Origin: Planctomycetaceae bacterium
GTDB lineage: Bacteria; Planctomycetota; SZUA-567
Assembly (NCBI GenBank): GCA_021201355.1
Contig: JAJQFC010000024.1
Location: forward strand, 206 to 64,205
Reading direction: 5' to 3'
Length of the DNA: 64,000 nt
The position numbers and the translations under genes are program-made. Below the pieces are notes generated by a model, which was not told where the DNA came from, searched no databases, and saw nothing but the letters and a program-made list of their open reading frames with translations. This document shows positions 1 to 64,000 of this stretch, piece after piece (positions within the stretch are counted from its first letter, which is position 1; every line of letters starts with the position of its first letter).

Positions 1-666
1 CCACCGGCCGATGCGGCCGCCGGTCCCGGCCTCGGGTTCGACTTCGACCTGGCCGCGCCCGCTCCCGGTCCGGTTCCGCCACCGGCTGCTTCTTCCCCGG
101 CCGCGCCGGCTCCGGCGCCCGACATGGGATTGGGGATCGGGTTCGATTTCGCGCCGCCGCCAACCGGCCAGGCCGGGCCGACAGCCGGCCCCGCCGTGTC
201 ACTCGGCCTTGAACCGGCGCCGGCGCCCCTCAGCGCCGAGCCGACGGCCGATACGGCCCCGGCCCCGTCGATACCGCCCCTGGCCCTGTCAGACGATCAC
301 ATAAAACCCGGTTCGGAAGACAAGACCGTGGTCGGCCTGTCGCCGTTCGCCCGCGACGCGGACAAATTGCATATCCCGTCGCCGACGCCCCACGTTCAGC
401 CCGAACCGGCGGCGGCGGCCGGGCCGGACGCCAAACCGGCTATCGCCCCGGCGCCCGAACCGCTGCCGTCACCGGCTCCGGTTCCGGAAACCGCAAAGGA
501 TCCGACCGCCGGCGGCGACAAGACAGAACCGGGCGGCACCACCGTCCTTATTCGCTATACCTGCCCGAAATGCAAGACCCAGGGCATGCAGGCGGTGGAC
601 AAGGTCGGCACCGTCGTCAATTGCTCGAACTGCGGCAAGGCCATGCGCCTTGTCATGAAAAAATAA
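1..666 (+). CDS. Pro/Ala-rich protein with C-terminal zinc ribbon; 5' end lies outside the window
   Basis: Frame 1 is open from base 1. GLGFDFD / GLGIGFDF motifs are repeated, followed by a long P/A-rich linker and a C-terminal CPKC...CSNC ribbon. TAA stop at 664-666. Function unknown. Confidence 0.6.
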   Translation, partial: PPADAAAGPGLGFDFDLAAPAPGPVPPPAASSPAAPAPAPDMGLGIGFDFAPPPTGQAGPTAGPAVSLGLEPAPAPLSAEPTADTAPAPSIPPLALSDDHIKPGSEDKTVVGLSPFARDADKLHIPSPTPHVQPEPAAAAGPDAKPAIAPAPEPLPSPAPVPETAKDPTAGGDKTEPGGTTVLIRYTCPKCKTQGMQAVDKVGTVVNCSNCGKAMRLVMKK

Positions 667-864
667 CCCAGTGCGTCCAAGCCGAATCGTACCGGTTCCG
701 TCGCCCGCTGATGCGGTCCCGCCGGTCGTTCGAACGCCGTAACCACAGACCGCTTCCGCGGCCGTTGTCACGCGTTCGAATCCGCCTGGACAATGACGAA
801 CCCGGGCAGCGGCGGCACGCACCAGGCAACGCCGAAACGCGGGCGAACGGAGTCGCGGTCTTAC

Positions 865-2061
865 ATGAAAAATCAAAACCAACAGTTCAAATCGCGCCTC
901 GGCGTCTGGCTTCCGTTCGGGCTGTGGCGAATAGACTGGTATTTCATTCGCTTTTACGTCCGTACTTTCCTTATCATCCTCCTTGCCCTGGCCGCCCTCG
1001 TCGCCATCGGCGACATGTTCCAGCGCTTTGACGATTTCGTCATGCTGGCCCGCCGGGAAAACCAGGATCTATTACAGGGCGTCGTCACCTTCCTGAAGTA
1101 CTACGGCACCTGGGTGCCGCAACTGGTGTTCCAGTACATGCTGCCGGTCACCATGCTCGTCGCCGCCTCCATCACCGCCACCGCCGCCTACGCCGGGCCC
1201 CAGGGGAACAACGAATACACCATGCTCCGGTCCGCCGGCGTGCCGGTCCTTCGCGCCTTCTTTCCCCTCATTTTCCCCGCCGTCCTCGTCGCCGCCACCT
1301 TCCAGGGGACGCGCGACCTCTACCTTCCGTCCATGGTCCGGCAGGCCAACGTCATCGGGAATGCGCTGAAATCCCGGACGTCGAACCCGACCAGCGTCAC
1401 CATGATCCAGGGGAACACCATCCAGACCGCCGCCATCGGCTGGTTTTCCCTGGACGCCGTCGCCCATAACCTCATTCTCGAGGTCCGGGACACGGAAGCG
1501 TTCCAGCGCGGCGACACCGCCAGGGGAGACAACGACTTCGTCGCCTACCGGGCCGCCAGCGCCAGGCTCGAGGCGATACCCGATTCGGAACTGCACCAGT
1601 GGGTGCCTCTGGACCGGGCCGAGGTCCACACCTACACCCGGTTCGCCCGGAAGGCCGAACCGTGGGTCAGGCCGGTCGTCACTTCGATTACCCCGGCCAT
1701 GATCGAACGCCAGCCCCTTGGCGACGCCGTCAGCAGTTGGCGCGACCTCCTCCTCATGGAAGAAGACAACCCCGGCGCCCGGTTCGAAATGCACTGGCGG
1801 CTGGCCGATCCGGTGGCCTGCTGCCTCCTCATCCTTTGGGGGACCGGCCTGTGCATGGGCCGGATGCTCAGGGGATCGAACGCCAGCTTTATCCAGTCCA
1901 TCGCCCTCTCGATGTTCGCGGCGGCCCTGTTCTACATCTTCCGCCTGGCCGGGCGGACCCTGTGGGAATCCGGCACCCTGACCCCGGTGGAAGGCGTCTG
2001 GTATCCCCTCCTCGCCGCCGCCATCGTCGCCCTCCCCATCGCGCTCTGGATGGAACGCTGA
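865..2061 (+). CDS. LptF/LptG-family (YjgP/YjgQ) permease
   Basis: ORF 793-2061; ATG 865 (MKNQNQ...) preferred. N-terminal TM bundle, EYTMLRSAGV motif, large central loop and C-terminal TMs match the YjgP/YjgQ layout. The stop overlaps the next ATG. Confidence 0.75.
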   Translation: MKNQNQQFKSRLGVWLPFGLWRIDWYFIRFYVRTFLIILLALAALVAIGDMFQRFDDFVMLARRENQDLLQGVVTFLKYYGTWVPQLVFQYMLPVTMLVAASITATAAYAGPQGNNEYTMLRSAGVPVLRAFFPLIFPAVLVAATFQGTRDLYLPSMVRQANVIGNALKSRTSNPTSVTMIQGNTIQTAAIGWFSLDAVAHNLILEVRDTEAFQRGDTARGDNDFVAYRAASARLEAIPDSELHQWVPLDRAEVHTYTRFARKAEPWVRPVVTSITPAMIERQPLGDAVSSWRDLLLMEEDNPGARFEMHWRLADPVACCLLILWGTGLCMGRMLRGSNASFIQSIALSMFAAALFYIFRLAGRTLWESGTLTPVEGVWYPLLAAAIVALPIALWMER

Positions 2062-2849
2062 TGGCCGGCGCCACCGTCACCGCCTTTGTCATGACCCGGA
2101 ACGAAGAGGAAATGCTCCCCCACTGCCTTTCACGGCTGACCTGGGCGGACGAGATCCTCGTCATCGACTCCCATTCCACCGACGCCACCCCTGACATCGC
2201 CCGGTCCTTCGGCGCCCGCGTCATCGACCGGGACTTCGCCGGGTTCGGCCCGACCTGCAACTTCGGCCAGGACGAAGCCGCCTCGGACTGGGTTCTCCAC
2301 GTCGACGCGGACGAACTGGTCTCGACCCGCCTCCGGGACGCGGTGCGCCGGACCGTCGCCGCCAGTCCCGCCGCCGACATTTTTTCGGTGCAACGCGACA
2401 GCGTCGTCTTCGGCCGCCGCCTCAAGTCGTCGGCCTGGTCGGGGGAGTGGCTGCCCCGGTTGTGGCGGCGGGGCGTCCTCCGGTTCGAGGGGGTGGTGCA
2501 TCCGAAACCGCTTCTCGAGAACCGGCCGGTGGAACGGCTGGACGGCGTCCTCCTCCATTACCCCTACCGGTCGGTGGCGAAATACTTCGAGAAGTCGGAA
2601 TCCTACTCCACCCTCTGGGCTGAAAAAGCCGGGGACAAGGGCCGGCGGAGCGGCATCGCCAAGGCGGCGGCGTCCGGCGTGTGGCGGGTATTTCACGACT
2701 ACTTTATCCGCGGCGGCATCCGGGACGGCCGGGTCGGCCTCCTCCTGGCCCTGACCGGGGGTATGCACACCTTCACCAGGCATATAAAACTGTGGGGGAT
2801 GGAACATGCGGCCGAACTGGGCCGCGTTGACGAGGAGATTGACGCATGA
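2061..2849 (+). CDS. glycosyltransferase family 2
   Basis: ATG 2061 shares one base with the upstream TGA stop (TGATG). GT-A motifs VMTRNEE, VIDSHSTDAT and HVDADE. Confidence 0.8.
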   Translation: MAGATVTAFVMTRNEEEMLPHCLSRLTWADEILVIDSHSTDATPDIARSFGARVIDRDFAGFGPTCNFGQDEAASDWVLHVDADELVSTRLRDAVRRTVAASPAADIFSVQRDSVVFGRRLKSSAWSGEWLPRLWRRGVLRFEGVVHPKPLLENRPVERLDGVLLHYPYRSVAKYFEKSESYSTLWAEKAGDKGRRSGIAKAAASGVWRVFHDYFIRGGIRDGRVGLLLALTGGMHTFTRHIKLWGMEHAAELGRVDEEIDA

Positions 2850-3403
2850 AACTGGACGACGCGGACAAGGCGGTTCTCGCCGATCTCGCCCGCCAGGCCC
2901 TGCGGGCGGCGGTGTCGGGGGACGATTTCACCCCGGACGACCCCGGACGGGACCAGCTTGACAGCCGGGGCGGGGTATTCGTCACCCTCCGGACCCACGG
3001 CGATCTCCGGGGCTGCATCGGCTGTTTCACCTCGGACAATCCGCTGTGGCGGACCGTTCCCGAATACACCCGCCTTTCGGCCCTCGAAGACCCCCGGTTC
3101 GTCGGCCGCCGCCTCACCGCCCGCGATTTTCCAGAGGTGGAAATGGACATCTCCGTCCTGAGCCCGCTGGAACCGTGTTCCGATCCGGACGGCATCGTCC
3201 TCGGAAAACACGGCATTTACGTCAGGCAGGGCCGTCAGTCCGGCTGTTTCCTGCCGTCGGTGGCGACGGAGACAGGCTGGAACGTCGAAGAATTCTGGTC
3301 CCACTGCTGCCGGGAAAAAGCCGGCCTGGCGGCCGACGCCTGGCGGCACCCGGAGACGGAATTATTTGTCTTTACCGCCGATGTGATTGACTGTCCGGCA
3401 TAG
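2846..3403 (+). CDS. AMMECR1 domain protein
   Basis: 4-nt overlap with the GT2 stop. RGCIGCF and GCFLPSV motifs typical of AMMECR1. Ends in TAG. Confidence 0.85.
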   Translation: MKLDDADKAVLADLARQALRAAVSGDDFTPDDPGRDQLDSRGGVFVTLRTHGDLRGCIGCFTSDNPLWRTVPEYTRLSALEDPRFVGRRLTARDFPEVEMDISVLSPLEPCSDPDGIVLGKHGIYVRQGRQSGCFLPSVATETGWNVEEFWSHCCREKAGLAADAWRHPETELFVFTADVIDCPA

Positions 3404-3602
3404 GTGCTGCGCCGTCGCGACCGGTTCCCGTTATTCGTCACGGAACGGCATCGCGCCGACCCCGACGACGGGAACGTCAGGTCGTAACCAACGCCAACGG
3501 ACAATGCCGCCACCCGGACGCCGACGGGACGGTGTCGTGGTTCTCTCTTTCTCTATTATACGTGATATCGTGGTTCGGTGGGATATGGGGGTCGACTGTC
3601 GG

Positions 3603-3878
3603 TCAGTCGATGCCGCCGAAGCGGCTCTGGATGAGTTGGACGAGGGAGGAGACGGCCTCCTCGGCATCGGGGCCGTCCGCGGTGATTTTGACCGTTGAGT
3701 CTTGCATGGCGCCGAGGGCCATGAGTTGCATGATGCTCTTGCCGTCGGCCGTGACGTCGTCAACCTGGACGATGATGTTCGCCGTGTATTCGCGGGCCTT
3801 TTGCATGAACTGGGTGCTGGGACGGACATGGAAGCCGTATTTATTGAGAATTTTCGTCTCGGCTGTGACTTCTGCCAC
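3603..3878 (-). CDS. ptsH: phosphocarrier protein HPr
   Basis: GFHVRPS (His15 site) and GKSIMQLMALG (Ser46 site). GTG 3878 follows an AAAGGG SD and gives 91 aa. The ORF-track start at 3908 is the alternative. Confidence 0.85.
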   Translation of the reverse strand: MAEVTAETKILNKYGFHVRPSTQFMQKAREYTANIIVQVDDVTADGKSIMQLMALGAMQDSTVKITADGPDAEEAVSSLVQLIQSRFGGID

Positions 3879-4030
3879 GGGTGACCCTTTCGTTCTATGA
3901 GACAACACTCCCTATCCGGCCCATGTGCCGGTCCGGGGCCGTCCACCGCATCATGATACCATTGCCAATCGCACCGGTACAACTCCGCCGGCGCACCGCG
4001 CCGTCTCCGGCATTGCGTATCATGCATATC

Positions 4031-4117
4031 TGGTGGGGGCGGCGGGACTCGAACCCGCACGACCGTTACGGCCAAGGGATTTTAAATCCCTTGCGTCTGC
4101 CATTCCGCCACGCCCCC
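4031..4117 (-). tRNA. tRNA-Leu (anticodon UAA)
   Basis: 87-nt cloverleaf on the minus strand. Acceptor GGGGGCG/CGCCCCC, T-arm GCGGG-TTCGAGT-CCCGC, anticodon stem AGGGA/TCCCT with loop TTTAAAA, long variable arm, encoded CCA. Confidence 0.9.
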
Positions 4118-4271
4118 CAATAGGCCACGTTCCATGTCGGTGGAGATAAAATAGTATACTGATTAAACTGGCGAGGGAAACATATTCTCGGAAAGTGTAA
4201 CCGATTCCCGACCGGCTGGCCGCGACCGGTTGCCGCGTCGCCATAACCCTTTTTCCGGCCGGAATGTTTGA

Positions 4272-4308
4272 CTTGAAAAACACCCGCGCCCGCTTCCTCG
4301 CGGGCGGA
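4272..4308 (-). terminator. intrinsic terminator downstream of the rluD-like gene
   Basis: GC stem GCGCCCGC / GCGGGCG(G) followed on the minus strand by a T5 run. It lies about 120 nt past the stop at 4429. Confidence 0.55.
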
Positions 4309-4428
4309 GGCTCACCGGCTGCATACTGAGGAAAAAACGGCACCATCAGGTGAAAAGACCACTGTCCACCTTTCCGTCCGGCCGGGGGAGTATGGACAGC
4401 CGGATGACGCTCCGCATCGGCGGAGGCC

Positions 4429-5475
4429 TTACTTGCCCGCCGCCATTTCGTCCCGCGCCTGCCGAAACGGCGCCAGCACCCGGACCATGTCGTCGGGGAG
4501 CGGCGCCTCGAACGACAACCGTTCGTCCCGGCACGGGTGGCGGAACGACAGCCGCGCCGCGTGGAGGGCCTGACGGTCCAGGACCACGCCGCCGGGCGGG
4601 AACACGCCCCGCGCTTCACTGTGGCGGTACAGGGACAAGGCCCGACTGACCTCGCCCTCCGTCAGGACGGATCGCCGGCCATAGTCCTTGTCGCACAGGA
4701 CGGGCGAACCGACATGGGCCAGGTGGACCCGGGCCTGGTGGGTCCGGCCGGTCTCGAGGCGGCATTCGACCACGGCAACGGCGCCGTAGTTCTCCACCGT
4801 CTCGTACCGGGTCAGGCTCCGGCGTCCGCCCGACTTCATCATGGTGTGGAGCTTCCGGTTCCGGACCGATCGGCCGATATTCCCTTCCACCGTGCCGGAC
4901 AACGGCCGGGGCGACCCTTCCGTGATGGCGATATAGATCTTTTCCACTTCCCGGGTCATAAACTGTTCCATCAAACCGGCATGGGCCGGATCGTTCTTCG
5001 CCGCGACGAGGCAGCCGCTCGTGTCCATATCGAGGCGATGGACGATTCCCGGTCTGATCACCCCGCCGATTCCGGACAGGCTGTCCGCGTAATGGTGAAG
5101 AAGGGCATTTACGAGGGTGCCGCTCTGGTGACCCTGGGACGGATGGGTGACGATGCCCGGGCGTTTGTTCAGGACGACGATGTCGTCGTCCTCGTACAGG
5201 ATGTCCAGCGGGATGTCTTCCGCCACGGCGGCAAGCGGTTCTGGGGCCGGGACATGGACCTCGACCAGTTCGCCGCCCTTCAGTTTCATCGACGGTTTGA
5301 CCACGGCTTCGGCTATCCTGACATCGCCGTGATCGAACAGTTTTTTCAAATACGTCCGTGAAATGCCCGGCAGTTCCCGGGCCAGTGTCTGATCAAGCCG
5401 CTGGCCCGCTTGGTCGGCGGGTATGGCGAGGCGGTGGAAGTGTTCGGCCGAATTGTCCGGATTCATCGGTTGCAT
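4429..5475 (-). CDS. RluA-family 23S rRNA pseudouridine synthase (RluD-like)
   Basis: S4-like N-terminus and catalytic motif HRLDMDTSGCLV. 348 aa. Confidence 0.85.
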   Translation of the reverse strand: MQPMNPDNSAEHFHRLAIPADQAGQRLDQTLARELPGISRTYLKKLFDHGDVRIAEAVVKPSMKLKGGELVEVHVPAPEPLAAVAEDIPLDILYEDDDIVVLNKRPGIVTHPSQGHQSGTLVNALLHHYADSLSGIGGVIRPGIVHRLDMDTSGCLVAAKNDPAHAGLMEQFMTREVEKIYIAITEGSPRPLSGTVEGNIGRSVRNRKLHTMMKSGGRRSLTRYETVENYGAVAVVECRLETGRTHQARVHLAHVGSPVLCDKDYGRRSVLTEGEVSRALSLYRHSEARGVFPPGGVVLDRQALHAARLSFRHPCRDERLSFEAPLPDDMVRVLAPFRQARDEMAAGK

Positions 5476-5571
5476 GTTTCCTCGCTCCGTGGGATATGGT
5501 ATTATGTCGGCAGTCGGTTTTCATTTCCATTTTAAAAAGTGGCCGGCCGCCTGTCACGTCAGGATACCGTT

Positions 5572-6318
5572 ATGCGTACTGCGCTTATTTCCGATGTCCA
5601 TGCCAACCTCCCCGCCCTCGAAGCGGTCATGCTGGATATCGAGCGACACCGCCCGGACGAAATCATCTGCCTCGGCGATACTGTCGGCTATGGCCCGCAA
5701 CCGGCCGAATGCCTCGCCATCGTCCGGGAGCACTGTTCCACCGTCCTTATGGGGAACCACGAGCACGCCGTCCTCTACGGCGCCGAACAGTTTACCCCCC
5801 TGGCCCAGGTCGCCATCGACTGGACCGCCCGCGTCCTCCACAACTCGGACACGTTGGATTACATGAGTTCACTATCCTGCGAATACCGCCGGGACAACCT
5901 CCGGTTCGTCCACGGCTCCATCCGGAACCCCCTCCTCGACTATGTCCGGGAAGCCGACAGTCCCTGGGCCTTCTTCCACCTGGTGCGGACCCTTCAGGAC
6001 GAATTCAAGGATTTCAACATCTGTTTTGTCGGCCATAACCACCGCGCCTTCCTCGGGACAGAGGTCGGGTACATTTTCCCCCACGACAACGCGCCGGTGT
6101 CGAAAACGAACTTCCACATAGGCGACGAAAAGGCCTATGTCTCCATCGGCTCCGTCGGCCAGCCCCGGGACGGCGACTGGCGGTCAAGCTGGGTGATGTT
6201 CGACGGTTCGGACGTCGAATTCCACCGGGTCGAGTACAACCGTGAACTAACGATAAGCCTTATCCAGAAGGCCGGTCTGCCCGAATTCCTGGCCGAACGG
6301 CTCCGCTTCGGAAACTGA
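5572..6318 (+). CDS. metallophosphoesterase (calcineurin-like)
   Basis: Motifs SDVHAN, GDTVGYG, GNHE and VGHNH. ATG 5572 (MRTALISDVH) preferred over GTG 5539. Confidence 0.8.
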   Translation: MRTALISDVHANLPALEAVMLDIERHRPDEIICLGDTVGYGPQPAECLAIVREHCSTVLMGNHEHAVLYGAEQFTPLAQVAIDWTARVLHNSDTLDYMSSLSCEYRRDNLRFVHGSIRNPLLDYVREADSPWAFFHLVRTLQDEFKDFNICFVGHNHRAFLGTEVGYIFPHDNAPVSKTNFHIGDEKAYVSIGSVGQPRDGDWRSSWVMFDGSDVEFHRVEYNRELTISLIQKAGLPEFLAERLRFGN

Positions 6319-6656
6319 CTCCGGACGCGGCAGGCCTGTCCACGCCCGTCCGGCGCTGTAAAACCGCCGACCGTCACGCCGTGCGATTCTCCTCCCGAGT
6401 GTGCCTGTTCCGGGTTGAACCGCGTCGCACAGGTTATCCGGATCGTCTGATGATAAACCAGACAGTATCCTGTTGCCATGGCTTTGGAAAAATATAAAAT
6501 AATTTATTCCGGGACGGTGTTATACTTGGATCGGCTTTGCCCCGCGCCTTGATCAACCTGACGCCGGTATCTCGCAGGGCATTTCGTGACGTACAACGAT
6601 GTAAACAACGCCAATCGCCAAACTGTCCGCTTCCACGGATCGAACGGGATCGTCAC

Positions 6657-7101
6657 TTGGATAAAACCAGACTACCCATCGCCCAGGTTGTGCCTGGCAT
6701 GAAGTTGGCCGAGCCCATCACCAACTCCGGCGGCATCACGCTCATGCCGGCGGGTATACGGCTGACGCCGATGTTCATTGCCAGAATAAAAAAATGGGGC
6801 ATCGAATTCCTCGACGTCATCCCGGACAAAAAAAAAGGAAAACGTCGCCGCCGCCGAGCCGGCGCCGACGACGGTCAGGCCGCGAACGGCCGAGACGATC
6901 ACCGCCGACCAGGAGGATTTTGCCCGCGCCGTCGTCCGGGAAATCAGCGGTCCGTTCGTGAGCGTGCGGGACAACGAGACAATGATGCTCCTCCGCGCGT
7001 CGGTCCTGAAACGCCTTATCCAGCACGGCCGCCACGGCATTGTCAATGTTCTCAGGCGCTACCCGGCTGAGTCGGACGAACCACCGGCGGAGGAACGGTA
7101 A
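6657..7101 (+). pseudogene. small conserved-looking protein upstream of the HDOD gene, frameshifted at an A9 tract
   Basis: The frame 3 ORF (...VPGMKLAEPITNSGGITLMPAGIRL...IEFLDVIPDKKK) runs into A9 at 6828-6836. Frame 1 then continues protein-like (ENVAAAEPAP...FARAVVREISGPFVSVRDNETMMLLRASVLKRLIQHG...) to a TAA that overlaps the HDOD ATG (TAATG, 7099-7103). One A fewer would restore a single ORF. The start (TTG 6657 or ATG 6699) is uncertain. Confidence 0.55.
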
Positions 7102-7973
7102 TGGCCTTGGACGCCGCCCGCCTGCGGGCCACCATCGAATCCATCACCGATCTCCCGACGCTTCCCGTGGTGGTGGCGAGAATCACCACACAGATTGCCA
7201 ACCCGAGCACCAACGCCGCCGATATCGGAAAGCTTATCGAGCAGGACCAGGTCCTCACCGGCAAAGTGCTCCGCCTCGTGAACAGCGCCTACTACGGTTT
7301 CCCGAAACAGATCAAGTCCATTCAGCACGCCGTCGTCATTCTCGGTTTCAGCAAGGTGAAGACAATTATCATAACGGCGTCGGTTTTTGGCGCTTTTAAA
7401 GGGAAAAAAGGCGTCGGCCTCGATCTCCGGCGCTTCTGGCAGCATTCCCTCGGCGTCGCCATCTGCTCCAAGGTCGCCGCCGAAGTGCTCGGCGTTCCCC
7501 ACGCCGCCGAAGACGCTTTTGTCGGCGGCCTCCTCCACGATATCGGCAAGGTGGTGATGGACCAGTACCAGCCGACCATCTACACCCCGATTGTCGACTA
7601 CGCCCTGAACAAGGGGATTCTCCTCAAGACCGCCGAGGAAGAGGTCATGGGTATCAATCATGCCACCATCGGCGAATGGATAATGGAAAAATGGCGGTTG
7701 CCGCCGGTCATCGTCCATATGGTGGCCGAACACCACAAGCCGAATTCCACCTCGGAACGGCGGGAACTGATAACCGCCATCCACCTCGGCGACATCCTTG
7801 CCCGGGCCATCGGCATCGGGAGCGGCGGCGACAAGCGGATTCCGGTCATCGACCCCACGGTGGCGACGAACCATTCCATGGACGGGGCGTTTTTCGACGA
7901 CATTGTCAGACGCTGCATTACTGAGATGGCCAAGGTCGAGGACTTTTTCAGCCTCATTGTGTCGAACGAGTAA
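7101..7973 (+). CDS. HDOD domain-containing signalling protein
   Basis: LPTLPVVVARI...IEQDQVLTGKVLRLVNSAYYGF and LLHDIGK, the HDOD hallmark. Confidence 0.85.
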   Translation: MALDAARLRATIESITDLPTLPVVVARITTQIANPSTNAADIGKLIEQDQVLTGKVLRLVNSAYYGFPKQIKSIQHAVVILGFSKVKTIIITASVFGAFKGKKGVGLDLRRFWQHSLGVAICSKVAAEVLGVPHAAEDAFVGGLLHDIGKVVMDQYQPTIYTPIVDYALNKGILLKTAEEEVMGINHATIGEWIMEKWRLPPVIVHMVAEHHKPNSTSERRELITAIHLGDILARAIGIGSGGDKRIPVIDPTVATNHSMDGAFFDDIVRRCITEMAKVEDFFSLIVSNE

Positions 7974-7989
7974 CATGGCGGAACCGCTT

Positions 7990-8033
7990 CCGGGAGGGCC
8001 GGCCGGCCGGCTGCCCGCCCGGGCTTTGTTTTG
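7990..8033 (+). terminator. intrinsic terminator after the HDOD gene
   Basis: Stem CCGGGAGGGC / GCCCGCCCGG with a 13-nt loop, then TTTGTTTTG. Confidence 0.6.
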
Positions 8034-8368
8034 TATCAGTGGCGGTATGGCGTTTGGAATAGTATACGATGGATTGCTTTTCCGTTTGAAATATGCACGA
8101 TGGAATCTGTAGAGCGACCGGTCGTGCCGCCGCCGCCATCGTCGTTACCGGCACTCGGCGTCGGTCCGCCGCAGCCGTTCGGTCGACGCGCAAGGCAGAT
8201 GCCGCCAACGTCGCACAAGACCCTCGGCGTCGGTGGTCGGAGCACGGAGTCCATAACCGCTCGCTCCGGACATAAAAATATTCGGCGCCGAGTAGGATAC
8301 GTATTAATTGATCGGGCCGGCTGAATCAGCAATCGCCGGCGTACCCATGACAACGGGTTAAAGGTTTT

Positions 8369-9985
8369 ATGCCAGACGCAGCCGCAAACGGGAATGTGGA
8401 ATCCGGCGGGTCCTCGGACGAGGTCGTGCGGGAACTCACGCAGAAGCAGCAGGACCTCACCGAGGCCATGCAGCGGCTTATCCGTTTCCAACGCCAGACC
8501 CTCGTCCTTAAAAACGCGCCGTCCATCGATTCCGCCCTCGACACGATGGAATCGCTTTTAATCGAAGTTATCGATTTCGCCTACGCCAGCCTCCAGTACC
8601 GGTCGGAAAACGGCATCTTTTCGCCGCTCCGGCAGATTTGCCCGGACGATATCCACCTCGACTATCCCCTTATGGAATGGGTCATGGGCACGCAGGAGGT
8701 GTCTGTCCTGCCGATAGACATCCACATGGAGGACTGCAACCTCCGGTCGCTCCTCTTCCTGCCGTTCGGGTTCCACCACATCATGCTTCTCTGGCTCGAA
8801 CAGGATACCGACGCCTTTACCCAGGAGCAGGAGGCGCTCCTCTCCATCCTGTCCCGGGAGATGGCGTCCGTCCTCGATTCGCACCACTACCGGATCAGGC
8901 TCGAAAAGACCAGGGCGGCAATGTCCGACATTATCGAATCGGTCCCGCTCGGCCTCCTTGCCCTCGATCACTAGGACAAGGTGCAGATGATCAATTCCAC
9001 CGCCGAGATCGCCCTCGACATCCGCCGTCAGGACGCGGTCGGCGCCGACTTCCACGAGGCGCTTCCGGAAAAGGTCGCCGACCTCATAGACAACTTGGAA
9101 AACACCGGCAGCATCGAGGAAGCCGAACTCGCCATCAACAAACCGGGCCGGGACAGCCAGTACCTCGGCCTCACCATCTCGCCGATGCGGAGCGAGGACG
9201 GTTCCAGCAAGTCCGGGCAGGTCGTCGTCTGCCGCGACCTCCAACTGTCCCGGGAAGTCCAGAAGCTCCGCGAACTGGACGCGATGAAAAACGACTTCCT
9301 CTCCCTCGTCACCCACAAACTGCGGACGCCCCTGACGTCCATCATGGCCTATTCGGAAACGCTCCTCATGGACGAGGAAGGCGAGGTTCCCGGGGAGTGG
9401 CGGGAATACATCACCATCATCCATTCCGAAGGCCGCCGCCTCTGCCGCCTCATTGACGACGTCCTCGATCTCACCCGCATGGAAGCGGGCAAGATGTCGT
9501 ACGACTACGAGACGCAGGATCCGAACGAGATCATCGGCGCCGTCGTCATGTCCCTGACGCCGCAACTCGAGGAAAAATGCCACCACCTCGAACTCGATCT
9601 GGACGAAAACGTCGGCGACTGCCGCCTCGCCGTCGACCGGATTACCCAGGTCTTGACGAACATCTTCAGTAACGCCATCAAGTACACCGACGCCGGCGGC
9701 ACCATCGTCATTTCGTCGAAGCGGGCCGAACCGTTCCCGGAATCGTCGACCCCGACTCTCCTCATCACGGTGAAGGACAACGGCATCGGCATTGCGCCGG
9801 AAAATCTGGACCGGGTGTTTTCGAAATTCGAAATGGTGGAATCGGTTAAGCACCACACCTCGGGGACCGGCCTCAGCATGGCCATCTGCCGGCAGATTGT
9901 CGAGGAAGGCCACGGCGGGAAAATCTGGCTCGAAAGCGAACTTGGCCACGGCACCACGGTGAATGTGCAGATTCCGGTGGCATGA
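8369..9985 (+). pseudogene. PAS-type sensor histidine kinase interrupted by one in-frame TAG
   Basis: One continuous frame-2 reading frame, broken only by TAG at 8972-8974 (ORF-track pieces 8369-8974 and 8981-9985). H-box SLVTHKLRTPLTS, N box NAIKYT, G1 DNGIGI and G2 GTGLSM. The stop falls inside the PAS-like start (SVPLGLLALDH*DKVQMINSTAE). Confidence 0.7.
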
Positions 9986-10023
9986 AGCACAACCGCCGAT
10001 GCGCAAACAATGCCGGATTTCAC

Positions 10024-10062
10024 AAAAAAGGCGGCCCGAAGGTTCGGGGCCGCCTTTTTTTT
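10024..10062. terminator. bidirectional intrinsic terminator (histidine kinase / lipA)
   Basis: AAAAAA-GGCGGCCCGAA / TTCGGGGCCGCC-TTTTTTTT between convergent genes. Confidence 0.75.
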
Positions 10063-10136
10063 AAGTATTGTCATATGCTTTACGGGATGGTGGTGCGTAT
10101 GCCGCCTTTCGGCTCCGACCGGCAATCGTCGTGTCT

Positions 10137-11129
10137 TTACCCCATCGTAAGAAAGGCCTCTTCGGCGTTATAACTCGACCGGACAAACGGCGAACAGGCC
10201 ACCGCCTTGAAGCCGAGGCCCCGGAGTTCCTGTTCCAGATCGGCGAACTCCTCCGGCGTGACAAAACGTTCGACCGGGAGCGTTCGGGCCGAACGGGGCT
10301 GAAGGTATTGGCCGACGGTGATGCTGTCGACGCCGACGTCACGAAGGGCGACGGCCGCATCGACTATTTCCTCCAGTTCCTCGCCGAGGCCGACCATGAG
10401 GCCGGACTTTGTCACCACGTCGGGCTGGCGTTCCTTGGCGAAGTCGAGAAGGGCCAGGCTCCGGTCGAAATCCGCTTCCGGCCTGACCCGATCGTAGAGC
10501 CGTTCAACCGTTTCGAGGTTGTGGTTGTAAACGTCCGGCTTCGAATCGACCGACACCGCCCACGCCTCCTCGTCGCCCCAGAAATCGGGAACGAGAATCT
10601 CCACCGTCGTTTCGGGACTTTCCGCTCGTATCGCCGCCACCGTCGCGGCGAAGTGGGTTGCGCCGCCGTCCGGGAGGTCGTCCCGGGTGACGGACGTGAT
10701 GACGGCATGTTTAAGGCCGAGGCGGCGGACCGCCTGGGCCAGGCGGGACGGTTCTTCCGCATCGAGAGGGCCGGGCGTCCCCGACTCCATGGCGCAGAAC
10801 CGGCAGGACCGGGTACAGAACGGACCCATCAGGAGAAAAGCGGCCCGGCCCCGGCTTTTGCAGTCGAGGCTGTTCGGGCAGCGGGCGCCGCGGCAAACCG
10901 TGTCCAGGCGCAATTCCTCGAGGCAGGCGTCGACCGCGTCCTTGCCGGAACCGGCGGGGATGGATTTCTTGAGCCACGGCGGCAGTCGGCGGATCTCCCG
11001 TTTCACCTCGGCTTCGTCCGTCATGTTGTTTAGTGGAGCGTTGTCACCGGCACCGCCGGTGGCGCTCCCCGTGCCGTGGCCCGTTATATTTGCCGCAGCG
11101 TTTTTCCTGCCGTTTGATCGTTCCGACAT
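10137..11129 (-). CDS. lipA: lipoyl synthase
   Basis: Radical-SAM CTRSCRFC motif plus the N-terminal auxiliary-cluster Cys motif (CRGARCPNSLDC). Glycine-rich N-terminal extension. Confidence 0.9.
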   Translation of the reverse strand: MSERSNGRKNAAANITGHGTGSATGGAGDNAPLNNMTDEAEVKREIRRLPPWLKKSIPAGSGKDAVDACLEELRLDTVCRGARCPNSLDCKSRGRAAFLLMGPFCTRSCRFCAMESGTPGPLDAEEPSRLAQAVRRLGLKHAVITSVTRDDLPDGGATHFAATVAAIRAESPETTVEILVPDFWGDEEAWAVSVDSKPDVYNHNLETVERLYDRVRPEADFDRSLALLDFAKERQPDVVTKSGLMVGLGEELEEIVDAAVALRDVGVDSITVGQYLQPRSARTLPVERFVTPEEFADLEQELRGLGFKAVACSPFVRSSYNAEEAFLTMG

Positions 11130-11135
11130 CGGGGT

Positions 11136-12671
<1,536 letters not shown>

Positions 12672-12794
12672 GGTGATTCTCCTTTACCTCTCTTGATGGA
12701 TATGGATTCACGGAAAAACGCGTCCGTGGAAAAAATACATTCGCTGCCGGGACGGCGGCGGCGCCGACCCGGTCGCGGACACTGCGGGTCGGCG

Positions 12795-14408
12795 TTATTT
12801 GGAAAATTTGTCCGCCGCGTCAATGAACGCCAGAAACAGCGGATGCGGCCGGAGCGGGCGGCTCTTGAATTCCGGATGGGCCTGGGTGGCGACAAACCAC
12901 TGGTCGTCGCCGGGAAGTTCAATTATCTCGACAAGGCCGCTTTCCGGGTTCCGGCCGGAGATGCGGAGGCCGAAATTTTCGAGAACGCGCACCTTGTCCG
13001 GGTTGACTTCGTAGCGGTGGCGGTGGCGTTCGTCGATAAGATCGGTGCCGTAGGCGTCGCGGGCCTTCGAGCCGACATCGAGGCGGCAGGGCTGGCTGCC
13101 GAGGCGGAGCGTGCCGCCCCGGGGCGTCGCCTTGCCCTGGTTGTCGAGAAGCGTGACCCAGCATTGATCCGGGTCGAACTCCTCGCCGTTTTCGTTCCAT
13201 TCGGCGCTGACCGCGTCCGGCGCGCCGCAGACGTTCCGGGCGAACTCGATAACGGCGCACTGGAGGCCGTAGCAGAGGCCGAGGTACGGCACCTTGTTTT
13301 CCCGGGCGAAGCGGATGGCCTTGATTTTCCCGAGGGCGCCGCGGTAGCCGAAGCCGCCCGGCACGACGATGCCGGCAAAATCCCGGAGCATTTCCTCGGC
13401 GCCGTCCCGTTCGAGATCCTCGGCTTCAATCCAGGTTAGGTCGAGGCGGGCGTTCCGCGCCGCCGTGGCGTGGAGAAGGGCCTCGTTCAGGGATTTATAG
13501 GCGTCGGCCATGGCGGAGTACTTGCCGACGGCGGCGATTTTCACCACCCGTTCCGACTCCACCGCTTCGCAGAACCGCCGCCACGGCGTCATGTCGATGT
13601 TCCGGTACGGCAGGCCGAGACGTTCCGACAGGAGGCGGTCGAGGCCCTGATCGTAGAGTTTGTCCGGCACCTTGTAGATTGGCTTGACGTCCGGCACTTC
13701 GATGACCCGTTCCGGACGGATATTTGTATGGAGCGCCAGCTTCGCCCGCGCCTCCGGCGTGATGTGGCCTTCGATGCGGCAAAGGAGAAAATCCATGTGG
13801 AGGCCGCATTCCCGGAGTTTTTGCGCCGAGTGCTGGGCCGGTTTCGTCTTCAGGTCGCTGCCGCCCGCCAGCATGCCGGGCAGGAGGACGAGGTGGAGAA
13901 GGACAGCGTCGCCTTTGCCGCGTTCGAGCATGAACTGGCGGATGGCTTCGACATAGGGCATGCCTTCGATGTCGCCGATGGTGCCGCCGAGTTCGACGAG
14001 GGTGACGTCGGCGCCCTGGGAGGCGTTGACGATGGCTTGCTTAATGGCGTCGACGACGTGGGGGATGACCTGGACGGTGTCGCCGCCGTAGGCGCCCTGG
14101 CGTTCCCGTTCGAGAACGGCGCCGTAAATCTGGCCGGTGGTGACGTTGGAGCGGCGGCCGAGGGTGACGTCGGCGAAGCGTTCGTAGTGGCCGAGGTCGA
14201 GGTCGGTTTCGGCGCCGTCTTCGGTGACGAAGACCTCGCCGTGCTGGTAGGGATTCATGGTGCCGGCGTCGCGGTTGAGATAGGGGTCGAACTTGAGGAA
14301 CGAGACCGTGAGGCCGCAGCCCCGGAGCAGCAATCCGAGGGAGGCGGAGACGACGCCTTTTCCAAGGGAACTGACAACGCCGCCGGTGATAAAGATAAAT
14401 TTGCTCAT
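12795..14408 (-). CDS. pyrG: CTP synthase
   Basis: MSKFIFITGGVVSSLGKG N-terminus and GATase motif GLCYGLQ. 537 aa. Confidence 0.95.
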   Translation of the reverse strand: MSKFIFITGGVVSSLGKGVVSASLGLLLRGCGLTVSFLKFDPYLNRDAGTMNPYQHGEVFVTEDGAETDLDLGHYERFADVTLGRRSNVTTGQIYGAVLERERQGAYGGDTVQVIPHVVDAIKQAIVNASQGADVTLVELGGTIGDIEGMPYVEAIRQFMLERGKGDAVLLHLVLLPGMLAGGSDLKTKPAQHSAQKLRECGLHMDFLLCRIEGHITPEARAKLALHTNIRPERVIEVPDVKPIYKVPDKLYDQGLDRLLSERLGLPYRNIDMTPWRRFCEAVESERVVKIAAVGKYSAMADAYKSLNEALLHATAARNARLDLTWIEAEDLERDGAEEMLRDFAGIVVPGGFGYRGALGKIKAIRFARENKVPYLGLCYGLQCAVIEFARNVCGAPDAVSAEWNENGEEFDPDQCWVTLLDNQGKATPRGGTLRLGSQPCRLDVGSKARDAYGTDLIDERHRHRYEVNPDKVRVLENFGLRISGRNPESGLVEIIELPGDDQWFVATQAHPEFKSRPLRPHPLFLAFIDAADKFSK

Positions 14409-14440
14409 GATGGACGAATCCGCATATGGCCGAGTGTAGA

Positions 14441-14543
14441 GTACAATAAAATGGGAAACGCAACCGACCGGGCTTTACCCGGTCGACGGAGAAGCTGATT
14501 CGGAATAATCTGTCAAGTATAGCCCCGGCGTCACGTTCGCCAA
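14441..14543 (-). promoter_or_regulatory. candidate pyrG promoter plus leader hairpin / U-tract (possible attenuator)
   Basis: On the minus strand: TTGGCG-16 nt-TATACT (14543-14516), then stem CGACCGGG / CCCGGTCG (14485-14465) followed by a T-rich tract. This lies about 60 nt before the pyrG ATG. Confidence 0.35.
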
Positions 14544-14715
14544 AGAAAAATTCGTCTGCTGCCGATAAATAAGGAGGCGGTTTCACAACCGGTCCTGTCG
14601 GGCGACCGACGGAACGGTCACGGGACAGCCACGAAAGCGATCCCGCGCGGTGAGGGGTTACCCCGTAATCGGGCCTGGCCGGCGATGGCCGATGCAGGTC
14701 CGGGGAGACGCAGTC

Positions 14716-14958
14716 ATGACGGACAAGGCGCATTTCAGCATCAAAGAACGGCCGGAAACGGACGTGTATGTCACCGACAACGGCTTTATCGGCATCCGCC
14801 AGCGCCTTCGCGGCGAGGAGACCCTCATCCTCCTCACCGTTGAAGAAACGGACAAAATCATCGGCTTCCTTCGCGCCAGCGCGAAACAAGTGCTCCGCGA
14901 CCGGGAACACGCCTCCGCCAACGCCGCGTCGCCCGCTCCCGGAAAGGGCCTCCGATGA
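14716..14958 (+). CDS. hypothetical small protein
   Basis: ATG 14716 (MTDKAHFSIKERPE...). 4-nt ATGA overlap with ldhA suggests translational coupling. No recognisable domain. Confidence 0.5.
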   Translation: MTDKAHFSIKERPETDVYVTDNGFIGIRQRLRGEETLILLTVEETDKIIGFLRASAKQVLRDREHASANAASPAPGKGLR

Positions 14959-15971
14959 AAACCCTCGTCTACAGCACCAGGCCGGACACCCGGTCGACGT
15001 TCGACGCGATGAACAGCCGGTTCAACCACCAGCTCGACTATACCGAGGCGAAACTGGCCTCGGAAACCGCCGCCCTGGCACGCGGCTACGAGGCGGTATG
15101 CATCTTCGTGAACGACAACGCGAACGCGGACAGCCTGAACGGCCTCGCCGACGCCGGCGTCAGACTGGTCGCGCTCCGCGCCGCCGGGTATAATAACGTC
15201 GACCTGGAGGTGGCGGCGCGGCGCGGCCTCACCGTCTGCCGGGTGCCGGCCTACAGCCCGCACGCCGTCGCCGAGCACGCGGTCGCCCTGATCCTGACCC
15301 TGAACCGGAAAACCCACCGCGCCCACGACCGCGTCCGGGAAGGAAATTTTTCCCTCGACGGGCTTATGGGATTCGACATGTACGGGAAAACCGCCGGCAT
15401 CATCGGCACCGGTAAAATCGGGGCGATCGCGGCGGAAATCCTCCATGGCTTCGGCTGCCGCATTCTGGCGTCGGACCCGTACGTTAACCAGTCCATCGTC
15501 ACCTACGCGACCTATATGCCGGTGCCGGATCTCCTGGCGCAGTCGGACATCGTCAGCCTCCACTGCCCGCTGACGCCGGAGTCGCACCACATGATCAATT
15601 TCGACGCCCTCATGAAAATGAAAAAAGGGGCGATGCTCGTGAACACGAGCCGGGGCGGCCTTGTCGACGCCAAGGGCTGCATCGCCGCGCTGAAAATCGG
15701 GCAGCTCGGCTACCTCGGCCTCGACGTCTACGAAGAGGAGGGGGATCTGTTTTTCGAGGATCTGTCGAACCAGGTCATCCAGGACGACCTGTTCGCCCGG
15801 CTCCTCACCTTCCCGAACGTTCTGATCACCGCCCATCAGGCGTTTTTCACCCGGACGGCGATGGACAACATCGCGGAGACCACCCTCGGCAACCTCACCG
15901 CGTTCGCCGACGGAAAACCGGCCAACCTCGTCACGGCGACCGGCGTGAGCGGGCGGAACAAACCGGCGTAA
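14955..15971 (+). CDS. ldhA: D-lactate dehydrogenase (D-isomer-specific 2-hydroxyacid dehydrogenase)
   Basis: Matches my recollection of E. coli LdhA along its length (VCIFVNDN, RAAGYNNVDL, VPAYSPHAVAEHA, GKTAGIIGTGKIG). Confidence 0.9.
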   Translation: MKTLVYSTRPDTRSTFDAMNSRFNHQLDYTEAKLASETAALARGYEAVCIFVNDNANADSLNGLADAGVRLVALRAAGYNNVDLEVAARRGLTVCRVPAYSPHAVAEHAVALILTLNRKTHRAHDRVREGNFSLDGLMGFDMYGKTAGIIGTGKIGAIAAEILHGFGCRILASDPYVNQSIVTYATYMPVPDLLAQSDIVSLHCPLTPESHHMINFDALMKMKKGAMLVNTSRGGLVDAKGCIAALKIGQLGYLGLDVYEEEGDLFFEDLSNQVIQDDLFARLLTFPNVLITAHQAFFTRTAMDNIAETTLGNLTAFADGKPANLVTATGVSGRNKPA

Positions 15972-16357
15972 AGAGGGCGGCTCGGGAAGGAGCGGACGGG
16001 AACGCCTTGAAAAGCGGAACCGGTGGCCGGAAGCGTGTGAAAATTCGCGAATGCCGGCGTCGGAAGAAAACGACGGAATAGTCGAAATGGATCTCTATGA
16101 AAAGCGCTGTCGCCACGGCTCATGGCACTCGGCGCGACGCAGGCGCTTCGGCGTCGGACGCCTCAAAAAAACACCGTACCGGCCGCCGTTGCGGGCTGCC
16201 GGTGCGGATTTGTAGAATCCCTCTATGAATAAAAGATGTGGTCGTTACTCCCTAAAAACTAAAGTGACTACTCGATCTTTTCCTCCATTGGGTTTTCGAT
16301 GGTGTTTCCCGGTGCCAAGTCATTTTGACGCGTGTGGAACCTGGAGTTTTTAAGCAT

Positions 16358-16470
16358 TTTCGTGATAAATCCGAGGTAGTCGCATCCAGTCGCGTACGGG
16401 CATTTTCCTCAAACCGCCGGGAAAGATACCTCTATGCTCCTTCCAGCGACTAATCCGGATTATCACGAAA
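16358..16470. repeat. long imperfect inverted repeat (about 22 bp of pairing, 62-nt loop) in a low-GC spacer
   Basis: Left arm TTTCGTGATAAATCCGAGGTAGTCGC (16358-16383) pairs with right arm GCGACTAATCCGGATTATCACGAAA (16446-16470), with one bulge and one small internal loop. Confidence 0.6.
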
Positions 16471-16561
16471 TTCTTACAGCGCTTTAGTTGCCACGGGTGT
16501 ACGTGTTCTCGGACAGGACCGGCATGTTGCCGATTTGCGTGTCGCCGCGGTCGTTCAGCGG

Positions 16562-16813
16562 TCAGGCGAGCTTCAGCGCCACGGACCGGGGAAGACTGGC
16601 GGTGACGGACTGGCCGTCGACTACCGGAATATTGCCGATATTCGCGTCGCCCCTGTCGTTAAGCGGCCGGGCGAGGGCGAGGGCGGTATCCCGGGACAGA
16701 CCGGCGGTTTCGGGATTGCCGGACAGGGCGGGCGTGGAAACCCCAACGGTGGCGATGAGGGCGGCGGCCATGGCGACCTTGCCGAGACGGGCGATGTGGG
16801 AGGTTCCAGACAT
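16562..16813 (-). CDS. small secreted repeat protein (PLNDRGD-xx-IGN-x-PV repeats); possible TGA readthrough to 16484
   Basis: ATG 16813 is preceded by AAAGGAG with a 7-nt spacer. Signal-peptide-like N-terminus (ARLGKVAMAAALIATVGVSTPALS). The ORF ends at TGA 16562-16564. A second copy of the repeat continues in frame to TAA 16484-16486. Confidence 0.6.
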   Translation of the reverse strand: MSGTSHIARLGKVAMAAALIATVGVSTPALSGNPETAGLSRDTALALARPLNDRGDANIGNIPVVDGQSVTASLPRSVALKLA

Positions 16814-16926
16814 TGTGATTCTCCTTTTTCCTTGTGGGAGCCTGATAAATGCTTTTTCAGGCCCTGATGGCTGCCCCAACGGCAGCCCGCGGTGGGAGCG
16901 CCCTTTTCCGGATTCGGGCGCCCGTT

Positions 16927-16940
16927 TACCTAATTAGGTA
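16927..16940. promoter_or_regulatory. perfect 14-bp palindrome TACCTAATTAGGTA, candidate MarR operator
   Basis: Lies in the AT-rich divergent region between the secreted-protein gene and marR. A related half-site CTAGGTA is at 17034-17040. Confidence 0.35.
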
Positions 16941-17134
16941 GAGTTCTAACTATTGTTTTTCCTATAAAATTCACTGTCTAACAGGATTCTAACGTCCTTC
17001 GGATTATTTTAAGATTTTTCTTCGTTTATAATTCTAGGTAAATGTATAGTCGCGTTAAACCGGCGCATTCGGCCGGGTTACCGACGGCCGGAAGCGACCG
17101 CCGCCGCCGCCTTTTTTTTCGAGAGGTCCAAAGA

Positions 17135-17635
17135 ATGGCCGAGTCCGTCCGCTTTTTCACCGAGGCCGCCGTCCAGAACCGGGTCGAGGCGGTCCTCCAC
17201 CGCACCGATCACGCCATCTACAAGTACTCGAACTTCCTATTCAACCAGATAGGAAGCACCTTCCAGCAGGCCTGCGTCCTCGCCTTTATCCATTTCAACA
17301 AGGGCTGCAACCAGCGCGCCATTGAAAAGGCCCTCCAGATCAGGAGCGCCAGCGTCACCGTTCTCCTGAACACCATGGCCGGGAAGGGCATAATCGACAA
17401 GACGCGGAATCCGGTGGACGGGCGCGAGGTCATCCTCTCCCTCACGCCGAAAGGAAAACGCGTCTTGACGAAATGCCGCGAGGTCTTCGACACCATCGAG
17501 GAGGTTGTCAGCCGGGATATCCCGCCGGAAGATCTCGACACCCTGGCCCGCATCCTGACAAAAATGGCCGACAACTGCCGTCAGGCCGAAGAAATGGGCT
17601 GGCACACCATCGAGGATATGGACGATGAACCATAA
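17135..17635 (+). CDS. MarR-family transcriptional regulator
   Basis: Winged-HTH region (NQRAIEKALQIRSASVTVLLNTMAGKGIIDKTRNPVDGREVILSLTPKG). ATG 17135 with a GAGAGG SD. Confidence 0.85.
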   Translation: MAESVRFFTEAAVQNRVEAVLHRTDHAIYKYSNFLFNQIGSTFQQACVLAFIHFNKGCNQRAIEKALQIRSASVTVLLNTMAGKGIIDKTRNPVDGREVILSLTPKGKRVLTKCREVFDTIEEVVSRDIPPEDLDTLARILTKMADNCRQAEEMGWHTIEDMDDEP

Positions 17636-17749
17636 GGCGGCGTGAGGCGGGTGCGGTTTTTCCTTGACCAATCCCGGCGGTCGGTTACCCTGAATTCTTA
17701 CCTTAACGGTGTAAGAGAGCATTTCCCTGAACCCCTTTGGAGGAAACCG

Positions 17750-18256
17750 ATGTCAGCCACGTCCATGCTTGATATTGATGAAAATCTCGTCAACGTTCTT
17801 ATTAAATGCACCAAGGACGGCCTGATGATGGCCGGCCTCAAGCCCTCCGCCATCGGCCTCGCCAAGCTCCTCCACTCCAAAGGCAACGTCTCCTCCATCA
17901 TCGGATTTGTCGGACCGATGAGCGGTTCGATGATCATCAATACCTCGGACGAATGCGCCTGTTTCATGGCCGGCCGCATGCTCGGGGAAACCCTGACGAA
18001 ACTGGACAACCAGACCCTGGACGGCCTCTGCGAAATCGCCAATATTATCGCCGGGCAGGCCAAGGCGGCCCTGTCCACCACCGATTACCGCTTCGACCGG
18101 ATTTCCGTCCCGTCCGTCATCGTCGGCAACTCCTACTCCATCTCCCACTACCGGGGCATGACGTCGGTATCTGTCGAGTTCGAGCTGCCGGAGATGCCCA
18201 TCACCCCGGGTGAACGCGGCACCTTCACGGTGAATATTTCGATGATGAAAATTTAA
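17750..18256 (+). CDS. CheX-family chemotaxis phosphatase-like protein
   Basis: ATG 17750 with a GGAGG SD. CheX-like pattern (SSIIGFVGPMSGSMIIN...LCEIANIIAGQAK). Confidence 0.7.
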   Translation: MSATSMLDIDENLVNVLIKCTKDGLMMAGLKPSAIGLAKLLHSKGNVSSIIGFVGPMSGSMIINTSDECACFMAGRMLGETLTKLDNQTLDGLCEIANIIAGQAKAALSTTDYRFDRISVPSVIVGNSYSISHYRGMTSVSVEFELPEMPITPGERGTFTVNISMMKI

Positions 18257-18373
18257 TCCGGGGCGAATCGTTCAAAACACTGGTACGCTTACCGTACCGG
18301 TTTGCCGGCGGCGGCGCGGGTGACCGCCCGCTTGTGCCGAAGCCATAACCGTGATATCCCGACCCTGAACGAA

Positions 18374-18406
18374 AAGAGGGCGCTCTTGACCGAGCGCCTT
18401 CTTTTA
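18374..18406 (+). terminator. intrinsic terminator after the CheX-like gene
   Basis: Stem AAGAGGGCGCTC / GAGCGCCTTCTT followed by a short T-rich tail (TTA). Confidence 0.65.
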
Positions 18407-18446
18407 TGGAGTATTGAATTCGGCCGCGTCATTCCGGGGGTTTTCG

Positions 18447-18731
18447 ATGGCAGACAAACAGGGTCCAACCAAGCGCCAGCTCGCCGTCGCCCTCCGGTAC
18501 AACGAGGACAAGGAAGCGGCGCCGCGCGTCCTCGCCCGGGGCGCCGGCAATGTCGCCCAAAAAATCCTCGATATCGCCAAAGAACAGAAAATCCCCATCC
18601 GGGAAGACCCCGACCTTGTCGAAGCCCTGGCCAAACTCGATATCGGCTCCCTCATTCCCACCGAACTCTACCCGGCCGTGGCGGAAGTGCTCGCCTTTGT
18701 CTACCGGCAGAATCAGAAATACCGTTACTGA
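18447..18731 (+). CDS. stand-alone FlhB C-terminal-domain-like protein (EscU/YscU/HrcU family, YlqH-like)
   Basis: AVALRYNEDKEAAPRVLARGAGNVAQKILDIAKEQKIPIREDPDLVEAL...IPTELYPAVAEVLAFVY matches the FlhB C-terminal domain pattern. Confidence 0.75.
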   Translation: MADKQGPTKRQLAVALRYNEDKEAAPRVLARGAGNVAQKILDIAKEQKIPIREDPDLVEALAKLDIGSLIPTELYPAVAEVLAFVYRQNQKYRY

Positions 18732-19072
18732 GGCGGTGAAGCTACCGATGATACCATTGGTAAAAACCTTCGTATCCGTGACGGGAACGGGTGTCGCGGG
18801 CGGTCCGGGCATCATCAAGCCTGTTTTCGTTCTGCAGCGTGTGGGCCAGCCGACATGGTTGTGGCTATGTGGCAGTTATCCTTAGTTTATCCACTCTCGG
18901 GTTTCATCAGGGAGTATTGGAGGCCATGAAAAAACCTCCGGACCCGAACCGGGTGCGGAGGCATGGTGACGACTGGGAGTCGACACAGGATAAACCTGTG
19001 TCCTCTTCAGGGAGCAACACCGCCGCGCGGAGGCTGCCGACGCGCGGCGGTGACGTATGGCTTTACGGTAAA

Positions 19073-19675
19073 CTATCGGGTGGCGGTCGTAAAATCGATG
19101 TTGTTCCGGTCCATCCAGTCGCGGAATTCACGGATTTCTTCCGCCTGCTGTTCAATAATGTCTTCAGCCAGCTTCCGGATGTCCGGGTTTTTCGACATAA
19201 CGAGGGGCGGAAGGGACATGTCGATGGCGGCAGCGTGGTGCGGGATCATCTGGATGATGAAGGCGGTGTCCGGATCGCCCTGGCTGGACATCTGCATCAT
19301 CTGCTCCATGTGGGTCCGCATCTGGTCGGCGGCTTCGCGGTCTTCGCCACCGATGCGCTGGAGGATGCGGCGCATCTTCAGGACTTCTTCCTCCTGGTCT
19401 TCGATAATGTCGTCGGCCCATTCGCGAATGTGGCGGTCGCGGCTGCCGAGGAGCGGACGGGACATGTCGATGGCCCCTTCATGATGGGCGATCATCGCGG
19501 ACAGGAAGGCGCGGTCGTCGTTGACGGTCCAGTCGTGCATTGCTCCGTCACTGGTGGCGGTAGCGGTGGCAGCGGTTCCCGTGTGGTCCATCGTGCCGGT
19601 GGTGTTCATGTCCATTGCTTGTGCTCCGCAGAATGCGGAGACGCAGAGTGCCGCCAAGAGCATCACTGTTTTCAT
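19073..19675 (-). CDS. DUF305-family secreted protein
   Basis: Signal peptide, then two FLSAMIAHHEGAIDM / FIIQMIPHHAAAIDM repeats typical of DUF305. AAGGAG SD. Confidence 0.8.
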   Translation of the reverse strand: MKTVMLLAALCVSAFCGAQAMDMNTTGTMDHTGTAATATATSDGAMHDWTVNDDRAFLSAMIAHHEGAIDMSRPLLGSRDRHIREWADDIIEDQEEEVLKMRRILQRIGGEDREAADQMRTHMEQMMQMSSQGDPDTAFIIQMIPHHAAAIDMSLPPLVMSKNPDIRKLAEDIIEQQAEEIREFRDWMDRNNIDFTTATR

Positions 19676-19781
19676 TTCGTCTCCTTGAGGTTCCCCCTCG
19701 AAATATCAGGGCGGACAGACGTTACGAACGTCATATCCGGAATGGATCGTTAACGCGAAACGGTCCATAGTATCCTATCGC

Positions 19782-19816
19782 AAAAAACAAGCCGTCACCC
19801 GCATGGAGTGACGGCT
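19782..19816 (-). terminator. intrinsic terminator ending the hdr-flx-frd-like operon
   Basis: Stem AGCCGTCAC / GTGACGGCT, followed on the minus strand by TGTTTTTTG. It starts 55 nt past the flavoprotein stop. Confidence 0.75.
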
Positions 19817-19870
19817 TTGTCGTAGTAAGGTGGATTTCGGCGCTCCGTATGGTCGCCGCCGGTGCGTTTC

Positions 19871-21487
19871 CTATACCGCCACGTCTTCGTCGCCGCGGCC
19901 GTGGGTGTAGGTCGGAAGAAGCATCGGGGACGGGGTCGTCGTGTTGATGCCGGCGCCGGTCCGCTCGGTTTCGAACTTCTTGACGTGGTCCAGATTCGCC
20001 TTCCCCGGGGTGACGGACTTGTATTTGGCGCCGGCCTGCTGCCCGGCGTTCCGGCCGAAGACGATGATGTCGAGAAGGGAATTCCCCATCAGCCGGTTCC
20101 GGCCGTGGATGCCGCCGACCGCTTCACCGGCGATGTAGAGATTTTCAATATCGCTCTGCCCGTCCGGGTGGACGCGGATGCCGCCATTCTGGTAATGGAG
20201 CGTCGGGTAGACGAGAATGGGCTTGGTGCGGATGTCCATGTCGTACTTCCCGTACATGCGCATCATGGCGGGAATGCGTTTTTCGATAGTGCCGGCGCCG
20301 TGGATCTCTTCGATCTGCGGGGTGTCGAGCCAGACGCCATAGCCTTCCGGCGTCTTGACGCCGTTCATGCGCTCGTTGCATTCCCGGATAATGCCGGCCG
20401 AGGTGACGTCACGCGTTTCCAGCGGGTGGATAAAGGCAATGCCGTCCTTGTTGACGAGCTGCGCGCCGAGGGAACGGACCTTTTCCGTGACGAGGGCGCC
20501 AAAGATCTGGTTCGGGTAGGCGACGCCGGTCGGGTGGTACTGGAGCGTGTCCTGGTAGAGTAGCCGCGCACCGGCCCGGTAGGCGAGGATAAGCCCGTCC
20601 GCCGTCGCGCCGTAGTGGTTGGACGTGGGGAAGCCCTGATAGTGCATGCGGCCGGCCCCGCCGGTGGCGAGGACGACGACCTTCGCGCGGGCGATAAGGA
20701 TGTCCCCGGTTTCCATATTCATGAGGACGGCGCCGCAGGCGCGGCCCTGGTCGTCCAGGAGGAGTTCTATGGCCGAGGTGAAGTCGACGACCTGGATGCC
20801 CCGGTTGTAGACTTCGTCCCGGAGGGTGCGCATGATTTCGGCGCCGGAGTAATCCTTGGCCGCGTGCATGCGCTTCCGCGAGGTGCCGCCGCCGTGGGTC
20901 GTTATCATGGTGCCGTCGGCGTCCTTGTCGAACATGACGCCGAGTTCGTTGAGCCATTTGACCGCGCCGGGGCCGTCTGAGACAAGCTTCCGGAGGAGTT
21001 CCGGAACGTTGGCGAAATGGCCGCCGCCGAGGGCGTCGATGTAGTGAATGGCCGGCGAGTCGTTCGGCTTGTCCGCCGCCTGGATGCCGCCTTCCGCCAT
21101 CATGGTGTTGGCGTCGCCGAGGCGGAGCTTGGTGACGAGGAGGACGTTGGCGCCGGCCTCGTTCGCCTCGACAGCCGCCGAGGTACCGGAGCCGCCGCCG
21201 CCGATGACGAGGACGTCGACGTCGTACGTCGCAGTATCCGGGTCGATGTCCATGTCGAGGACGCGGCTCCGGCCCTGAAGCAGTTCGGCCAGTTCGAGGG
21301 GGACTTTTTCCCCCTTGTTCGGCCCGATTTTCAGATCGGTGAACATGTCCTGCCGGTAGTCCGGATGGAACTTCGCCAGGAGATTGGTCTTGTCATCCGC
21401 CGAGAGCCGGGCGGGAAGCACGCCCATGCGGCTTTTGCGGGTCGCTTCGACGTTCTTGATCGAGTCCAGTATTTCCTGTGTATACAA
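19871..21487 (-). CDS. soluble succinate dehydrogenase/fumarate reductase-type flavoprotein (FrdA/TfrA-like)
   Basis: DVLVIGGGGSGTSAA FAD motif, QYHPTG, HYQNGGI and GGIHGRNRLMGNSLLD. About 90-aa N-terminal extension. Probable TTG start with an AAAGGGG SD. Confidence 0.75.
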   Translation of the reverse strand: MYTQEILDSIKNVEATRKSRMGVLPARLSADDKTNLLAKFHPDYRQDMFTDLKIGPNKGEKVPLELAELLQGRSRVLDMDIDPDTATYDVDVLVIGGGGSGTSAAVEANEAGANVLLVTKLRLGDANTMMAEGGIQAADKPNDSPAIHYIDALGGGHFANVPELLRKLVSDGPGAVKWLNELGVMFDKDADGTMITTHGGGTSRKRMHAAKDYSGAEIMRTLRDEVYNRGIQVVDFTSAIELLLDDQGRACGAVLMNMETGDILIARAKVVVLATGGAGRMHYQGFPTSNHYGATADGLILAYRAGARLLYQDTLQYHPTGVAYPNQIFGALVTEKVRSLGAQLVNKDGIAFIHPLETRDVTSAGIIRECNERMNGVKTPEGYGVWLDTPQIEEIHGAGTIEKRIPAMMRMYGKYDMDIRTKPILVYPTLHYQNGGIRVHPDGQSDIENLYIAGEAVGGIHGRNRLMGNSLLDIIVFGRNAGQQAGAKYKSVTPGKANLDHVKKFETERTGAGINTTTPSPMLLPTYTHGRGDEDVAV

Positions 21488-21610
21488 GGTCGCACCCCTT
21501 TAAACCGTAATGATTGAGTTTAGCCACACGGACAGGCTTTAGCCAAGAATGCCAATCCGGTGTTCCATCCCCGCGCGGGACAGCGGCGCTAACGCAGTCC
21601 GTCCCGTCCG

Positions 21611-22285
21611 CTACGCTTCGATTTCCCGCGTGTTGTACAGTTCTTTCAATTCCTCGACCGGCTTCTGCATGAGCTGGGTGAGGAGATCGTCGAACTGGCC
21701 GTCGTCGATTTCCTTGACCCGGTCCGCCAGGTGCTGTGACTTCGGCGCCAGGTACTTGCCGGTGAGCCGACGCGCCAGTTCCGCCACCTGCGGGTGGGAA
21801 ATGCCGGCCGGGCAGCGGGACGAACAGACGCCGCACATGACGCAGTCGAAGGATTCTTCCGCGCACTTCTCGTACTCGGCCCGCTGGGCGAAGGCGATGT
21901 ACTGCATCACCTTCAGGTCCTGGGTGCAGGCCTTCGTGCAAGCGTTGCAGCCGATGCAGGAATAGATTTCCGGGTAGAGCTGCATCATTATCTGCTGGGT
22001 CGGCTTGATTTTTTCGATGTCGTAGACTTCCTTGAGGAGCGGGAAGAACGGCAGGGTGGCGATGTACATCCCGTCCTGAACCGTGGTCTGGCAGGCGAGG
22101 GCGACCTTGAGTTCGCGGTCGCCGGCGATGCGGTAGATGGTGGCGCAAGCGCCGCAGAAGCCGTTCCGGCAGCCGCAGCCGCGGACCAGCTTGTACCCGG
22201 CGTATTCCATCGCCCCCATGATTGTGAGAATGCCCGGCACCTTGTAGCGTTTGCCGAAGATGTAGACGTGCACCATGTCTTCCAT
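21611..22285 (-). CDS. SdhB/FrdB-like iron-sulfur protein (2Fe-2S plus two 4Fe-4S motifs)
   Basis: CGCRNGFCGAC...C, then CIGCNACTKAC and CVMCGVCSSRCP. AAAGGA SD. Confidence 0.7.
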   Translation of the reverse strand: MEDMVHVYIFGKRYKVPGILTIMGAMEYAGYKLVRGCGCRNGFCGACATIYRIAGDRELKVALACQTTVQDGMYIATLPFFPLLKEVYDIEKIKPTQQIMMQLYPEIYSCIGCNACTKACTQDLKVMQYIAFAQRAEYEKCAEESFDCVMCGVCSSRCPAGISHPQVAELARRLTGKYLAPKSQHLADRVKEIDDGQFDDLLTQLMQKPVEELKELYNTREIEA

Positions 22286-22408
22286 TGTTTATCCTTTGCT
22301 CGGTTCCGGGAACTGACCGCGTCCGGGTTGCTGACGCCCACTCCCCACGAATCCTCGACCAAACAGTTCAACGTTTCTCGACGCCCGTGTCCGATGGACC
22401 GTCACCGC

Positions 22409-23257
22409 CTAGTATTCTTCCGGCAGGGCGTCCAACTGATCGAAGCGGAACACCGGGCCGTCGCGGCAGACGTATTTCGATCCGATGTTGCAGCGGCCGC
22501 ATTTGCCGACGCCGCATTTCATCCGGAGTTCCATCGTGGTATAGACCTGGGTGTCGGCAAAGCCCATTTCGCGGAGCGCCGCCAGGACGAACTTGATCAT
22601 GATAGGCGGGCCGCAGACAAGCACCGTCTTCGTCGGCGGGAACGCCAGTTCCTTGACGTAGTTCGGGACAAAGCCGACGTGACCCTTCCAGCTTTCCTCT
22701 TCCCGGTCGACGGTGAGGTGCACCTTGACGTCGTCCTTCCCGTCCCACTCGCCCTTGATTTCGTCGAGGTAGACGAGGTCGGCGGAACTGCGGGAGCCGT
22801 AGACGATGTCGACGGTGCCGTAATTCGACCGGTGGTAGCGGACATAGTTAATGACCGACCGGAGCGGCGCCAGGCCGATGCCGCCGGCGACGAACACGAG
22901 GTCTTTCCCCTTGAGTTCGGTGTCCACCGGAAAACTGTTCCCGTAGGGACCGCGAATCGTCAGGTGCTGGCCAACCTCCATGTCGTGGAGCCAGTCCGTC
23001 AGGCGGCCGCACTTCTTGATGGAGAATTCCATATAGTTTGTGTTCGTGGGGGATGAGGTGATGGAAAACATCGCCTCGCCAACGCCGGGGACCGACAACA
23101 TGGCGCACTGCCCGGGCGCGTGGCTGAAACAGACGCCTTCGCCGCCCGGCAGGGTGACCCGGAACGTCTTGACGTCCGGAGTCTGCTGTTTGATGTCGGT
23201 GACAATCCCGAGGGTCGGAATCAGGGTGTCACGGATGGTATCGCAGCTACAGCTCAT
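22409..23257 (-). CDS. FAD/NAD(P)-binding oxidoreductase with C-terminal 2Fe-2S (AsrB/HydG/FlxA-like)
   Basis: Ferredoxin-reductase-type fold (FVAGGIGLAPL) and C-terminal CGVGKCGRC motif. ATGA overlap with the upstream gene. Confidence 0.75.
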   Translation of the reverse strand: MSCSCDTIRDTLIPTLGIVTDIKQQTPDVKTFRVTLPGGEGVCFSHAPGQCAMLSVPGVGEAMFSITSSPTNTNYMEFSIKKCGRLTDWLHDMEVGQHLTIRGPYGNSFPVDTELKGKDLVFVAGGIGLAPLRSVINYVRYHRSNYGTVDIVYGSRSSADLVYLDEIKGEWDGKDDVKVHLTVDREEESWKGHVGFVPNYVKELAFPPTKTVLVCGPPIMIKFVLAALREMGFADTQVYTTMELRMKCGVGKCGRCNIGSKYVCRDGPVFRFDQLDALPEEY

Positions 23258-24285
23258 GCCTTCGTCTCCATGGCTTTCATGACCCGGACGATGTTCAGGG
23301 CCGAGGGACACTTTTCGACGCAGCGGCCGCAGCCGACGCAACTGTACACCCCGTCGTTGTTCTGCGGGAAATAGACGAGCTTGTGCATGAAGCGCTGGCG
23401 GAAGCGCTGCAACTGCGTCGTCCGCGGGTTGCCGTGGGCCATCAGGGTAAAGTCCGAATACATGCAGGAATCCCAGCAGCGGAAGCGCCGCACGCCGGCC
23501 GCGCCGTCGTCCCGGTCCTGGATGTCGTAGCATTGGCAGGTCGGGCAAACGAAGGTGCAGGTGCCGCAGCCGAGACAGGCTTCGGACAACCGGCTCCAGG
23601 CGTCGAGGCCGAAGATGTCGTCCGTTTGTTCCATCGCGACGACCGGCGGCTTCAGTTCGGTGAACGGCGCCGCATCCCACGCTTTCGTCGCGTCGGCCTT
23701 GACCTGGCCGACTGCCGCGTCGCCGTCCGGCCCGGCGTCCTGGAGGACGGCGCCGACGGCGGCGGTGAGGGCTTCACCTTTTTCGGTGAGCGGTTCCCAA
23801 TACAATGTATCGCCGACCATCCAGGTCGCGACATCGCCGCCCGGCGCCGACGAGTCGATGCCGAAGCTTTGACAAAAACAACTGTCTTCCGGCGCGCCAC
23901 AGGCGAGGGTGACGACGGTGCCGACTTCGCGGCGGGCCGCGTAAAAACTGTCTTTCGGGTCGACGAGGAAAACCCGGTCAAGAACATCCATCCCGGCCGC
24001 GTCGCAGGCGCGCATGGCGAAGACGACAAACGGCGCTTCCGCCGTCGGCGCCGAATTGATGTCGATTTCCTTCCCGTTCATCCGGAAGCGGACGATGTCC
24101 TCGGTCTGGGGAAAGAAAAAGTCCTTGCCGCTCTTGGCGGTCTTACCGGTGAGGGAGACGTTCGCGCCGTCCGACCAGAGGCCGAATTCGACGCGGTTGT
24201 CGTCTTCCCGGGGCAACCAGAGCTGGCGGTCCTTGGCGATTTCCGCGTACAGTTTCGGGAGGTCAGTAACAGGAATTTTCCGCAT
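23254..24285 (-). CDS. 4Fe-4S dicluster protein (AsrA / sulfhydrogenase-beta / FlxB-like)
   Basis: CLGCGTCTFVCPTCQC and CVGCGRCVEKCP. Start MRKIPVTDL overlaps the upstream stop (TAATG). Confidence 0.7.
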   Translation of the reverse strand: MRKIPVTDLPKLYAEIAKDRQLWLPREDDNRVEFGLWSDGANVSLTGKTAKSGKDFFFPQTEDIVRFRMNGKEIDINSAPTAEAPFVVFAMRACDAAGMDVLDRVFLVDPKDSFYAARREVGTVVTLACGAPEDSCFCQSFGIDSSAPGGDVATWMVGDTLYWEPLTEKGEALTAAVGAVLQDAGPDGDAAVGQVKADATKAWDAAPFTELKPPVVAMEQTDDIFGLDAWSRLSEACLGCGTCTFVCPTCQCYDIQDRDDGAAGVRRFRCWDSCMYSDFTLMAHGNPRTTQLQRFRQRFMHKLVYFPQNNDGVYSCVGCGRCVEKCPSALNIVRVMKAMETKA

Positions 24286-25268
24286 TATTGGCCTCCTCCG
24301 GAAGCGACCACTTCCGACGGTTCCGGATCGGTCTCGGTAAATTCGGTGAGGGGAGTCATTCCGAAATCGTCCGTCCCGGCCGCGAACGGGCCGTAGGCGC
24401 GGTTGATGTCCTTGATGAACTTCCGGTTCAGAAGATGCAGGGGAATCCCTTGCGGGCAGGCCCGGCTGCATTCGCCGCAGTCGGTGCAGCGGCCGGCGAC
24501 GTGGAAGGCGCGGATGATGTGGAACATCTTTTCTTCAAACGTCTCCGAATTCGCCTTCCCGGACACCGGGTTCGCCGGATTGTCGAAAACGCATTTCACG
24601 CAGGAACAGACCGGGCAGATATTCCGGCAGGCATTGCAGCGAATGCAGCGGGACAGCTCCTTCTGCCAGAACGCGAACCGTTCGGCCGGGGCCATCGCTT
24701 CAAGTTCCTCGACCTGCTTGAAACGGACCGGGCTTTCACCCTGATCCTTGATGTCGACCAGGAGTTCGTCCTGGATGCGGTGGGTGTTACTTTTACAGGC
24801 GATGCATTTTTCCAGGGCGACGGCGTCGCGGGGCAGAACCTTTTCCCCGTCGGCGGTGTCGAAGACGAATTCGGCGCCGCGCTGCTTCGCGTCCTTCAGG
24901 CCGCAAATGCCGGCCCGGCGGACCTTTTCGGGGTCGAGCATATCGCCCGTCGGGATGCCGAGGACATAGACGGCTTCCCGTTCGAGGCGGTTTTCCCCGA
25001 GCATCTGATTGAGGCTATAGGTGTCGCACGGCTTAAGGAGGGCGAGGACGCGCCCGTCCGCCGCCTTCCGCCCGTTCAGGTAACGGGAGACATTGGCGGC
25101 GCAGAAGCAGTCGTAGACAAAGTCGTTGTCAAGTTCTTCCGCCGTTTCGAAAAACGCCGGCACCCGGTCCCCGGGCATTTCACCGCGCTTCCAGCCCCAG
25201 ACGCCGACAACGGTGCCGTCGGCCAGGAGTGCTTTGGCGCGGTCGATGATTTTTTCTCTCATTCCCAT
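24285..25268 (-). CDS. 4Fe-4S dicluster protein (FlxC-like)
   Basis: CIRCNACRNICPVCSC and CTDCGECSRACP. The start overlaps the mvhD-like stop (TGATG). Confidence 0.65.
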   Translation of the reverse strand: MGMREKIIDRAKALLADGTVVGVWGWKRGEMPGDRVPAFFETAEELDNDFVYDCFCAANVSRYLNGRKAADGRVLALLKPCDTYSLNQMLGENRLEREAVYVLGIPTGDMLDPEKVRRAGICGLKDAKQRGAEFVFDTADGEKVLPRDAVALEKCIACKSNTHRIQDELLVDIKDQGESPVRFKQVEELEAMAPAERFAFWQKELSRCIRCNACRNICPVCSCVKCVFDNPANPVSGKANSETFEEKMFHIIRAFHVAGRCTDCGECSRACPQGIPLHLLNRKFIKDINRAYGPFAAGTDDFGMTPLTEFTETDPEPSEVVASGGGQ

Positions 25269-25711
25269 CAGCGCAGTTCTCCCAGGTTGTTTTTCGGGCC
25301 GAGCTGGGCCACATGACTGCAAAAGTCCCGCATGGTGGCGGCGAACTTGGCGCCTTCGGCGGCGGAGATCCATTCCACCCGGGTCCGGTCGCGTTCGATG
25401 CCGAGGTAGTCGAGCATGCCGAACAGCATGGACATCCGGCGGCGGGCATAGTAATTGCCGGTGGTGTAGTGGCAGTCCCCGGGATGACAGCCGGCGATGA
25501 TGACGCCGTCGGCGCCGCGCTGGAAGGCCCGGAGAACAAACAGCGGGTTGACCCGGCAGGAACAGGGCACCCGGATAATCTTGACGTCGGCCGGGTAATC
25601 CAGCCGGCTGGTGCCGGCCAGGTCGGCCCCGGCGTAACTACACCAGTTGCAGCAAAACGCGACGATGAGCGGCTTGGTAGCCGTGGTCGCGTCGTTTTCA
25701 GTCATCGGCAT
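25268..25711 (-). CDS. MvhD-like (methyl-viologen-reducing hydrogenase delta / FlxD-like) protein
   Basis: FCCNWCSYAGADLAG...IRVPCSCRV...GCHPGDCHY. GGAGGTGG SD. 10-nt overlap with the hdrA stop. Confidence 0.85.
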   Translation of the reverse strand: MPMTENDATTATKPLIVAFCCNWCSYAGADLAGTSRLDYPADVKIIRVPCSCRVNPLFVLRAFQRGADGVIIAGCHPGDCHYTTGNYYARRRMSMLFGMLDYLGIERDRTRVEWISAAEGAKFAATMRDFCSHVAQLGPKNNLGELR

Positions 25712-27699
25712 ATAGCATCCACCTCCGCCAAAATCTGCCGGGTCGAGAAGCCCCAGAGGTCCATCACGCCGGACGGGCAGGTCACGGTGCAGGCGCCGCA
25801 GCCCTGGCAGACCGCTTCGTTGACCTGGGCAACGCGGGTGGAGAGGCGCTTTCCTTCCCGGTGCACTTCCTTGACTTCATAGGTAATCGCCCCGTAGGGA
25901 CACACGTTTTCACAGAGGCCGCAGCCGTTACACATCGGTTCGGCCGGGCTGGCGATACAGGGGTTCGTAATGAGCTTGTCCTTGACGAGGAGGCCAATCA
26001 CCTTCGACGCGGCGGCGCCGGCCTGGGCCACCGTCTCCGGAATGTCCTTCGGGCCCTGGCACAGACCGGACAGGTAGACGCCGGCTGTCGGGCTTTCCAC
26101 CGGACGGAGCTTCGGGTGGGCTTCCGTGAAGAAGTCGTTCGTGTCCATGCTGGCGGTGAGCATCGTCGCCAGGTTCCGGGCGCCCTTTTCCGGTTCGACC
26201 GCCGTCGCCAGGACAACCATATCGGCTTCGATATGGAGCTGTTTGTCGTGGAGGAGATCGGACGCCTGGATGAGGAGCATGTCGCCCTTCTTTTCCACCT
26301 GGCCGACCATGCCCTTGATGTAATGGACATTGTACTGCTCGATAGCGCGGCGCTGGAACTCGTCGAAAGCCTTGCCGGGCGTCCGGACGTCGATGTAGAA
26401 AACATAGACTTCGGAATCCGGATACTTCTCGCGGACGAGCATGGCGTGCTTGGCCGTGTACATGCAGCAGATTTTCGAACAATAGGTCTTTTCGCATTCG
26501 CCGGAACCGCGGGAGCCGACGCACTGGACAAAGACGATACGCTTCGGTTCCTTGTGATCGCTCGGCCGGACGAGGTGTCCGCCGGTCGGCCCGGCGGCGT
26601 TGCAGAGCCGCTCGAACTCGAGGGAGGTGATGACGTCCGGGTATTCTTCGTAGCGGAATTCCCCGTACGGTTCCGGACTCACCGTGTCGAAGCCGGTGGC
26701 GACGACGATAGCGCCGTAGCTTTCTTCGAGGATGGTGTCTTCCTGGTCGTAGTGGACGGCCTTCGAAGGACAAATCTTTTCGCAGACGCCGCACTTCCCG
26801 GTCTGGAACTTGATGCAGTTTTCCCGGTCGATCACGGGCACGTTCGGGATGGCCTGGGCGAACGGGATGTAAATCGCCGACCGGTTCCGTAGGCCCTGGT
26901 CGAACTCGGACTTCGCCTTCTTCGCCGGGCACTTTGCCATGCAGTCGCCGCAGCCGGTACAGGCGACTTCGTCGACGCACCGGGCTTTTTTCCGGATCTT
27001 CACCTTGAAGTCGCCGACGAACCCGGACACCGATTCAACTTCCGAATAGGTGTGGATGGTGATGTTTTCGTGCTGGGCCGCCTCGACCATCTTCGGCGTC
27101 AGGATGCAGGCGGCGCAGTCGAGGGTCGGAAAGGTCTTGTCGAGCTGGGCCATCTTGCCGCCGATGGTCGGTTTCCGTTCGACAATGTCGACCTTGAAGC
27201 CGGCGTCGGCGACATCGAGCGCCGTCTGGATGCCGGCGATGCCGCCGCCGATGACGAGGGCGCGCTTGACGACGCGGCTTTCGCCGGCGGTCAGGGGGGT
27301 GTTCAGCATCACCTTGGCGATGGCGGTGCGGCCGAGGATGATGGCCTTCTCCGTCGCGTCCTGCTTATTCCGGTGAATCCAGGAGCACTGCTCACGGATG
27401 TTCGCGACCTCGACCATAAACGGGTTGAGGCCGGCGGCGGCCGCCGCCTTCCGGAACGTCGGTTCGTGCATCCGGGGGGAACAGGCCGCGACGACGATGC
27501 CGGTGAGGGCGTGGTCCTTAATGGCGGAACGGATGGCGCCCTGCCCGCCTTCGGAACACATATATTGATAGTCCATGGCGAAGGCAACGCCGGGTTCTTT
27601 CCCAAGCGTCTCCGCCACCTTTTTCACGTCGACGGTCGCGGCGATGTTCGAACCGCACCAGCAGACGAATACACCAATTCTATGCAAGGCAATCTCCAA
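25702..27699 (-). CDS. hdrA: heterodisulfide reductase subunit A-like flavoprotein
   Basis: N-terminal VFVCWCGSNIA domain, FAD motif VIGGGIAGIQTA and four CxxCxxCxxxCP motifs. 665 aa. An alternative TTG start at 27687 has a GGAG SD. Confidence 0.9.
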   Translation of the reverse strand: MEIALHRIGVFVCWCGSNIAATVDVKKVAETLGKEPGVAFAMDYQYMCSEGGQGAIRSAIKDHALTGIVVAACSPRMHEPTFRKAAAAAGLNPFMVEVANIREQCSWIHRNKQDATEKAIILGRTAIAKVMLNTPLTAGESRVVKRALVIGGGIAGIQTALDVADAGFKVDIVERKPTIGGKMAQLDKTFPTLDCAACILTPKMVEAAQHENITIHTYSEVESVSGFVGDFKVKIRKKARCVDEVACTGCGDCMAKCPAKKAKSEFDQGLRNRSAIYIPFAQAIPNVPVIDRENCIKFQTGKCGVCEKICPSKAVHYDQEDTILEESYGAIVVATGFDTVSPEPYGEFRYEEYPDVITSLEFERLCNAAGPTGGHLVRPSDHKEPKRIVFVQCVGSRGSGECEKTYCSKICCMYTAKHAMLVREKYPDSEVYVFYIDVRTPGKAFDEFQRRAIEQYNVHYIKGMVGQVEKKGDMLLIQASDLLHDKQLHIEADMVVLATAVEPEKGARNLATMLTASMDTNDFFTEAHPKLRPVESPTAGVYLSGLCQGPKDIPETVAQAGAAASKVIGLLVKDKLITNPCIASPAEPMCNGCGLCENVCPYGAITYEVKEVHREGKRLSTRVAQVNEAVCQGCGACTVTCPSGVMDLWGFSTRQILAEVDAICR

Positions 27700-27766
27700 A
27701 GGATGAAGTTGTGCAAATGTCTTCGGTCAATTGTGGTTTATTGTGATGGCGCCGTGGCACCTTTGA

Positions 27767-28156
27767 TTATTTATTGTACTTCCGCATGGCGGCGACGATG
27801 GCCTGTTGCGGCAGTTCGTCGTCGAGCATGTCCGGAACCTCCCCGGGAGGCATATGGTTTTCCCCGGCTTCACGAATCTGAAGAAGCCGCACCGCTTCAA
27901 TGATGTTCGCGGGCTGGACGTCCCGGGGACAGCGTTCGACACAGGTGAAGCAGGACAGGCAGCGCCACAGCGTCTCGCAGTTGACGAGGCCTTCGTAATC
28001 GTTGTCCGCCACCATCGACACCACCTTGTGCGGATGCACGTCCATGGATTCGAAGGCGGGGCAGCTGGCGCTGCACTTGCCGCAGCGCATGCATTTGGCC
28101 GCGTTGATGCCGCTGATGCGTTCGACTTCGGCCTGGGCGTCTTTTATTCCGTGCAT
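27767..28156 (-). CDS. hdrC: heterodisulfide reductase subunit C-like
   Basis: CMRCGKCSASCP and CLSCFTCVERCP. ATG 28156 overlaps the hdrB 3' end by 13 nt. Confidence 0.85.
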   Translation of the reverse strand: MHGIKDAQAEVERISGINAAKCMRCGKCSASCPAFESMDVHPHKVVSMVADNDYEGLVNCETLWRCLSCFTCVERCPRDVQPANIIEAVRLLQIREAGENHMPPGEVPDMLDDELPQQAIVAAMRKYNK

Positions 28157-28980
28157 GCACACTCCCTTCCGGCCAGGGCCAGTGCCGCGTCCGCGTCCTG
28201 GCGGACGTCGAGGGCGTCGGCAAGCACTTCGGTGAAATAAACAATCGGCAACTGTGTTTCCGTCGCGTTGGTGTTCAGGTTGTAAAGGCACAGCGGGCAG
28301 GCGGTGATGACCAGTTCGGCGCCGTCCGTTTTGGCCACGCCGAGAACGGCTTCGGTCATGTCCTGGGCCAGTTTTTTGTTGCCGAGGGTGGTATAGCCGC
28401 CGCAGCACTGGGACCGTTTCGAAAACGGCACCGGCTCGCCGCCGAGGGCCCGGATGAGGTTTTCCATAATTTGCGGGTTGTCCGGGCGGTCGAAGTCCAT
28501 GACGTCGGACGGCCGGAGGAGCATGCAGCCGTAGTAGGCGGCGACTTTTTTGCCGTTAAGCGGCTTCTTGACCCGCTTGGCGATTTCGTCGAAGCCGATG
28601 GTGTCCCGGAGCATTTCGAGGTAGTGGACCACCTTCGTCTCACCCGAATACCGGGTCGCGAAGGCGGAATAATTATTCGCCCGCAGGTTGATGTCGGGGT
28701 CGTTCGCCATGTCGTCGTTGACCCGCTTCAGGACATGGTGGCAGGCGGAACAAAGGGTGATGAGTTCGCCGCCATTCTGGCGGGCCGCCTCGAGGGCGCG
28801 GACAGCCGACAGCTTGGACGCGATTTCGTCGCGGGCCAGCGGGTAAACCGCACCGCAGCACTGCCATTCGGGCAATTCTTCGAGGGTGACGCCCAGCGCT
28901 TCGGCCGCGGCGCGGGCGTTGGCATCGAGCTGCGCCGCCTTGGTCTTGAGCGTACATCCGGGGTAGTAGTTCCGTTTCAT
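28144..28980 (-). CDS. hdrB: heterodisulfide reductase subunit B-like (two CCG domains)
   Basis: EWQCCGAVYP and SQCCGGYT CCG motifs. 278 aa. Confidence 0.85.
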   Translation of the reverse strand: MKRNYYPGCTLKTKAAQLDANARAAAEALGVTLEELPEWQCCGAVYPLARDEIASKLSAVRALEAARQNGGELITLCSACHHVLKRVNDDMANDPDINLRANNYSAFATRYSGETKVVHYLEMLRDTIGFDEIAKRVKKPLNGKKVAAYYGCMLLRPSDVMDFDRPDNPQIMENLIRALGGEPVPFSKRSQCCGGYTTLGNKKLAQDMTEAVLGVAKTDGAELVITACPLCLYNLNTNATETQLPIVYFTEVLADALDVRQDADAALALAGRECACTE

Positions 28981-29257
28981 GTAGTCCGCCTCGGTTGTTA
29001 TGTATATAGGAGGAAATACGAAGAATCTTCACCGTTTCAGCGATACCGCCACATGGGCGCGGCAGCGACGCCGCGTCGTGTCCCGCAGGGCGAAAAGGCC
29101 GCTTTTTTCCCGTGAAAACACGAAAAAAACCGTCCGCCGCCGCGAGGTTCGTTCGACCCGGCCGGGGCTGGAGAAACCGCCAGACCCTTTTCCGCCGGTG
29201 AACAAAGTTTTGAAAGCAATATAGACACTATAAACTTCACAACACCGTTATTCAAGA

Positions 29258-29552
29258 TTTTTTTACTAATAATTTTTTATTGATAAAATTCTATTGATAT
29301 TTGATCAATCAAACTTTTTTCCACACTCTTCCGCGTTTTGATGGTAAATATACCTATCTTCTTTCACGTCAAACCCTTCTTACCAGAGGGGACCAGCCGG
29401 ACCTTCCCCACTCCTCCGCCTCCGGCACTTCCGGCCAGTTTTATTCGGAGATTTTTTACCGATATTTTTTTACTGATTGATTGACAAAAGGGTTACGCGT
29501 GATATACTGGTAACTATATGATAACATTTTTATTGATAACTTTTTACCGATA
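29258..29552. promoter_or_regulatory. AT-rich divergent control region with seven T-tract + AYYGATW units in three clusters at 14-bp spacing
   Basis: Heptamers ACTAATA 29265, ATTGATA 29279, ATTGATA 29293; ACCGATA 29458, ACTGATT 29472; ATTGATA 29532, ACCGATA 29546. Six of the seven are preceded by T5-7 (the 29293 copy is not). Within each cluster, neighbours are exactly 14 bp apart. Confidence 0.6.
29481..29508 (+). promoter_or_regulatory. sigma70-type promoter for the fumarase operon
   Basis: TTGACA (29481-29486), 16 nt, TATACT (29503-29508). Confidence 0.6.
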
Positions 29553-29656
29553 GCCCGAGGCGAAATCCGTTTTTACGCAGCCCGGAGTCGGTGACAGTGG
29601 CCTGTTCGTCCAAAATTTTTTCCACTCACACTCACTCATTTCACAAGGGGACGGTA

Positions 29657-30499
29657 ATGCGAGAGCTCTCCGCTGACACCATTACCAGCGCCGTCCGCGA
29701 CATGTGCATCGAGGCGAATCTCGAACTCCCGAAAGACGTAGCCGACTGCATCCGGACTCGAAGCCGCGAGGAACCCTGGCCCGCCGCCAAGGACACGCTG
29801 GAAAAGCTGGTTGAAAACATCAACATCGCCCACAACGACAAGATGCCCCTGTGCCAGGACACCGGCATGGCCGTCGTCCTTGTCGAACTTGGGCAGGACG
29901 TCCACATTACCGGCGCCTACCTGGTCGACGCGATTAACGAAGGCGTCCGCCAGGGCTATGATCAGGGCTTTCTCCGGAAGTCCGTCGTCGCCGATCCGCT
30001 CCGGCGGAAAAACACCGGCGACAACACCCCGGCCCTCGTCCACGTCGACATCGTCCCGGGCGATAAGGTGAAAATTACCGTGGCGCCGAAAGGCTTCGGC
30101 TCGGAAAACATGAGCCGCCTCGTCATGCTCGCCCCGTCCGCCGGGGAAAACGGCGTCAAGGACTTCGTCGTCGAAACGGCGAAGATTGCCGGTCCGAACC
30201 CCTGTCCTCCCATTGTCGTCGGCGTCGGCATCGGCGGTTCGTTCGACCGGGTGGCGCTTCTTGCCAAAAAGGCCCTGCAGCGGCCCATCGACCAACCGAA
30301 TCCGGACCCGTACTACGCCGAGATGGAAAAGGAACTGCGGGATCGCATCAACGCCCTCGGCATCGGTCCCCAGGGCTTCGGCGGCGAGACCACCGTCCTC
30401 GGCGTCAATATCGAGGTCTTCCCGACCCACATCGCCGGCCTGCCGGTGGCGGTCAACATCAACTGCCATGTGACCCGGCACGCCTCCCGCGTGCTGTAA
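29657..30499 (+). CDS. Fe-S-type (class I) fumarate/tartrate hydro-lyase, alpha subunit
   Basis: ATG 29657 with an AAGGGGA SD. MPLCQDTGMAVV motif and the overall class I fumarase N-terminal-domain pattern. Confidence 0.85.
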   Translation: MRELSADTITSAVRDMCIEANLELPKDVADCIRTRSREEPWPAAKDTLEKLVENINIAHNDKMPLCQDTGMAVVLVELGQDVHITGAYLVDAINEGVRQGYDQGFLRKSVVADPLRRKNTGDNTPALVHVDIVPGDKVKITVAPKGFGSENMSRLVMLAPSAGENGVKDFVVETAKIAGPNPCPPIVVGVGIGGSFDRVALLAKKALQRPIDQPNPDPYYAEMEKELRDRINALGIGPQGFGGETTVLGVNIEVFPTHIAGLPVAVNINCHVTRHASRVL

Positions 30500-30568
30500 C
30501 CGGCGCACGACGTTGGCACGCCGTGAAGAACCGGTCGGTACTCCGAATCCACTAAAAAAGGCCTTCGC

Positions 30569-31144
30569 ATGGAAAGCATCAAAATAACCACGCCCTTTTC
30601 CGAAGCCGACGCGCGGAAATTGAAAGCCGGCGACACCGCCCTCATTACCGGCGTCATCTACACCGCCCGCGACGCCGCCCATAAACGCCTTGTCGAACTC
30701 CTCGACAAAGGGGAACCCCTCCCCATCGACGTCAAGGACGCCTTCATCTACTACGTGGGCCCGACGCCGCCGAAACCGGGACAGGCAATCGGCTCGGCCG
30801 GCCCGACCACCAGTTACCGGATGGACGCCTACGCCCCGCGCCTTCTCGACCTCGGCCTCCGCGGCATGATCGGCAAGGGCAAGCGGTCACAGGACGTCAT
30901 CAACAGCATGAAGAAAAACGGCTCCGTCTATTTCGGCGCCATCGGCGGCGGCGCCGCCCTCATCGCCAAACGCATCGTCTCGGCGGAGGTGGTCTGCTAC
31001 GAAGATCTCGGCAGCGAAGCCATCCGCCGCCTCGAAGTGAAGGATTTCCCCGTCACCGTCATCATCGACGCCGAGGGGAACAACCTCTATGAAATAGGGG
31101 TCAGCGAATACCTCATGGCCAAGGCCGACGGCAAGCTCGGGTAG
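30569..31144 (+). CDS. Fe-S-type (class I) fumarate/tartrate hydro-lyase, beta subunit
   Basis: GVIYTARDAAHKRL...YYVGPTP...GPTTSYRMD...MIGKGKR pattern of the beta domain. Confidence 0.85.
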   Translation: MESIKITTPFSEADARKLKAGDTALITGVIYTARDAAHKRLVELLDKGEPLPIDVKDAFIYYVGPTPPKPGQAIGSAGPTTSYRMDAYAPRLLDLGLRGMIGKGKRSQDVINSMKKNGSVYFGAIGGGAALIAKRIVSAEVVCYEDLGSEAIRRLEVKDFPVTVIIDAEGNNLYEIGVSEYLMAKADGKLG

Positions 31145-31264
31145 TTGACCGGGCATTGTACCACATAAACTGGGTTGTGTCCACTCGAGGGGTCAATCGG
31201 CGGGGGCGCTGTGCAGCCGGTGCGATCCCGGGAGTGATTTTCACATTTTCTAAAGGAAAGCCTT

Positions 31265-32374
31265 ATGGAACGCAAACACTTTGAAATTCAGAGTCTCAAG
31301 AACCTGGTCAAGGCCATTTTCGAAAAGTACGGGCTTTCCCCGGAAAACAGCGAGGACGTGGCGAAAGCAATACTCGAGGCCGACCGCATGGGCATTGAAT
31401 CCCACGGCATTTCCCGTATCGGCATGTACATCTACGGCATGAAAATCGGCCGTATCCGCCCGACCGCCGAGACGAAACTGGTTCTCGAAACGCCGGTCTC
31501 CGCCGTCCTCGACGCCAACGACGGCATGGGCCAGCCCGCCTCCATCCGCGCCATGTCCATGGCGATTGAAAAGGCCAAGCGGAGCGGCATGGGCATCGTC
31601 GTCGTCCGGAACTCGAACCACTTCGGCATCGGCGGCTACTACTCCATGATGGCGGCGCGGGAACACATGCTCGGCATGTGCATGACGAACTCGGAAGCCA
31701 TGGTCGTCCCTACCTTCGGCCGCCGCGCCATGATGGGCACGAACCCCATTGCCGTGACGATGCCCGCGCACCCGGCCTGGTTCCACTTTGATATTTCCAC
31801 CTCCGTCGTCCCGGCCGGCAAGATTGAGGTCTACAGCCGGAACAAGGAAGCGCTGCCGGAAGGCTGGTCTGTCGGCTGCGACGGCAAGGTCAACACCGAC
31901 CCGGACGTGTTCTTGAAAATCCGCCGGGAAAAGCTCGACGGCGGCCTCCTCCCGATGGGCGGCTACGGCACCCGGAACTCCGGCCACAAAGGCTACGCCA
32001 TTTCCATGCTGGTCGAACTCATGACCGGCGTCTTCGCCAGCGGCAACACTTCGAACCATGTCCGGGAAGTCCCGAACGTCGACCGCTGCTGCCACATGTT
32101 CCAGGTCATCGATTACGGCATATTCGGCGACAAAAAGGCGATTGAGGACCACTTCAGCCGCTACTTGAATGAAATCCGCGCCTCCGCCAAGGCCGAAGGC
32201 CAGGACCGCATCTTCACCCAGGGCGAAATCGAAACCGCGACCAAGCTCCGCGTCGACCGGGAAGGCGTCGGTATTCACGAAAAGAGCCTGCAGGACATTA
32301 TCAGCATCTGCAACGAAGTCGGCGTCGACTACCAGTCGATCATGGTCGAAAAGGCCCCCGCCGCCGCCAAATAA
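31265..32374 (+). CDS. Ldh_2-family malate/L-lactate/sulfolactate-type dehydrogenase
   Basis: GIESHGISRIGMY, VVRNSNHFGIGGYY and GTNPIAV motifs of the Ldh_2 family. Confidence 0.8.
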   Translation: MERKHFEIQSLKNLVKAIFEKYGLSPENSEDVAKAILEADRMGIESHGISRIGMYIYGMKIGRIRPTAETKLVLETPVSAVLDANDGMGQPASIRAMSMAIEKAKRSGMGIVVVRNSNHFGIGGYYSMMAAREHMLGMCMTNSEAMVVPTFGRRAMMGTNPIAVTMPAHPAWFHFDISTSVVPAGKIEVYSRNKEALPEGWSVGCDGKVNTDPDVFLKIRREKLDGGLLPMGGYGTRNSGHKGYAISMLVELMTGVFASGNTSNHVREVPNVDRCCHMFQVIDYGIFGDKKAIEDHFSRYLNEIRASAKAEGQDRIFTQGEIETATKLRVDREGVGIHEKSLQDIISICNEVGVDYQSIMVEKAPAAAK

Positions 32375-32624
32375 TCGTGAGGCGCCGGTACGGACGTCTC
32401 CGCGCCGCGCATCGGCACGCCCTGCCGACGTGCCTGGCCGACGTTCCCGGAAAGGCGGTAACGACATTTCGGTAATTTTCCGAAATTAGCTATTGCATTG
32501 CCGGTCAAAATGGCGTCAATAGTGAATGGCGTCGCCGACGGCGAAACACCGCCGCTGACGCCGGCGAACTCTATAGCAGCGACCCCGCCCCAGACGAGGA
32601 TATGTACGGTACGCCGGTCCGTGC

Positions 32625-33341
32625 ATGTTGCGTCAGGGGCGATTTTTTTTCCGATATGGTGTGAATAGTAACTGCGTGCGAATACGACTCTCCGATCATT
32701 TCACCTACGGCCGCCTATTCCGTTTCGTTTTCCCATCCATTGTCATGATGATTTTCATCTCCATTTACGGCGTCGTGGACGGCCTGTTCGTCTCGAACTA
32801 TGTCGGAAAAAACCCCGTTCGCGGCAATCAACCTGATTGTCCCGTTCCTTATGGCAATGGGGGCGGTTGGGGACGATAATTGGTTCGGGAGGCGCGGCGC
32901 TGGTGTCCAAAACGCTGGGGGAGGGAAACGGGAAAAGGCGAACCGGCTCTTCTCCATGCTGGTGTACCTGACGATCTTCATCGGCGCCGTCCTTACCGTC
33001 CTCGGGCTGTGGCTGGTCTGGCCGGCCTCCGTTCTCATGGGCGCGAGTGGCGATCTACTCGAATACTGCGTGTCGGCTTGGGGTTGGCAGGGGCGGCGAT
33101 ATCGTCGGTCATCGGGCAGGCGATCGGAGCGGTCGTTCCCATAGTCGATTTCGCCCGGAAAAACGACAGCCTGCTCCGCCTCGTCCGGCCGGCTTTCCCT
33201 TGTCGGGCCATACTGAAAGTCGCCACAAACGGCGCGTCGGAACTTCTTACTACGCTGTCGTCATCCTTCGTGAGCGTTCTCTATAACCTGCATTTCATCC
33301 GCCTCGCCGGTGAGGACGGCGTGGCCGCGTACGGCGTTATA
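32625..33341 (+). pseudogene. decayed MATE-family efflux transporter remnant
   Basis: MATE-like segments switch frame at least four times: frame 3 FVFPSIVMMIFISIYGVVDGLFVSNYVGKN, frame 1 PFAAINLIVPFLMAMGAVG, frame 2 IIGSGGAALVSKTLGEGNGK, frame 1 ANRLFSMLVYLTIFIGAVL...LEYCV, frame 3 AGAAISSVIGQAIGAVVP...GVAAYGVI. An internal piece and the whole C-terminal half are missing. Confidence 0.7.
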
Positions 33342-33412
33342 CCGTCACCGTACCGTTTTTCCTCGTCATGCGGAAACGGTTTAAGTACGCAGAGCCTACG
33401 CCTGGCGTAGAA

Positions 33413-35365
33413 TTATCGGGTGGCCGCCTCGTCCTCGCTACTGTGGGCGTTCATGTTCGGCACCGGTTCCAACGAAAGGTGAGGCACGCCTTCCGAAGCC
33501 TGATCGGCCGCGCCCTCCACCGCCTTCACGATGGTCTCGTCCGTACTGTATTGCCGGACAATGTCCATGAATTCCTCGCCGGTGATTGTCTCGTGTTCGA
33601 GGAGGAAATCGGCGAGACGGTGGAGAAGGTCCATATTTCCCTTCAAAACTTCAACCGCCTTGTCGTGGCCTGACTTGACTATCTGGATAACCTTTTCATC
33701 AATCCGCGAACCGGTCTCGTCCGAACAGTTCAGGCCGGGGTCGCCCCCGAGGTACCGGTTCGTCATCACTTCCATCGCCGTCATGCCGAATTCGTCTGTC
33801 ATGCCGAACCGCGCCACCATGGACCGGGCCAGTTTCGTCATCTGTTCGATATCGTTGGCGGCGCCGGAGGTGGCGGTGTTGAAGACGAGTTCCTCCGCCG
33901 CCCGGCCGCCGGCGAAGGTGGCGATGCGGCCGAGGAGCTGCTCCCGCGTCATGAGGAACCGCTCCTTTTCGTCCACCTGCATGGTATAGCCGAGGGCGCC
34001 GGACGACCGGGGAACGATGGTGATTTTATGCACAGGCGCCGCGTCCGTCACCTTGGCGGCGACGAGGGCGTGGCCAATTTCATGGTACGACACCATGCGT
34101 TTTTCCTCGGGCGAAATCACCGTGCTCTTCCGCTGATACCCGGCGATGACCACCTCGACGGATTCCATCAGATCTTCCTGGGATACCCGGTCCCGCCCCT
34201 CACGCACCGCCCGGAGCGCGCCTTCGTTAATGATGTTTTCCAGTTCCGCCCCGGACGCGCCGGCGGTGGCCCGGGCAATAAAGTTCAAATCGATGTTGTC
34301 GGCCATTTTGACGCCCTTCGCGTGGACGCGGAGAATGGCTTCGCGGCCGACCAGATCCGGCAGTTCCACCGGAATCCGCCGGTCGAACCGGCCCGGCCGG
34401 AGGAGGGCCGGATCGAGGGATTCCGGGCGGTTGGTGGCGGCGAGGATGACGACGCCCTTGCAGCCGTCGAAGCCGTCCATCTCGGCGAGGAGCTGGTTGA
34501 GGGTCTGTTCCCGTTCGTCGTTGCCGCCGGGCATGCCGCCGCTGTCGCGCTTTTTGCCGATGGTGTCGATTTCGTCGATAAAAATGATGCACGGCGCCTT
34601 CTCCGTCGCCTGCTTGAAGAGGTCGCGGACCTTGGCCGCGCCCATGCCGACAAACATTTCGACAAACTCCGACCCGGATATGGAGAAGAACGGCACATGC
34701 GCCTCTCCGGCCACCGCCCGGGCGAGGAGAGTCTTGCCGGTGCCGGGAGGCCCGACGAGGAGGGCGTCTTTCGGGAGGACGGCGCCGATGGCGGAGTATT
34801 TGTCCGGGGAATGGAGGAAGTCGACGATTTCCCGGAGGGCGTCCTTGGCTTCGTCCTGGCCGGCGACGTCGTCGAAGCGTTTGCCGGTTTCGGATTCGGC
34901 GTAGATTTTGGCGTTGGACTTGCCGAGAGTCAGGGCGTTTTTCCCGCCGAAACTTTTCTGAAAGCCGCGCGCCAGCTATTGCCCGATCAGGATAAAAATG
35001 AACAGGGGCAAAATCCATGACAGGAGAAAACTCACTATCGGCGAGGTCTGGTGCGGTACGACCCGGGTAAACTTCACACCCTGCGTGTGGAGCCGGTCGA
35101 CGAGATCCGCGTCCTGCCAGGCGCCGGTGGAGTTAAGGACCGGTTCGCCTTCCTCGTTCTCCGTTTCATAGAGGATGCGATCGTCCTCGAGCGTCACCTC
35201 CCGAACGTTCCCCGCATCGAGTTCGGTGAGAAAGGTGCCGTAATCGACCTCATGAACCTTCGGTTTGGTGATGGCCGGAAACAGGAGCGTATTCATGAGC
35301 ATGAGGGCGATAAGAAGAAACATGAAATAGGGGATCGGCTGTTTCTTCGGCGAGTCTTCCAGCAT
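33413..35365 (-). pseudogene. ftsH: ATP-dependent zinc metalloprotease FtsH interrupted by one in-frame TAG
   Basis: Single frame of 651 codons (including the terminal stop), broken only by TAG at 34976-34978 just after TM2 (...LFIFILIGQ*LARGFQKSFGG...). Walker A GPPGTGKT, Walker [31 protein letters not shown] and HEIGH are all intact. ORF-track pieces are 34976-35365 and 33413-34714. Confidence 0.8.
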
Positions 35366-35437
35366 GGCTATCCTTCCTGTTACCGGTTCGGCCGCTCCCC
35401 TCCGGAGCGCCGACGGCCGGCATCTGTAAACATCCTG

Positions 35438-35477
35438 TCAAAAACACGGCGAGACGCCGTGGTCGCGGCGTCTCGCC
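35438..35477 (-). terminator. intrinsic terminator downstream of the FIST gene
   Basis: 12-bp stem GGCGAGACGCCG / CGGCGTCTCGCC, followed on the minus strand by GTGTTTTTG. Confidence 0.65.
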
Positions 35478-35683
35478 CTGGTCGTTCCGGCAGTGGCTTC
35501 GTATGGTGCATTTCGCTGTTCATTGCCGTCCTTCCCGCCGCACATCCTGTCGGGCCGGCTCGAAACCGCCCAGCGGGAATCCGGGCCGGGTCGTATCGGT
35601 GTACGGCGTCGAATGCGCGAGAGAGTGTCTCATATTAATCACATTGCCGGATCCGTCCCGTCCATACCGACAGCGCCATAATT

Positions 35684-36844
35684 CTATTTAAAAAGAATTA
35701 TCGACGATGTCATGGCCAGGATGCCGACGTAAATTTCACCGTATGAAGAAAACGAAACGCTCGGCACGACGCCGAAGAGTTTGGCGAACTGCTCCACCTG
35801 GTTGGCGTTCCGGAGGGATGTGTGCCGGGAGGCGCAGTTGGTGTGAAGCATGGCGGCGAACGGGCCTTCACGACGGAATTTGTCATCCAGCGCCGCCTTG
35901 GTCACCTCGTAGACATTGCCCACCCGCGTGACAGTCATCCGCATTCCGACAACGACGCGGGCGAACATCTGCAGGCCGCCGTTGTCCGTCTGTTTCACGA
36001 GGGCGCGGAGGAACGGCTCGCCGTCGACATTGAGGGCGAGGGGATTCTCGTCAAAGTCGAGAATGTCCATCGATTCCACCGGCGTGCCGATGATCTCGGC
36101 ATAGGCTTCCGCCGCCGGCCGGCTGTCAAACTCGTAGACAATCCGGTTTTCCTCGTCCGCCTTGGTGACGGTGAGGGAGGTGTTCGTCAGATCAACCGCC
36201 TGCGTTTTCAGTACCGAGAAACCTTCCACCGGCTTCCACAGGCACATGAGGGCGGCGGTCTTATAGGACCGGCCCTGGTAGAAAATCCGCTGATCGTTTG
36301 TGAATTTATAGTCGTCGCCGGCGACGCCGCCGAGGAACAGGACATCGGTCATTTCCCCGACCACGTCCATGACCCGTTCGCTGAAGGCGGAGATCCGATC
36401 CGTCAGGAGGTACCCGACGTATTCGCGAAAATCAAGATCGAGCAGCGGCTGCGACAGGTTACGGCCGAGGTATTTCATCGCATCCCTGGCGGTGGTGAAG
36501 ACGTCTTTCCGGTCGGGCGGGACGTCCGCCTTGTTGCCGACGACCAGAGCGAACTCATTGTAGGAAAACACGGCGGCGGACATGGCCATGGCGACAACGG
36601 AATGGTTGAGAATTTCGCCATTAATGCCTTCGCCGGCGGTGCTGCAACCGATGGTGAGGGCGTCGGGGAAGGCGTCGTGCATGTCGGAGGCGATGGTTTC
36701 CGGGTCGTAGTTGGTGGAGGCGAAAAAAACAACCACCGCGGCCTGAAATCCCTGGAGATTGGTCATGATTTTCCGGACAGCGGTGCGGGCGTTCGCCACG
36801 GCGTCGCCTTCGAGAGAAACGGCTTGAACAGTGCGGAAACGCAT
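35684..36844 (-). CDS. FIST (N and C) domain signal-transduction protein
   Basis: ATG 36844 (MRFRTVQAV). VVVFFASTNYDPETIASDMHDAFPDALTIGCSTAGEG and a C-terminal SSYGEI pattern. Confidence 0.7.
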   Translation of the reverse strand: MRFRTVQAVSLEGDAVANARTAVRKIMTNLQGFQAAVVVFFASTNYDPETIASDMHDAFPDALTIGCSTAGEGINGEILNHSVVAMAMSAAVFSYNEFALVVGNKADVPPDRKDVFTTARDAMKYLGRNLSQPLLDLDFREYVGYLLTDRISAFSERVMDVVGEMTDVLFLGGVAGDDYKFTNDQRIFYQGRSYKTAALMCLWKPVEGFSVLKTQAVDLTNTSLTVTKADEENRIVYEFDSRPAAEAYAEIIGTPVESMDILDFDENPLALNVDGEPFLRALVKQTDNGGLQMFARVVVGMRMTVTRVGNVYEVTKAALDDKFRREGPFAAMLHTNCASRHTSLRNANQVEQFAKLFGVVPSVSFSSYGEIYVGILAMTSSIILFK

Positions 36845-37213
36845 AAAGTCCCCAATCGTATGTAAAGCGATTTCAATCCGCCCGGTCCGTATTTTTTCCG
36901 TCCCCGAACGGAAATGGCGCCGCCTCTCAACCGTCCCCGGCGGATCTTTACGTTGACGGGAATCGGCGTCACGGGTCTCGGCGGCCACGGAATTCGAAAT
37001 CGTTGGAAGATACGGAATAACGCGTTACCCGGTAAATGGGATGCGTGCGGCCCCGACGATATTGTAGTGTCTGGTCGGCCTCCATGCAAGGGCCTACACC
37101 GATTTACACACGACGAAATTCCCTTTTACATTACATACATCGGTAGTGAGATGGAGACTGGGGGAGGGAAAAGACGGGAATGGTTATAATCGATTGCAAC
37201 AGCGCGGCGAGTG

Positions 37214-37266
37214 AATAAAAAACGCGACGCGCCTCCGGGGGGTGGGGTTCGGCAGAGGCGCGTCGC
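37214..37266 (-). terminator. strong intrinsic terminator about 325 nt downstream of recA
   Basis: 12-bp stem GCGACGCGCCTC / GAGGCGCGTCGC, followed on the minus strand by GTTTTTTATT. A T-run is also present on the plus side. Confidence 0.7.
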
Positions 37267-37588
37267 AGGGGGAATTTTTTTCGTTTAAATGTTCTGGCGA
37301 GACGGGAAGCGTTTTTCCTCCCGTGGCCGACGCCCCGTCGTCGTCCGGCCAGCGGCTCCGGAGCCTTCGGAGGAAAAGCGAAGGATTCGTGCCACACTGG
37401 TGACGGACGGGAGCGGTACCCGGTTTACAATTTATACCAGGACCCCTGATAGGACGGGAAGGTCGGGGTAGGCCCAATGTTATAGAAGACGCCGTCGTGT
37501 TCTTGCCACCTCGCGGCCTCAGTCGGCGCCGGGGAAATGGAAAAATACTGATCGCTCAGGAGACCTTCAAAGACATTGGGTTCGTACA

Positions 37589-38767
37589 TCAAGCCACTTC
37601 CTCCATGGAATCGGGCGAATCCTGACTACCTGATTCGCTATCCGCAGGTGCCCCACTTAGTTCCTTGTCCAGTTCGAGTTGATCGTCCTTTTCTTCTTTT
37701 TGCGGATCTTCCATAACGATGACGTTGTCGAAGAGGAGGGACTTCAGTTTGTTCTCGATTTCCCCGGCGATGTCCGGGTTGTCCTGGAGGAAATCGATGG
37801 CCTTGTCCCGGCCCTGGCCGATACGCATGTCGCCGTAGGAGAACCAGCTGCCGGTCTTTTCGATAATGCCGTGTTCGGACCCGAGGTCGACCACTTCGCC
37901 CAGCCGGTTGACGCCCTTGTTGAACAGGACCTGGAACTGGGCGATCTTGAACGGAGGCGCCATCTTATTCTTCACCACCTTGACCTTGGTGTCGGAGCCG
38001 AGAATTTCGTCGCCTTTCTTGATGGCCTGGGTGCGGCGGATGTCGAGGCGGACCGAGGAGTAGAACTTAAGGGCGTTGCCGCCCGTCGTCGTCTCGGGGC
38101 TGCCGAACATGACGCCGATTTTCATGCGAATCTGGTTGATGAAAATGATGCAGGTGTTCGACTTCTTGACAATGCCGGTGAGCTTCCGGAGGCCCTGGCT
38201 CATCAGCCTGGCCTGGAGGCCGACGTGGCTCTGGCCCATGTCGCCTTCCAGTTCCGCCTTCGGGGTGAGGGCGGCGACGGAGTCGATGACGATGACGTCG
38301 ACGGCGTTCGACCTGACAAGCATTTCGCAGATCTCGAGCGCCTGTTCGCCGCTGTCCGGCTGGCTGACAAGGAGGGTGTCCAGGTTGACGCCGAGCTTTC
38401 GGGCATAGCTCGGATCGAGGGCATGTTCGGCGTCGATGAAGGCGGCGACGCCGCCGTCCTTCTGGGAATTGGCGACGCAGTGCAGGGCCAGCGTCGTCTT
38501 GCCGGACGATTCCGGTCCGTAGAATTCGACGATTCGTCCCTTCGGGATACCGCCGACGCCGATGGCGGCGTCGAGGCCGAGAGAACCGGTGGAAATGACG
38601 TCGCACTTGACGACATTGTCCGCCCCGAGCCGCATGATTGCTTCCGGACCGAAGCGTTTGCCGATGTCGGCGAGGGCGGAGGTCAAATCCTGTTCTTTCT
38701 TCGTGACGCTGAGGACTTCGGCGGGATCGGCTTTTTTGTCAGCCTTGTCGCTTTTCGCGCGGGCCAT
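37589..38767 (-). CDS. recA: recombinase RecA
   Basis: [12 protein letters not shown] Walker A, full RecA core, basic N-terminal and long acidic C-terminal extensions. AAGGAG SD. Confidence 0.95.
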
Positions 38768-38864
38768 GGGTGTCTCCTTATACGGACGGGAATGCCGTGC
38801 TGGCCTAAAAGGTGGTCGTCATGTTCCAAGTGATAGTATAAACCGCCCAGCGGTGCGTTTCCGG

Positions 38865-39338
38865 TTACGCCTGCTTAACCGGACTCAGCACATCCAGGAG
38901 TTGGGTCTGGCAGAAATCGCTCCGGTAGGCCTCGATGCCCGGACGGCTGAAGTCGAGGACATAGTCGGACTGCTCGCCCGGCCACTTCATATAGATATAC
39001 GAATACACGTCGCTCAATACCGACAGGGTGACGCCGGCGCAGCAGGCGTTCAGGCCGCCCGGCACGGTGAACTCCTCTATCCCTTCCGGTACCGCCGCGC
39101 CGGGCGCCAGCGGCATGACCACCCAGTAGTCGAAGTCGTTTTCCGTAATCATGACGGAGACGCCGAAGGACTGCCCCGGGTAGGCCGGGTCGGCCGGGAA
39201 CGACGCCATGCGCGGACCGAAAACTTCGCTCCACAGCTTCGGGCAATCTTCGAACGCTTTCGCCATCGAGGTCTGGACTTTTATTCCGGCCGCCTTGATG
39301 GTCGGCTGGTCGATGATGGTGACGGTGAATTGTGACAT
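38865..39338 (-). CDS. GyrI-like small-molecule-binding (AraC effector-domain-like) protein
   Basis: 157 aa with the GyrI-like pattern (KAAGIKVQTS...FGVSVMITENDFDYWVVMP...IPEG). Sits between lexA and recA. Confidence 0.6.
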   Translation of the reverse strand: MSQFTVTIIDQPTIKAAGIKVQTSMAKAFEDCPKLWSEVFGPRMASFPADPAYPGQSFGVSVMITENDFDYWVVMPLAPGAAVPEGIEEFTVPGGLNACCAGVTLSVLSDVYSYIYMKWPGEQSDYVLDFSRPGIEAYRSDFCQTQLLDVLSPVKQA

Positions 39339-39511
39339 GTGATCGCCTTTTTCAAATGGTGGACAAGAGCGAGAAAGGTTTTGATTACATATTTAATCAG
39401 TTTATCTGGAAGTGGCGGTTTGGTCAACCGGTCCGGGCGGCGGCGAGTTTTTCTTCCACCTTTTTCAGTCCTTTACCGGTGCTATGCCACCCCGCCACGA
39501 CGCAGGCGCGG

Positions 39512-40120
39512 CTACCGCAGCACCCGGAGCATGCCGACGGCTTTTCCGGCGATGTGAAAATCGAATTCCGGACGGACGATGAACGGCTCGTATTTTTCAT
39601 TTTCCGGCACAAGGAGAAGGCTGCCGTCGGCCAACCAGCGGAACCGCTTGACCGTGGCCTGGCCGTCGATGACGGCAACGCCGATCTCTCCCGTTTCCAC
39701 CTGGGACTGCTTCCGGATGATGGCATAATCGCCGTCCCAGAAGCCGGCTTCAATCATGGAATCGCCGACGATTTTCAGGGCGAAATGTTGTCCGGGCTCG
39801 TAGAAGGCGTCGAGGTCGAGATAGCCGTCGAGGTTTTCAATGGCGTCAATCGGCGTTCCGGCGGCGACGCGGCCGACCAGGGGAACGCCGCGCTCGGGGA
39901 TGAGAAAATCGGGAGCTATCTCGATATTCCTGGCCATGCCTGGTTTCAGGTTGATATAGCCTTTTTTCACCAGGGCCTTCAGATGCGTGGTGACGGCATT
40001 TGTCGAGGCAAACCCGAACGCTTCGCCAATCTCCCTGACAGTAGGAATATTGCCTTCACTCCGGGAGTACGAGACGATATAGTCGAAAATTTCCTGCTGT
40101 CGTTCTGTCAACTCTCGCAT
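39512..40120 (-). CDS. lexA: LexA repressor
   Basis: MRELTERQQEIFDYI wHTH, AAG cleavage site (VAAGTPI), GDSM serine and VKRF lysine. ATG 40120 has a GAGGG SD. The ORF-track start at 40138 is the alternative. Confidence 0.9.
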   Translation of the reverse strand: MRELTERQQEIFDYIVSYSRSEGNIPTVREIGEAFGFASTNAVTTHLKALVKKGYINLKPGMARNIEIAPDFLIPERGVPLVGRVAAGTPIDAIENLDGYLDLDAFYEPGQHFALKIVGDSMIEAGFWDGDYAIIRKQSQVETGEIGVAVIDGQATVKRFRWLADGSLLLVPENEKYEPFIVRPEFDFHIAGKAVGMLRVLR

Positions 40121-40147
40121 TGTCTCGCCCTCGTTCATAAAACTGCT

Positions 40148-40203
40148 GAACTGTTGTTCTCCTTGTATGATTTATTTATACTGGACGGCTGCTCATATTT
40201 CAA
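40148..40203 (-). promoter_or_regulatory. lexA promoter (TTGAAA-17-TATAAA) with a GAAC-N4-GTTC SOS-box-like operator
   Basis: On the minus strand: -35 at 40203-40198, -10 at 40180-40175, and GAACAACAGTTC at 40159-40148, just downstream of the -10. Confidence 0.55.
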
Positions 40204-40700
40204 GTAATTTTTTTAGAAATTCTTTCTGCAACTTTTTAAACTTCAATAGATTGTAGGTATACTCCATCCATAACACTATTAGTAGTGGCTCGGCAGGCCA
40301 CTTTTTTCTGAACATAATATCAATCGAGACCTCATCAAACTATACTATACAAATGAATCGTAGTACTATGACATTATTCCTTAGGATTACATCTCAGACT
40401 TCGATAAAGATAAGTAGAATATCCTGCCGCTCAGCTCCCGGGCCTTGGCAACCAACCCTTCTCCACTCTAACCGGATTGTTTATCTTGGTTTCAAGTCAT
40501 TCTGTAATTTCGTCGATAATCAACAATGGCGGCGACAGAATCCACCTGGCCTTATTGAATTGGAGGAGGCCGGAAAAAACAGGTTCCCGGACAGGATCGC
40601 CCCAAGGCACGACGATACAGCGTCTTCACCCGTTGCCCCGCGCATTTGCCCGGCGGCCGGGCGGGTATATGGGATTATGGAACTGAATGGAGAAGAAGGC

Positions 40701-41165
40701 ATGTCAGCAAATGTCAACAATGACGGGTTTGGCAAAAACTGGAGCGACAAATTGCGTCTCCTCGACGCGATAGACGACATGCGGGAGCCTGTCCGACCCC
40801 GTGAGGAACAGGCGCTTCAGCTCGATCCGAACCAGCCAACCATCGAAATGCTGCAGGAAAAACTCCGCTGTTACGAACAGACCTGCGCCATGCTCGAGCG
40901 CGAAGTTCAGGAACTGGAACAGCAAACCATTGCCGCTATCGCCGAGGCCGGCCGCCTCCGCCATGAACTGGACAAGCACGCCGCCGAACGGCTGCGCCCG
41001 TCCGCCGTCATCGACGTTGTCGAACGTGACAGCATCAGCCGCGTCATCCGCGATTCGGAAAACGAACGCCGCCTCCTTCTCGATGCCCTGGAAAACAGCG
41101 AGGCCGAACTGGCCCGGATGGTCAAAACCCTCGATCTTGTCGCCAGGAAGCTTCAGGTCGCCTGA
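40701..41165 (+). CDS. hypothetical coiled-coil protein
   Basis: ATG 40701 is preceded by GGAGAAGAAGG. Heptad-rich sequence (LQEKLRCYEQTCAMLEREVQELEQQ...). The upstream part of ORF 40353-41165 is AT-rich and unlikely to be coding. Confidence 0.5.
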   Translation: MSANVNNDGFGKNWSDKLRLLDAIDDMREPVRPREEQALQLDPNQPTIEMLQEKLRCYEQTCAMLEREVQELEQQTIAAIAEAGRLRHELDKHAAERLRPSAVIDVVERDSISRVIRDSENERRLLLDALENSEAELARMVKTLDLVARKLQVA

Positions 41166-41197
41166 TCCTCACCGTATCCACCACCCGCAGGCAGTTC

Positions 41198-41238
41198 GCC
41201 AGGCCATCCTTCTCCAAGTATGGTCTGGCTGGTTTTTT
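41198..41238 (+). terminator. intrinsic terminator after the coiled-coil gene
   Basis: Stem GCCAGGCCAT / ATGGTCTGGC, then TGGTTTTTT. Confidence 0.65.
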
Positions 41239-41513
41239 GACCGACCCGAGACCTCATCACGTACGCTTCCGCAATCATTCTGTCCATGCTAACAGCTCGG
41301 CATCGAAACAGACGCTATCCAAAGCGTAAACGAAAACAAAGCCGGTAAACAGTCTCCATTTTTACCTATCCCCATCTAACATGGAGGGGCCGGAAACTCA
41401 GAGCGGTTTGTCGGTCTCTATTTCGGGGTTGAATTACGATAGTCCTCCCTGGAAATGACGGAATACGGGAGTCTATTAACACTCCGTTACGAGATTCAAT
41501 AAAACGCGCGTAA

Positions 41514-41545
41514 GCAAACAAAAAACCAGGCCGCAACCGGCCTGG
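41514..41545 (-). terminator. intrinsic terminator after the zinc-finger protein gene
   Basis: Stem CCAGGCCG / CGGCCTGG with loop CAAC, followed on the minus strand by TTTTTTGTTT. Confidence 0.65.
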
Positions 41546-41589
41546 CTTCAATTCGTGTACGTTGCATCAAATAATGCGCCGTGTCACGC

Positions 41590-42450
41590 CTACCGTTCAG
41601 GGTAAAACCCTTTCTCAGTCACCTTGCCGTTTTTCGTATTAACGTAGATGCGGTAGAATGCCCGTTTCCGCTCGGACGGGAGATCCTTTCCAGCCCAGAA
41701 CTGCCAGACAGCGATGCGGCGTTTGTCATTGGATTCCTGGTAGCGGGCTTTTCGGAGCATCGGCATGATATCCTGAAAATCTCCGCCGATCCGCACGTAA
41801 TTTTTGTCCAGCCAATCACAGGCCTCGAGCCGCTCAGCCGGCTGTTTTGAGACGAGCCGTTCGATCCACTGTTCGGCACCGGCCGGAGCATTGGCGAAAG
41901 AGCGTTCCTGCATGATGCGGCGGCCTTCTTCGGGCTGCTCAAAATCCTCGGAAGACAGCATAAAGTACTTTTCCGTCGTGTGGTTTTCCAAATAGCCCTT
42001 GCCCGCGCACTTCTGGCACTTCCGGGTAAGGGCGACGCCTTTGACCTTTTCAGCAAACGGCAGCGTGTCTCTCCCGGTTCCTTTACAATCCGGACAGGTA
42101 TCGTTCCGCCAGGTGACGAGACGAAGCATATAATCCGGATTGACGCTGGCAGTGATGCGAACCGGCGTTCCCTTCTGGTCGACGGTTTTTTTCCGATAGT
42201 ATTCCCCGCGTTCAATAGTGGCCTTGACCTCATGAAGGATTTCCGGCCGGTTGATCTGGAGTTCGGCCAGGTATTTCCCAAGATGATACGAATTGAGGTT
42301 CACTGCAATGTAATCGCCGCGCCCGGGCGCCATGGAAAAGGAAAAGGCCCGTTCACCCGCGGTGGCCATCCCCGGACCAATAGCGGAAACGGAGCCGATT
42401 ACCACGGCGCTGGCAACAACAAGCCATGACCACAAGGATGCCCTATGCAT
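41590..42450 (-). CDS. hypothetical exported protein with a DnaJ-type double CxxCxGxG zinc-finger motif
   Basis: ATG 42450 (MHRASLWSWLVVASAVVIGSVSA signal-like). CPDCKGTG and CQKCAGKG motifs. Confidence 0.55.
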   Translation of the reverse strand: MHRASLWSWLVVASAVVIGSVSAIGPGMATAGERAFSFSMAPGRGDYIAVNLNSYHLGKYLAELQINRPEILHEVKATIERGEYYRKKTVDQKGTPVRITASVNPDYMLRLVTWRNDTCPDCKGTGRDTLPFAEKVKGVALTRKCQKCAGKGYLENHTTEKYFMLSSEDFEQPEEGRRIMQERSFANAPAGAEQWIERLVSKQPAERLEACDWLDKNYVRIGGDFQDIMPMLRKARYQESNDKRRIAVWQFWAGKDLPSERKRAFYRIYVNTKNGKVTEKGFYPER

Positions 42451-42559
42451 ATGGTGCGTCTCCACAATGACGGGATAGTAATGAGTAGTCGAAAACGACG
42501 ACCGCCTAACGCGACCGCTTTTTCCTACTATACCAGAAGAAAGGTTGAAATCAACATAT

Positions 42560-43148
42560 ACTGTCGTTTGTTCCACGTGGAACATTCGGGATGGTCTTAA
42601 ATGTCCCTTTCACGGTTTCACGTGGAACACTACGGTTCCGCTTTACGGCTGATTGTATCTTTCAGCCAAGGATGCAGCCGAGGTGTTGCCTGCCGGTTCC
42701 AGTGAAACAGTCCTGTCCTGTGAAATCATCATACGCCGGCATATGGTTGTTTCACGTGGAACTAGTGTTGAATCCCTGTTGAATTGTACTGTTGAATATT
42801 GAATACTGTGCAATATGAGATATGATCAGATGGGATTCAACACCATCACACCCGCAGCCAACCGTCCACAAACCCGTTCCATTTCTCCTTTCCCCATACC
42901 ATTAAGTTATTTACCACTATTTTGACAAATGTGGAGGCCATAGTAGTAGTTGTAGTTATAACGGGAGTTAACCTAAAAAGAAAAAACCAAAATCCAAGGC
43001 CGTTCTCTGCCACTAACCCGACGGACCGTTTGTTCATCCAATCACCGACCGTGTCGCTCTCACCTGTTTTTGCCTTTACAACCCCTCCCCGGGAGTATAT
43101 TATACCGCCTTCACTCTTCGACTGACCCGTGTTGCAAAGGCTACCATA
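42560..43148. other. candidate chromosomal replication origin (oriC) upstream of dnaN
   Basis: About 590 bp with no convincing ORF. Contains the palindromic boxes whose halves resemble DnaA boxes (GTGGAAC vs TGTGGATAA), an AT-rich GTTGAAT repeat block (42767-42805), and TCCACA / TGTGGA boxes near 42866 and 42930. Gene orientation flips here. dnaN and a DUF721 gene are adjacent. Confidence 0.5.
42570..42762. repeat. four copies of the palindromic 14-mer GTTYCACGTGGAAC (one degenerate)
   Basis: GTTCCACGTGGAAC 42570-42583, GTTTCACGTGGAAC 42615-42628, GTTCCAGTGAAAC 42696-42708 (one base short), GTTTCACGTGGAAC 42749-42762. Confidence 0.8.
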
Positions 43149-44237
43149 ATGGAATTCTCCGTCAATAAAACCAAGTTCTCCGAAGCGCTTTCGCTTGTTA
43201 CCGCAGTCGTGCCGGAACGCGCTTCCCGGCCGGTTCTCCAGAACCTCCTCCTAATCGGGAATGAGGATTCGACAATCACTCTAGCCGCCACCGATTTGGA
43301 AATCGGCCTGAAAATGAATCTGGAAGTAACTGACCTGAAAAGCCCGACATCCGTCCTCCTGCCGGCCAGCCGTCTGAACGCCCTGGTGAAAGGCACTTAT
43401 GCCGACGACATCCACATGACCATTGAGGACAACAAGGCGGAGATGAAAACAAGCTACGGCCGTTTCCAGGTGCCGGGAATGGATGTTCTTGATTACCCGA
43501 CAATCCCCGATTTTGCGGCCGAAGGTGTATTCCTTGTTCACGGCGACGACTTTGTCGAAGCGGTGCAGAAGACCCTGTTCGCCACGGCCAAAGGCGATAC
43601 CCGCTATGCCCTCAGTGGAATATACGTCAATGTCGCCGATGGGTCGGCCGAATTTGTCGCCTCGGACACGCACCGCCTGTCCCTGGTGAAAAAGAAGGTA
43701 AAGAACCCGGACGCGGCGGCCGCCGATGCCATTCTCCTCACCAAAGGCATGAACACCCTGGCCCGCCTCGCTTCCGGCTCCGATATGGTGGAAATGGCGA
43801 TAACGGCCAAGGAGCTGCTGGCGCGGACGCCGAACGCCACCGTCTTTATCCGCCGGGTCGAGGGGATGTTCCCCCGCTACCAGGACGTCATTCCGGAAAA
43901 GCGCGATACCCAGTTCACCGTCGACCGGGACGAACTCCTGCGGTCGCTCCATAGTATCGGGCTTATCAGTTCGGACGAGTCGAAGGCGGTTCTTTTCACC
44001 ACTGGCGAAAACAGCCTCAAGCTTTCAGCCAGCAGTGAAAACGGCGAAGGCGATTTGACCCTGGACGCCGAGGTATCGGGCGGTCCGGTGGAAATCAAGT
44101 TCAATTACGTGTTCCTCGTCGACGCCCTGAAGAACATCGCCGAAGACAAGGTCACCGTCCAATTCAAGGACGCGGATAATCCGGTACGCATCGACGCCGG
44201 CGACTTTGTCTATGTTCTCATGCCGATGAACCGGTAG
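43149..44237 (+). CDS. dnaN: DNA polymerase III beta sliding clamp
   Basis: 362 aa with the typical N-terminus (MEFSVNKTKFSEALSLV...RPVLQNLLL) and C-terminus (...VYVLMPMNR), followed by TAG. Confidence 0.9.
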   Translation: MEFSVNKTKFSEALSLVTAVVPERASRPVLQNLLLIGNEDSTITLAATDLEIGLKMNLEVTDLKSPTSVLLPASRLNALVKGTYADDIHMTIEDNKAEMKTSYGRFQVPGMDVLDYPTIPDFAAEGVFLVHGDDFVEAVQKTLFATAKGDTRYALSGIYVNVADGSAEFVASDTHRLSLVKKKVKNPDAAAADAILLTKGMNTLARLASGSDMVEMAITAKELLARTPNATVFIRRVEGMFPRYQDVIPEKRDTQFTVDRDELLRSLHSIGLISSDESKAVLFTTGENSLKLSASSENGEGDLTLDAEVSGGPVEIKFNYVFLVDALKNIAEDKVTVQFKDADNPVRIDAGDFVYVLMPMNR

Positions 44238-44241
44238 GCCT

Positions 44242-44733
44242 ATGGCCAAGGCAATACGGCGAACCAAAAAGACCCGGATACGTGACGAGGCCGGACCGGA
44301 ATGGCAACGGTATTTCGACCAGGTGAAATGGCGTCGCGAACGATTGACCAGTCCGAAATACCGGCCGCTGGTTATCTGTCGTTACGAGGTGGATGGGGTC
44401 GAGCGGGTGGTGGCGCGGCCGAAAAGCTTTCCGACGCCGGTAAAAAAAATCGTCGAAAAAGTGGTGAACCTTAAAGCGCTTGGCATTGCAATAAACATTG
44501 AAAGTATACGTGAGGCTTGGACGGCGGTGGTGGGTGAGGAAATCGCCAAGGATACCGGGCTGTATTCCTTCAAGAACGGCATTGTCACCATTGACGTTTA
44601 TTCGCCTACCCTGTTTCAGGAACTACGTGCCTTTTACGCCGACGGCATCCAGAAAGATCTTCGCGACAAATGGCCGCTTTCCGTCCCTTTGGTTGAGGTT
44701 AAATATCGTTTGGCCCGAAAACAGAAGTTATGA
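44242..44733 (+). CDS. DUF721 (DciA-like) protein
   Basis: C-terminal AWTAVVGEEIAKDTGLYSFKNGIVTIDVYSPTLFQELRAF matches the DUF721 pattern. Sits directly after dnaN. Confidence 0.7.
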   Translation: MAKAIRRTKKTRIRDEAGPEWQRYFDQVKWRRERLTSPKYRPLVICRYEVDGVERVVARPKSFPTPVKKIVEKVVNLKALGIAINIESIREAWTAVVGEEIAKDTGLYSFKNGIVTIDVYSPTLFQELRAFYADGIQKDLRDKWPLSVPLVEVKYRLARKQKL

Positions 44734-45860
44734 CCATAGCGACGTCACCAGGATTATATGTACACATCCCGTTCTGTCGGGCCCGGTGCGGCTATTGCAC
44801 CTTTACCAGTAGCGTCTATTCAAAAGAAACCGCCGACCGTTACGTCGCGGCGCTGTGCCGGGAGGTGGCGGCCAAAGACATCGTCCTGCCATCAACCGTC
44901 TTTATCGGCGGCGGCACGCCGACCGCCTTGTCAATGGCGCAACTGGACCGCGTGCTGGCCGTCCTTCCGGAACCCGCCCCCGGCGCCGAATATACCTGCG
45001 AAGTCAATCCGGACACGGCGACGCGGGAAAAGTTGGCGCTCCTCCGGAGCTATGGCGTCAACCGTCTGTCGTTCGGCGTCCAGACATTCTCGCCAGATGG
45101 TTTACGGGTGCTGGGGCGCTGCCACGACAGTCAGACGGCGGCTGAGGCTGTGACTATGGCCCTCGAAATGGGGTTCCCCGCGGTTAACCTTGACCTTATT
45201 CACGGCTGGCCCGGACAAACCGAAGCCTTTCTGCTTTCCGATTTGGAACAGGCAATCGGCTTGGGCGTTCACCACCTCTCGACGTATTCCCTGATTCTGG
45301 ACGAATCGGCATCACGATACGAGTATTTGTCCGGACTGTTAGGCCATGCCGACAGCGATTCCGAGCGGTTCGGGGAATTTTTTCAAACCAGCCACGACTA
45401 TCTTACCAGCCACCAATTCAAGCATTACGAAACAAGCAACTACGCGAGACCGGGTTTTATTTGCCGTCATAATTGGAACATCTGGCGTGGCGGGGAGTAT
45501 TGGGGAATCGGCCTCGCCGCCCACTCGCACCATCAGGGAAGGCGTTATGCGACGACCGGAGATATGACCGCATATCTCGAAAACGCCGGAATGCCGTCAA
45601 ACCTTGAGTCATTTTCGGAAACCCTCGACGACGAGAGGAAAGCGAGGGAGACCGCCGTATTTTGGCTTCGGTTGTATGAGGGAATCGACCTGGCCGAATT
45701 TTCCCACCAGACCGGATTCGACTTCTTTGACCTGTATGCCACTGTGGCACCTCCGCTCCTGGCCAAAGGCTGGCTGGAACATTCCGCCGACCACAGCCAT
45801 ATTCGCGTTCCCGAAAAACTCCAATCGGTATTGGACACCGTTCTGGTTGAACTGATTTAA
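44730..45860 (+). CDS. hemW: radical SAM heme chaperone HemW (HemN-like)
   Basis: LYVHIPFCRARCGYCTF CxxxCxxC motif and the HemN-like fold. ATGA overlap with the upstream gene. Confidence 0.85.
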   Translation: MTIATSPGLYVHIPFCRARCGYCTFTSSVYSKETADRYVAALCREVAAKDIVLPSTVFIGGGTPTALSMAQLDRVLAVLPEPAPGAEYTCEVNPDTATREKLALLRSYGVNRLSFGVQTFSPDGLRVLGRCHDSQTAAEAVTMALEMGFPAVNLDLIHGWPGQTEAFLLSDLEQAIGLGVHHLSTYSLILDESASRYEYLSGLLGHADSDSERFGEFFQTSHDYLTSHQFKHYETSNYARPGFICRHNWNIWRGGEYWGIGLAAHSHHQGRRYATTGDMTAYLENAGMPSNLESFSETLDDERKARETAVFWLRLYEGIDLAEFSHQTGFDFFDLYATVAPPLLAKGWLEHSADHSHIRVPEKLQSVLDTVLVELI

Positions 45861-46131
45861 TTAACACCGTAGTTAATCACGGATTACACGTATCATAAAC
45901 TTCAGATACCCTGCAATCGCGATAAGTATTTTTATACTTATTATTTACAATCCTCTTTAATACCATATAACTGTCTACCCGGCACCTTGACAGCCCATAC
46001 CGACCATGTAGCCGATATTCAGCCGGGTATTACTCCTACATCCTCTCTAAATCTCTACTATGCATATAATTATGCAAAGGGCGATGCCGTATCAGCACGG
46101 CCCTGGATAAACGTTTTTAACGATAATATAG

Positions 46132-46159
46132 TTGCATCCCCGGTTTGACCGGGTATAAT
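46132..46159 (+). promoter_or_regulatory. sigma70-type promoter
   Basis: TTGCAT (46132-46137), 16 nt, TATAAT (46154-46159), about 60 nt upstream of the ATG at 46222. Confidence 0.5.
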
Positions 46160-46221
46160 GAAACGGTATAGAGATTTTTTTCCCTAACTCGCATGCGCCA
46201 CGCCGTGGACAGGATACCTGC

Positions 46222-47028
46222 ATGACGTCACGAGGGTGGAACTGGAAAGCCAAGGACCGCGCCAACGGCGGCTTGCTGTACGAGCCGGGGAATTGGGGGG
46301 ATATACTAAAACTGTCGTGGCTGACGGCGGTTGTCCAATGGAAAGCGTCAGGAAAAAATTCTCTCGAATACTACGATCCGTTTGCCGGAGACGTCTCTTA
46401 CCCGCTTGGCAAAAAAACCGCCGCCCGGCTCGCAGCCGCCGACCTCGATTTCTTCACCAGTATTGACAGCGCGTTTATCGCCCATGGCCGCTGGCCATCG
46501 GCTGGATCGGCTGTCCGGCCGCTGTTCACCGGTCCGGCCCTGATTTGGGAAAAGGACGATATCAGGCGGTCCAACTGGCAGGCGGTCCGGGATGTTACCG
46601 TCGTGGACGGCATAGCGTCCGGCTGGGAACTTCTCTACCGGCGGTCCACCGGCGCGGAGGCTGTCTGGCTCCTCGATCCCTATGACGTCCTGGCCGAGTG
46701 GCGGGATTGGCTACCGGTCCTACTGGAACGGGCGGTGACGTCCACCGTCGTTCTATACATCTTTAACCGCTCCGGGAAAAACCGCGAAGCCTTCCGCGAA
46801 TACCGCGCATTCCGGAACGCGCTGGAAGACGGCCGGGGGCCGCTCCCGAAACGTCTCGGCCGGGCCGCCGCCGATGTATTTCTTCCGGAGCACTACCACG
46901 AAATGCTTTTTCTCCCTGGCGTGGCCGACTGCGAAGCGCCGGGAATCGGGGAATTGATGGCGGAACTGGGCCGTCGCACCTTTGCCCTTCGGGCGGCGCA
47001 GGAGCGGGCGGCGGTTTTCGAGGAGTAA
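46222..47028 (+). CDS. hypothetical protein, weakly RlmJ-like (N6-adenine methyltransferase-fold)
   Basis: GNWGDILKLSWL...YYDPFAGDVSYPL and LLDPYD recall the RlmJ pattern (GNxADxLKH...DxHAGxGxY...DPxYE). The resemblance is by eye only. Confidence 0.4.
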   Translation: MTSRGWNWKAKDRANGGLLYEPGNWGDILKLSWLTAVVQWKASGKNSLEYYDPFAGDVSYPLGKKTAARLAAADLDFFTSIDSAFIAHGRWPSAGSAVRPLFTGPALIWEKDDIRRSNWQAVRDVTVVDGIASGWELLYRRSTGAEAVWLLDPYDVLAEWRDWLPVLLERAVTSTVVLYIFNRSGKNREAFREYRAFRNALEDGRGPLPKRLGRAAADVFLPEHYHEMLFLPGVADCEAPGIGELMAELGRRTFALRAAQERAAVFEE

Positions 47029-47187
47029 TCGCGGCGATTCGGAGCACGATGCCGGCGGTCCGCCCGATCTGGTCACTGTCGTTCCATTGCGCCGGTTACC
47101 CGGCCATGAAGAAATTGTAAAAACTGATTCAGACGTACTTCTCCATCAAACTTCACCATTGGCTCGCATACAACCTGGAGGAATTCT

Positions 47188-47730
47188 ATGTCAACGCAAG
47201 CATCGGTACGCATGAACAAGGTGGCCGACAAGGCCGGGACCGAACCCGACGTCGTCGCCGCCGTGCGGAAATGGAAATCGAAACGGGGCAGCCTCATCAT
47301 GGTGCTCCACGAGATCCAGAACGCCCGCGGTTATGTCCCCCGCGACGTCGCGCTGTACCTGTCCCGGGAACTGGACGTCCCCCTGGCGCGGATCTACGAG
47401 GCCCTGACCTTCTACCACTATTTCAAGCTTGAACCGCCCGGCAAGGCCATCATCTCCGTTTGCACCGGCACTGCCTGCTATCTCAAGGGTTCCCAGGCGC
47501 TGGTGGACGAATTCGCCCGGGAGACCGGCGCGCCGGTCGGCGGTTCCACCGAGGACAAGCTATTCCACCTCCAATGCGTCCGCTGTGTCGGCTGCTGCGG
47601 CCTGGCGCCGGTGGCTATCGTCAACGGGAAGACCTACGGCAAATTGACGCCACCCGACATCAAGAAAATCGTCCATGAATGGCGCGAACACTTCGCCGGC
47701 GATGCGCCCGAAGAAAAGACGACGGAATAA
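47188..47730 (+). CDS. NuoE-like 2Fe-2S subunit of a multimeric [FeFe]-hydrogenase (HydC/HndA-like)
   Basis: LHEIQNARGYVP..., CTGTACYLKG and CVRCVGCCGLAP. GGAGG SD. Confidence 0.85.
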   Translation: MSTQASVRMNKVADKAGTEPDVVAAVRKWKSKRGSLIMVLHEIQNARGYVPRDVALYLSRELDVPLARIYEALTFYHYFKLEPPGKAIISVCTGTACYLKGSQALVDEFARETGAPVGGSTEDKLFHLQCVRCVGCCGLAPVAIVNGKTYGKLTPPDIKKIVHEWREHFAGDAPEEKTTE

Positions 47731-48019
47731 AGAACGTTCAATGAACTCCGGAAGCCTTTTCTGAACATGATGTCCGGTCCACGCAGACCGGTTTCAAGAA
47801 AGGCTGTCGAACCAATTTCCGCCACCATCGGCAGGCCTGCAAGTTTTTCTATTTTTGGCAAAGACCGGCGTTCGGCATTTCTTCAAAACGGGCAGGTGTA
47901 CGCAGTACTGCCCGAAAATTGAGAACGCCGTCACCTTTTATAGAAGCCGGTTTATCCGGTTCTAAAAAAGAAAAACCCGCGACCGCACCGATACTGTCCA
48001 CCGCATAGGAAGAACAATC

Positions 48020-49693
48020 ATGCCCAAGGTCGACCTCAAGGAAATTCGCGAAAAGGAACTGGCCAAACAAAAGGCGTTCAAAGCGCGCCTGTTTGTCTGC
48101 GCCTCAACCGGCTGCGTCGCCTCCGGCTGCAAGGAAGTGATGGCCGCCGTCACGGAAGACCTCAAGTCCCACGGCCTCGACAAGGAAGTGCAGATCGTCC
48201 CCACCGGCTGCATGGGCCTGTGCAGCCACGGCCCGCTCATCCGCGCCGAAGTGCCGGGCCAGTAGCCCGTCCTCTACACCGAAATGGACGGCATGCTCGC
48301 CCGCCTCATGGTGGCGGAACACCTGGAACCGGCCATCCGCCGCCCGGAGACGTTCACCGGCGCGCCCGAGTTTTTGAAAGACCACACCCTCAGCCTCGAC
48401 ACGCCGTTCTTCACCGATCAGGTCAAGGTCGTTCTTGCCAATTCCGGCCACATCGTCCCGGAAAGCATAGACGACTACATCGCCGACGGCGGCTACGACG
48501 CCTGGCAGCGCGTCGTCACCTCGATGACGCCGCAGGACGTCATCCGGGAAATCACCGAATCCGGCCTTCGTGGCCGCGGCGGCGGCGGCTTCCCCACCGG
48601 CAAAAAGTGGGAACTCACGGCCCAGGTCCAGAATGAGGAAAAGTTCATCATCTGTAACGGCGACGAAGGCGACCCGGGCGCCTATATGGACCGGTCCATC
48701 CTTGAAGGCAATCCCCACGCCGTCATCGAAGGCATGCTCATCGCCGGCTTCGCCATCGGCGCGACCAGCGGCTGGTTCTACGTTCGGGCCGAATACCCGC
48801 TGGCGGTCGAACGCCTCGACAAGGCCCTGAAAGCGGCCCGCCGCTACAACCTTCTCGGCAAGGACATCCTCGGGACCGGCCGCGATCTCGACCTGGAAAT
48901 CCGCCTCGGCGCCGGCGCTTTTGTCTGCGGCGAAGAAACCGCCCTTATCGCCTCTATCGAAGGCAAGCGCGGTTCCCCGACGCCGCGTCCGCCGTACCCG
49001 TCCGTCAAGGGTCTATGGGGCATGCCGAGCTGTGTGAATAATGTCGAAACGCTTGCCAACGTCCCGACCATCATGAACCGCGGCGGCGCCTGGTTCGCCT
49101 CGATGGGGACGGAAACGTCCAAGGGAACGAAGGTGTTCGCCCTCACCGGCAAGGTCAAACACTCCGGTCTTATCGAGGTGCCGATGGGGATATCGCTGAA
49201 ACGAATTGTCGAATCCATCGGCGGCGGCACGTCGACGGGGAAAAAGATTAAAGCGGTGCAGACCGGCGGCCCGTCCGGCGGCGTCATTCCGGAAAAGGAA
49301 ATGGATCTGCCGGTATGCTACGACCACCTGAAAAAGGTCGGGTCAATCATGGGGTCTGGCGGCATGATCGTCATGGACGAAGACGACGACATGGTCGACA
49401 TCGCCAAGTTCTACCTGGGATTCACGGTTGACGAAAGTTGCGGTAAATGCGCTCCCTGCCGCATCGGCGGCAAACAGCTTCTTCTTCTTCTCGAAAAGAT
49501 CGCCGACGGCAAGGCGGTTGAGGAGGACATCGAGGATTTGAAGCGCCTCGCCGTTTCCATGAAGAAGGCCTCCCTGTGCGGCCTTGGCCAGACCGCGCCG
49601 AACCCGGTGCTGTCGACCCTCAATTTCTTCCTGGACGAATATCAGGCGCGGCTCACCACCAAGGAGGCGTTGGCGGAGAAGGATAAGGCGTAA
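48020..49693 (+). pseudogene. NuoF-like flavoprotein subunit of [FeFe]-hydrogenase (HydB/HndC-like) interrupted by one in-frame TAG
   Basis: Single frame 2 reading frame, broken only by TAG at 48263-48265. The break is inside the N-terminal thioredoxin-like 2Fe-2S domain, after both Cys pairs (CASTGC, CMGLC): ...GPLIRAEVPGQ*PVLYTEMDG... Downstream, GRGGGGFPTGKKW and SCGKCAPCR are intact. ORF-track pieces are 48020-48265 and 48284-49693. No SD precedes ATG 48284. Confidence 0.75.
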
Positions 49694-49840
49694 GGTGTCC
49701 TTGCGAAGTTTTTTCTATTGACCGTTTTTTGAATGAGCAACTTTTTCTAAATAGAAAAATAGACATCGTCCAAACGTAAAATAGAAAACGGACAACCCAA
49801 ACTTTCAGTCATCCCCGAATTCAGAGAAGGACAGTAAACC

Positions 49841-51586
49841 ATGATAACCGCAACCATCAACGGCATCCAGGTGAGCGTCGAACCTGGTACCAGCATATAC
49901 AAGGCCGCGCACCAGGCGCAGGTCAACATCCCCACCCTTTGCTATCACCCGGACCTGGCGCCGACCGCCGCCTGCGGCATCTGCGTCGTCAAGGTGAAGG
50001 GCGCCGCCAACATGGTCCGCGCCTACACGACGCCGGTGGCGCAGGGCATGGAAATCGTCACCCAGGATCCGGAAATCGTCCAGGTCCGCCGCTCGGTTCT
50101 CGAGATGATCCTGTCGAACCACCCGAACGAATGCCTCACCTGCCTCCGCTCCGGCGAGTGCGAACTGCAAAACCTCGCCCGCGACTTCGGCATCTACAAT
50201 TCGAAGTTGCCGAAAATCATCACCGAACGGGAAAAGGACGCCTCAACCAAGTCCATCGTCCTCGACTCCCGGAAGTGCATTCGCTGCGGCCGCTGCACCC
50301 AGGTCTGCCAGGAAATGCAGAACGTCTGGGCCCTGTCCATCGAACACCGCGGCCTCGACGCCGTCGTCCAGCCGGCCGGCGACATCGAACTGGCGGAAAA
50401 TCCCTGCGTCCGCTGCGGCCAGTGTTCGGCCCACTGCCCGGTCGGCGCCATTTACGAATACGACGAAACCGAACTGGTGCGGAAAGCGCTTATGGATCCG
50501 GAAATGCACTGCATTGTGCAAATCGCTCCGGCGGTCCGCGTCTCCATCGGCGAATCGTTCGGGTTCGCGCCGGGTAAGAACCTTACCGGCAAACTCTACA
50601 CCGCCCTCCGCCGCATGGGCTTCGACCAGGTGTTCGACACCAACTTCGGCGCCGACGTCACCATCATGGAAGAGGCGTCGGAACTGGTCGAGCGGATAAA
50701 GTCCGGCAAGGGGGCGATTCCCCTCATCACCACCTGCTGTCCGTCGTGGGTCGACTTTATGGAGAAATTCGACGCCGACATGATTGAGTATTTCTCGAGC
50801 TGCAAGTCGCCGCAGGCCATTGTCGGCGCGCTGTCGAAGAGTTATTACGCCGAAAAGGCGGGGATACCGGTCGACAAGATCTTCATGGTGTCCATAATGC
50901 CCTGTACGGCGAAGAAGTTTGAAATCGTTCGGGCCAAGGAAATGTTCTCGTCCGGCCACCAGGACATTGACGTCTCCCTGACGACGCGGGAACTGTCCCG
51001 CATGCTGAACCAGGCCGGCATCGAATTCGCCTCCCTCCCGGACGGCCAGGCCGATTCGCCGCTCGGGCAGTACACCGGCGCCGCCACCATCTTCGGCGAG
51101 ACCGGTGGCGTGATGGAGGCGGCGCTCCGCACCGCCTACCACATGATTACCGGTAAGGAACTTGACCAACTTGAATTCGAGTCCATCCACACCATGGACG
51201 GCATCAAAGAACTCGCCATCGACATCGACGGCCTGAACCTCCGCATCGCCGTCGCCCACGGCCTCCGGCATGTGGAAGAGGTTATTGAACGCGTCCGAAC
51301 CGCCTTGGAAAAAGGCGAAGAAGTGCCGTGGCACTTTATTGAAGTGATAGCCTGTCCCGGCGGCTGCGTCGGCGGCGGCGGCCAGTTCTGGGGTGTCAAC
51401 GACGGCATCCGGAAGATGCGGGCGAAAGGCCTCAGTGAAGACGATCGCGGCAGCGCCCTCCGGCGGAGCCATGAAAATCCGGATGTCAAAAAACTGTACG
51501 AAGAGTTCATCGGCGCGCCCCTCAGCGAGAAGGCGCACAAATTATTCCACACCCATTACCAGCCGCGCAGCCAGTACCGGCGGTAA
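49841..51586 (+). CDS. hydA: [FeFe]-hydrogenase catalytic subunit
   Basis: N-terminal 2Fe-2S and 4Fe-4S domains. H-cluster motifs TTCCPSWV, MPCTAKKFE and EVIACPGGCVGGGGQ. Confidence 0.95.
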   Translation: MITATINGIQVSVEPGTSIYKAAHQAQVNIPTLCYHPDLAPTAACGICVVKVKGAANMVRAYTTPVAQGMEIVTQDPEIVQVRRSVLEMILSNHPNECLTCLRSGECELQNLARDFGIYNSKLPKIITEREKDASTKSIVLDSRKCIRCGRCTQVCQEMQNVWALSIEHRGLDAVVQPAGDIELAENPCVRCGQCSAHCPVGAIYEYDETELVRKALMDPEMHCIVQIAPAVRVSIGESFGFAPGKNLTGKLYTALRRMGFDQVFDTNFGADVTIMEEASELVERIKSGKGAIPLITTCCPSWVDFMEKFDADMIEYFSSCKSPQAIVGALSKSYYAEKAGIPVDKIFMVSIMPCTAKKFEIVRAKEMFSSGHQDIDVSLTTRELSRMLNQAGIEFASLPDGQADSPLGQYTGAATIFGETGGVMEAALRTAYHMITGKELDQLEFESIHTMDGIKELAIDIDGLNLRIAVAHGLRHVEEVIERVRTALEKGEEVPWHFIEVIACPGGCVGGGGQFWGVNDGIRKMRAKGLSEDDRGSALRRSHENPDVKKLYEEFIGAPLSEKAHKLFHTHYQPRSQYRR

Positions 51587-51606
51587 CGGTGTACTGAAGG
51601 AATCAA

Positions 51607-51641
51607 CGAGGCGGCCGGTCGACGGCCGCCTCGCTCTTTTT
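51607..51641 (+). terminator. intrinsic terminator after hydA
   Basis: 11-bp stem CGAGGCGGCCG / CGGCCGCCTCG, then CTCTTTTT. Confidence 0.8.
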
Positions 51642-51921
51642 CCTACAGGCATTTTTTCGGACGGCTTCAAGGCGTACAGTCCCGTCGACAGCATGAGGGG
51701 AAACGTCGAACGCGCTGTTTTCGAATTTGATTTCCGGAGAAAAAGAATATAGTTGTACCAGTTGAAAACCTGACGAGCGGTACATGCCTGGAAAACGGCG
51801 TCCCACCCGCGAACTGTTTGAATCCTTGTCCGTGACCGGACGGCGCTGCCGTCGGCGCGGACGTTTCACTAGACGCAGTCCGAAGCTGTTCCTGAACAGC
51901 TTCCCGTAAAGGAAGACTCTC

Positions 51922-53001
51922 ATGAACCGTATCTACAATTTCTCGTCCGGCCCCGCCGTTCTTCCCCTGACGGTCCTGGAACAGGCGCAGCGCGAACTTG
52001 TCGACTTCGAGGGAAGCGGCATGTCCCTCATGGAAATGTCCCACCGGGGAAAAATCTTCGACGCCATCATCAAGGCGGCCGAAACCAATTTCCGTACATT
52101 GATGGGCATCTCCGACGACTACGCCGTCCTTTTCCTCCCGGGCGGCGCCAGCCAGCAGTTCGCCATGATCCCGCTGAATCTTCTTCTCCCCGGCACCAGC
52201 GCCGACTATATCAACACCGGCTCCTGGGCGACGAAGGCTATCAAGGAAGCGAAAATCGTCGGCGACGTCAACGTCATCTGGGACGGCAAAGCCGACAACT
52301 ACATGTCGACGCCCGACCTCGCCGGCCTTCGGTTTACCGCGAACGCCGCCTACGTTCACCTGTGCTCCAACGAAACAATCGGCGGCATCCGCTTTCCCGA
52401 GTTCCCGAAGACGGACGCCCCCCTCATCGCCGACATGTCGTCGGACATCATGTCCCGCGTCATCGACGTCAACCAATTCGCCATGATCTACGCGGGGGCC
52501 CAGAAGAATCTCGGCCCGTCCGGCATGGCCGTCGTCGTCCTCCGGAAAGACCTGGCCGAACGCTGCCCTGACACGGTGAACTACTTCTTCCGTTATAAAA
52601 CCCACATGCCGGAACCGAGCCTCTACAACACGCCGAACACATGGGCCGTGTACATATTTAAACTGATCACCGACTGGGCCATCGAGCAGGGCGGCGTCGC
52701 CGCCATCCAGAAATGGAACGAGGAAAAGGCCGCCGCCGTCTACCGCGTCCTCGACGCTTCGCCCTTCTGGAAGCCGTGCGCCAACCCGGCCAACCGTTCC
52801 ATCATGAACATCACCTGGCGCCTGGAGACGGAAGAACTGGAGAAAAAGTTCGTCGCCGAAGCCGCCGCCGCCGGCCTGGACGGCCTGAAAGGCCACCGCT
52901 CCGTCGGCGGCATCCGCGCGAGCATCTACAACGCCTTCCCGATGGAAGGGATAACGGCGCTGACCGCGTTTATGGAAGACTTTGCCAAGAAAAACGGCTG
53001 A
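51922..53001 (+). CDS. serC: phosphoserine aminotransferase
   Basis: MNRIYNFSSGPAVLP...MSLMEMSHRGK N-terminus typical of SerC. 359 aa. Confidence 0.9.
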   Translation: MNRIYNFSSGPAVLPLTVLEQAQRELVDFEGSGMSLMEMSHRGKIFDAIIKAAETNFRTLMGISDDYAVLFLPGGASQQFAMIPLNLLLPGTSADYINTGSWATKAIKEAKIVGDVNVIWDGKADNYMSTPDLAGLRFTANAAYVHLCSNETIGGIRFPEFPKTDAPLIADMSSDIMSRVIDVNQFAMIYAGAQKNLGPSGMAVVVLRKDLAERCPDTVNYFFRYKTHMPEPSLYNTPNTWAVYIFKLITDWAIEQGGVAAIQKWNEEKAAAVYRVLDASPFWKPCANPANRSIMNITWRLETEELEKKFVAEAAAAGLDGLKGHRSVGGIRASIYNAFPMEGITALTAFMEDFAKKNG

Positions 53002-53038
53002 TACGCATACTCTGACTTTGGCGTCATGGCGTCGCGGC

Positions 53039-53073
53039 GGGGAAACGGGAGACCGTTTCCCCGTTTTTGTTTT
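53039..53073 (+). terminator. intrinsic terminator after serC
   Basis: Stem GGGGAAACGG / CCGTTTCCCC, then GTTTTTGTTTTG. Confidence 0.8.
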
Positions 53074-53321
53074 GCTCCCGGTTGTACACGGTACGCCGGG
53101 ATATTTATCCTGATAAAAGTATTGTCCCTCCTTGAAGCCGGAACCGCGATGCGGCACCGAGACGAGCACATTTCTCGAAAATTTCCCGGTCGCTTTCCGG
53201 CTGTCGAGAGGGGTGGTTCCATCGCAACGGAAAGCTTCTGTCAGAACGCGGCCGGCGAATCGCCACAGTGCGATCGTGATTCGGCCGGCACATCATACTT
53301 TTTGCCAGAAGAGGGCGAGCC

Positions 53322-54512
53322 ATGGACTATGCTGCCGAATCACTTCGTTTACATTATGAATGGCGGGGAAAAATTGAAATCCGGTCAAAGGTGCCGGTGC
53401 GAAACCAGGAAGACCTGTCCCTTGCCTACACACCGGGCGTCGCCGCGCCCTGCCTCGCCATCGCCCGTGATCCCGATCTCGTCTACGAACTGACTGGCCG
53501 CTGGAATACCGTGGCCGTCATCACGGACGGTTCCGCGGTTCTCGGCCTCGGGGATATCGGGCCGGAGGCGGCGATGCCGGTGATGGAAGGAAAATGCGTC
53601 CTTTTTAAAGAATTCGGCCGAGTTGACGCCATACCGTTGTGTATCCGGACCCGTGACGTCGACGCCATAGTCGAGACCGTCGCCCTTCTCGCCGGGTCGT
53701 TCGGCGGCATCAATCTTGAGGACATCGCCGCCCCGCGCTGTTTTGAAATCGAACGTCGCCTTAAAGAACGCTGCGACATCCCGGTCTTCCACGACGACCA
53801 GCACGGCACCGCCATCGTCACCCTTGCCGCTCTTCTGAACGCCCTCCGGGTGGTCGGAAAGGATATTGAAGCGGTCCGCGTCGTCATGAGCGGCGCCGGC
53901 GCCGCCGGCGCGGCCATTGCCCTTTTACTTATGAAAATGGGCCTGCGGGACGTTGTCCTGTGTGATCGTCAGGGCGCTCTCTATGCCGGCCGCCCCGGCA
54001 TGAACGATGAAAAAATCGCTTTATCAAAGGTGACGAATCCCCACAAGCGACGTGGCAGTTTGGCCGAAATGCTGAAGGGGACCGACGTGTTTATCGGGGT
54101 TTCCGCCCCCGGACTGGTGACGCCGGACATGGTCCGGACCATGGCGGAGCGGGCCATCCTGTTTCCGATGGCGAACCCGGTTCCGGAAATAATGCCGGAC
54201 CTCGCCCGCGATGCCGGAGCGGCGGTGGTCGGCACCGGCCGGAGCGATTTTCCAAACCAGATCAACAATGTCCTCGCCTTCCCCGGCGTGTTCCGTGGCG
54301 CCCTCGACGCCCGGGCCAGCGACATCAACGACGCCATGCAAATCGCCGCCACCGCCGCCCTCGCCGCCAGGGTCGCGGACGGCGACTTGTCGAGTGACCA
54401 TATTTTACCGGCGCCTTTCGAGGCCGGCGTCGGCGCCGCCGTGGCGAACGCGGTCGAAGAAGCGGCCCACACAACCGGAGTGGCCCGGTGCCGGGAACCG
54501 GCGCTGATCTGA
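53322..54512 (+). CDS. NAD(P)-dependent malic enzyme (short form)
   Basis: LSLAYTPGVA, VITDGSAVLGLGDIGPEAAMPVMEGK, FGGINLEDI and VMSGAGAAG motifs. Confidence 0.9.
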   Translation: MDYAAESLRLHYEWRGKIEIRSKVPVRNQEDLSLAYTPGVAAPCLAIARDPDLVYELTGRWNTVAVITDGSAVLGLGDIGPEAAMPVMEGKCVLFKEFGRVDAIPLCIRTRDVDAIVETVALLAGSFGGINLEDIAAPRCFEIERRLKERCDIPVFHDDQHGTAIVTLAALLNALRVVGKDIEAVRVVMSGAGAAGAAIALLLMKMGLRDVVLCDRQGALYAGRPGMNDEKIALSKVTNPHKRRGSLAEMLKGTDVFIGVSAPGLVTPDMVRTMAERAILFPMANPVPEIMPDLARDAGAAVVGTGRSDFPNQINNVLAFPGVFRGALDARASDINDAMQIAATAALAARVADGDLSSDHILPAPFEAGVGAAVANAVEEAAHTTGVARCREPALI

Positions 54513-54568
54513 GAAGGTCTTTTGGAAGAACGGAAAAACTAAATCCGTTGTAGAAAACAAAGCGTCGT

Positions 54569-54606
54569 AAAAAAGCTTCGATCCATAGCGGATTGAAGCT
54601 TTTTGT
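54569..54606. terminator. bidirectional intrinsic terminator (malic enzyme / MATE)
   Basis: AAAAAA-AGCTTCGATCC / GGATTGAAGCT-TTTTTG between convergent genes. Confidence 0.7.
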
Positions 54607-54642
54607 ATCAAGGATGAGTCTTCGGACATTGTCAGGTACGTT

Positions 54643-56136
54643 CTACAAAAACCGCACCGATTCCGATGTTTTCTTATCCCTGACCACAGTGTCCTGTTTT
54701 ATCCGGACAGACGCCGTCGGCGCGGTTTCGGTCAGCGGGCCGAACTTGCCCTGGTTTGAATAATTCATGACAACCGATTCGAAGCCTGGCTGTTCGTCGA
54801 ATTTGAGGTTCCGCATGGCGAGTAAATAGCCGGTGGCGAGAATCACAACCGCGCCGAACCAGCAGATCGGATTGATAAAGCACAACCCGAAAAAGCCCCA
54901 GCGCGCCACAATCGGGAACGTGACGAATACCCGTATGACAATCTCGATGCCGGACGCCGCCATCGGCATGGAGTTTTTACCTATGCCTTGAAGGGTGTTC
55001 CGGAGAACGAAGAGAATGCCCAGAATAAAATAGAAAATCGACGCGGTGCTGAGATAGAGCCGCGCTTCCCGCACCACTTCCGGCTCGTTCGCGTCGAGGC
55101 CGAACAATCCAAGGAACCAGCCGCCCGACGTCACCATGGTGAACCAGCCGAGGGCGCCGACGAGGCAGACGATGAGGATGCCGTACTTGACGGCCCGGCG
55201 GATGCGGTGCATTTTTTGGGCGCCGAAATTCTGGGCCGTGAACGTGGCGATGGCGATGCCGAGGGAGGCCATCGGTTGGGTGGCGAGCTGATCGATTTTC
55301 ACCGCCGACGAATAGGCCTTGATACTGTCTGTCCCAAGGCTGTTCACCGCCACCTGAAGGAACATGACGCTGATGGCGAGGATGGCCATCTGCGCCGCCA
55401 TGGACAGGCCGATGGCGAGATGTTTTCGGGCAAAGGGCCAGGAGAAAGTCCAGTCCTGCCGCCGGAGGCGTAGAATCGGGAACCGTTTCAGGCTGTAGAC
55501 AAGGCAGAGAACGACCGCCAACGCCTGCGATATCACCGTCGCCCAGCCGGCCCCGGCCACGCCCATCCCGACGTGGGCGATAAAGACATAGTCGAGGATG
55601 ATGTTCGTGATGCAGGCGACGACGAGGAAGATAAGAGGCGTGACGCTGTCCCCAAGCGCCCGAAGAATGCCGGAAAACAGGTTGAAGAAAATCGTCACCG
55701 CCGTCCCGCCGTAGATGACGATAATGTACGACCAGGAGTCGTCGATGATGTCGGCCGGGGTTTTCATCACCTCGAACATCCAATAGGCGGACGACATGGT
55801 GATGATGGTGAGGATGGCCGATATCGCCAGGGACAATATGATGCAGGTTGCGACGGACCGGCGCACCCCGTCATAATCCCGGGCGCCGTACCGTTGGGCT
55901 GTCGTGACGGTGAAGCCGCTCGTCAGCCCGAACGACACGCCGATGACGAGGAATGATATCGCCCCGGTGGCGCCGATGGCGGCCAGGGCCCGGGTGTTGA
56001 TGATGCGGCCGACGATTATCATGTCGGCCATGTTGTAGAACTGTTGAAACACGTTCCCTATCAAAAGCGGCAGTGAGAAAATAAGAATCTGACGCGCCGG
56101 ATGGCCGCGCGTCAGATCCAAGTTCAAGACCGACAT
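54643..56136 (-). CDS. MATE-family efflux transporter (intact)
   Basis: 12-TM pattern. N-terminus ILIFSLPLLIGNVFQQFYNMADMIIVGR. 497 aa with a C-terminal soluble tail. Confidence 0.85.
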   Translation of the reverse strand: MSVLNLDLTRGHPARQILIFSLPLLIGNVFQQFYNMADMIIVGRIINTRALAAIGATGAISFLVIGVSFGLTSGFTVTTAQRYGARDYDGVRRSVATCIILSLAISAILTIITMSSAYWMFEVMKTPADIIDDSWSYIIVIYGGTAVTIFFNLFSGILRALGDSVTPLIFLVVACITNIILDYVFIAHVGMGVAGAGWATVISQALAVVLCLVYSLKRFPILRLRRQDWTFSWPFARKHLAIGLSMAAQMAILAISVMFLQVAVNSLGTDSIKAYSSAVKIDQLATQPMASLGIAIATFTAQNFGAQKMHRIRRAVKYGILIVCLVGALGWFTMVTSGGWFLGLFGLDANEPEVVREARLYLSTASIFYFILGILFVLRNTLQGIGKNSMPMAASGIEIVIRVFVTFPIVARWGFFGLCFINPICWFGAVVILATGYLLAMRNLKFDEQPGFESVVMNYSNQGKFGPLTETAPTASVRIKQDTVVRDKKTSESVRFL

Positions 56137-56627
56137 GGTTTTTCGCCTTTCGTGAGCATTGTCTGGACGATGGTATTGTCCATCTTTGTCGGCCGCAGTT
56201 CAAGAGGCTGCACGCCGTTTTCGCCGGCCATCCAAAAATTAGACGCTCGCGGTCGATAAACCCGGATTCACTCGACAAATCCGTCCCCGCCCGGTTCATT
56301 TCGGCCCGATTAACGCCACGCATATAAGCCGGAATGACGGCCATAGAGATGGACTACATGGACCGCCCGCCCGACTGTGAAAAAACGCGCACCCCTGCGA
56401 GTGCGCGTCTTCGGCATGGATAGTGCCACTGTAAAAATTGAAGCGCTTTTCCCGCGACGAGCGTCTTCGTTGGCAGCGAAAAGGCGGGAATGTCATTTTG
56501 TGGTTATCGTCGCGGGTCGGCGCCGTACTAATCTCCGGGTCGGCGAAAAAGGGTTCAGCCCGTGTCTCACAGTGATTCACAATTCCCTTCCGCGCTTTTC
56601 CCGGATGAGTTCTCTGAAAAACCGCTT

Positions 56628-57416
56628 TCAGCCGTTCGCCATAATCGCCTTGACGGCTGTTTGGGTATCGGTTTTCGGGAACAGTTCGTAGCCGACGATG
56701 CCGGTATACCCTATGTTCTCCAGGTGGCGGAGGAGGAGGGCGTAGTCGATTTCTCCCGTCCCCGGTTCATGGCGGCCGGGTGCGTCGGCGACGTGAATAT
56801 GGCCGATGGCGTCGACGTATGTCGACAGGGTGTCGGCCAGTTTTCCTTCATTGAGTTGCATATGGTAGGCGTCATAGAGAACTTTCAGGCGGGGCGAACC
56901 GATAAGGCGGACAATCTCCGCCGCCATCTGCGTGGTCTGGAGAAAATTGCCGACGTGATCGGTGGTGATATTGAGTCCTTCGAGGTTCAGGTTGACGCCG
57001 TATTCGTCGGCAAGGGGCACGCAGGCGAGGAGGGTGTCGTACATGGAGCAGAGTTTGACCGTGTCGGAAAGATCGTCGTAGTGGTTGACGACCACGCCGC
57101 CGTCGCCAAGGGCGTTCGAATGGATAGTGACGCTGAGGGAGCCGATTTTCTTCGCCACCTCCAGGGACTGGCGGAGGGCGTCGAGATACGGTTTTTTGTG
57201 GGTCGGATCGATGAGGGAATAGTCGGCGTCGCCGTTGAAGCCGCAGATGCCGATGCCGGCGTCACGGGCGGCGGCATGGAGCGCGTCCAGATCCTTGTCG
57301 GTCCAGCCCCAGAATTCGATAAATTCAAAACCATCCTTCCGGGCCGCCTGAAACCGGTCGTAAAACGGGATCTCGGTGTACAACGTTTCCAGATTGGCCG
57401 CTTTCCTGAGAGTCAT
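56628..57416 (-). CDS. hydroxypyruvate isomerase-like / xylose-isomerase-like TIM-barrel protein
   Basis: ANLETLYTEIPFYDRFQAARKDGFEFIEFW N-terminus and HIHVAD...PGTGEI motif typical of the Hyi/OtnI family. Confidence 0.75.
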   Translation of the reverse strand: MTLRKAANLETLYTEIPFYDRFQAARKDGFEFIEFWGWTDKDLDALHAAARDAGIGICGFNGDADYSLIDPTHKKPYLDALRQSLEVAKKIGSLSVTIHSNALGDGGVVVNHYDDLSDTVKLCSMYDTLLACVPLADEYGVNLNLEGLNITTDHVGNFLQTTQMAAEIVRLIGSPRLKVLYDAYHMQLNEGKLADTLSTYVDAIGHIHVADAPGRHEPGTGEIDYALLLRHLENIGYTGIVGYELFPKTDTQTAVKAIMANG

Positions 57417-57610
57417 GGCTCGTTACTCCTAAAGTGGGGTCGAAGAGGGGCGCGCCGGTTCCGGCCGCCGCGCCCGGGGGTTTGCGTGGAGGCGTTTTCA
57501 GCCTGCGACGCCGTCGGCCGGGAGACGGACGGATCGTTACGTCGGCGCGGCGACGGCAGGCGAACAGCCTCGAGTGTACGCGTTCCAGTGTGACGTTACA
57601 ACAGGAAAAC

Positions 57611-58552
57611 TCACTGACCGGCCATGAACGCTTCGACGTTGTCCTTGGTGATGAGTTCCGCCTTGGTGACGGTATGCGGCGGCAGTTTTTTGCCGGCCAG
57701 AACGTCGAGGTAGGCCTTGATGGCGGCGCGGGCCTGAAGGGCCGGATACTGGGCGACGCTTCCCATGAGGGAACCTTCCCGGATAGTGAGGATGTCGTCG
57801 TTACTGGCGTCGAAATCGAAGACGGCTATTTCGCCGACGCGGCCGGCCTGCTCGATGGCCTGGATGGCGCCCTGGCCCATTTCGGCATTGACCGACCAGA
57901 CGATGCTGACGTCGGGGCGCGAGGTCAGGAGGTTCTGCATGACGTTGAAGCCGAGGTTCCGGTCGCAATTGGCGGTCTGGGAGGCGACGATTTCAAAGCC
58001 GGGCTTGCCTTCGACCTGGTCCCGGAAGCCCATGAGGCGCTGCTCGAGGGCGTCGACGCCGGCCGGGCCTTCAAGAAGGACGACCTTGCCGCCGGGGAGC
58101 TTTTCCGCCGCGTATTTCCCGGCGAGGGCGGCGGCCTGGTACTGGTCGATGCCGGTGTAGGTCTCGACGCGTCCGCCGTCCTCGGCGAGCGCCGTCATGT
58201 CGATGGTGTCGTTGACGAGGATGACCGGGATGTCGGCGCGATTGGCCTGGACGATGACCGGATTCAGAGCTTTCGAATCGGCGGCGGAGAGGATGATGGC
58301 GTCGAAGTTGGAGATGATGGCGTTCTCGACCATCTGGATCTGCCGCTCAACATCCATTTCCTTTTCCGGGGCCTGGAAGGAAAGTTCCACATTCATTTCT
58401 TCGGCAGCCTTTTCAGCGCCGTCCCGCATGTCGATCCAGAACTGATCGGTCATGGCCTTGACGACATAGGCTATACGGGTCTTTTCAGCCGAGACGGCGA
58501 CGCCGGCACTCAAGGCGAACAGAAGGGTGAAGGCGAGCAATACTTTTTTCAT
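57611..58552 (-). CDS. sugar ABC transporter substrate-binding protein (ribose/RbsB-type)
   Basis: ATG 58552 with a GGAG SD. Signal peptide MKKVLLAFTLLFALSAGVAVSA. Periplasmic-binding fold type I pattern. Confidence 0.85.
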   Translation of the reverse strand: MKKVLLAFTLLFALSAGVAVSAEKTRIAYVVKAMTDQFWIDMRDGAEKAAEEMNVELSFQAPEKEMDVERQIQMVENAIISNFDAIILSAADSKALNPVIVQANRADIPVILVNDTIDMTALAEDGGRVETYTGIDQYQAAALAGKYAAEKLPGGKVVLLEGPAGVDALEQRLMGFRDQVEGKPGFEIVASQTANCDRNLGFNVMQNLLTSRPDVSIVWSVNAEMGQGAIQAIEQAGRVGEIAVFDFDASNDDILTIREGSLMGSVAQYPALQARAAIKAYLDVLAGKKLPPHTVTKAELITKDNVEAFMAGQ

Positions 58553-58663
58553 GATTTTCTCCTCGTGGTAGACAACGGGACGGTTCTTAGAAAAACAGCG
58601 AAAAAACGGCACACGTTCGGACATTTTGGGTTATGGAGCCGGTCTGGTGGTGGACCGCCCGGT

Positions 58664-59608
58664 TCAGGCGCGCTTCCGGTTCCGGAACGAATCCAGCAGT
58701 ACGGCGGCGATGATGATGACGCCTATGATCAGTTTCTGAAGGTACGACGACACGTTCATCAGGTTCAGGCCGTTCCGGATGACTCCCATGATGATGGCGC
58801 CGAGCAGGGTTCCCCACACGCTCCCGGAACCGCCCAGGAGGCTGGCGCCGCCGATGACGGACGAGGCGATGGCGTCGAGTTCGTAGCCTTCCCCGGCGAT
58901 GGATTGGGCCGAGTTCAGCTTGGCGACGAGGACGATGCCGGCGAGGGAGGCCATGACGCCGCAGACGGTATAGGCCAGGGTCTTGGTGCGGTCGACATTG
59001 ATGCCGGAGAGGCGGGTGGCTTCCTCGTTACCGCCGATGGAGTAGATGTAGCGGCCGAATTTGCGGTATTTCAGGACATACCACATGATGGTGTAGAGGA
59101 TGAGCATGATGATGATCTGCACCGGAATCTCGGCGATGCGGCCGGAGCCGATCCAGCGGAACGAGGCCGGATAGCCGGTGATGGTCTTGCCGTTGGCGAG
59201 GGTCAGGGCGGCGCCGCGGGCGATGGACATCATGCCGAGGGTGGCGATCATCGGTTGCAGCTTGAAGCGGGAAATCAGGATGCCGTTCAACGTGCCGCAA
59301 ATGGCGCCGATGATGATGGCGACGAGGATGGCGACAATCGGCGTGACGCCCATGCCGACGATCAGCTTCCCCATGACGATTCCGGAAATGGCGAGGACCG
59401 AACCGACGGACAGGTCGATGCCGCCGGTAAAGATAACGACGCTGATACCGAGGGCTATGATGGCGTTGACGGTGACCTGCTGAAGGATGTTCACAAGGTT
59501 CGCGCGGCTGCTGAACACGGGCGACAGGACAGACATGAGAATGCACAACGCCACCAGGACCAGAACCGGCGTCAGGTTCGACATGTCGATTTTCTTGGCT
59601 TTCATCAT
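58664..59608 (-). CDS. sugar ABC transporter permease (RbsC-type)
   Basis: Multi-TM BPD_transp_2-type sequence (GGIDLSVGSVLA motif). The start, ATG 59608 or 59605, is uncertain. Confidence 0.85.
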   Translation of the reverse strand: MMKAKKIDMSNLTPVLVLVALCILMSVLSPVFSSRANLVNILQQVTVNAIIALGISVVIFTGGIDLSVGSVLAISGIVMGKLIVGMGVTPIVAILVAIIIGAICGTLNGILISRFKLQPMIATLGMMSIARGAALTLANGKTITGYPASFRWIGSGRIAEIPVQIIIMLILYTIMWYVLKYRKFGRYIYSIGGNEEATRLSGINVDRTKTLAYTVCGVMASLAGIVLVAKLNSAQSIAGEGYELDAIASSVIGGASLLGGSGSVWGTLLGAIIMGVIRNGLNLMNVSSYLQKLIIGVIIIAAVLLDSFRNRKRA

Positions 59609-59781
59609 ACTCCTCTCATTCTTTCGGACGTGGCAAGAGAAAGGCCGCATCGGCAAAAATCGGGCACAACGCGCCCGGCGCTGAAGCGGAAACGCTCCGG
59701 AGCGTGGCGCGGCGGTTGAAATACGGTCGTCATTCGCGACCGCGTCATTAAGGGGATCGGGGGTGGACGTGGGTCACTCTC

Positions 59782-61317
59782 TCATGGTGCGACCTGGGCG
59801 CAGGACTCCGGGTCGACGGCGGTGCCGGTGGTGTATTTCATCACGTCGCCCTCGGTGAGTCCTTCCGGGTTGTCGAAGCATTTTGTGATGCGGCCTTCGT
59901 GCATAACGTAGATGCGGTCGGCCACGCCGAGCGTTTCCGGGAGTTCCGACGACACCATGATCACGCCCTTCCCTTCCTGCTTGAGGCGGTTCATGATTTT
60001 GTAGATCTCCACCTTGGCGCCGACGTCGATGCCCCGCGTCGGTTCGTCGAAGATGACGATGTCCGAGTCGGAATTGAGCCACTTGGCGATAACGACCTTC
60101 TGCTGGTTGCCGCCGGACAGGTTTTTCACCTTCTGGTCGAGGGACGGGGTCTTGATGCGCATCGAGTCGGAGAGGCTGGTGCAGATGCGCCGTTCGCTGG
60201 CCCGGCTGATGCCGAAGCCGGTCATGACGTTGTTCAGGTTGGCGAGGACGATGTTTTCCTTGACGGAGAACGAGAGGATGAGGCCCTGGTTTTTCCGATC
60301 TTCCGTGAGGAGGGCGAGGCCCTGGTTTTTGGCGTCTTCGCAGCTCTTGATGGTGGTCGGAATGCCTTTAATGAGGATTTCGCCGGAGTCGTACGGATCG
60401 GCGCCGAAAATGGCCCGCATCGTCTCCGTCCGCCCGGAGCCCATCAGCCCGTAGAACCCGACGATTTCGCCGTGACGGACGTGGAAGGAAATGTCCCGGA
60501 GGAGGTTTCCCTGGTTCAGGTGGCGGACCTCGAGGATGTTTTCTCCCGGCTCGCAATGAACTTTCGGATACTGTTCGGACAGGTCGCGGCCGACCATGAG
60601 CTTGATGAGAGTGTCGACGGTGGCGCCTTTGGCGTCGACCGTCTCGATATACTTCCCGTCCCGGAAGACGGTGATGCGGTCGCCGATTTTGAGGATTTCC
60701 TCCAGCCGGTGGGAAATGTAGACAATCGCCACCTTTTTGGCCTTCAATTGGGCGATGATGGCGAAGAGACTGTCCACTTCCTTTTCCGTCAGGGCCGAGG
60801 TCGGTTCGTCCATGATGATGATGTCGGAATCGAAGGAGATGGCCTTGGCGATTTCCACCATCTGCATCTGACCGACCGAAAGGGTGGAGACGAGGGCGCG
60901 CTCGGAAATGTCCGAATTGATGGAGTCGAGGAGGCGCCGGGCGTCGGCGAACATCCTGTTCCAGTCGATGCCGCCGAAGGCGGTGACGGGTTGGCGGCCG
61001 AGGAACATGTTTTCGGCGACGGTCAGGTTCTTGAGGAGGTTCATTTCCTGAAAAATGATGCTGACGCCGCGCTCGCGCTGTTCGAGAACGCTTCTGGCGA
61101 CGATGGCTTCGCCCTTGTAGACGATGCTGCCGGAATACCTGGTATTGACGCCGGCAAGGACTTTCATGATGGTCGATTTTCCGGCGCCGTTTTCGCCGAG
61201 GAGGACATGGACCTCGCCCGGATAGGCGTCGAAATGGACCCGGTCCAGGGCAAGTACGCCCGAGAACTCGACGGTTATGTCGTCCATGCGGACGATGGGT
61301 ACTGGCTGGGCAGTCAC
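59782..61317 (-). CDS. sugar ABC transporter ATP-binding protein (duplicated ATPase, RbsA-type)
   Basis: Two nucleotide-binding domains (GENGAGKST and GLMGSGRTE Walker A; LSVGQMQ and LSGGNQQ signatures). GTG 61317 with a GGGAGGG SD is preferred over ATG 61377. Confidence 0.9.
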   Translation of the reverse strand: MTAQPVPIVRMDDITVEFSGVLALDRVHFDAYPGEVHVLLGENGAGKSTIMKVLAGVNTRYSGSIVYKGEAIVARSVLEQRERGVSIIFQEMNLLKNLTVAENMFLGRQPVTAFGGIDWNRMFADARRLLDSINSDISERALVSTLSVGQMQMVEIAKAISFDSDIIIMDEPTSALTEKEVDSLFAIIAQLKAKKVAIVYISHRLEEILKIGDRITVFRDGKYIETVDAKGATVDTLIKLMVGRDLSEQYPKVHCEPGENILEVRHLNQGNLLRDISFHVRHGEIVGFYGLMGSGRTETMRAIFGADPYDSGEILIKGIPTTIKSCEDAKNQGLALLTEDRKNQGLILSFSVKENIVLANLNNVMTGFGISRASERRICTSLSDSMRIKTPSLDQKVKNLSGGNQQKVVIAKWLNSDSDIVIFDEPTRGIDVGAKVEIYKIMNRLKQEGKGVIMVSSELPETLGVADRIYVMHEGRITKCFDNPEGLTEGDVMKYTTGTAVDPESCAQVAP

Positions 61318-61715
61318 GAATCCCTCCCATTCAACAGGGCACGGTACGCCGTGCTGGAATTCAGATAGACTGGGCACGCGCCCAATACGAACGAAAAAAA
61401 CATCCCGCCGAAGCGAGGTTCCGCTATTTTAGGGGTCATGGCTGCAAAAAACAGGCAAAGGAAGCGGCGAAGACGACGCCGCAGCACGCGTGAGGGAAGA
61501 AAGCACGGACGGTGTACGCGCCTAGTTATGTGGTTGTAACGACACTATAACGCACCAAAACGCGGTTGTCAACTCCAATGTTTGGAAAAACAGCGTGATG
61601 GCGATACGGAGCATCTGTTACGTTGGCGGAACATGTTGAAAGATATATGGATAACTGACTATAAATCCTTTGTGAAAATATTGTGTACGCGCCCAGTTAA
61701 TCGGGAGAGCGAAGG

Positions 61716-62762
61716 CTATAGGTCGATGTTTTCCGCGCAGGCGATATGTATCCGGGTATAGGCGATCTCATTGTCCGGCTTCCTGCCGCCCATGAGAAAA
61801 TTGGTCAGCACCGTCACCGGCAGCGAGCCCTGGAGATAGAGGTTCTGTTCAATAACGAAGTCGACCACCCGTTCCCGCAGAAGCCGGGCCGTCGTCTCGG
61901 ACACATCGTGGCAGACGACCCGCACCCGTCCGGCCCGGCCGCAGCGGCGAAGCGCTTCGGCGCAGCCGGGGACGCTTTCGTTGGCCATATAGATGGCGTC
62001 GGCGGCCGGGTGGTCGGCGAGGTAGCGGCCCACCCGTTCCAGCGTCACGTCGTAGTCGTTGTAACATTCGATAACCGTATCCGCCTCCGGGTCGCGGCCC
62101 AGTTCGGCCATGCGCTGGCAGAAACCTTCGACCCGGCGCCGGTGACCGTCGTATTCGCGGTTGCCGCAGGCGATCAGTATGGGCGAGGTCGCCGGCACCA
62201 GTTTGGCCATGATTTCCGCCGCGATCCGACCGCTTCGCCGGTCGTCCTGTCCGACAAAGCACATGCGGCCGCTGTCCGGAATGTCCGAGTTGAATGTCAC
62301 GACAGGGATCCCGTCCCGGACGAGGGCGAGGAGCCGGTTCCGGACCGGTTCGCTGTTACGGGCGCAGATGGCCAAGCCGCGAGCGCCGGCGGCGATGGCA
62401 TCGTCGACGGCTTCGACATATTCTTCGGGAAGGTCGGTGGCGCAGTGGGTGACGATGACGTCCATGCCGAAATCGGCCAGCTCGGCCCTGGCGTTTTCGA
62501 GGCCCCGGTCCACCTCTCAGCCAAACGAACCGGACCAGACCGGCATCACCACGGCTATCTTCATGCCCTTGTTTTTCAGGGCCAGGGCCCGGGCGGCCCG
62601 GTCCGGCGTGTAGTCGAGATCCCGCAACGCCGCCTCGACCCGCCGGCGCTTTTCCGGATTGACATTGGGCCGGCCGTGCAAGACCCGGTCGACAACGCCG
62701 CGGGACACCCCGGCATAGGCGGCTATTATTTTAATAGTCGGTTTCACGATTTGTTTTTCCAA
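61716..62762 (-). pseudogene. LacI-family transcriptional regulator interrupted by one in-frame TGA
   Basis: Single frame, broken only by TGA at 62517-62519 (...IAVVMPVWSGSFG*EVDRGLENARAEL...). N-terminal HTH (TIKIIAAYAGVSRGVVDRVLHG) and a sugar-binding-fold C-terminal part. ORF-track pieces are 62517-62762 and 61716-62513. Confidence 0.7.
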
Positions 62763-63923
62763 TACTTATCATGGGCGCGCGCACGCGATTGTCGATGCTT
62801 GATACTGTACATCACAAACCCGGTATTGCAACAGGAATGGACAGTTTTTTTCATCCGGCGGTCATTCGGTGCCGTACTTTCCACCTGGATAACCAGTCGC
62901 GACGGCGGAAAAAATCCTTTTGGAACCGTCTCCACCGGCGTTTTTAAAAGGGTATCGGCGGGATCTTCTGGCATCCATTTTCCGGAAAGTGACATGCTGT
63001 GTGAACAACTCGTCCGGCCTGTTTTTTGAATCCGGGTATGGCGACCGGGCAGCCGAACATACTTTCGGTAAATCGGGTAGTGTCGCCGACAATAAAACAC
63101 TTGCAATATGGTGAATAAACCTGTATAGTAATGAAACCCGATGCGAATCAGGGTGAGGGGATTTTTTGGAACGAAAGGAATTGCGCCACACGCAAAACTA
63201 CGGTTGAAATTCTCCATCGTCACTGTCCACCCGGCAGGTTTGACGATGTAGTCATATCCCATTGTACCGACACATTCCTGTCGATGTATTCATCCGCCGG
63301 CCCACACTCGGCCGCATACGGAAACGGTTTCGCCATACCGTATTTTCGCGCCGCCACGGTGCCACGTGCAACAATCCTGTATCCATGCACACCCAAACCA
63401 GGCCCGCCGGCCTGGAATCATGATAATTCCACCATACCCATCCTCGATGTTTGTTTTCTCCGGAAATCCTGACCAAGTACCTTTTCCTGGTCGGCCCGCT
63501 CCACGACGATCCATGAGGTCTCCCCGATACATTGGTCTGGGTCAACATCCCTGTCTCATCGTGCCGGACGACGGGCTGAAATGTCAAGGACGGCGGGTGA
63601 CTCGCTCTCATTCTCTCCCTTCATGCCGTCCGTCCCATCGCCACCCTGTCCACCGGTCTCAACCATAACCGTAAACTTGTAAAACACTTCAGTCGTTCTC
63701 CACATCTCGTCGATAGATGTTTCGGGCCGACGTGCGGCATGGCGTCGGGCCTGTGTACGAGCGAGATCCGAACCGTCCGCTTTCGTCTGAACCTGCACGA
63801 CTTTCCGATCCGGCAACCGGTCACTCCCGCCGCCGCATGGGGAACGGCTGGTGCCATGTCCGTCGTCCGGGAAAGCGATCACGCTCGCGTGACACCCACT
63901 ATCGCCTTGATAAGGAGAAGGCT

Positions 63924-64000
63924 GTGCGCAGATTTTTGGTGATCGTCGTTGCCTCGCTGGTCCCGGTCGGTATGTGGACCGCCGGTTGTCGGCAGGAACG
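63924..64000 (+). CDS. putative lipoprotein, 3' end outside the window
   Basis: AAGGAG (63912-63917), 6 nt, then GTG 63924. VRRFLVIVVASLVPVGMWTAGC gives a signal peptide with a lipobox-like TAGC. Open to the window end. Confidence 0.45.
   Translation, partial: MRRFLVIVVASLVPVGMWTAGCRQE

Follow-up and report, generated by a model that had tools for sequence, protein, structure and literature searches.

Among young mutations in bacteria, G:C>A:T transitions predominate (Hershberg & Petrov, 2010, PMC2936535). Anaerobically grown Lactobacillus acidophilus without mismatch repair shows a transition:transversion ratio of ~30, with A:T>G:C changes only slightly below G:C>A:T (PMC12691593). Deaminase toxins mutagenise surviving target cells (PMC7901873), and SsdA-type enzymes show little sequence-context dependence (PMC12494967). 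We analysed 64,000 bases (the window) from an NCBI Planctomycetaceae MAG that was assembled from run SRR15221351; the contig measures 64.6 kb. The host is an uncultured Planctomycetota species, and probably an anaerobe. We consider it likely that five in-frame stops in the window are genuine recent loss-of-function point mutations of one clonal lineage, resulting from unselected G:C>A:T damage. The phenomenon is a known type of event.

The main conspecific comparator, GCA_965299525.1, is ~99.7% identical to the window across 63,808 of its 64,000 bases. Ancestral codons were read from conspecific genomes that are 99.6-99.8% identical to the window, and within-species changes were polarised using the sister species as the outgroup. 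The five premature stops listed in the preliminary description (in a histidine kinase, a small repeat protein, ftsH, a NuoF-like subunit and a LacI-family regulator) are all present, each at the predicted position, and the estimate that roughly 9 percent of genes are hit also stands (5 of ~55 genes, 9%). Each stop is one G:C>A:T transition private to the window strain. Conspecifics have sense codons at 5/5 sites, and all five stops are missing from every other conspecific assembly that covers the sites.

The histidine kinase (538 aa, 8369-9985, plus strand) has a PAS-HisKA-HATPase architecture, and TAG replaces CAG (Q202) at 8972..8974, early in the PAS domain (residues 185-290). Three related loci have CAG at this site, and TAG is found in a fourth, which derives from the window's own run. 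The 109 aa repeat protein (16484-16813, minus strand) has no Pfam match; TGA replaces CGA (R84) at 16562..16564, so that its internal repeat LARPLNDRGD reads LA*PLNDRGD. Three related loci have CGA here and the sister species has CGT. In ftsH (650 aa, 33413-35365, minus strand), TAG replaces TGG (W130) at 34976..34978, directly past the second transmembrane helix and ahead of the AAA and M41 domains. Three homologous proteins have W, and position 34977 is C in two related loci and T in the window. The NuoF/HydB-like subunit (557 aa, 48020-49693, plus strand) carries TAG in place of CAG (Q82) at 48263..48265, after the N-terminal 2Fe-2S thioredoxin-like domain and before the FMN, SLBB and 4Fe-4S domains; a related locus has C at 48263 and a homologous protein has Q. 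In the LacI-family regulator (61716-62747, minus strand), TGA replaces TGG (W77 in a 343-aa gene model) at 62517..62519, between the HTH (residues 4-49) and the sugar-binding domain (64-320). Three homologous proteins have W, and position 62517 is C in a related locus and T in the window.

The five genes had been described as free of any other lesion, which does not apply to FtsH. It carries a private missense change, G200D (position 34767, minus strand), adjoining Walker A, by which [16 protein letters not shown] becomes LPKD...; the Gly is identical in eight aligned homologues. Beside the truncated NuoF-like gene is a hydA-like gene with six private missense and no synonymous changes. The A9 frameshift noted earlier is indeed private to the window strain: the run at 6820..6828 (plus strand) is A8 in three conspecific strains, and the A9 of the window shifts the frame of a 133-aa hypothetical ORF (6699-7101). 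A change missing from the earlier list is the private G:C>A:T loss of the start codon (ATG to ATA, 21470..21472, minus strand) of a 533-aa FAD_binding_2 flavoprotein (19871-21472), which has an in-frame TTG five codons upstream. A doubtful sixth stop (32715..32717, minus strand; TAG in place of the CAG of two conspecific assemblies) falls in a 236-aa ORF with no Pfam match. This ORF is called only in relatives and may not be a gene, since a MATE-like remnant (33063-33332, plus strand) lies in the same region. The MATE-like remnant and the 62.8-63.6 kb region are older decay products common to conspecifics, whereas the five stops are private. Two other same-frame junctions, at 11136 (guaA/lipA) and 17633 (MarR/CheX), are just neighbouring genes.

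The origin of the stops is best seen against the overall mutation spectrum. The window differs from GCA_965299525.1 by 209 substitutions, comprising 200 transitions and 9 transversions. Polarised changes on the window branch are 48 G:C>A:T, 5 A:T>G:C and 2 transversions, and on the comparator branch 41, 0 and 3, respectively; G:C>A:T thus accounts for 89/99 and A:T>G:C for 5/99, a per-site AT bias of ~12. Between sister species, Ti:Tv is 1595:1241 (1.3) and dN/dS is 0.07, both ordinary values, and the within- and between-species Ti:Tv ratios differ strongly (Fisher P = 4e-39). Indels relative to GCA_965299525.1 number only four, all in homopolymers (A9, T9, T8, T6). Substitutions therefore outnumber indels by ~50:1 between these strains, and the earlier expectation that frameshifts would accompany ordinary decay is a weak argument. 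Changes are neither clustered nor strand-coordinated in a runs test and in their spacing, both of which match random expectation. Two features of a mismatch-repair-deficient mutator, transition excess and homopolymer +-1 indels, are seen, but A:T>G:C is not elevated. Nearly exclusive G:C>A:T change in the absence of strand-coordinated clusters has the form expected of deamination or O6-alkylguanine. The window itself contains none of the repair genes mutS, mutL, ung and ogt.

Sequence around the stops adds little. The three TAGs do follow CAN codons (CAC, CAA, CAG), as first noticed, and CAN makes up 4.9% of codons. As a signal this is a coincidence spotted after the fact, since the codons ahead of the stops are ancestral and have not changed, next to CAG, TGG and CAG. 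Similarly, C does occupy +4 at three of the five stops, a pattern that is not significant given that 23% of codons already begin with C. The five sites and 130 G:C>A:T changes share no motif, except that a purine tends to follow the mutated C, on both branches alike. This common tendency, like the lack of clustering, speaks for real changes rather than noise. The absence of TAA among the stops (3 TAG, 2 TGA) follows from codon usage (CAG 408, TGG 165, CAA 76, CGA 42).

Under neutrality, random G:C>A:T changes in these genes should have synonymous, missense and nonsense fractions of 42.7%, 54.5% and 2.8%. We counted 31 synonymous, 32 missense and 6 nonsense changes (one in the doubtful ORF), plus one start-codon change, on the window side, and 35 synonymous, 45 missense and no nonsense changes on the comparator side. 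On both sides the non-synonymous:synonymous ratio is compatible with neutrality (P=0.8 and 0.9). The absence of selection holds only under this spectrum-aware expectation. Nei-Gojobori dN/dS within the species is 0.375, typical for very close strains.

An explanation that we judge extremely improbable is programmed decoding, by which TAG and TGA would be read through a suppressor tRNA, as pyrrolysine or selenocysteine, or in a leaky context to give full-length proteins. C at +4 is a leaky stop context in E. coli, so its occurrence at three of the five stops could favour readthrough, and downstream halves could be re-initiated from start codons within eight codons of the stop in the kinase, NuoF-like and LacI genes. 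Conspecifics at 99.6-99.8% identity nevertheless encode Q, R, W, Q and W at these sites, and the stops comprise two different codons that replace three amino acids (Q, R, W). TAG and TGA also terminate normal genes (TAA 21, TGA 20 and TAG 13 among 54 genes in the window). The suggested search for a suppressor found neither a CUA nor a UCA anticodon among the tRNAs of the window and nine related loci; Rfam finds one tRNA in the window, and tRNA-Leu(TAA) is the sole tRNA in the window and these loci. A recoded genetic code was likewise rejected, as the stops are not conserved in orthologues and all three stop codons are in normal terminator use. A motif-linked miscall at a modified base, offered earlier as one candidate, fails for want of a shared motif; separate assemblies of SRR15221351 agree with the window where they cover it, and so does SRR15221319 in the window-derived alleles that it covers (3/3). 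It is unlikely that C>T errors entered the consensus from a deaminated or low-complexity template (a damaged, heavily amplified or very low-coverage library) and that the genes are intact in the living strain. Such errors would account for an almost pure G:C>A:T spectrum with no sign of selection, even in ftsH, and for stop alleles confined to the window and assemblies of one run, where the comparison concerns the kinase stop alone; related MAGs can have low coverage (e.g., one with a title coverage of 5.6). Arguing the other way, four Logan contigs, an independent assembly of the SRR15221351 reads, match the window at 99.975-100% identity, and separate assemblies of this run reproduce the stretches that they cover, including the kinase TAG. 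The second run, SRR15221319, which may not be a sample independent of SRR15221351, carries 3/3 window-derived alleles in the 2 kb that it covers. Spectrum and context are the same on the comparator branch, where some derived G:C>A:T alleles are common to separate assemblies from other projects (GCA_0208604xx and the Japanese run DRR845748), so the same process operates in nature. Random damage, moreover, would vary by molecule and be expected to miss the consensus at normal library complexity.

Two biological alternatives concern selection and the source of the mutations. We think it improbable that loss of the LacI repressor, the sensor kinase and the hydrogenase module was favoured in the niche of this strain. 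Regulators are common targets of adaptive loss, and nonsense changes on the window branch show a marginal excess (5 seen versus 1.9 expected, P=0.047); the missense-only pattern of the hydA-like gene is what would be expected once the operon was dead. The excess, however, is gone once both branches are pooled (4.2 expected, 5-6 seen), and the window had been picked for containing stops, which bears on any such excess. The lesions are scattered over unrelated functions, and for ftsH an adaptive loss would be difficult to explain. Very unlikely, in our view, is mutagenesis by a competitor's DNA cytosine-deaminase toxin (DddA or SsdA type), an attack that the lineage would have outlived. The spectrum is nearly pure C:G>T:A, as such an enzyme would produce, but the 5'-TC context typical of DddA is enriched in neither window-side nor comparator-side changes: T precedes the mutated C in 10/69 (~16 expected) and 14/61 cases, respectively, at or below expectation. 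Strand-coordinated clusters are lacking, and the same spectrum is seen on the sister branch and in alleles common to several assemblies, which points to a standing endogenous process rather than a single toxin episode.

We return to unselected G:C>A:T damage as the preferred explanation. The burst of transitions proposed in the preliminary description agrees with the ancestral codons, as conspecifics carry exactly CAG, CGA, TGG, CAG and TGG. Each stop results from a single G:C>A:T change at one of the few codons convertible to stop in this way (CAG, CGA, TGG), and the stops are probably the visible tail of such changes, almost unfiltered by selection (~92 on the window side in 64 kb, or 0.14%, including the five stops). 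The spectrum is almost entirely G:C>A:T, transversions are few, +-1 indels are confined to homopolymers, and there are neither strand-coordinated clusters nor a 5'-TC preference. Judging from this, the cause may be cytosine deamination or O6-alkylguanine left unrepaired, weak mismatch repair, or both, in an anaerobe. The damage could have been fixed by a strong bottleneck or a recent mutator episode. The best reading is a lineage that was recently hypermutated or selection-relaxed and displays a raw deamination-type spectrum. Some observations sit less easily with this picture, the marginal nonsense excess on the window branch among them. In classic loss of mismatch repair A:T>G:C goes up as well, but it is rare here. 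The knock-outs, 9% of genes, include ftsH (usually essential) and a hydrogenase subunit; this proportion would imply hundreds of inactivated genes across the genome, a heavy burden for a free-living cell that has to stay viable.

Because the sister lineage has the same spectrum, the process looks species-wide, with an unusually heavy knock-out load in this strain. Tentatively, then, the species may live under standing hypermutation of almost pure G:C>A:T type, with long-term selection restoring the ordinary pattern between species. Such a regime could stem from missing uracil, alkyl or mismatch repair, or from a DNA cytosine deaminase of the cell itself. If so, unselected C>T damage would account for most differences between strains, which would routinely carry many freshly killed genes. 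A load of this size, if it holds genome-wide, would indicate a natural mutator or a severe bottleneck. The window exposes a raw, near-pure G:C>A:T spectrum in an uncultured Planctomycetota, as opposed to the selected pattern between sister species. There are also consequences for annotation. NCBI lists both FtsH halves (MCD7895284/85) and the downstream parts of the NuoF-like (MCD7895298) and LacI (MCD7895307) proteins as ordinary proteins; these need marking as disrupted genes, and the lineage should not be credited with an alternative genetic code.

In-frame TAG and TGA in conserved genes are a feature shared with stop-codon reassignment (pyrrolysine TAG, selenocysteine TGA, codes 4 and 25). 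Here, in contrast, the stops lack conservation in orthologues, replace Q, R and W, and coexist with normal terminators, and no cognate tRNA was seen in the window and nine loci. The locus also resembles early pseudogene formation in recently bottlenecked or host-restricted bacteria, where otherwise intact genes acquire single inactivating lesions that close relatives do not have, but here the lesions are mostly nonsense, with few frameshifts or IS insertions, and come from a MAG rather than an isolate. The huge transition excess, homopolymer-only indels and many unselected missense and nonsense changes recall hypermutators without mismatch repair; A:T>G:C is rare here, unlike in L. acidophilus (PMC12691593). 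As described by Hershberg & Petrov (2010, PMC2936535), G:C>A:T makes up most of the young differences under weak selection, even where the genome is GC-rich, and older divergence is ordinary because selection has acted. Those data come from clonal pathogens, as opposed to an uncultured Planctomycetota MAG with G:C>A:T at ~90% of polarised changes, a Ti:Tv of ~30 and a per-site AT bias of ~12. The bias in the pathogen data sets is reportedly less extreme than that seen here.

A GC3-weighted six-frame scan, followed by translation, located five in-frame stops in otherwise continuous coding frames of the window, as the preliminary description had proposed, and its estimate that about 9% of genes carry one agrees with the count (5 among about 55). 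The stops are TAG at 8972-8974 (+) in a histidine kinase gene (preceding codon CAC), TGA at 16562-16564 (-) in the gene for a 109-aa repeat protein (GCC), TAG at 34976-34978 (-) in ftsH (CAA), TAG at 48263-48265 (+) in a NuoF/HydB-like gene (CAG), and TGA at 62517-62519 (-) in the gene for a LacI-family regulator (GGC). The gene identities at the stops are confirmed by Pfam, which also reveals the domains that lie 3' of each stop. A doubtful sixth case, TAG at 32715-32717 (-) versus CAG in two conspecific assemblies, falls in a 236-aa ORF that lacks Pfam matches and has low GC3 (0.68); a one-base homopolymer length difference occurs in the same region (at 32643). The stop-context details noted earlier (e.g., TAG after CAN codons) were described correctly, but are not significant when compared with codon usage, and the mix of stop types is explained by the counts of CAG, TGG, CAA and CGA codons. 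Any special meaning of TAG after CAN was dropped, as the doubtful sixth TAG is preceded by GAA. The guaA/lipA and MarR/CheX same-frame junctions were ruled out as lesions (these are neighbouring genes that share a frame).

Exact matching of the protein of the MvhD-like gene retrieved conspecific contigs. Five loci of GCA_965299525.1, the comparator, jointly span 63,808 of the 64,000 window bases at ~99.7% identity, and further conspecific pieces derive from GCA_020860405.1, GCA_020860485.1, SRR15219679 and several DRR8457xx runs. The outgroup was the sister species GCA_965328725.1 (78-93% identity over aligned blocks). Gene calls carried over from the conspecific loci provided the final gene model. 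Logan contigs of run SRR15221351 match the window at 99.975-100% identity, and in one of these the kinase is likewise split. At all five stop sites the conspecific genomes encode a sense codon that is one transition away, so the suggestion of a burst of transition mutations was right. The ancestral codons from the conspecifics are CAG for the histidine kinase and NuoF-like genes (both now TAG) and CGA for the repeat protein (now TGA). In FtsH (TGG to TAG) and LacI (TGG to TGA), W is the residue of the conspecific proteins, and at the DNA level conspecifics and window differ by one transition within the stop codon. In the locus L018, which belongs to another species (89% amino-acid identity), the residue at the LacI stop position is Q, in contrast to the W of conspecific LacI. 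Every one of the five stops is a G:C>A:T change, on one strand or the other, and is private to the window strain.

The window differs from GCA_965299525.1 by 209 substitutions (200 of them transitions) and by four indels, each a ±1 change in a homopolymer (6828, 17112, 32643 and 41232). When the sister species is used to polarise the changes, 48 G:C>A:T changes, 5 A:T>G:C changes and 2 transversions fall on the window branch, and 41, 0 and 3, respectively, on the comparator branch. Between the sister species, the same genes show a Ti:Tv of 1595:1241 and a dN/dS of 0.07. Thus, the recent changes reflect a different, unfiltered regime. In side-by-side class counts that take every transition as G:C>A:T, the 92 window-side changes comprise 31 synonymous, 32 missense, 6 nonsense (one in the doubtful ORF), 1 start-codon loss and 22 intergenic, and the 106 comparator-side changes comprise 35 synonymous, 45 missense, 0 nonsense and 26 intergenic. 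Random G:C>A:T changes in these genes are expected to be 42.7% synonymous, 54.5% missense and 2.8% nonsense, and the synonymous versus non-synonymous split on both branches is compatible with this. Five nonsense changes were seen on the window branch versus 1.9 expected (P=0.047), and 5-6 versus 4.2 expected when the branches are pooled (P=0.24-0.40). The within-species dN/dS (standard Nei-Gojobori) is 0.375, the usual level among very close strains.

Stop-codon recoding in this window is excluded. Suppressor tRNAs or readthrough, offered earlier as one explanation, are rejected because conspecifics have sense codons at five of five sites; the tRNA content of the window and nine related loci is limited to tRNA-Leu(TAA). 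Three different amino acids were replaced, by two different stop codons, and TAG, TGA and TAA each serve as ordinary terminators of window genes. The same conspecific codons, mixed amino acids and stops, and normal terminators led us to reject pyrrolysine or selenocysteine recoding.

The evidence is more in line with genuine mutations of a clonal lineage than with a DNA-damage or low-complexity artefact, which we consider improbable. A purine after the mutated C is the context common to window-side and comparator-side changes, which are otherwise without motif, strand bias or clustering. These shared features argue against an artefact. The previously suggested motif-linked miscalls were rejected (no motif), as were kataegis-like mutation clusters (no clustering). 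Further, separate assemblies, a Japanese run among them, share derived comparator-side G:C>A:T alleles, and therefore the process operates in nature. Run SRR15221319 has three of three window-derived alleles in the stretch that it covers, again counter to an artefact.

The genes with stops had been described as otherwise undamaged, which does not hold for ftsH: a window-private G200D (34767, -) alters a Gly that is identical in eight aligned homologues. The gene for a 533-aa FAD_binding_2 flavoprotein starts with ATG in the conspecifics and sister species, and another private G:C>A:T change has turned this codon into ATA in the window (21470-21472, -); an in-frame TTG five codons upstream could serve as a substitute. 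An A9 run at 6820-6828 (+), A8 in three conspecific strains, causes a frameshift in a 133-aa hypothetical ORF (6699-7101). Immediately 3' of the truncated NuoF/HydB-like gene, the HydA-like [FeFe]-hydrogenase gene (49841-51586, +) has six window-private missense changes and no synonymous ones, possibly a sign that selection has relaxed on a dead operon. The called start of a glycosyltransferase (2055-2057, +) is ACG in the window versus ATG in GCA_965299525.1; the site is outside outgroup coverage, and the ATG was probably created by a comparator-side C>T.

Other regions may represent older decay. The MATE remnant noted previously was recovered as a weak MatE-like match at 33063-33332 (+; E=0.01) within 32329-33410, where the sister species instead encodes a radical-SAM/SPASM gene. 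This region and that at 62.8-63.6 kb are ~99.6% identical to the conspecific genome; thus, any decay that they represent is shared and predates the five stops. In L009, a contig of SRR15219679, an 11-bp insertion at window position 7591 splits an HDOD/HD gene of 290 aa into 108 and 172 aa, so lesions that disrupt genes are also present elsewhere in the species, in further strains or assemblies. The region 40000-46000 has a GC content of 51-54% (versus about 60%) and 78% identity to the sister species. It encodes dnaN, a DciA-like protein, a HemN-like radical-SAM protein and one hypothetical protein, which gave weak matches to antiterminator-Q and DnaJ zinc-finger domains; recA and lexA (37.6-40.1 kb) are just upstream.

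The main practical consequence of the five stops is for annotation. Fragments of split genes (33413-35365, 48020-49693, 61716-62762) are annotated by NCBI as separate CDS without a pseudogene mark, and both halves of FtsH, together with the downstream parts of the NuoF-like and LacI proteins, are ordinary NCBI proteins (MCD7895284/85, MCD7895298 and MCD7895307) from a 64,630-bp contig of a 'Planctomycetaceae bacterium' MAG. Truncated proteins from such unmarked disrupted genes enter databases.

The comparisons show the five stops to be single G:C>A:T transitions, unselected in distribution and private to one lineage. An Flx/Hdr-like cluster (22409-28980, -; HdrA-like, MvhD/FlpD, several Fe-S proteins and a CCG-domain HdrB-like protein) and a three-gene HydABC-type [FeFe] hydrogenase (47188-51586, +) suggest an anaerobic lifestyle, probably with electron-bifurcating metabolism. 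In such an anaerobe, the transitions could arise where cytosine deamination or O6-alkylguanine goes unrepaired, where mismatch repair is weak, or both. A DddA-type toxin (PMC7901873) as the mutagen does not match the sequence context, which lacks a 5'-TC signature. The event is of a kind already known: new nonsense mutations, drawn from a spectrum that is AT-biased and dominated by transitions, in a lineage that hypermutates or is under weak selection. The whole species, beyond this strain, may be under such a mutation regime. In support of the proposed mechanism, G:C>A:T dominates young bacterial mutations (PMC2936535), and an anaerobically grown lactobacillus without mismatch repair reached a Ts/Tv of 30 (PMC12691593).

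Follow-up and report, generated by a model that had tools for sequence, protein, structure and literature searches.

A candidate soluble fumarate reductase system encoded with Hdr–Flx genes in a Planctomycetaceae genome

INTRODUCTION

A bifurcating architecture that combines Hdr–Flx proteins with a fumarate reductase has been proposed for Pseudoclostridium thermosuccinogenes (Koendjbiharie & van Kranenburg 2019 preprint; PMC7282089). The 'succinate operon' of this succinate-making bacterium consists of fumarate hydratase, seven Flx–Hdr genes and two fumarate reductase genes, and RNA-seq showed that it rises about 4-fold as a unit (PMC7282089). A fumarate- and ferredoxin-reducing bifurcating complex has also been proposed for tubeworm symbionts and Thioflavicoccus mobilis, whose kor-flx-hdr-tfrAB rTCA cluster holds FrdAB/TfrAB-like genes among flxABCD-hdrABC (PMC6315080, PMC11636981). 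The sequence-only reading of the present locus knew of no characterised example of the architecture; we likewise found no biochemical or structural characterisation of any member in the literature, but the idea of a bifurcating Hdr–Flx/fumarate reductase has been in print since 2019 and is not new. The locus described here, from a Planctomycetaceae MAG, is a new member.

RESULTS

Nine co-oriented genes encode Hdr, Flx and reductase subunits

By re-deriving the ORFs from the sequence, we found nine co-oriented genes on the minus strand at 19871–28980 of the window (the whole stretch of 64,000 nucleotides that was analysed). They are given below in order, together with the operon signals and the divergent genes.

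28144–28980, minus strand: hdrB, CCG-domain protein (Pfam CCG, twice)
27767–28156, minus strand: hdrC, 2×[4Fe-4S] helical ferredoxin (Fer4_8/Fer4_17 and HdrC models)
25702–27699 (likely start 27687), minus strand: hdrA, flavin/Fe-S subunit of the bifurcating type (HdrA2 model, 783 bits)
25268–25711, minus strand: flxD/mvhD, MvhD-like [2Fe-2S] electron-entry protein (Pfam FlpD, 184 bits)
24285–25268, minus strand: flxC-like 2×[4Fe-4S] protein (Fer4_8/Fer4_9)
23254–24285, minus strand: flxB-like, AsrA/sulfhydrogenase-beta-like Fe-S protein (Fer4_22; ShyB, HydB and AsrA models)
22409–23257, minus strand: flxA-like FAD/NAD(P)H-binding [2Fe-2S] protein (FAD_binding_6, NAD_binding_1 and DHODB_Fe-S_bind)
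21611–22285, minus strand: reductase Fe-S subunit, [2Fe-2S] plus 2×[4Fe-4S] (Fer2_4 and Fer4_7)
19871–21487, minus strand: flavoprotein, catalytic subunit (FAD_binding_2)
19779–19817, minus strand: intrinsic terminator at the operon end (12-bp stem with 7 GC pairs, T-run)
29227–29255, minus strand: candidate sigma-70-like promoter of the nine-gene operon (weak, 9/12, consensus match only)
29657–31144, plus strand: divergent class I fumarate hydratase, alpha and beta (Pfam Fumerase, Fumerase_C)
31265–32374, plus strand: Ldh_2-family 2-hydroxyacid dehydrogenase (Pfam Ldh_2, 361 bits)

Pfam and NCBIfam assignments concurred with the names first given to the nine genes, except that of the two 4Fe-4S proteins called AsrA/sulfhydrogenase-beta-like only the second (Fer4_22) deserves the label. 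The overlaps reported before were upheld (13 nt for hdrB/hdrC and 10 nt for hdrA/flxD, then TGATG, TAATG and ATGA), as were two gaps of 123 nt, one between the flxA-like and Fe-S genes and the other between the Fe-S and flavoprotein genes. These two gaps have unrelated sequences that show no more folding than shuffled ones; that both measure 123 nt is therefore a coincidence. The true start of hdrA, however, is more probably TTG at 27687: GGAG lies before it, and the protein would then have 661 aa, the length called in a 98%-identical genome; the reported gap of 67 nt upstream of hdrA would therefore be 79 nt. A scan of both strands from 19000 to 33000 confirmed a single convincing terminator after the flavoprotein gene, its stem (19817–19789) and T-run forming the strongest terminator-like site of the region. 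No transmembrane helix was found in the nine proteins, whose 19-residue hydrophobicity windows peak at 1.67 and nowhere reach transmembrane hydrophobicity.

All seven subunit types of Desulfovibrio vulgaris FlxABCD–HdrABC (Ramos et al. 2015) are present and contiguous, but here the order is hdrBCA-flxDCBA and two reductase genes are added. Fumarate takes the place of DsrC disulfide as the proposed acceptor, and sulfate reduction is not known from the host. HdrB has two intact non-cubane [4Fe-4S] motifs (C9, C41, C42, C77, C80 and C152, C192, C193, C228, C231), and it may therefore still reduce a disulfide, beyond relaying electrons. It scored 148 bits against the SdhE MFR anchor model of NCBIfam and 131 bits against the HdrB model, both under the cut-off, and matched HdrB in the PDB (5odc_B/8rvu_b, E 1e-31). 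HdrA and M. wolfeii HdrA (5odc_A) matched in full length (683 bits, residues 7–663), which by sequence makes the former a full-length relative of the solved methanogen HdrAs. Cys maps revealed two CxxCxxCxxxCP motifs each in HdrC and the FlxC-like protein. The FlxB-like protein matched sulfhydrogenase I beta in the PDB (9nez_B), and the FlxA-like protein, which matched the AsrB and HydG models of NCBIfam, is the presumed entry point of NADH.

Pfam also bore out a divergent operon of class I fumarase and an Ldh_2 dehydrogenase. Both fumarase subunits exceeded their NCBIfam cut-offs (PRK06246, 409 against 276; PRK06842, 320 against 238), while the Ldh_2-family protein passed no NCBIfam equivalog and is a candidate malate dehydrogenase. 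HydB, HydA and malic enzyme were found elsewhere in the window, as the sequence-only reading had said. Relative to the 'succinate operon' of P. thermosuccinogenes, to which the locus is alike in composition by description and in the bifurcation hypothesis, the host is a Planctomycetaceae MAG, the fumarase is of class I and divergent with an Ldh_2 dehydrogenase, and neither a permease nor the 'hypothetical' gene follows downstream in the window.

The flavoprotein keeps the catalytic residues of FrdA

The flavoprotein contains the expected motifs DVLVIGGGGSG, QYHPTG and HGRNRLMGNSL, and its H318 (QYHPTG), T334/E335, R338, R359, H431 and R465 align with H232, T244/E245, R248, R287, H355 and R390 of E. 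coli FrdA. Family members as distant as 39% identity all retain these residues except T334, which is Ser in three distant members. Asn127 occupies the position of the covalent-FAD His44, and Asn at this position fits fumarate reduction rather than succinate oxidation. The best fold matches of the structure model (pTM 0.82) were E. coli FrdA and M. smegmatis Sdh1. In NCBIfam, TfrA was the top-scoring model, but no equivalog cut-off was passed (TfrA, 321 of 718; NadB, 263 of 453). The phylogenetic tree, whose deep nodes are weakly supported, placed the flavoprotein in a clade of its own outside the TfrA, SdhA/FrdA and NadB groups. With the catalytic set of FrdA kept and a position outside NadB and other non-fumarate clades, the flavoprotein very probably reduces fumarate.

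Its Fe-S partner has an SdhB/TfrB-type [2Fe-2S] motif (CRNGFCGAC...C) and two CxxCxxCxxxC motifs, and neither a 3Fe-4S motif nor a CCG domain was detected by domain and model searches or in the Cys map. Identity of this subunit across phyla is 78–86%, and in P0122 it is naturally fused to the flavoprotein. The structure model was poor (pLDDT 60), and Foldseek with this model returned neither SdhB nor FrdB; the likeness to SdhB is suggested by the Cys motif and by weak NCBIfam matches to TfrB and the dhsB N-terminal model. The pair shares the flavoprotein fold, the catalytic residues and the [2Fe-2S] motif with FrdABCD/succinate dehydrogenase, but the membrane anchor, the C-terminal domain of the flavoprotein (Succ_DH_flav_C, not found) and the covalent-FAD histidine are missing, two [4Fe-4S] motifs replace [3Fe-4S], and the flavoprotein has a conserved, family-specific N-terminal extension of 87 aa.

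The nine genes travel with fumarate-pathway genes

A relative occurs in at least 599 species-level genomes, and the nine-gene architecture is widespread in gut anaerobes. Among 80 loci, 53 were informative for synteny (at least 7.8 kb of upstream DNA), and the nine genes were colinear in all 53, from several phyla; in the partial loci, every gene for which there was room was present. A fumarase of class I or class II occurred in 49/53 loci and an MDH-like gene in 43/53, and the association holds even where these are non-orthologous enzymes: most Clostridia loci have a class II fumarase (above the fumC_II cut-off) and an Ldh_1 enzyme with the MDH-type Arg102. A gene for an AAEx-type (Asp-Al_Ex) permease, a family that includes a succinate exporter, lies directly 3' of the operon in 51/80 loci. 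ORF clustering of the 80 loci, with 30 families listed, gave MDH, fumarase and permease as the conserved extra real genes, the other recurrent families being antisense within the nine genes. This strict co-inheritance strongly supports a functional link between Flx–Hdr and fumarate reduction, and the genes of the homologous P. thermosuccinogenes operon are regulated together (PMC7282089). The fumarate reductase and Hdr–Flx proteins probably constitute one functional unit.

One more distant pair, 54% identical, likewise lies after hdrA-mvhD-hdrC-hdrB, behind a 2-oxoacid:ferredoxin oxidoreductase, in a locus (L087) that resembles the kor-flx-hdr-tfrAB cluster, and a 46%-identical pair adjoins a NuoF-like NADH module, suggesting that the flavoprotein/Fe-S pair accepts electrons from Fe-S partners. 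The tubeworm-symbiont system is autotrophic and tied to 2-oxoglutarate:ferredoxin oxidoreductase and ATP-citrate lyase, whereas the context in the window is fermentative and the operon has no kor genes.

Proposed mechanism and alternatives

Gene content, cofactor motifs, catalytic residues and co-inheritance with fumarate-pathway genes are directly established, and the best explanation is a candidate soluble, quinone-independent fumarate reductase system; every computational refutation test named with the sequence-only reading came out in favour of the coupling to Hdr–Flx put forward there, on residues, synteny and published RNA-seq. We infer that the nine proteins may form a single physical complex. 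FlxA (FAD, [2Fe-2S]) would oxidise NADH, the presumed donor, and FlxB, FlxC and FlxD (MvhD) would carry the electrons onward to the FAD of HdrA. From there a high-potential branch would run through HdrC and HdrB, by direct Fe-S wiring, to the [2Fe-2S]/2×[4Fe-4S] subunit and the non-covalent FAD of the flavoprotein, where fumarate would become succinate, and a low-potential branch would lead from HdrA to ferredoxin. The net reaction would be 2 NADH + fumarate + Fd(ox) → 2 NAD+ + succinate + Fd(red). Oxaloacetate or malate would be turned into fumarate by the neighbouring dehydrogenase and fumarase, and the HydABC-type hydrogenase in the window could consume reduced ferredoxin. Textbook potentials (NAD −320 mV, fumarate +33 mV, Fd about −420 mV) put the overall reaction at about −49 kJ, which makes bifurcation feasible. 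The butyryl-CoA dehydrogenase/EtfAB system, in which electrons from NADH go jointly to a high-potential C=C acceptor and to ferredoxin, follows the same thermodynamic logic with unrelated proteins and with the bifurcating flavin in Etf, not HdrA. We give the full bifurcating mechanism an even chance.

In methanogens, TfrAB and Mvh–HdrABC are linked through CoM-SH/CoB-SH, and fumarate reduction is ultimately coupled to HdrA-based ferredoxin reduction, the same overall chemistry. By analogy, the operon could encode two enzymes joined by a thiol/disulfide carrier, the flavoprotein/Fe-S pair reducing fumarate with the resulting thiol. The intact motifs of HdrB and the TfrA score speak for this, and the Fe-S subunit and HdrB together look like a split TfrB. 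However, the CCG domain, the thiol-oxidising module of TfrB, is absent from the Fe-S subunit, the listing of the 30 most widespread ORF families includes no conserved carrier gene, and the relatives beside the NuoF-like Fe-S/FMN module indicate electron input via Fe-S clusters. Compared with the methanogen system, the flavoprotein scores below the TfrA cut-off, Flx (NADH) stands in for a hydrogenase as donor module, and CoM/CoB are not expected. We consider such a carrier unlikely.

Somewhat more doubtful still is a non-bifurcating NADH:fumarate oxidoreductase, with Hdr and Flx serving only as an electron wire and ferredoxin not reduced. NADH to fumarate alone is strongly exergonic, the 46%-identical pair has the NuoF-like subunit alone as its neighbour, and a soluble five-subunit NADH-dependent fumarate reductase of Hydrogenobacter thermophilus, not known to bifurcate, was reportedly characterised by Miura in 2008. 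Nevertheless, seven extra Fe-S/flavin subunits are kept at 69–74% identity across phyla, including a full-length HdrA with ferredoxin domains, which is hard to explain by a simple wire, and every biochemically characterised HdrA complex known to us bifurcates or confurcates.

A different substrate of the flavoprotein, L-aspartate (as in NadB) or another unsaturated acid, with the fumarase neighbours coincidental, is very improbable. L-aspartate oxidase has the same catalytic residues, and the flavoprotein falls under every NCBIfam equivalog cut-off; by manual alignment, we take His198 to correspond to NadB Glu121. Against this, the neighbouring fumarases belong to two unrelated classes, MDH-like and permease genes recur, nadA and nadC are absent, NadB works without an Fe-S partner, the tree sets the flavoprotein apart from NadB-like sequences, and P. 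thermosuccinogenes makes succinate, reportedly using this enzyme (PMC7282089). Least probable of all is reverse running, in which electrons from succinate and reduced ferredoxin are confurcated onto NAD+: flavin-based bifurcating enzymes can in principle run both ways and syntrophs need succinate oxidation, but the standard energy change would be about +49 kJ, the Asn that invariably occupies the covalent-FAD site counts against it, and the hosts are fermenters, one of which excretes succinate.

Organization of the nine-gene operon

Re-derivation of the open reading frames yielded nine minus-strand genes between positions 19871 and 28980, in the same order as in the sequence-only reading. Seven genes of HdrABC and Flx type are followed by a reductase pair, which consists of an Fe-S subunit and a catalytic flavoprotein.

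28144-28980, minus strand: hdrB, overlapping hdrC by 13 nt
27767-28156, minus strand: hdrC, 67 nt from hdrA, or 79 nt if hdrA starts at 27687
25702-27699, minus strand: hdrA, overlapping mvhD/flxD by 10 nt
25268-25711, minus strand: mvhD/flxD, TGATG junction with the flxC-like gene
24285-25268, minus strand: flxC-like gene, TAATG junction with the flxB-like gene
23254-24285, minus strand: flxB-like gene, ATGA junction with the flxA-like gene
22409-23257, minus strand: flxA-like gene, 123 nt from the Fe-S protein gene
21611-22285, minus strand: Fe-S protein gene, 123 nt from the flavoprotein gene
19871-21487, minus strand: flavoprotein gene, with a terminator downstream

The junctions also stood as first read, apart from the one between hdrC and hdrA. 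The start of hdrA is ambiguous: a TTG at 27699 has no Shine-Dalgarno sequence, and a TTG at 27687 is preceded by GGAG and gives a 661-aa HdrA, as annotated in a genome of 98% identity. The start at 27687 is thus more likely the true one, which would make the gap 79 nt and not 67 nt as first claimed. The terminator that had been placed after the flavoprotein gene was recovered at 19817-19789 as a 12-bp stem with a T-run, the strongest such site within 19000-33000, and the same scan revealed no internal terminator in the operon, within which overlapping junctions are present. No membrane anchor of the FrdCD, SdhCD or HdrE type is encoded in the operon, again as first read, and a hydrophobicity scan detected no transmembrane segment in any of the nine proteins. 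The two gaps of equal length (123 nt) were considered as a possible repeated or structured RNA element, which was rejected since their sequences are unrelated and their folding z-scores against shuffles are 0.66 and 0.07. Among relatives of the operon, gaps at the three junctions without overlap have a median of about 20 nt, an approximate, tblastn-based value.

The Hdr-Flx subunits

Pfam and NCBIfam models bore out the naming of the first seven proteins as HdrABC and Flx-type proteins. Homologs of HdrA, HdrB (with two CCG motifs) and HdrC are all present, and FlxA, FlxB, FlxC and the MvhD-like FlxD are encoded contiguously with them. HdrB comprises two CCG domains in which both five-cysteine motifs for non-cubane clusters are intact, and HdrC has two CxxCxxCxxxCP motifs. 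In a PDB sequence search, HdrA gave a full-length match to methanogen HdrA (5odc_A, 683 bits, residues 7-663). By Pfam and NCBIfam, FlxD is an MvhD/FlpD protein, FlxC a ferredoxin-like protein with two clusters, and FlxA an AsrB/HydG-like protein predicted to bind a [2Fe-2S] cluster in addition to FAD and NAD(P)H; FlxB is AsrA/sulfhydrogenase-beta-like, with a Fer4_22 domain and a PDB match to 9nez_B. The PDB sequence searches returned no structure of an Flx-Hdr complex or related reductase, the matches being only methanogen Hdr complexes and sulfhydrogenase I.

The flavoprotein belongs to an apparently distinct family

The flavoprotein (538 aa) has the FAD_binding_2 fold together with the catalytic His/Arg/His/Arg set of SdhA/FrdA. 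Alignment with E. coli FrdA showed that H232, T244/E245, R248, R287, H355 and R390 are all kept, and family members as distant as 39% identity show no change at these positions, except that the equivalent of T244 is Ser in three distant members. At the position of FrdA H44, the His that binds FAD covalently, the flavoprotein has Asn127, and this Asn is invariant in the family. An Asn in place of the covalent-FAD His fits fumarate reduction, not succinate oxidation. Pfam gave no match to Succ_DH_flav_C (PF02910), and an N-terminal extension of 87 aa is conserved (FHPDY, GPNKGEKVP) and modeled by AlphaFold with high confidence. The whole protein was modeled with a pTM of 0.82, and the model most resembles E. 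coli FrdA and M. smegmatis Sdh1.

The flavoprotein scored below every NCBIfam cut-off: 320.8 bits against 718 for TfrA, 270 against 819 for the best SdhA/FrdA model (actinobacterial), 261 against 567 for sdhA_frdA_Gneg and 262.9 against 452.75 for NadB. In an exhaustive search of 1.84 billion representatives, scores dropped sharply from the full-length family (645-309 bits) to the next relatives, of about 400 aa and 540-600 aa, all under 290 bits. A bootstrapped neighbor-joining tree, with outgroup relatives partly labeled by NCBIfam (TfrA, PRK07803-type SdhA, NadB-like and flavocytochrome c), placed the flavoprotein in its own clade apart from all labeled groups, a genuine TfrA (P0194) included. 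The phylogeny, which the sequence-only reading had named as a check, separates the protein from the TfrA, SdhA and NadB groups alike; because the deep nodes are weak, our claim is confined to this separation and names no sister group. L-aspartate oxidase (NadB) was rejected as an identity on its score below the cut-off, its separate position in the tree, and gene neighbors that are a fumarase and a dehydrogenase with no nadA/nadC context. With its N-terminal extension, missing C-terminal domain and invariant Asn, the family appears from sequence to be distinct. Short FAD_binding_2 proteins of about 400 aa with no NCBIfam assignment (P0160, P0161, P0168, P0181 and similar) form its nearest outgroup in the tree.

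The Fe-S subunit of the reductase pair

In the Fe-S subunit, an SdhB/TfrB-type [2Fe-2S] motif (CRNGFCGAC...C) precedes two complete CxxCxxCxxxC motifs, by which the protein should bind one [2Fe-2S] and two [4Fe-4S] clusters. Pfam, NCBIfam and the cysteine map revealed neither a [3Fe-4S] motif nor a CCG domain. It is therefore not a TfrB, in which an SdhB-like Fe-S domain is fused to two CCG domains; here the CCG domains lie on the separate HdrB. The AlphaFold model of the subunit is poor (pLDDT 60.6), and since its Foldseek matches cover only the N-terminal 2Fe-2S ferredoxin-like domain, we make no claim of SdhB homology from structure.

Conserved synteny and neighboring genes

A pattern scan of GTDB species representatives detected relatives of the flavoprotein at no fewer than 599 loci. 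The best 80 of these at least 599 loci share 68-84% identity and come from Christensenellales, Oscillospiraceae, Lachnospiraceae, other Clostridia, Treponema, Synergistaceae, Planctomycetota and one 'Bacteroidaceae' MAG. Conservation of the nine-gene order elsewhere, which had been set as a test of the reading, was complete: among the best 80, every one of the 53 loci with at least 7.8 kb of upstream sequence has all nine genes, colinear and co-oriented, and in the shorter loci no gene is missing where space would allow it.

A fumarase gene is found in 49 of these 53 informative loci (44 class II, 5 class I), and a malate dehydrogenase-like gene in 43. In Christensenella, the fumarase scores above the fumC_II cut-off and the Ldh_1 enzyme has the Arg102 signature of malate dehydrogenases. 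The divergent operon of the window (29657-32374, plus strand) encodes, as first read, class I fumarase alpha and beta, both above their NCBIfam cut-offs, and an Ldh_2 dehydrogenase; HydB, HydA and malic enzyme genes were likewise located elsewhere in the window. That unrelated enzymes for the same two steps lie beside the operon is the strongest evidence for fumarate as the substrate, and it weighs against the rival view that the flavoprotein acts on another compound.

ORF clustering revealed a tenth gene, for an Asp-Al_Ex (AAEx) permease, which in 51 of the 80 loci comes immediately after the gene for the flavoprotein (for example L008:11629-12891, one of the related loci); it is absent from the window. 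The AAEx family includes a succinate exporter, and the permease is probably one as well.

Compared with Clostridia (loci L005-L084), the flavoprotein, Fe-S subunit, HdrA and MvhD of the window are 70-86% identical, whereas HdrB, HdrC, FlxB and FlxC are only 46-63% identical. These identities suggest that the operon moved between phyla as a whole and that its subunits are under unequal constraint.

The reductase pair in other genetic settings

In one genome (GCA_054283745.1), the Fe-S subunit and flavoprotein form a natural fusion, a single polypeptide of 727 aa (P0122, L088:5250-7433), and two distant pairs stand alone. At L085:9366-12891 (GCA_018697835.1), a NuoF-like gene (Complex1_51K and NADH_4Fe-4S) lies downstream of a 46%-identical pair and overlaps it, a set that may make up a simple three-subunit soluble NADH:fumarate reductase. 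At L087:811-9771 (Logan SRR24270839), genes for a ferredoxin and a four-subunit 2-oxoacid:ferredoxin oxidoreductase precede hdrA-mvhD-hdrC-hdrB and a 54%-identical pair, with a fumarase-beta-like fragment downstream; no flx gene lies among these genes or in the 3.7 kb upstream, where the contig ends. This locus resembles the cluster of tubeworm symbionts linked to the reductive TCA cycle. Across these settings, the pair thus behaves as a soluble reductase module that is portable and draws its electrons from Fe-S partners, and its association with HdrABC recurs.

Proposed mechanism and alternatives

The analysis establishes which genes are present and co-inherited, and which cofactor motifs and catalytic residues their products carry; a single complex, its wiring, its electron donor and bifurcation are inferred. 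In the most likely scheme, NADH would be oxidized at FlxA, and FlxB, FlxC and FlxD would relay the electrons to the flavin of HdrA. One branch would then lead via HdrC and HdrB to the Fe-S subunit, the FAD of the flavoprotein and fumarate, and the other from HdrA to ferredoxin. Textbook potentials give a net reaction of about -49 kJ, which makes bifurcation feasible. One hard-wired soluble complex of all nine proteins, in which the non-cubane clusters of HdrB pass electrons to the reductase Fe-S subunit and do not reduce a disulfide, has in our judgment slightly less than an even chance of being correct.

The strongest alternative, still alive, is a thiol/disulfide shuttle between HdrABC and the reductase. 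The intact site of HdrB is consistent with it, but the Fe-S subunit has no CCG domains, by which TfrB oxidizes thiols, and distant pairs are partnered with Fe-S proteins; the lack of CCG domains favors direct Fe-S wiring. A second rival, a non-bifurcating NADH:fumarate reductase, would keep the same donor and acceptor and dispense with the ferredoxin branch. Operation of the system in reverse is infeasible by the same potentials. On comparative evidence, the original interpretation of a soluble, possibly bifurcating fumarate reductase joined to an Hdr-Flx module is well supported.

Relation to described systems

In the 'succinate operon' of Pseudoclostridium thermosuccinogenes (CDQ83_RS03320-60), fumarate hydratase and a seven-gene Flx-Hdr set are joined by a fumarate reductase of two genes and a hypothetical gene for a putative succinate transporter; under CO2 limitation, RNA-seq showed the genes rising together, about 4-fold (PMC7282089). 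As described there, it is of the same type as the window operon, in that seven flx-hdr genes and an FrdAB-like pair lie in one contiguous run beside a fumarase, and its 'hypothetical' transporter gene may be the AAEx permease. A soluble fumarate reductase linked to Flx-Hdr was proposed in 2019, in a preprint as cited in PMC7282089. Independently, tubeworm symbionts and Thioflavicoccus were noted to have korABCD and tfrAB scattered among flxABCD-hdrABC genes, and a complex feeding both enzymes was proposed (PMC6315080); later work added co-expression data and did not decide between direct and ferredoxin/DsrC-like routes (PMC11636981). A 2026 survey repeats the Hdr-Flx/fumarate reductase idea. 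Our literature search found no biochemical characterization of the architecture and no paper with the phrase 'electron-bifurcating fumarate reductase', and the Christensenella papers among the matches listed held no related phrase. The statement in the sequence-only reading that no such architecture had been characterized thus holds for biochemistry and fails for description. The window system appears to be a further case, from a Planctomycetaceae MAG, of an enzyme system already proposed, and the idea will not surprise specialists familiar with the 2019-2024 papers. New here are the breadth of distribution, the strict nine-gene synteny, the association with non-orthologous fumarases and malate dehydrogenases, the permease, the natural fusion, the alternative donor modules and the definition of the flavoprotein family.

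Significance

If the scheme is true, the system would be the first bifurcating enzyme of HdrABC type to have a C=C bond, that of fumarate, as its high-potential acceptor. Since relatives of the flavoprotein occur in no fewer than 599 species-level genomes, of which many belong to gut Clostridia such as Christensenella, the system would further represent a major unrecognized means of energy conservation in succinate formation. Reducing fumarate releases much free energy, and fermenters with neither quinones nor a membrane-bound fumarate reductase would regain part of it in the form of reduced ferredoxin, which can be spent on forming H2 or on ion pumping of the Rnf type. Models of ATP yield and redox balance would change for succinate-producing gut and rumen Clostridia, Christensenella among them, and for engineered succinate producers, and in autotrophs the reductive TCA cycle could receive its ferredoxin from the same module. 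By the comparative data, the operon is distributed far more widely than its two earlier reported settings suggested. C. minuta, C. tenuis and Yeguia hominis are cultivable hosts for a direct test. The system is a candidate for a class of flavin-based bifurcating enzyme that would be new, directly testable in cultivable gut bacteria.

Other features of the window

An FtsH-like gene on the minus strand (33413-35365) is apparently broken, its membrane-bound N-terminal part (34976-35365) and its AAA/protease part (33413-34714) being separate ORFs with the Walker A region out of frame between them; a frameshift, a pseudogene or an assembly error could each account for the break. The gene for the DNA polymerase III beta clamp, dnaN, lies at 43149-44237, and its presence means that the chromosomal replication origin region may be near.

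Follow-up and report, generated by a model that had tools for sequence, protein, structure and literature searches.

Within the 64-kb stretch of planctomycete DNA analysed here (the window), a gene of the FtsH family is interrupted by one in-frame amber codon. This raises the question of whether the codon is decoded, so that a full-length protease is still made, or whether the gene has very recently been lost. Comparison with close relatives points to loss. We consider it likely that ftsH is a recent pseudogene private to one strain, carrying two lesions (W130amber and G200D), and that the strain or its MAG bears a high private load of nonsense mutations.

The interrupted ftsH frame

The translation and the Pfam searches gave the following features of the locus.

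33413-35365, minus strand: ftsH frame from ATG 35365 to TAA 33413, with 650 sense positions, the terminal TAA and one interruption
34976-35365, minus strand: N-terminal ORF of 129 aa with TM1, the periplasmic FtsH_ext domain and TM2 (GenBank CDS MCD7895285.1)
34976-34978, minus strand: in-frame amber codon (codon 130), TGG (Trp) to TAG by G>A, which is C>T at 34977 on the plus strand
33413-34975, minus strand: downstream remainder of 520 codons with the AAA, lid and M41 domains, lacking a canonical start before Walker A
34766-34768, minus strand: codon 200, GAC (Asp) for GGC (Gly), in the PKG motif that leads into the Walker A strand; a second private lesion

As the earlier note had stated, the frame of 651 codons on the minus strand contains a single internal stop, and frame and translation agree on it: the TAG is read from 34978 to 34976 in the context CAA TAG C. 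The 129-aa ORF upstream, which is also called on the Logan contig SRR15221351_6119, ends in LPLFIFILIGQ, and the amber codon follows directly after TM2. FtsH_ext (PF06480) was found in this piece, and AAA (PF00004), AAA_lid_3 (PF17862) and Peptidase_M41 (PF01434) were found in the 520-aa piece, which gives the domain order of FtsH (TM, periplasmic FtsH_ext, TM, AAA, AAA lid, M41). The intact allele of a conspecific (P0126) scored 739.9 bits against TIGR01241 (cut-off 600). In domain architecture and motifs the gene is therefore like FtsH (TIGR01241, the membrane-anchored AAA+/M41 zinc metalloprotease), and the cytoplasmic part of the intact allele shares 50-60% identity with the solved FtsH of T. 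maritima. The window gene differs from the family in that the frame is broken after TM2 and in that Asp replaces the invariant Gly ahead of Walker A; the membrane anchor and the catalytic domains are no longer joined in a single uninterrupted chain, with the TAG standing at codon 130.

The catalytic motifs downstream had been described as intact, which holds for the translation, where Walker A (GPPGTGKT), Walker B, SRH and HEIGH are all kept. The statement on restart sites is also correct for canonical codons: the first in-frame ATG, GTG or TTG past the TAG is GTG 34714, which lies beyond the Walker A motif. Non-canonical starts do exist before it, namely a CTG immediately adjacent to the TAG and ATC 34906. 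Exact-sequence matches place the window in a 64,630-bp contig of an NCBI MAG labelled 'Planctomycetaceae bacterium', with the proteins MCD7895259-MCD7895307. The C-terminal ftsH CDS in GenBank is MCD7895284.1 (497 aa; locus tags LUG50_), and we infer that its start codon is ATC 34906 (34904-34906, minus strand). Both halves of the gene have been deposited in GenBank as ordinary proteins with no pseudogene flag.

The gene had also been called perfect apart from the amber codon, and this does not survive the comparison with homologs. We scanned the alignment columns that are at least 93% conserved and in which the window differs, and residue 200 turned out to be Gly in 120 of 120 homologs (the best hits aligned) and in every conspecific copy, but Asp in the window. 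The codon is GGC in the sister species (L001) and in three conspecific loci (L091, L092 and L094), and Gly also occupies this position in the solved structures of T. maritima FtsH. Like the amber codon, G200D is a G>A change; on the plus strand the window has T at 34767, where the three conspecific loci have C. The invariant Gly of the PKG motif is thus replaced in the window.

Relatives, polarity and age of the lesions

We searched 5.8 billion proteins, in which the closest intact FtsH (P0001) shares 94% identity with the window protein. Further matches at 69-82% come from MAGs labelled Planctomycetaceae or Planctomycetota and form 26 full-length clusters. Among the 120 best hits, the amber column is occupied by Leu (70), Phe (24), Ile (15), Tyr (7), Met (2), Trp (1) and Val (1), and the lone Trp belongs to the closest hit. 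The locus of this hit (L001 in GCA_965299365.1), which represents a sister species, is syntenic with the window and has CAA TGG CTG in place of the CAA TAG CTG of the window.

Conspecific assemblies with 99.4-99.6% nucleotide identity were also found (GCA_965299525.1, GCA_020860405.1, GCA_020860485.1, Logan DRR845748 and several other Logan runs). FtsH is intact with 650 aa in four conspecific assemblies, and the conspecific protein P0126 equals the window FtsH at all residues except Trp-130 and Gly-200. Both TGG and GGC are present in GCA_965299525.1, GCA_020860405.1 and Logan DRR845748. Alignment to close relatives, which the earlier note had proposed, thus places Trp at codon 130: it is TGG in all conspecific loci (L091, L092 and L094) and in the sister species, and position 34977 of the plus strand is C in the three conspecific loci and T in the window. 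An amber codon at this position is absent from every relative compared, and none of the relatives compared has a split ftsH.

With the sister species as the outgroup, W130amber and G200D are both polarised as derived on the window branch. At 33698 and 34799 it is the window that has the ancestral base, while a derived base is common to all the other conspecifics, indicating that the window represents a real separate lineage and not the common strain with errors added.

The dN/dS of ftsH between the window and the sister species is 0.06 (0.04 upstream of the TAG and 0.07 downstream), and the neighbouring genes have similar values. This long-term ratio indicates strong purifying selection until very recently, and hence a recent inactivation. 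The lineage-specific amino-acid changes in FtsH are balanced (5 vs 5) with no elevated rate, which fits such recency. Two of the three window-derived changes in ftsH are damaging. As in a recent pseudogene, the disruption is absent from the conspecific and sister orthologs, arose on the window branch and is joined by a further damaging lesion at an invariant column. Of the two readings that the earlier note had offered, a very recent pseudogene or a stop codon that is read through, the former is borne out by the TGG of the relatives, the low dN/dS and the derived state of both lesions.

Other nonsense codons and the mutation spectrum of the window branch

To find other interrupted genes, we looked for stops flanked by same-frame coding-like sequence and then checked the domains. 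Counting that of ftsH, the roughly 55 genes of the 64 kb contain four private nonsense codons, all of which arose by G:C>A:T transitions, giving three TAG and one TGA. The other three and the neighbouring decayed genes are as follows.

8351-9985, plus strand: PAS/HisKA/HATPase histidine kinase (538 aa); TAG at 8972-8974 inside the PAS domain (CAG>TAG, LALDH-stop-DKVQMIN)
48263-48265, plus strand: TAG in a NuoF/HydB-like subunit of 557 aa (CAG>TAG, AEVPGQ-stop-PVLYTEM), with Gln in the intact 557-aa conspecific protein
47188-51586, plus strand: operon of NuoE, the NuoF(HydB)-like subunit and [FeFe]-hydrogenase, with hydA at 49841-51586
61716-62762, minus strand: LacI-family regulator; TGA at 62517-62519 between the HTH and the sugar-binding domain (TGG>TGA, SGSFG-stop-EVDRG)
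32466-33400, plus strand: remnant of a MatE efflux gene directly downstream of ftsH, frameshifted and 3'-truncated

The amber site of the histidine kinase is Gln in two conspecific proteins (P0149 and P0150), with C>T at 8972, and the stop site of the LacI-family regulator is Trp in three (P0143, P0144 and P0146), with C>T at 62517. This regulator adjoins an ABC sugar-transporter operon (57611-61377). The amber codon of the NuoF/HydB-like gene is derived on the window branch. In hydA of the same operon, all seven changes derived on the window branch are nonsynonymous (W>R, P>L, H>Y and others), with the A>G and T>C types among them, which together with the nonsense codon in the adjacent hydB looks like real operon decay. 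The hydA of the sister species is called as two ORFs of 153 and 423 aa (L095, 11823-13568). These data suggest that the hydrogenase has decayed repeatedly.

The MatE gene beside ftsH is an older pseudogene. Its remnant was recovered by tblastn as fragments in frames 3, 1 and 3, which cover only residues 1-275 of 443, with 276-443 missing. It has also decayed in conspecifics (locus L091 has no intact MatE here), and the intact 443-aa protein is found in the sister species GCA_965299365.1. Two other candidates for split genes, MarR/CheX (17042-18256) and GuaA/LipA, were rejected, each being a pair of separate genes. Besides, a GyrI-like/Cass2 gene between recA and lexA (38865-39338, minus strand; 157 codons) has four nonsynonymous and one synonymous window-derived changes.

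The window was compared with GCA_965299525.1 over 54.5 kb, in which 186 sites differ (178 transitions and 8 transversions). The coding differences comprise 65 nonsynonymous, 55 synonymous and 4 nonsense changes. The polarised changes are distributed as follows.

Window-derived: total 54; nonsynonymous 29; nonsense 2; synonymous 18; intergenic 5; GC>AT 42
Conspecific-derived: total 51; nonsynonymous 16; nonsense 0; synonymous 15; intergenic 20; GC>AT 39

About 80% of the polarised changes are GC>AT, the dominant mutation type of the species. Random GC>AT transitions in the genes of the window are expected to be 43% synonymous, 55% nonsynonymous and 2.7% nonsense, and the stops that arise from transitions should be TAG (68%), TGA (24%) and TAA (8%). 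The observed three TAG and one TGA therefore match mutation alone. The number of nonsense changes is slightly high under neutrality (4 vs about 1.5 expected; Poisson P about 0.07), indicating that nonsense alleles have not been purged on the window branch. The ratio of nonsynonymous plus nonsense to synonymous changes on this branch (31:18) reaches or exceeds the 1.34 expected under neutrality, and its substitutions look unfiltered by selection. At the strain level, both branches have a ratio of nonsynonymous to synonymous changes close to that expected under neutrality. The split between coding and intergenic changes differs between the branches (Fisher p = 4e-4), and this difference is weaker after removal of the noise at contig ends. 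The four nonsense changes and G200D are all C>T on the plus strand. Hypermutation or strand-coordinated deaminase damage was considered and is unsupported: the window-derived changes include 23 C>T vs 19 G>A, and the branch does not exceed the conspecific one in length (54 vs 51).

Alternative readings and the origin of the gene

A sequencing or assembly artefact, or a minority allele within the sample, would leave the real ftsH intact, with the TAG and G200D coming from the consensus of a low-coverage bin. Of the alternatives this one keeps the most weight, and we still regard it as unlikely. The allele is seen in the data of one run only (SRR15221351), in which the Logan contigs of the organism are short (1.5-7 kb), suggesting a modest coverage. 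The unfiltered look of the window changes, seen in the 31:18 ratio, in nonsense changes at or above the neutral level and in the asymmetry between coding and intergenic sites, would also suit errors, and in other MAGs of the species the contig ends carry changes that are clearly error-like (L094 and L091). On the other hand, two different assemblers agree: over 34153-35643 (1491 nt) and 41149-45568 (4420 nt), the window and the Logan contigs of SRR15221351 share 100% identity. The first stretch includes both ftsH lesions, and it derives from the same reads as the MAG. That a second assembler reproduces both lesions makes an artefact of the assembler unlikely. Moreover, the two branches share one mutation spectrum, with no excess length on the side of the window, which also has ancestral alleles at sites where the others are derived, as a distinct strain would; and the seven to zero changes in hydA, with A>G and T>C among them, fit real decay better than damage-type errors. 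As to the quality of the other bins, L094 (GCA_020860405.1) and the contig ends of L091 have transversions that look like errors, and residues that are scrambled (examples are V>G, D>G and Q>P). Scrambled or error-like residues are also seen in the proteins P0122, P0124, P0130, P0143 and P0149, which come from bins of modest quality.

Decoding of the TAG by a suppressor tRNA, by recoding of the pyrrolysine type or by near-cognate readthrough at a weak TAG-C would yield a full-length FtsH. The +4 C is indeed present, and work in E. coli by Poole, Brown and Tate is said to have found that C at +4 weakens termination. TAG makes up three of the four private nonsense codons, and there are somewhat more nonsense changes than neutrality predicts. 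The only likeness to known amber recoding, however, is the in-frame TAG in a conserved gene. The codon is not conserved, and relatives have no TAG there but Trp, or Leu, Phe, Ile or Tyr. With 68% of transition-derived stops expected to be TAG anyway and a TGA as the fourth private stop, the three in-frame TAGs lose force as a sign of TAG-specific suppression. TAG is also a common genuine terminator in the window. It closes no fewer than ten intact genes, in four or five of which the context is TAG-C, and terminates fumC, FIST, lexA (TAG-C), dnaN, guaA, a second MatE gene (MatE2) and others, whose ends match those of their orthologs or the Pfam model. A genome-wide reassignment of TAG was rejected on this ground.

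The earlier note had suggested a search for decoding machinery. No tRNA with a CUA anticodon was found in the syntenic gene tables or in the 64-kb window, in which the sole RNA gene is the following.

4031-4117, minus strand: tRNA-Leu(TAA)

The Pfam families of the Pyl genes were likewise absent from the scanned ORFs of the window and from the syntenic gene tables. The 126 nt from the TAG onwards fold no better than shuffled sequences (z = +0.55), which gives no sign of a stimulatory RNA structure downstream. A read-through product would, in any case, still have G200D. We therefore hold decoding of the codon to be very improbable, and the read-through branch of the earlier note finds no support. 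A more general leakiness of termination, caused by a suppressor tRNA or by weakening of a release factor, could let the strain tolerate premature stops. If true, it would explain why four private stops (vs about 1.5 expected) occur in conserved genes, including the constrained ftsH, but we give it only a slight chance.

Least probable of all, to the point of being negligible, is a split FtsH, in which translation would stop at the TAG and re-initiate at the adjoining CTG or at ATC 34906, the start annotated in GenBank, giving a stub and a working soluble AAA-protease: the split occurs in no relative, is private to one strain and goes together with the replacement of an invariant residue (G200D). 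The cytoplasmic part of FtsH from thermophiles, made as a soluble construct, forms hexamers and has been crystallised, and the PDB matches 2ce7 and 2dhr are, we take it, such constructs; against a split enzyme counts that membrane anchoring is generally needed for the membrane-protein substrates of FtsH.

The likely reading remains a recent pseudogene. In one planctomycete strain, a G>A change turned Trp-130 (TGG) into an amber codon right after TM2, and a second G>A replaced the invariant Gly-200 before Walker A by Asp. Translation should then stop at codon 130 and leave only a membrane and periplasmic stub of 129 aa, and any product restarted downstream would be without the membrane anchor and would carry G200D. 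The amber mutation of ftsH belongs to a set of at least four nonsense mutations that are private to the strain within the 64 kb. In these respects the case resembles recent unitary pseudogenes, in which a single nonsense codon separates close strains: there is a one-step TGG>TAG, a low long-term dN/dS, a second hit in the gene, other private nonsense codons nearby and an older neighbouring pseudogene (MatE). No substantive difference from them was found, and only the density of four nonsense codons in about 55 genes stands out. What speaks against a simple knockout is that the clade keeps ftsH under strong constraint, as seen in the 26 full-length clusters at 69-82% and the dN/dS of 0.06.

The origin of the gene bears on how its loss may be tolerated. 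Down to 67% identity, every named relative of the window RecA belongs to the Planctomycetota. Together with the presence of DciA and LptF/G, this indicates that the host is a diderm planctomycete. FtsH has a different affinity. Outside its own clade it is closest to Bacillota proteins in the protein search (66-69% identity, including Clostridia), and almost all of the best 80 genome matches listed for it are labelled Bacillota (61-68%). Although the host is a planctomycete, its gene thus clusters with the FtsH of Bacillota, and the ftsH of this clade is probably a xenolog acquired horizontally from that phylum, judging from these matches. A second, native ftsH is plausible in that case. FtsH is essential in E. 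coli and dispensable in several other bacteria. A search of the literature on planctomycete FtsH paralogs gave nothing usable. That the protease is normally essential, as the earlier note had it, is therefore doubtful here, where a planctomycete seems to have a xenolog of Bacillota origin. The ftsH of this strain has presumably lost its function, and the strain would tolerate the loss, possibly owing to the status of the gene as an extra copy of Bacillota descent.

In conclusion, nothing in the ftsH case departs from known biology. It carries a caution, namely that a lone in-frame stop in a gene of a MAG needs comparison with conspecifics before recoding is invoked; here that comparison reveals a knockout by a single TGG>TAG step, along with another lesion that had been hidden. 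Of minor interest are the apparent Bacillota origin of the ftsH of the clade and the unusually dense set of fresh nonsense mutations in one planctomycete strain, whose substitutions look unselected. If this were the only ftsH copy, it would be a surprise to see a diderm with LptF/G lose it completely, and if the strain is without another ftsH and thrives, the dispensability of FtsH or leaky termination would be worth attention.

Follow-up and report, generated by a model that had tools for sequence, protein, structure and literature searches.

The hydB gene of an [FeFe] hydrogenase operon is interrupted at codon 82 by an in-frame TAG, and this is probably a genuine, and very recent, CAG>TAG nonsense substitution that arose in one strain lineage of an uncultured anaerobic species of the Planctomycetota. 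From an analysis of the window (the whole 64-kb stretch of DNA under study) and its relatives, we judge the stop to be a commonplace nonsense allele of recent date, set in a mutation load that is out of the ordinary, and not a case of recoding or of a natural gene split. An ordinary amber nonsense mutation is an event of a known kind, and what is unusual is confined to the lineage's mutation load.

The amber codon and the hydB reading frame

The hydB region comprises the following features:

48020..48265, + strand: hydB 5′ fragment, 81 codons plus TAG, with a PF01257 match over residues 21–74
48263..48265, + strand: premature amber codon in hydB, CAG (Gln) to TAG by one C>T transition
48266..49693, + strand: hydB remainder, carrying the end of the thioredoxin-like domain, the FMN/NADH-binding region, SLBB and the NuoF [4Fe-4S] region (PF01512, PF10531, PF10589)

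The original prediction described two ORFs in the same frame, parted by nothing other than a TAG, and this is confirmed: positions 48263–48265 read TAG in the context CAG TAG CCC, in frame within hydB on the forward strand, with ORFs of 81 aa (48020–48265) and 469 aa (48284–49693) on either side of codon 82. Translated through the stop, the sequence gives a single NuoF-like protein of 557 aa (approximately 557–558 codons), which is 98 % identical to its closest homologue, P0001, and aligns to it without gaps both before and after the stop. Codon-position GC is alike upstream and downstream of the TAG (GC3 of 0.92 vs 0.90), and the 475 open codons that follow it specify exactly the residues of P0124, the 469-aa product that the NCBI annotation begins at Met89.

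With regard to translation signals, AGGAAG can be read upstream of the hydB start, and a motif scan found AGGA/GGAG ahead of the hydC and hydA starts. The same scan found no AGGA/GGAG-type motif upstream of the ATG at 48284 (Met89), in agreement with the earlier proposal that this codon has no Shine–Dalgarno sequence. Met89 is the first in-frame ATG after the stop, and the sole plausible site of re-initiation.

Homologous proteins and the fold across the stop

A search of a collection of 5.8 billion proteins gave thousands of matches, from which 31 with 64–98 % identity were aligned. Every one of these (31/31) is an unsplit polypeptide of 550–584 aa, and none has a boundary at the position of the stop; together with the ungapped alignment to P0001, this indicates that the two ORFs are no chance juxtaposition. 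The alignment column that holds the stop is variable (Q/A/E/K/D/P), with Q in the nearest relatives, and C27, C32, C64 and C68, the ligands of the N-terminal [2Fe-2S] cluster, are invariant. Further along, a Nuo51-type FMN/NADH-binding domain (PF01512, E=1.7e-44, residues 178–349) and the NuoF [4Fe-4S] region (PF10589, E=8.5e-30, residues 460–543) are both present, the latter having C474, C477 and C520 without variation and C480 in at least 90 % of the aligned homologues.

The best solved relatives are the HydB chains of HydABC hydrogenases, with 7q4v_B aligning unbroken over residues 21–550 (E=2e-189). It had been proposed that a single thioredoxin-like [2Fe-2S] domain is interrupted by the amber codon, and that the segment after the stop is its remaining strand and helix; the first proposal is supported by continuous alignment to 7q4v_B over residues 21–122, and the second by the AlphaFold model of P0001 (mean pLDDT of 87.7, and >90 over most of the N-terminal domain). 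In this model of a 98 %-identical homologue, strands at residues 74–77 and 84–86 and a helix at 91–107 all have pLDDT above 90, and residue 82 lies in a hairpin turn, which corresponds to a three-residue loop absent from 7q4v_B. The N-terminal domain is thus encoded in the hydB DNA, but in a frame broken by TAG at codon 82, with the model placing a strand and the final helix of the thioredoxin-like fold after the stop. The 81-aa fragment retains all four Cys ligands of the [2Fe-2S] cluster and, as judged from the same model, stops short of the domain's last strand and helix.

The interruption had also been considered as a possible natural boundary, at which a small HndB-like [2Fe-2S] protein ends and a NuoF-like protein with translation of its own begins, the two forming an active enzyme. 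Hnd-type hydrogenases, such as that of Desulfovibrio fructosovorans, do have a separate small HndB subunit, and the window is similar to these in that a small [2Fe-2S]-type polypeptide is encoded directly upstream of a NuoF-like gene; annotation by NCBI of a 469-aa product from Met89 likewise favours two genes. Unlike the Hnd-type arrangement, however, the boundary in the window is a strain-private, single-base nonsense change inside a domain, with neither start signals nor a counterpart amongst homologues. None of the 31 homologues, down to 64 % identity, is split, the solved HydB chains are fused, and the stop sits in an intradomain hairpin such that the last strand and helix go to the downstream piece. 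Furthermore, the ATG at 48284 has no independent ribosome-binding site, and a contig of the same species, at 99.6 % identity to the window, lacks the split and has CAG at codon 82. Due to the unsplit homologues, the unbroken fold and the signal-less ATG, a natural split is refuted, and we regard it as most improbable.

Relatives of the window and origin of the TAG allele

Four genomes of the genus were available for comparison. L004, a conspecific contig from the MAG GCA_965299525.1, matches 21.7 kb of the window at 99.61 % identity; L001 (MAG GCA_965299365.1) and L002 are from sister species, with approximately 89–90 % identity across the hyd genes and 77–90 % in other aligned blocks; and L011 (JAJBTL01, 'Planctomycetota bacterium U_126843'), the sole return of a genome-collection scan, is from a sister species at approximately 91 % identity. 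Codon 82 is CAG in all four, as it is in contigs from three sequencing runs (L014–L016), leaving TAG private to one strain amongst all of the relatives compared. As the outgroups L001 and L002 both have C, the T at 48263 is derived in the window.

The TAG allele itself, with its exact 81-aa product, is encoded in the Logan assemblies of SRR15221351, SRR15221328 and SRR15221319, whose contigs are 100, 99.96 and 100 % identical, respectively, to the window over 2–3.5 kb; the accession numbers of these runs lie close together, and the runs may stem from related samples, or even from a single DNA preparation made into several libraries. The same contigs also carry the other private variants of the window. 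Contigs with the CAG allele that bear the private variants of L004 (L014–L016) come from three further runs within this accession series (SRR15219679, SRR15219673 and SRR15219656). The sharing of private variants across run and MAG assemblies points to two genuine clades within the species, which differ in having TAG or CAG, and, at the level of assemblies, the presence of the same TAG in independent assemblies of three runs excludes a one-off assembly error.

A broader form of artefact must also be weighed, in which the genome has CAG, and both the T and the other stops of the window stem from damaged or amplified template (by cytosine deamination), from low coverage or from assembly. The source sequence is a MAG, C>T is a deamination-type change, and other MAG proteins within the HydB cluster (P0123, P0128) contain obvious clusters of errors, all of which would be in keeping with such an origin. 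Nevertheless, we consider it unlikely, as the TAG and its neighbouring private variants were assembled independently from three runs at 99.96–100 % identity, and as random damage to single molecules would not reach a consensus. In addition, derived alleles of the sister clade are common to a MAG of different accession and three runs, from which it follows that variants of this kind mark real lineages.

One such variant is R225Q in the HydB of the CAG clade (window 48692–48694; L004 10673–10675; also L014–L016), which replaces an Arg found at this position in all 31 homologues; its presence in one MAG and in the assemblies of three runs makes it a genuine marker of the lineage. Separately, the HydB copies P0122, P0123 and P0128, from other MAG/JGI sources, display odd clusters of substitutions (e.g. 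IREITESGLRG>SRESPEAGSSG) that resemble low-coverage errors, indicating that public assemblies of this genus vary in quality. Exact-protein look-ups with the 469-aa product, RecA and the N-terminal LacI fragment returned nothing useful, and a literature search on the run and assembly accessions was without result.

Other in-frame stops in the window

The window was scanned for stops with coding-type composition both before and after them, and three cases besides hydB were recovered:

8972..8974, + strand: TAG in a sensor histidine kinase (gene 8369–9985; PAS/HisKA/HATPase), within its PAS domain
34976..34978, − strand: TAG in ftsH (gene 35365..33413), directly past the second transmembrane helix
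62517..62519, − strand: TGA within the ligand-binding Peripla_BP_4 domain of a LacI-family regulator (gene 62762..61716)

The kinase stop falls at residue 202, with a Pfam PAS match (residues 185–290) that spans it. Relatives of 96–99 % identity (P0255 at 99 %) have Gln at this position, this is a second CAG>TAG change, and the TAG allele is present in the Logan assemblies of SRR15221351 and SRR15221332. The ftsH stop derives from TGG, with Trp in the nearest homologue (P0129) and an intact TGG in the L004 contig; here too the TAG allele is found in a Logan contig, from SRR15221351, at 100 % identity, and the gene is annotated by NCBI as two pieces of 129 and 497 aa. That the kinase and ftsH stops were likewise recovered from run assemblies is further evidence against an artefact. 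In the LacI-family regulator the stop is at residue 83, between a LacI HTH match (residues 10–55) and the bulk of a Peripla_BP_4 match (70–326) that spans the stop; a metagenome scan for this protein gave relatives of ≤36 % identity, none of which was informative on the ancestral codon of the TGA. Taken together, the window has at least four premature stops, a density of four amongst approximately 55 genes.

Two further candidates from the scan were false positives: translation around 5359–5361 gives no recognisable protein, and 45102–45104 is antisense to a radical-SAM gene (44730–45860). As regards ftsH, its best matches outside of related planctomycete MAGs are from Clostridia/Desulfosporosinus at 67–70 % identity, which is high for a cross-phylum comparison and suggests a horizontal origin for this gene copy, perhaps as a paralogue.

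Possible decoding of TAG

An in-frame TAG in an otherwise functional-looking gene is also what one sees with pyrrolysine or suppressor-based amber decoding, and programmed or tolerated read-through (via a suppressor tRNA, pyrrolysine or leaky termination) would leave full-length HydB, FtsH and kinase being made from functional genes. Three in-frame TAGs within 64 kb, one of them in ftsH, speak for this reading. A stop codon followed by C is a weak termination context, as is found at the hydB stop, and near-cognate read-through of UAG would probably insert Gln, which is the ancestral residue and would give back small amounts of wild-type protein.

The use of TAG in the rest of the window is difficult to accommodate with this. 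TAG terminates 17 of the 53 called ORFs, and for 14 of these it is the true gene end, including the conserved dnaN, lexA and a MatE gene, whose product lengths are equal in L001, L002 and L004. Unlike sites of pyrrolysine or suppressor decoding, the TAGs of the window are unconserved, make use of a common terminator and replace different amino acids (Gln, Gln and Trp), and there is an in-frame TGA besides; with different residues replaced and two stop codons involved, no single recoding rule fits. Orthologues of hydB have CAG, or encode A/E/K/D/P residues, in place of the TAG, sense codons are present in the conspecific strains and the sister species, and the site is a variable loop residue. 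The one tRNA in the 64-kb window is tRNA-Leu(UAA), the sole Rfam report, and neither pylT nor a suppressor tRNA was found within it. Read-through as the explanation is accordingly judged distinctly improbable. The narrower proposal that TAG has been reassigned to Gln was rejected on three grounds: the TAG in ftsH stands in for Trp, there is a TGA in frame as well, and many genes terminate with TAG.

Mutation spectrum and selection in the strain

Over 30 kb (positions 29500–59693), the window and L004/L008 differ by 116 transitions, 5 transversions and 2 indels. Once polarised with the two outgroups, L001 and L002, the changes number 32 G:C>A:T, 6 A:T>G:C and 1 transversion in the window, and 21 G:C>A:T, 2 A:T>G:C and 1 transversion in L004, with approximately 85 % of all polarised changes being G:C>A:T. 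Derived C>T changes prefer a following purine (G or A; 45/53, p=3e-4), and are also enriched after A. Repair loss, deaminase activity or methylation are all possibilities as the cause of this bias. An error tied to a methylation motif, either Dcm-like (CCWGG) or GCWGC, was rejected, as no single motif accounts for the C>T changes; CpG is not depleted in the window (observed/expected of 1.29).

The ratio of derived nonsynonymous to synonymous changes is 23:14 in the window and 12:8 in L004, against a neutral expectation for G:C>A:T changes in these genes of 55 % missense, 42 % synonymous and 2.75 % nonsense (57.7 %:42.3 %). Four nonsense changes were observed in the window, with approximately 2.1 expected under neutrality (P(≥4) of approximately 0.17). 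The mix of strain-private missense, synonymous and nonsense changes is indistinguishable from that produced by no selection, and the hydB stop belongs to this very recent set, on which selection has left no visible mark.

Premature stops in this strain accumulate at about the pace of neutral changes, on a background where constraint over the long term is strong. Nonsense changes at a neutral rate, and a stop in ftsH, are hard to reconcile with a thriving lineage. They are also typical of poor assemblies, for which an excess of internal stops is a known mark (Cooley & Wright 2024, PMC11017572), and the wholly unselected appearance of the private changes is a further point in favour of an artefact. 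Should the stops be artefactual, they would serve as a warning on the quality of this assembly; should they be real, the strain would be a case from nature of an uncultured anaerobe with hypermutation or with a mutational load that has not been purged. Within the latter, it is conceivable, though improbable in our estimation, that the lineage, and to a lesser extent the genus, undergoes hypermutation of a cytosine-deamination type, with stops appearing at the neutral rate, ftsH and similar genes included, and survival perhaps owed to partial amber/opal suppression. A lost repair function, a deaminase or the decay of 5-methylcytosine at CpR sites would be possible causes in that case, and hydB, ftsH and the kinase gene may yet give some full-length protein.

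By the preferred reading, that of a genuine recent nonsense substitution, the hydB stop would be a by-product of a deamination-like mutation load that has not yet been purged, and would be neither regulated nor programmed. Reportedly, the lacI amber sites of Coulondre and Miller arise by C>T at CAG or TGG codons. The window resembles such classical amber mutations, and also recent pseudogenes under weak selection, in having CAG>TAG twice and TGG>TAG once, in the intactness of the rest of each frame and in the G:C>A:T bias. It is unlike the classical ambers in the high density of its stops, in the strong constraint on the orthologues between species and in being an environmental genome.

The hydrogenase operon and predicted consequences of the stop

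The genes that flank hydB are as follows:

47188..47730, + strand: hydC, NuoE-like thioredoxin-like [2Fe-2S] subunit, 180 aa, intact (PF01257, E=7e-44)
49841..51586, + strand: hydA, [FeFe]-hydrogenase catalytic subunit, 581 aa (PF02906, PF02256), aligning to 8a6t_A and 7q4v_A

The order hydC-hydB-hydA is the same in L001, L002 and L004. Between-species dN/dS values are 0.027 for hydB, 0.04 for hydA and 0.03 for hydC, and such strong purifying selection indicates that the operon has long been needed.

In the strain itself, translation would end at hydB codon 82. The 81-aa fragment would keep its cluster cysteines on an incomplete fold, and would probably be unstable. Re-initiation at Met89, 18 nt downstream and without a Shine–Dalgarno sequence, could at best supply a little of a 469-aa core that has no [2Fe-2S] domain, and rare near-cognate read-through, probably with insertion of Gln, might leave a trace of full-length HydB; the long untranslated stretch may also reduce expression of hydA. 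With translation ending at codon 82, and only minor re-initiation or read-through to be expected, we infer that the hydrogenase is null or strongly impaired in this strain, and that pseudogenisation is in progress. The strain is probably unable to make a normal NADH-linked [FeFe] hydrogenase, unlike its close relatives, which affects metabolic inference from this MAG. Annotation pipelines give a 469-aa 'SLBB domain protein' at this locus, concealing the break in hydB.

The hydA reading frame is open in the window, and it too carries changes. C62Y (window 50024–50026), in both the window and L004, puts Tyr at the position of the fourth cysteine that ligates the N-terminal [2Fe-2S] cluster, where L001, L002, 8a6t_A and 7q4v_A all have Cys; being common to the conspecific L004, this change is older than the hydB stop. 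Strain-private changes in hydA (50231–51349) comprise six missense (K131E, S187N, P212L, W214R, H317Y and M503I) and no synonymous substitutions, with M503I falling in the H-cluster motif ExMACPGGC. Relaxed selection particular to the hyd operon was considered and rejected, as neighbouring genes are equally near-neutral despite the 6:0 ratio in hydA. The sister species represented by L001 has lesions of its own, with an in-frame TAG at codon 154 of hydA (L001 12282–12284; CAG elsewhere, by CCCAGG>CCTAGG) and C480R in HydB (L001 11438–11440), which changes a cysteine of the NuoF [4Fe-4S] cluster.

Cofactor domains of HydB in relation to known systems

In overall plan the window matches the HydABC hydrogenases: HydB, like 7q4v_B, has a Trx-like [2Fe-2S] domain (B2), an FMN/NADH Rossmann-like core, SLBB and the NuoF-type [4Fe-4S] site (B1), and its operon includes a NuoE-like HydC and an H-cluster HydA. 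It differs from HydB of those enzymes in ending at residue 557, as well as in its TAG at codon 82. A C-terminal domain holding a pair of [4Fe-4S] clusters is a feature of bifurcating HydB (PMC10021017; PMC9304861), and the definition of the electron-bifurcating Bfu family by Schut et al. 2022 includes a C-terminal 4Fe-4S ferredoxin-type domain in BfuB (IPR017896, clusters B3/B4; PMC9304861). There was no Pfam match to a C-terminal Fer4-type domain in the HydB of the window, which stops 7 residues past the region aligned to residue 533 of the 599-aa 7q4v_B; without the two-[4Fe-4S] domain, it falls outside the published Bfu definition. This absence of C-terminal B3/B4 is shared with non-bifurcating NADH-linked relatives, amongst them Hyd1ABC of Syntrophomonas wolfei and Nqo1 of complex I (PMC9304861). 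The non-bifurcating relatives are without B2–B5 altogether (PMC9304861), whereas the HydB of the window retains the N-terminal [2Fe-2S] domain. Its predicted cofactor set is intermediate between the bifurcating and the non-bifurcating types. The terminus of HydB (49670–49693) directly follows the NuoF [4Fe-4S] region, with the protein ending at residue 557.
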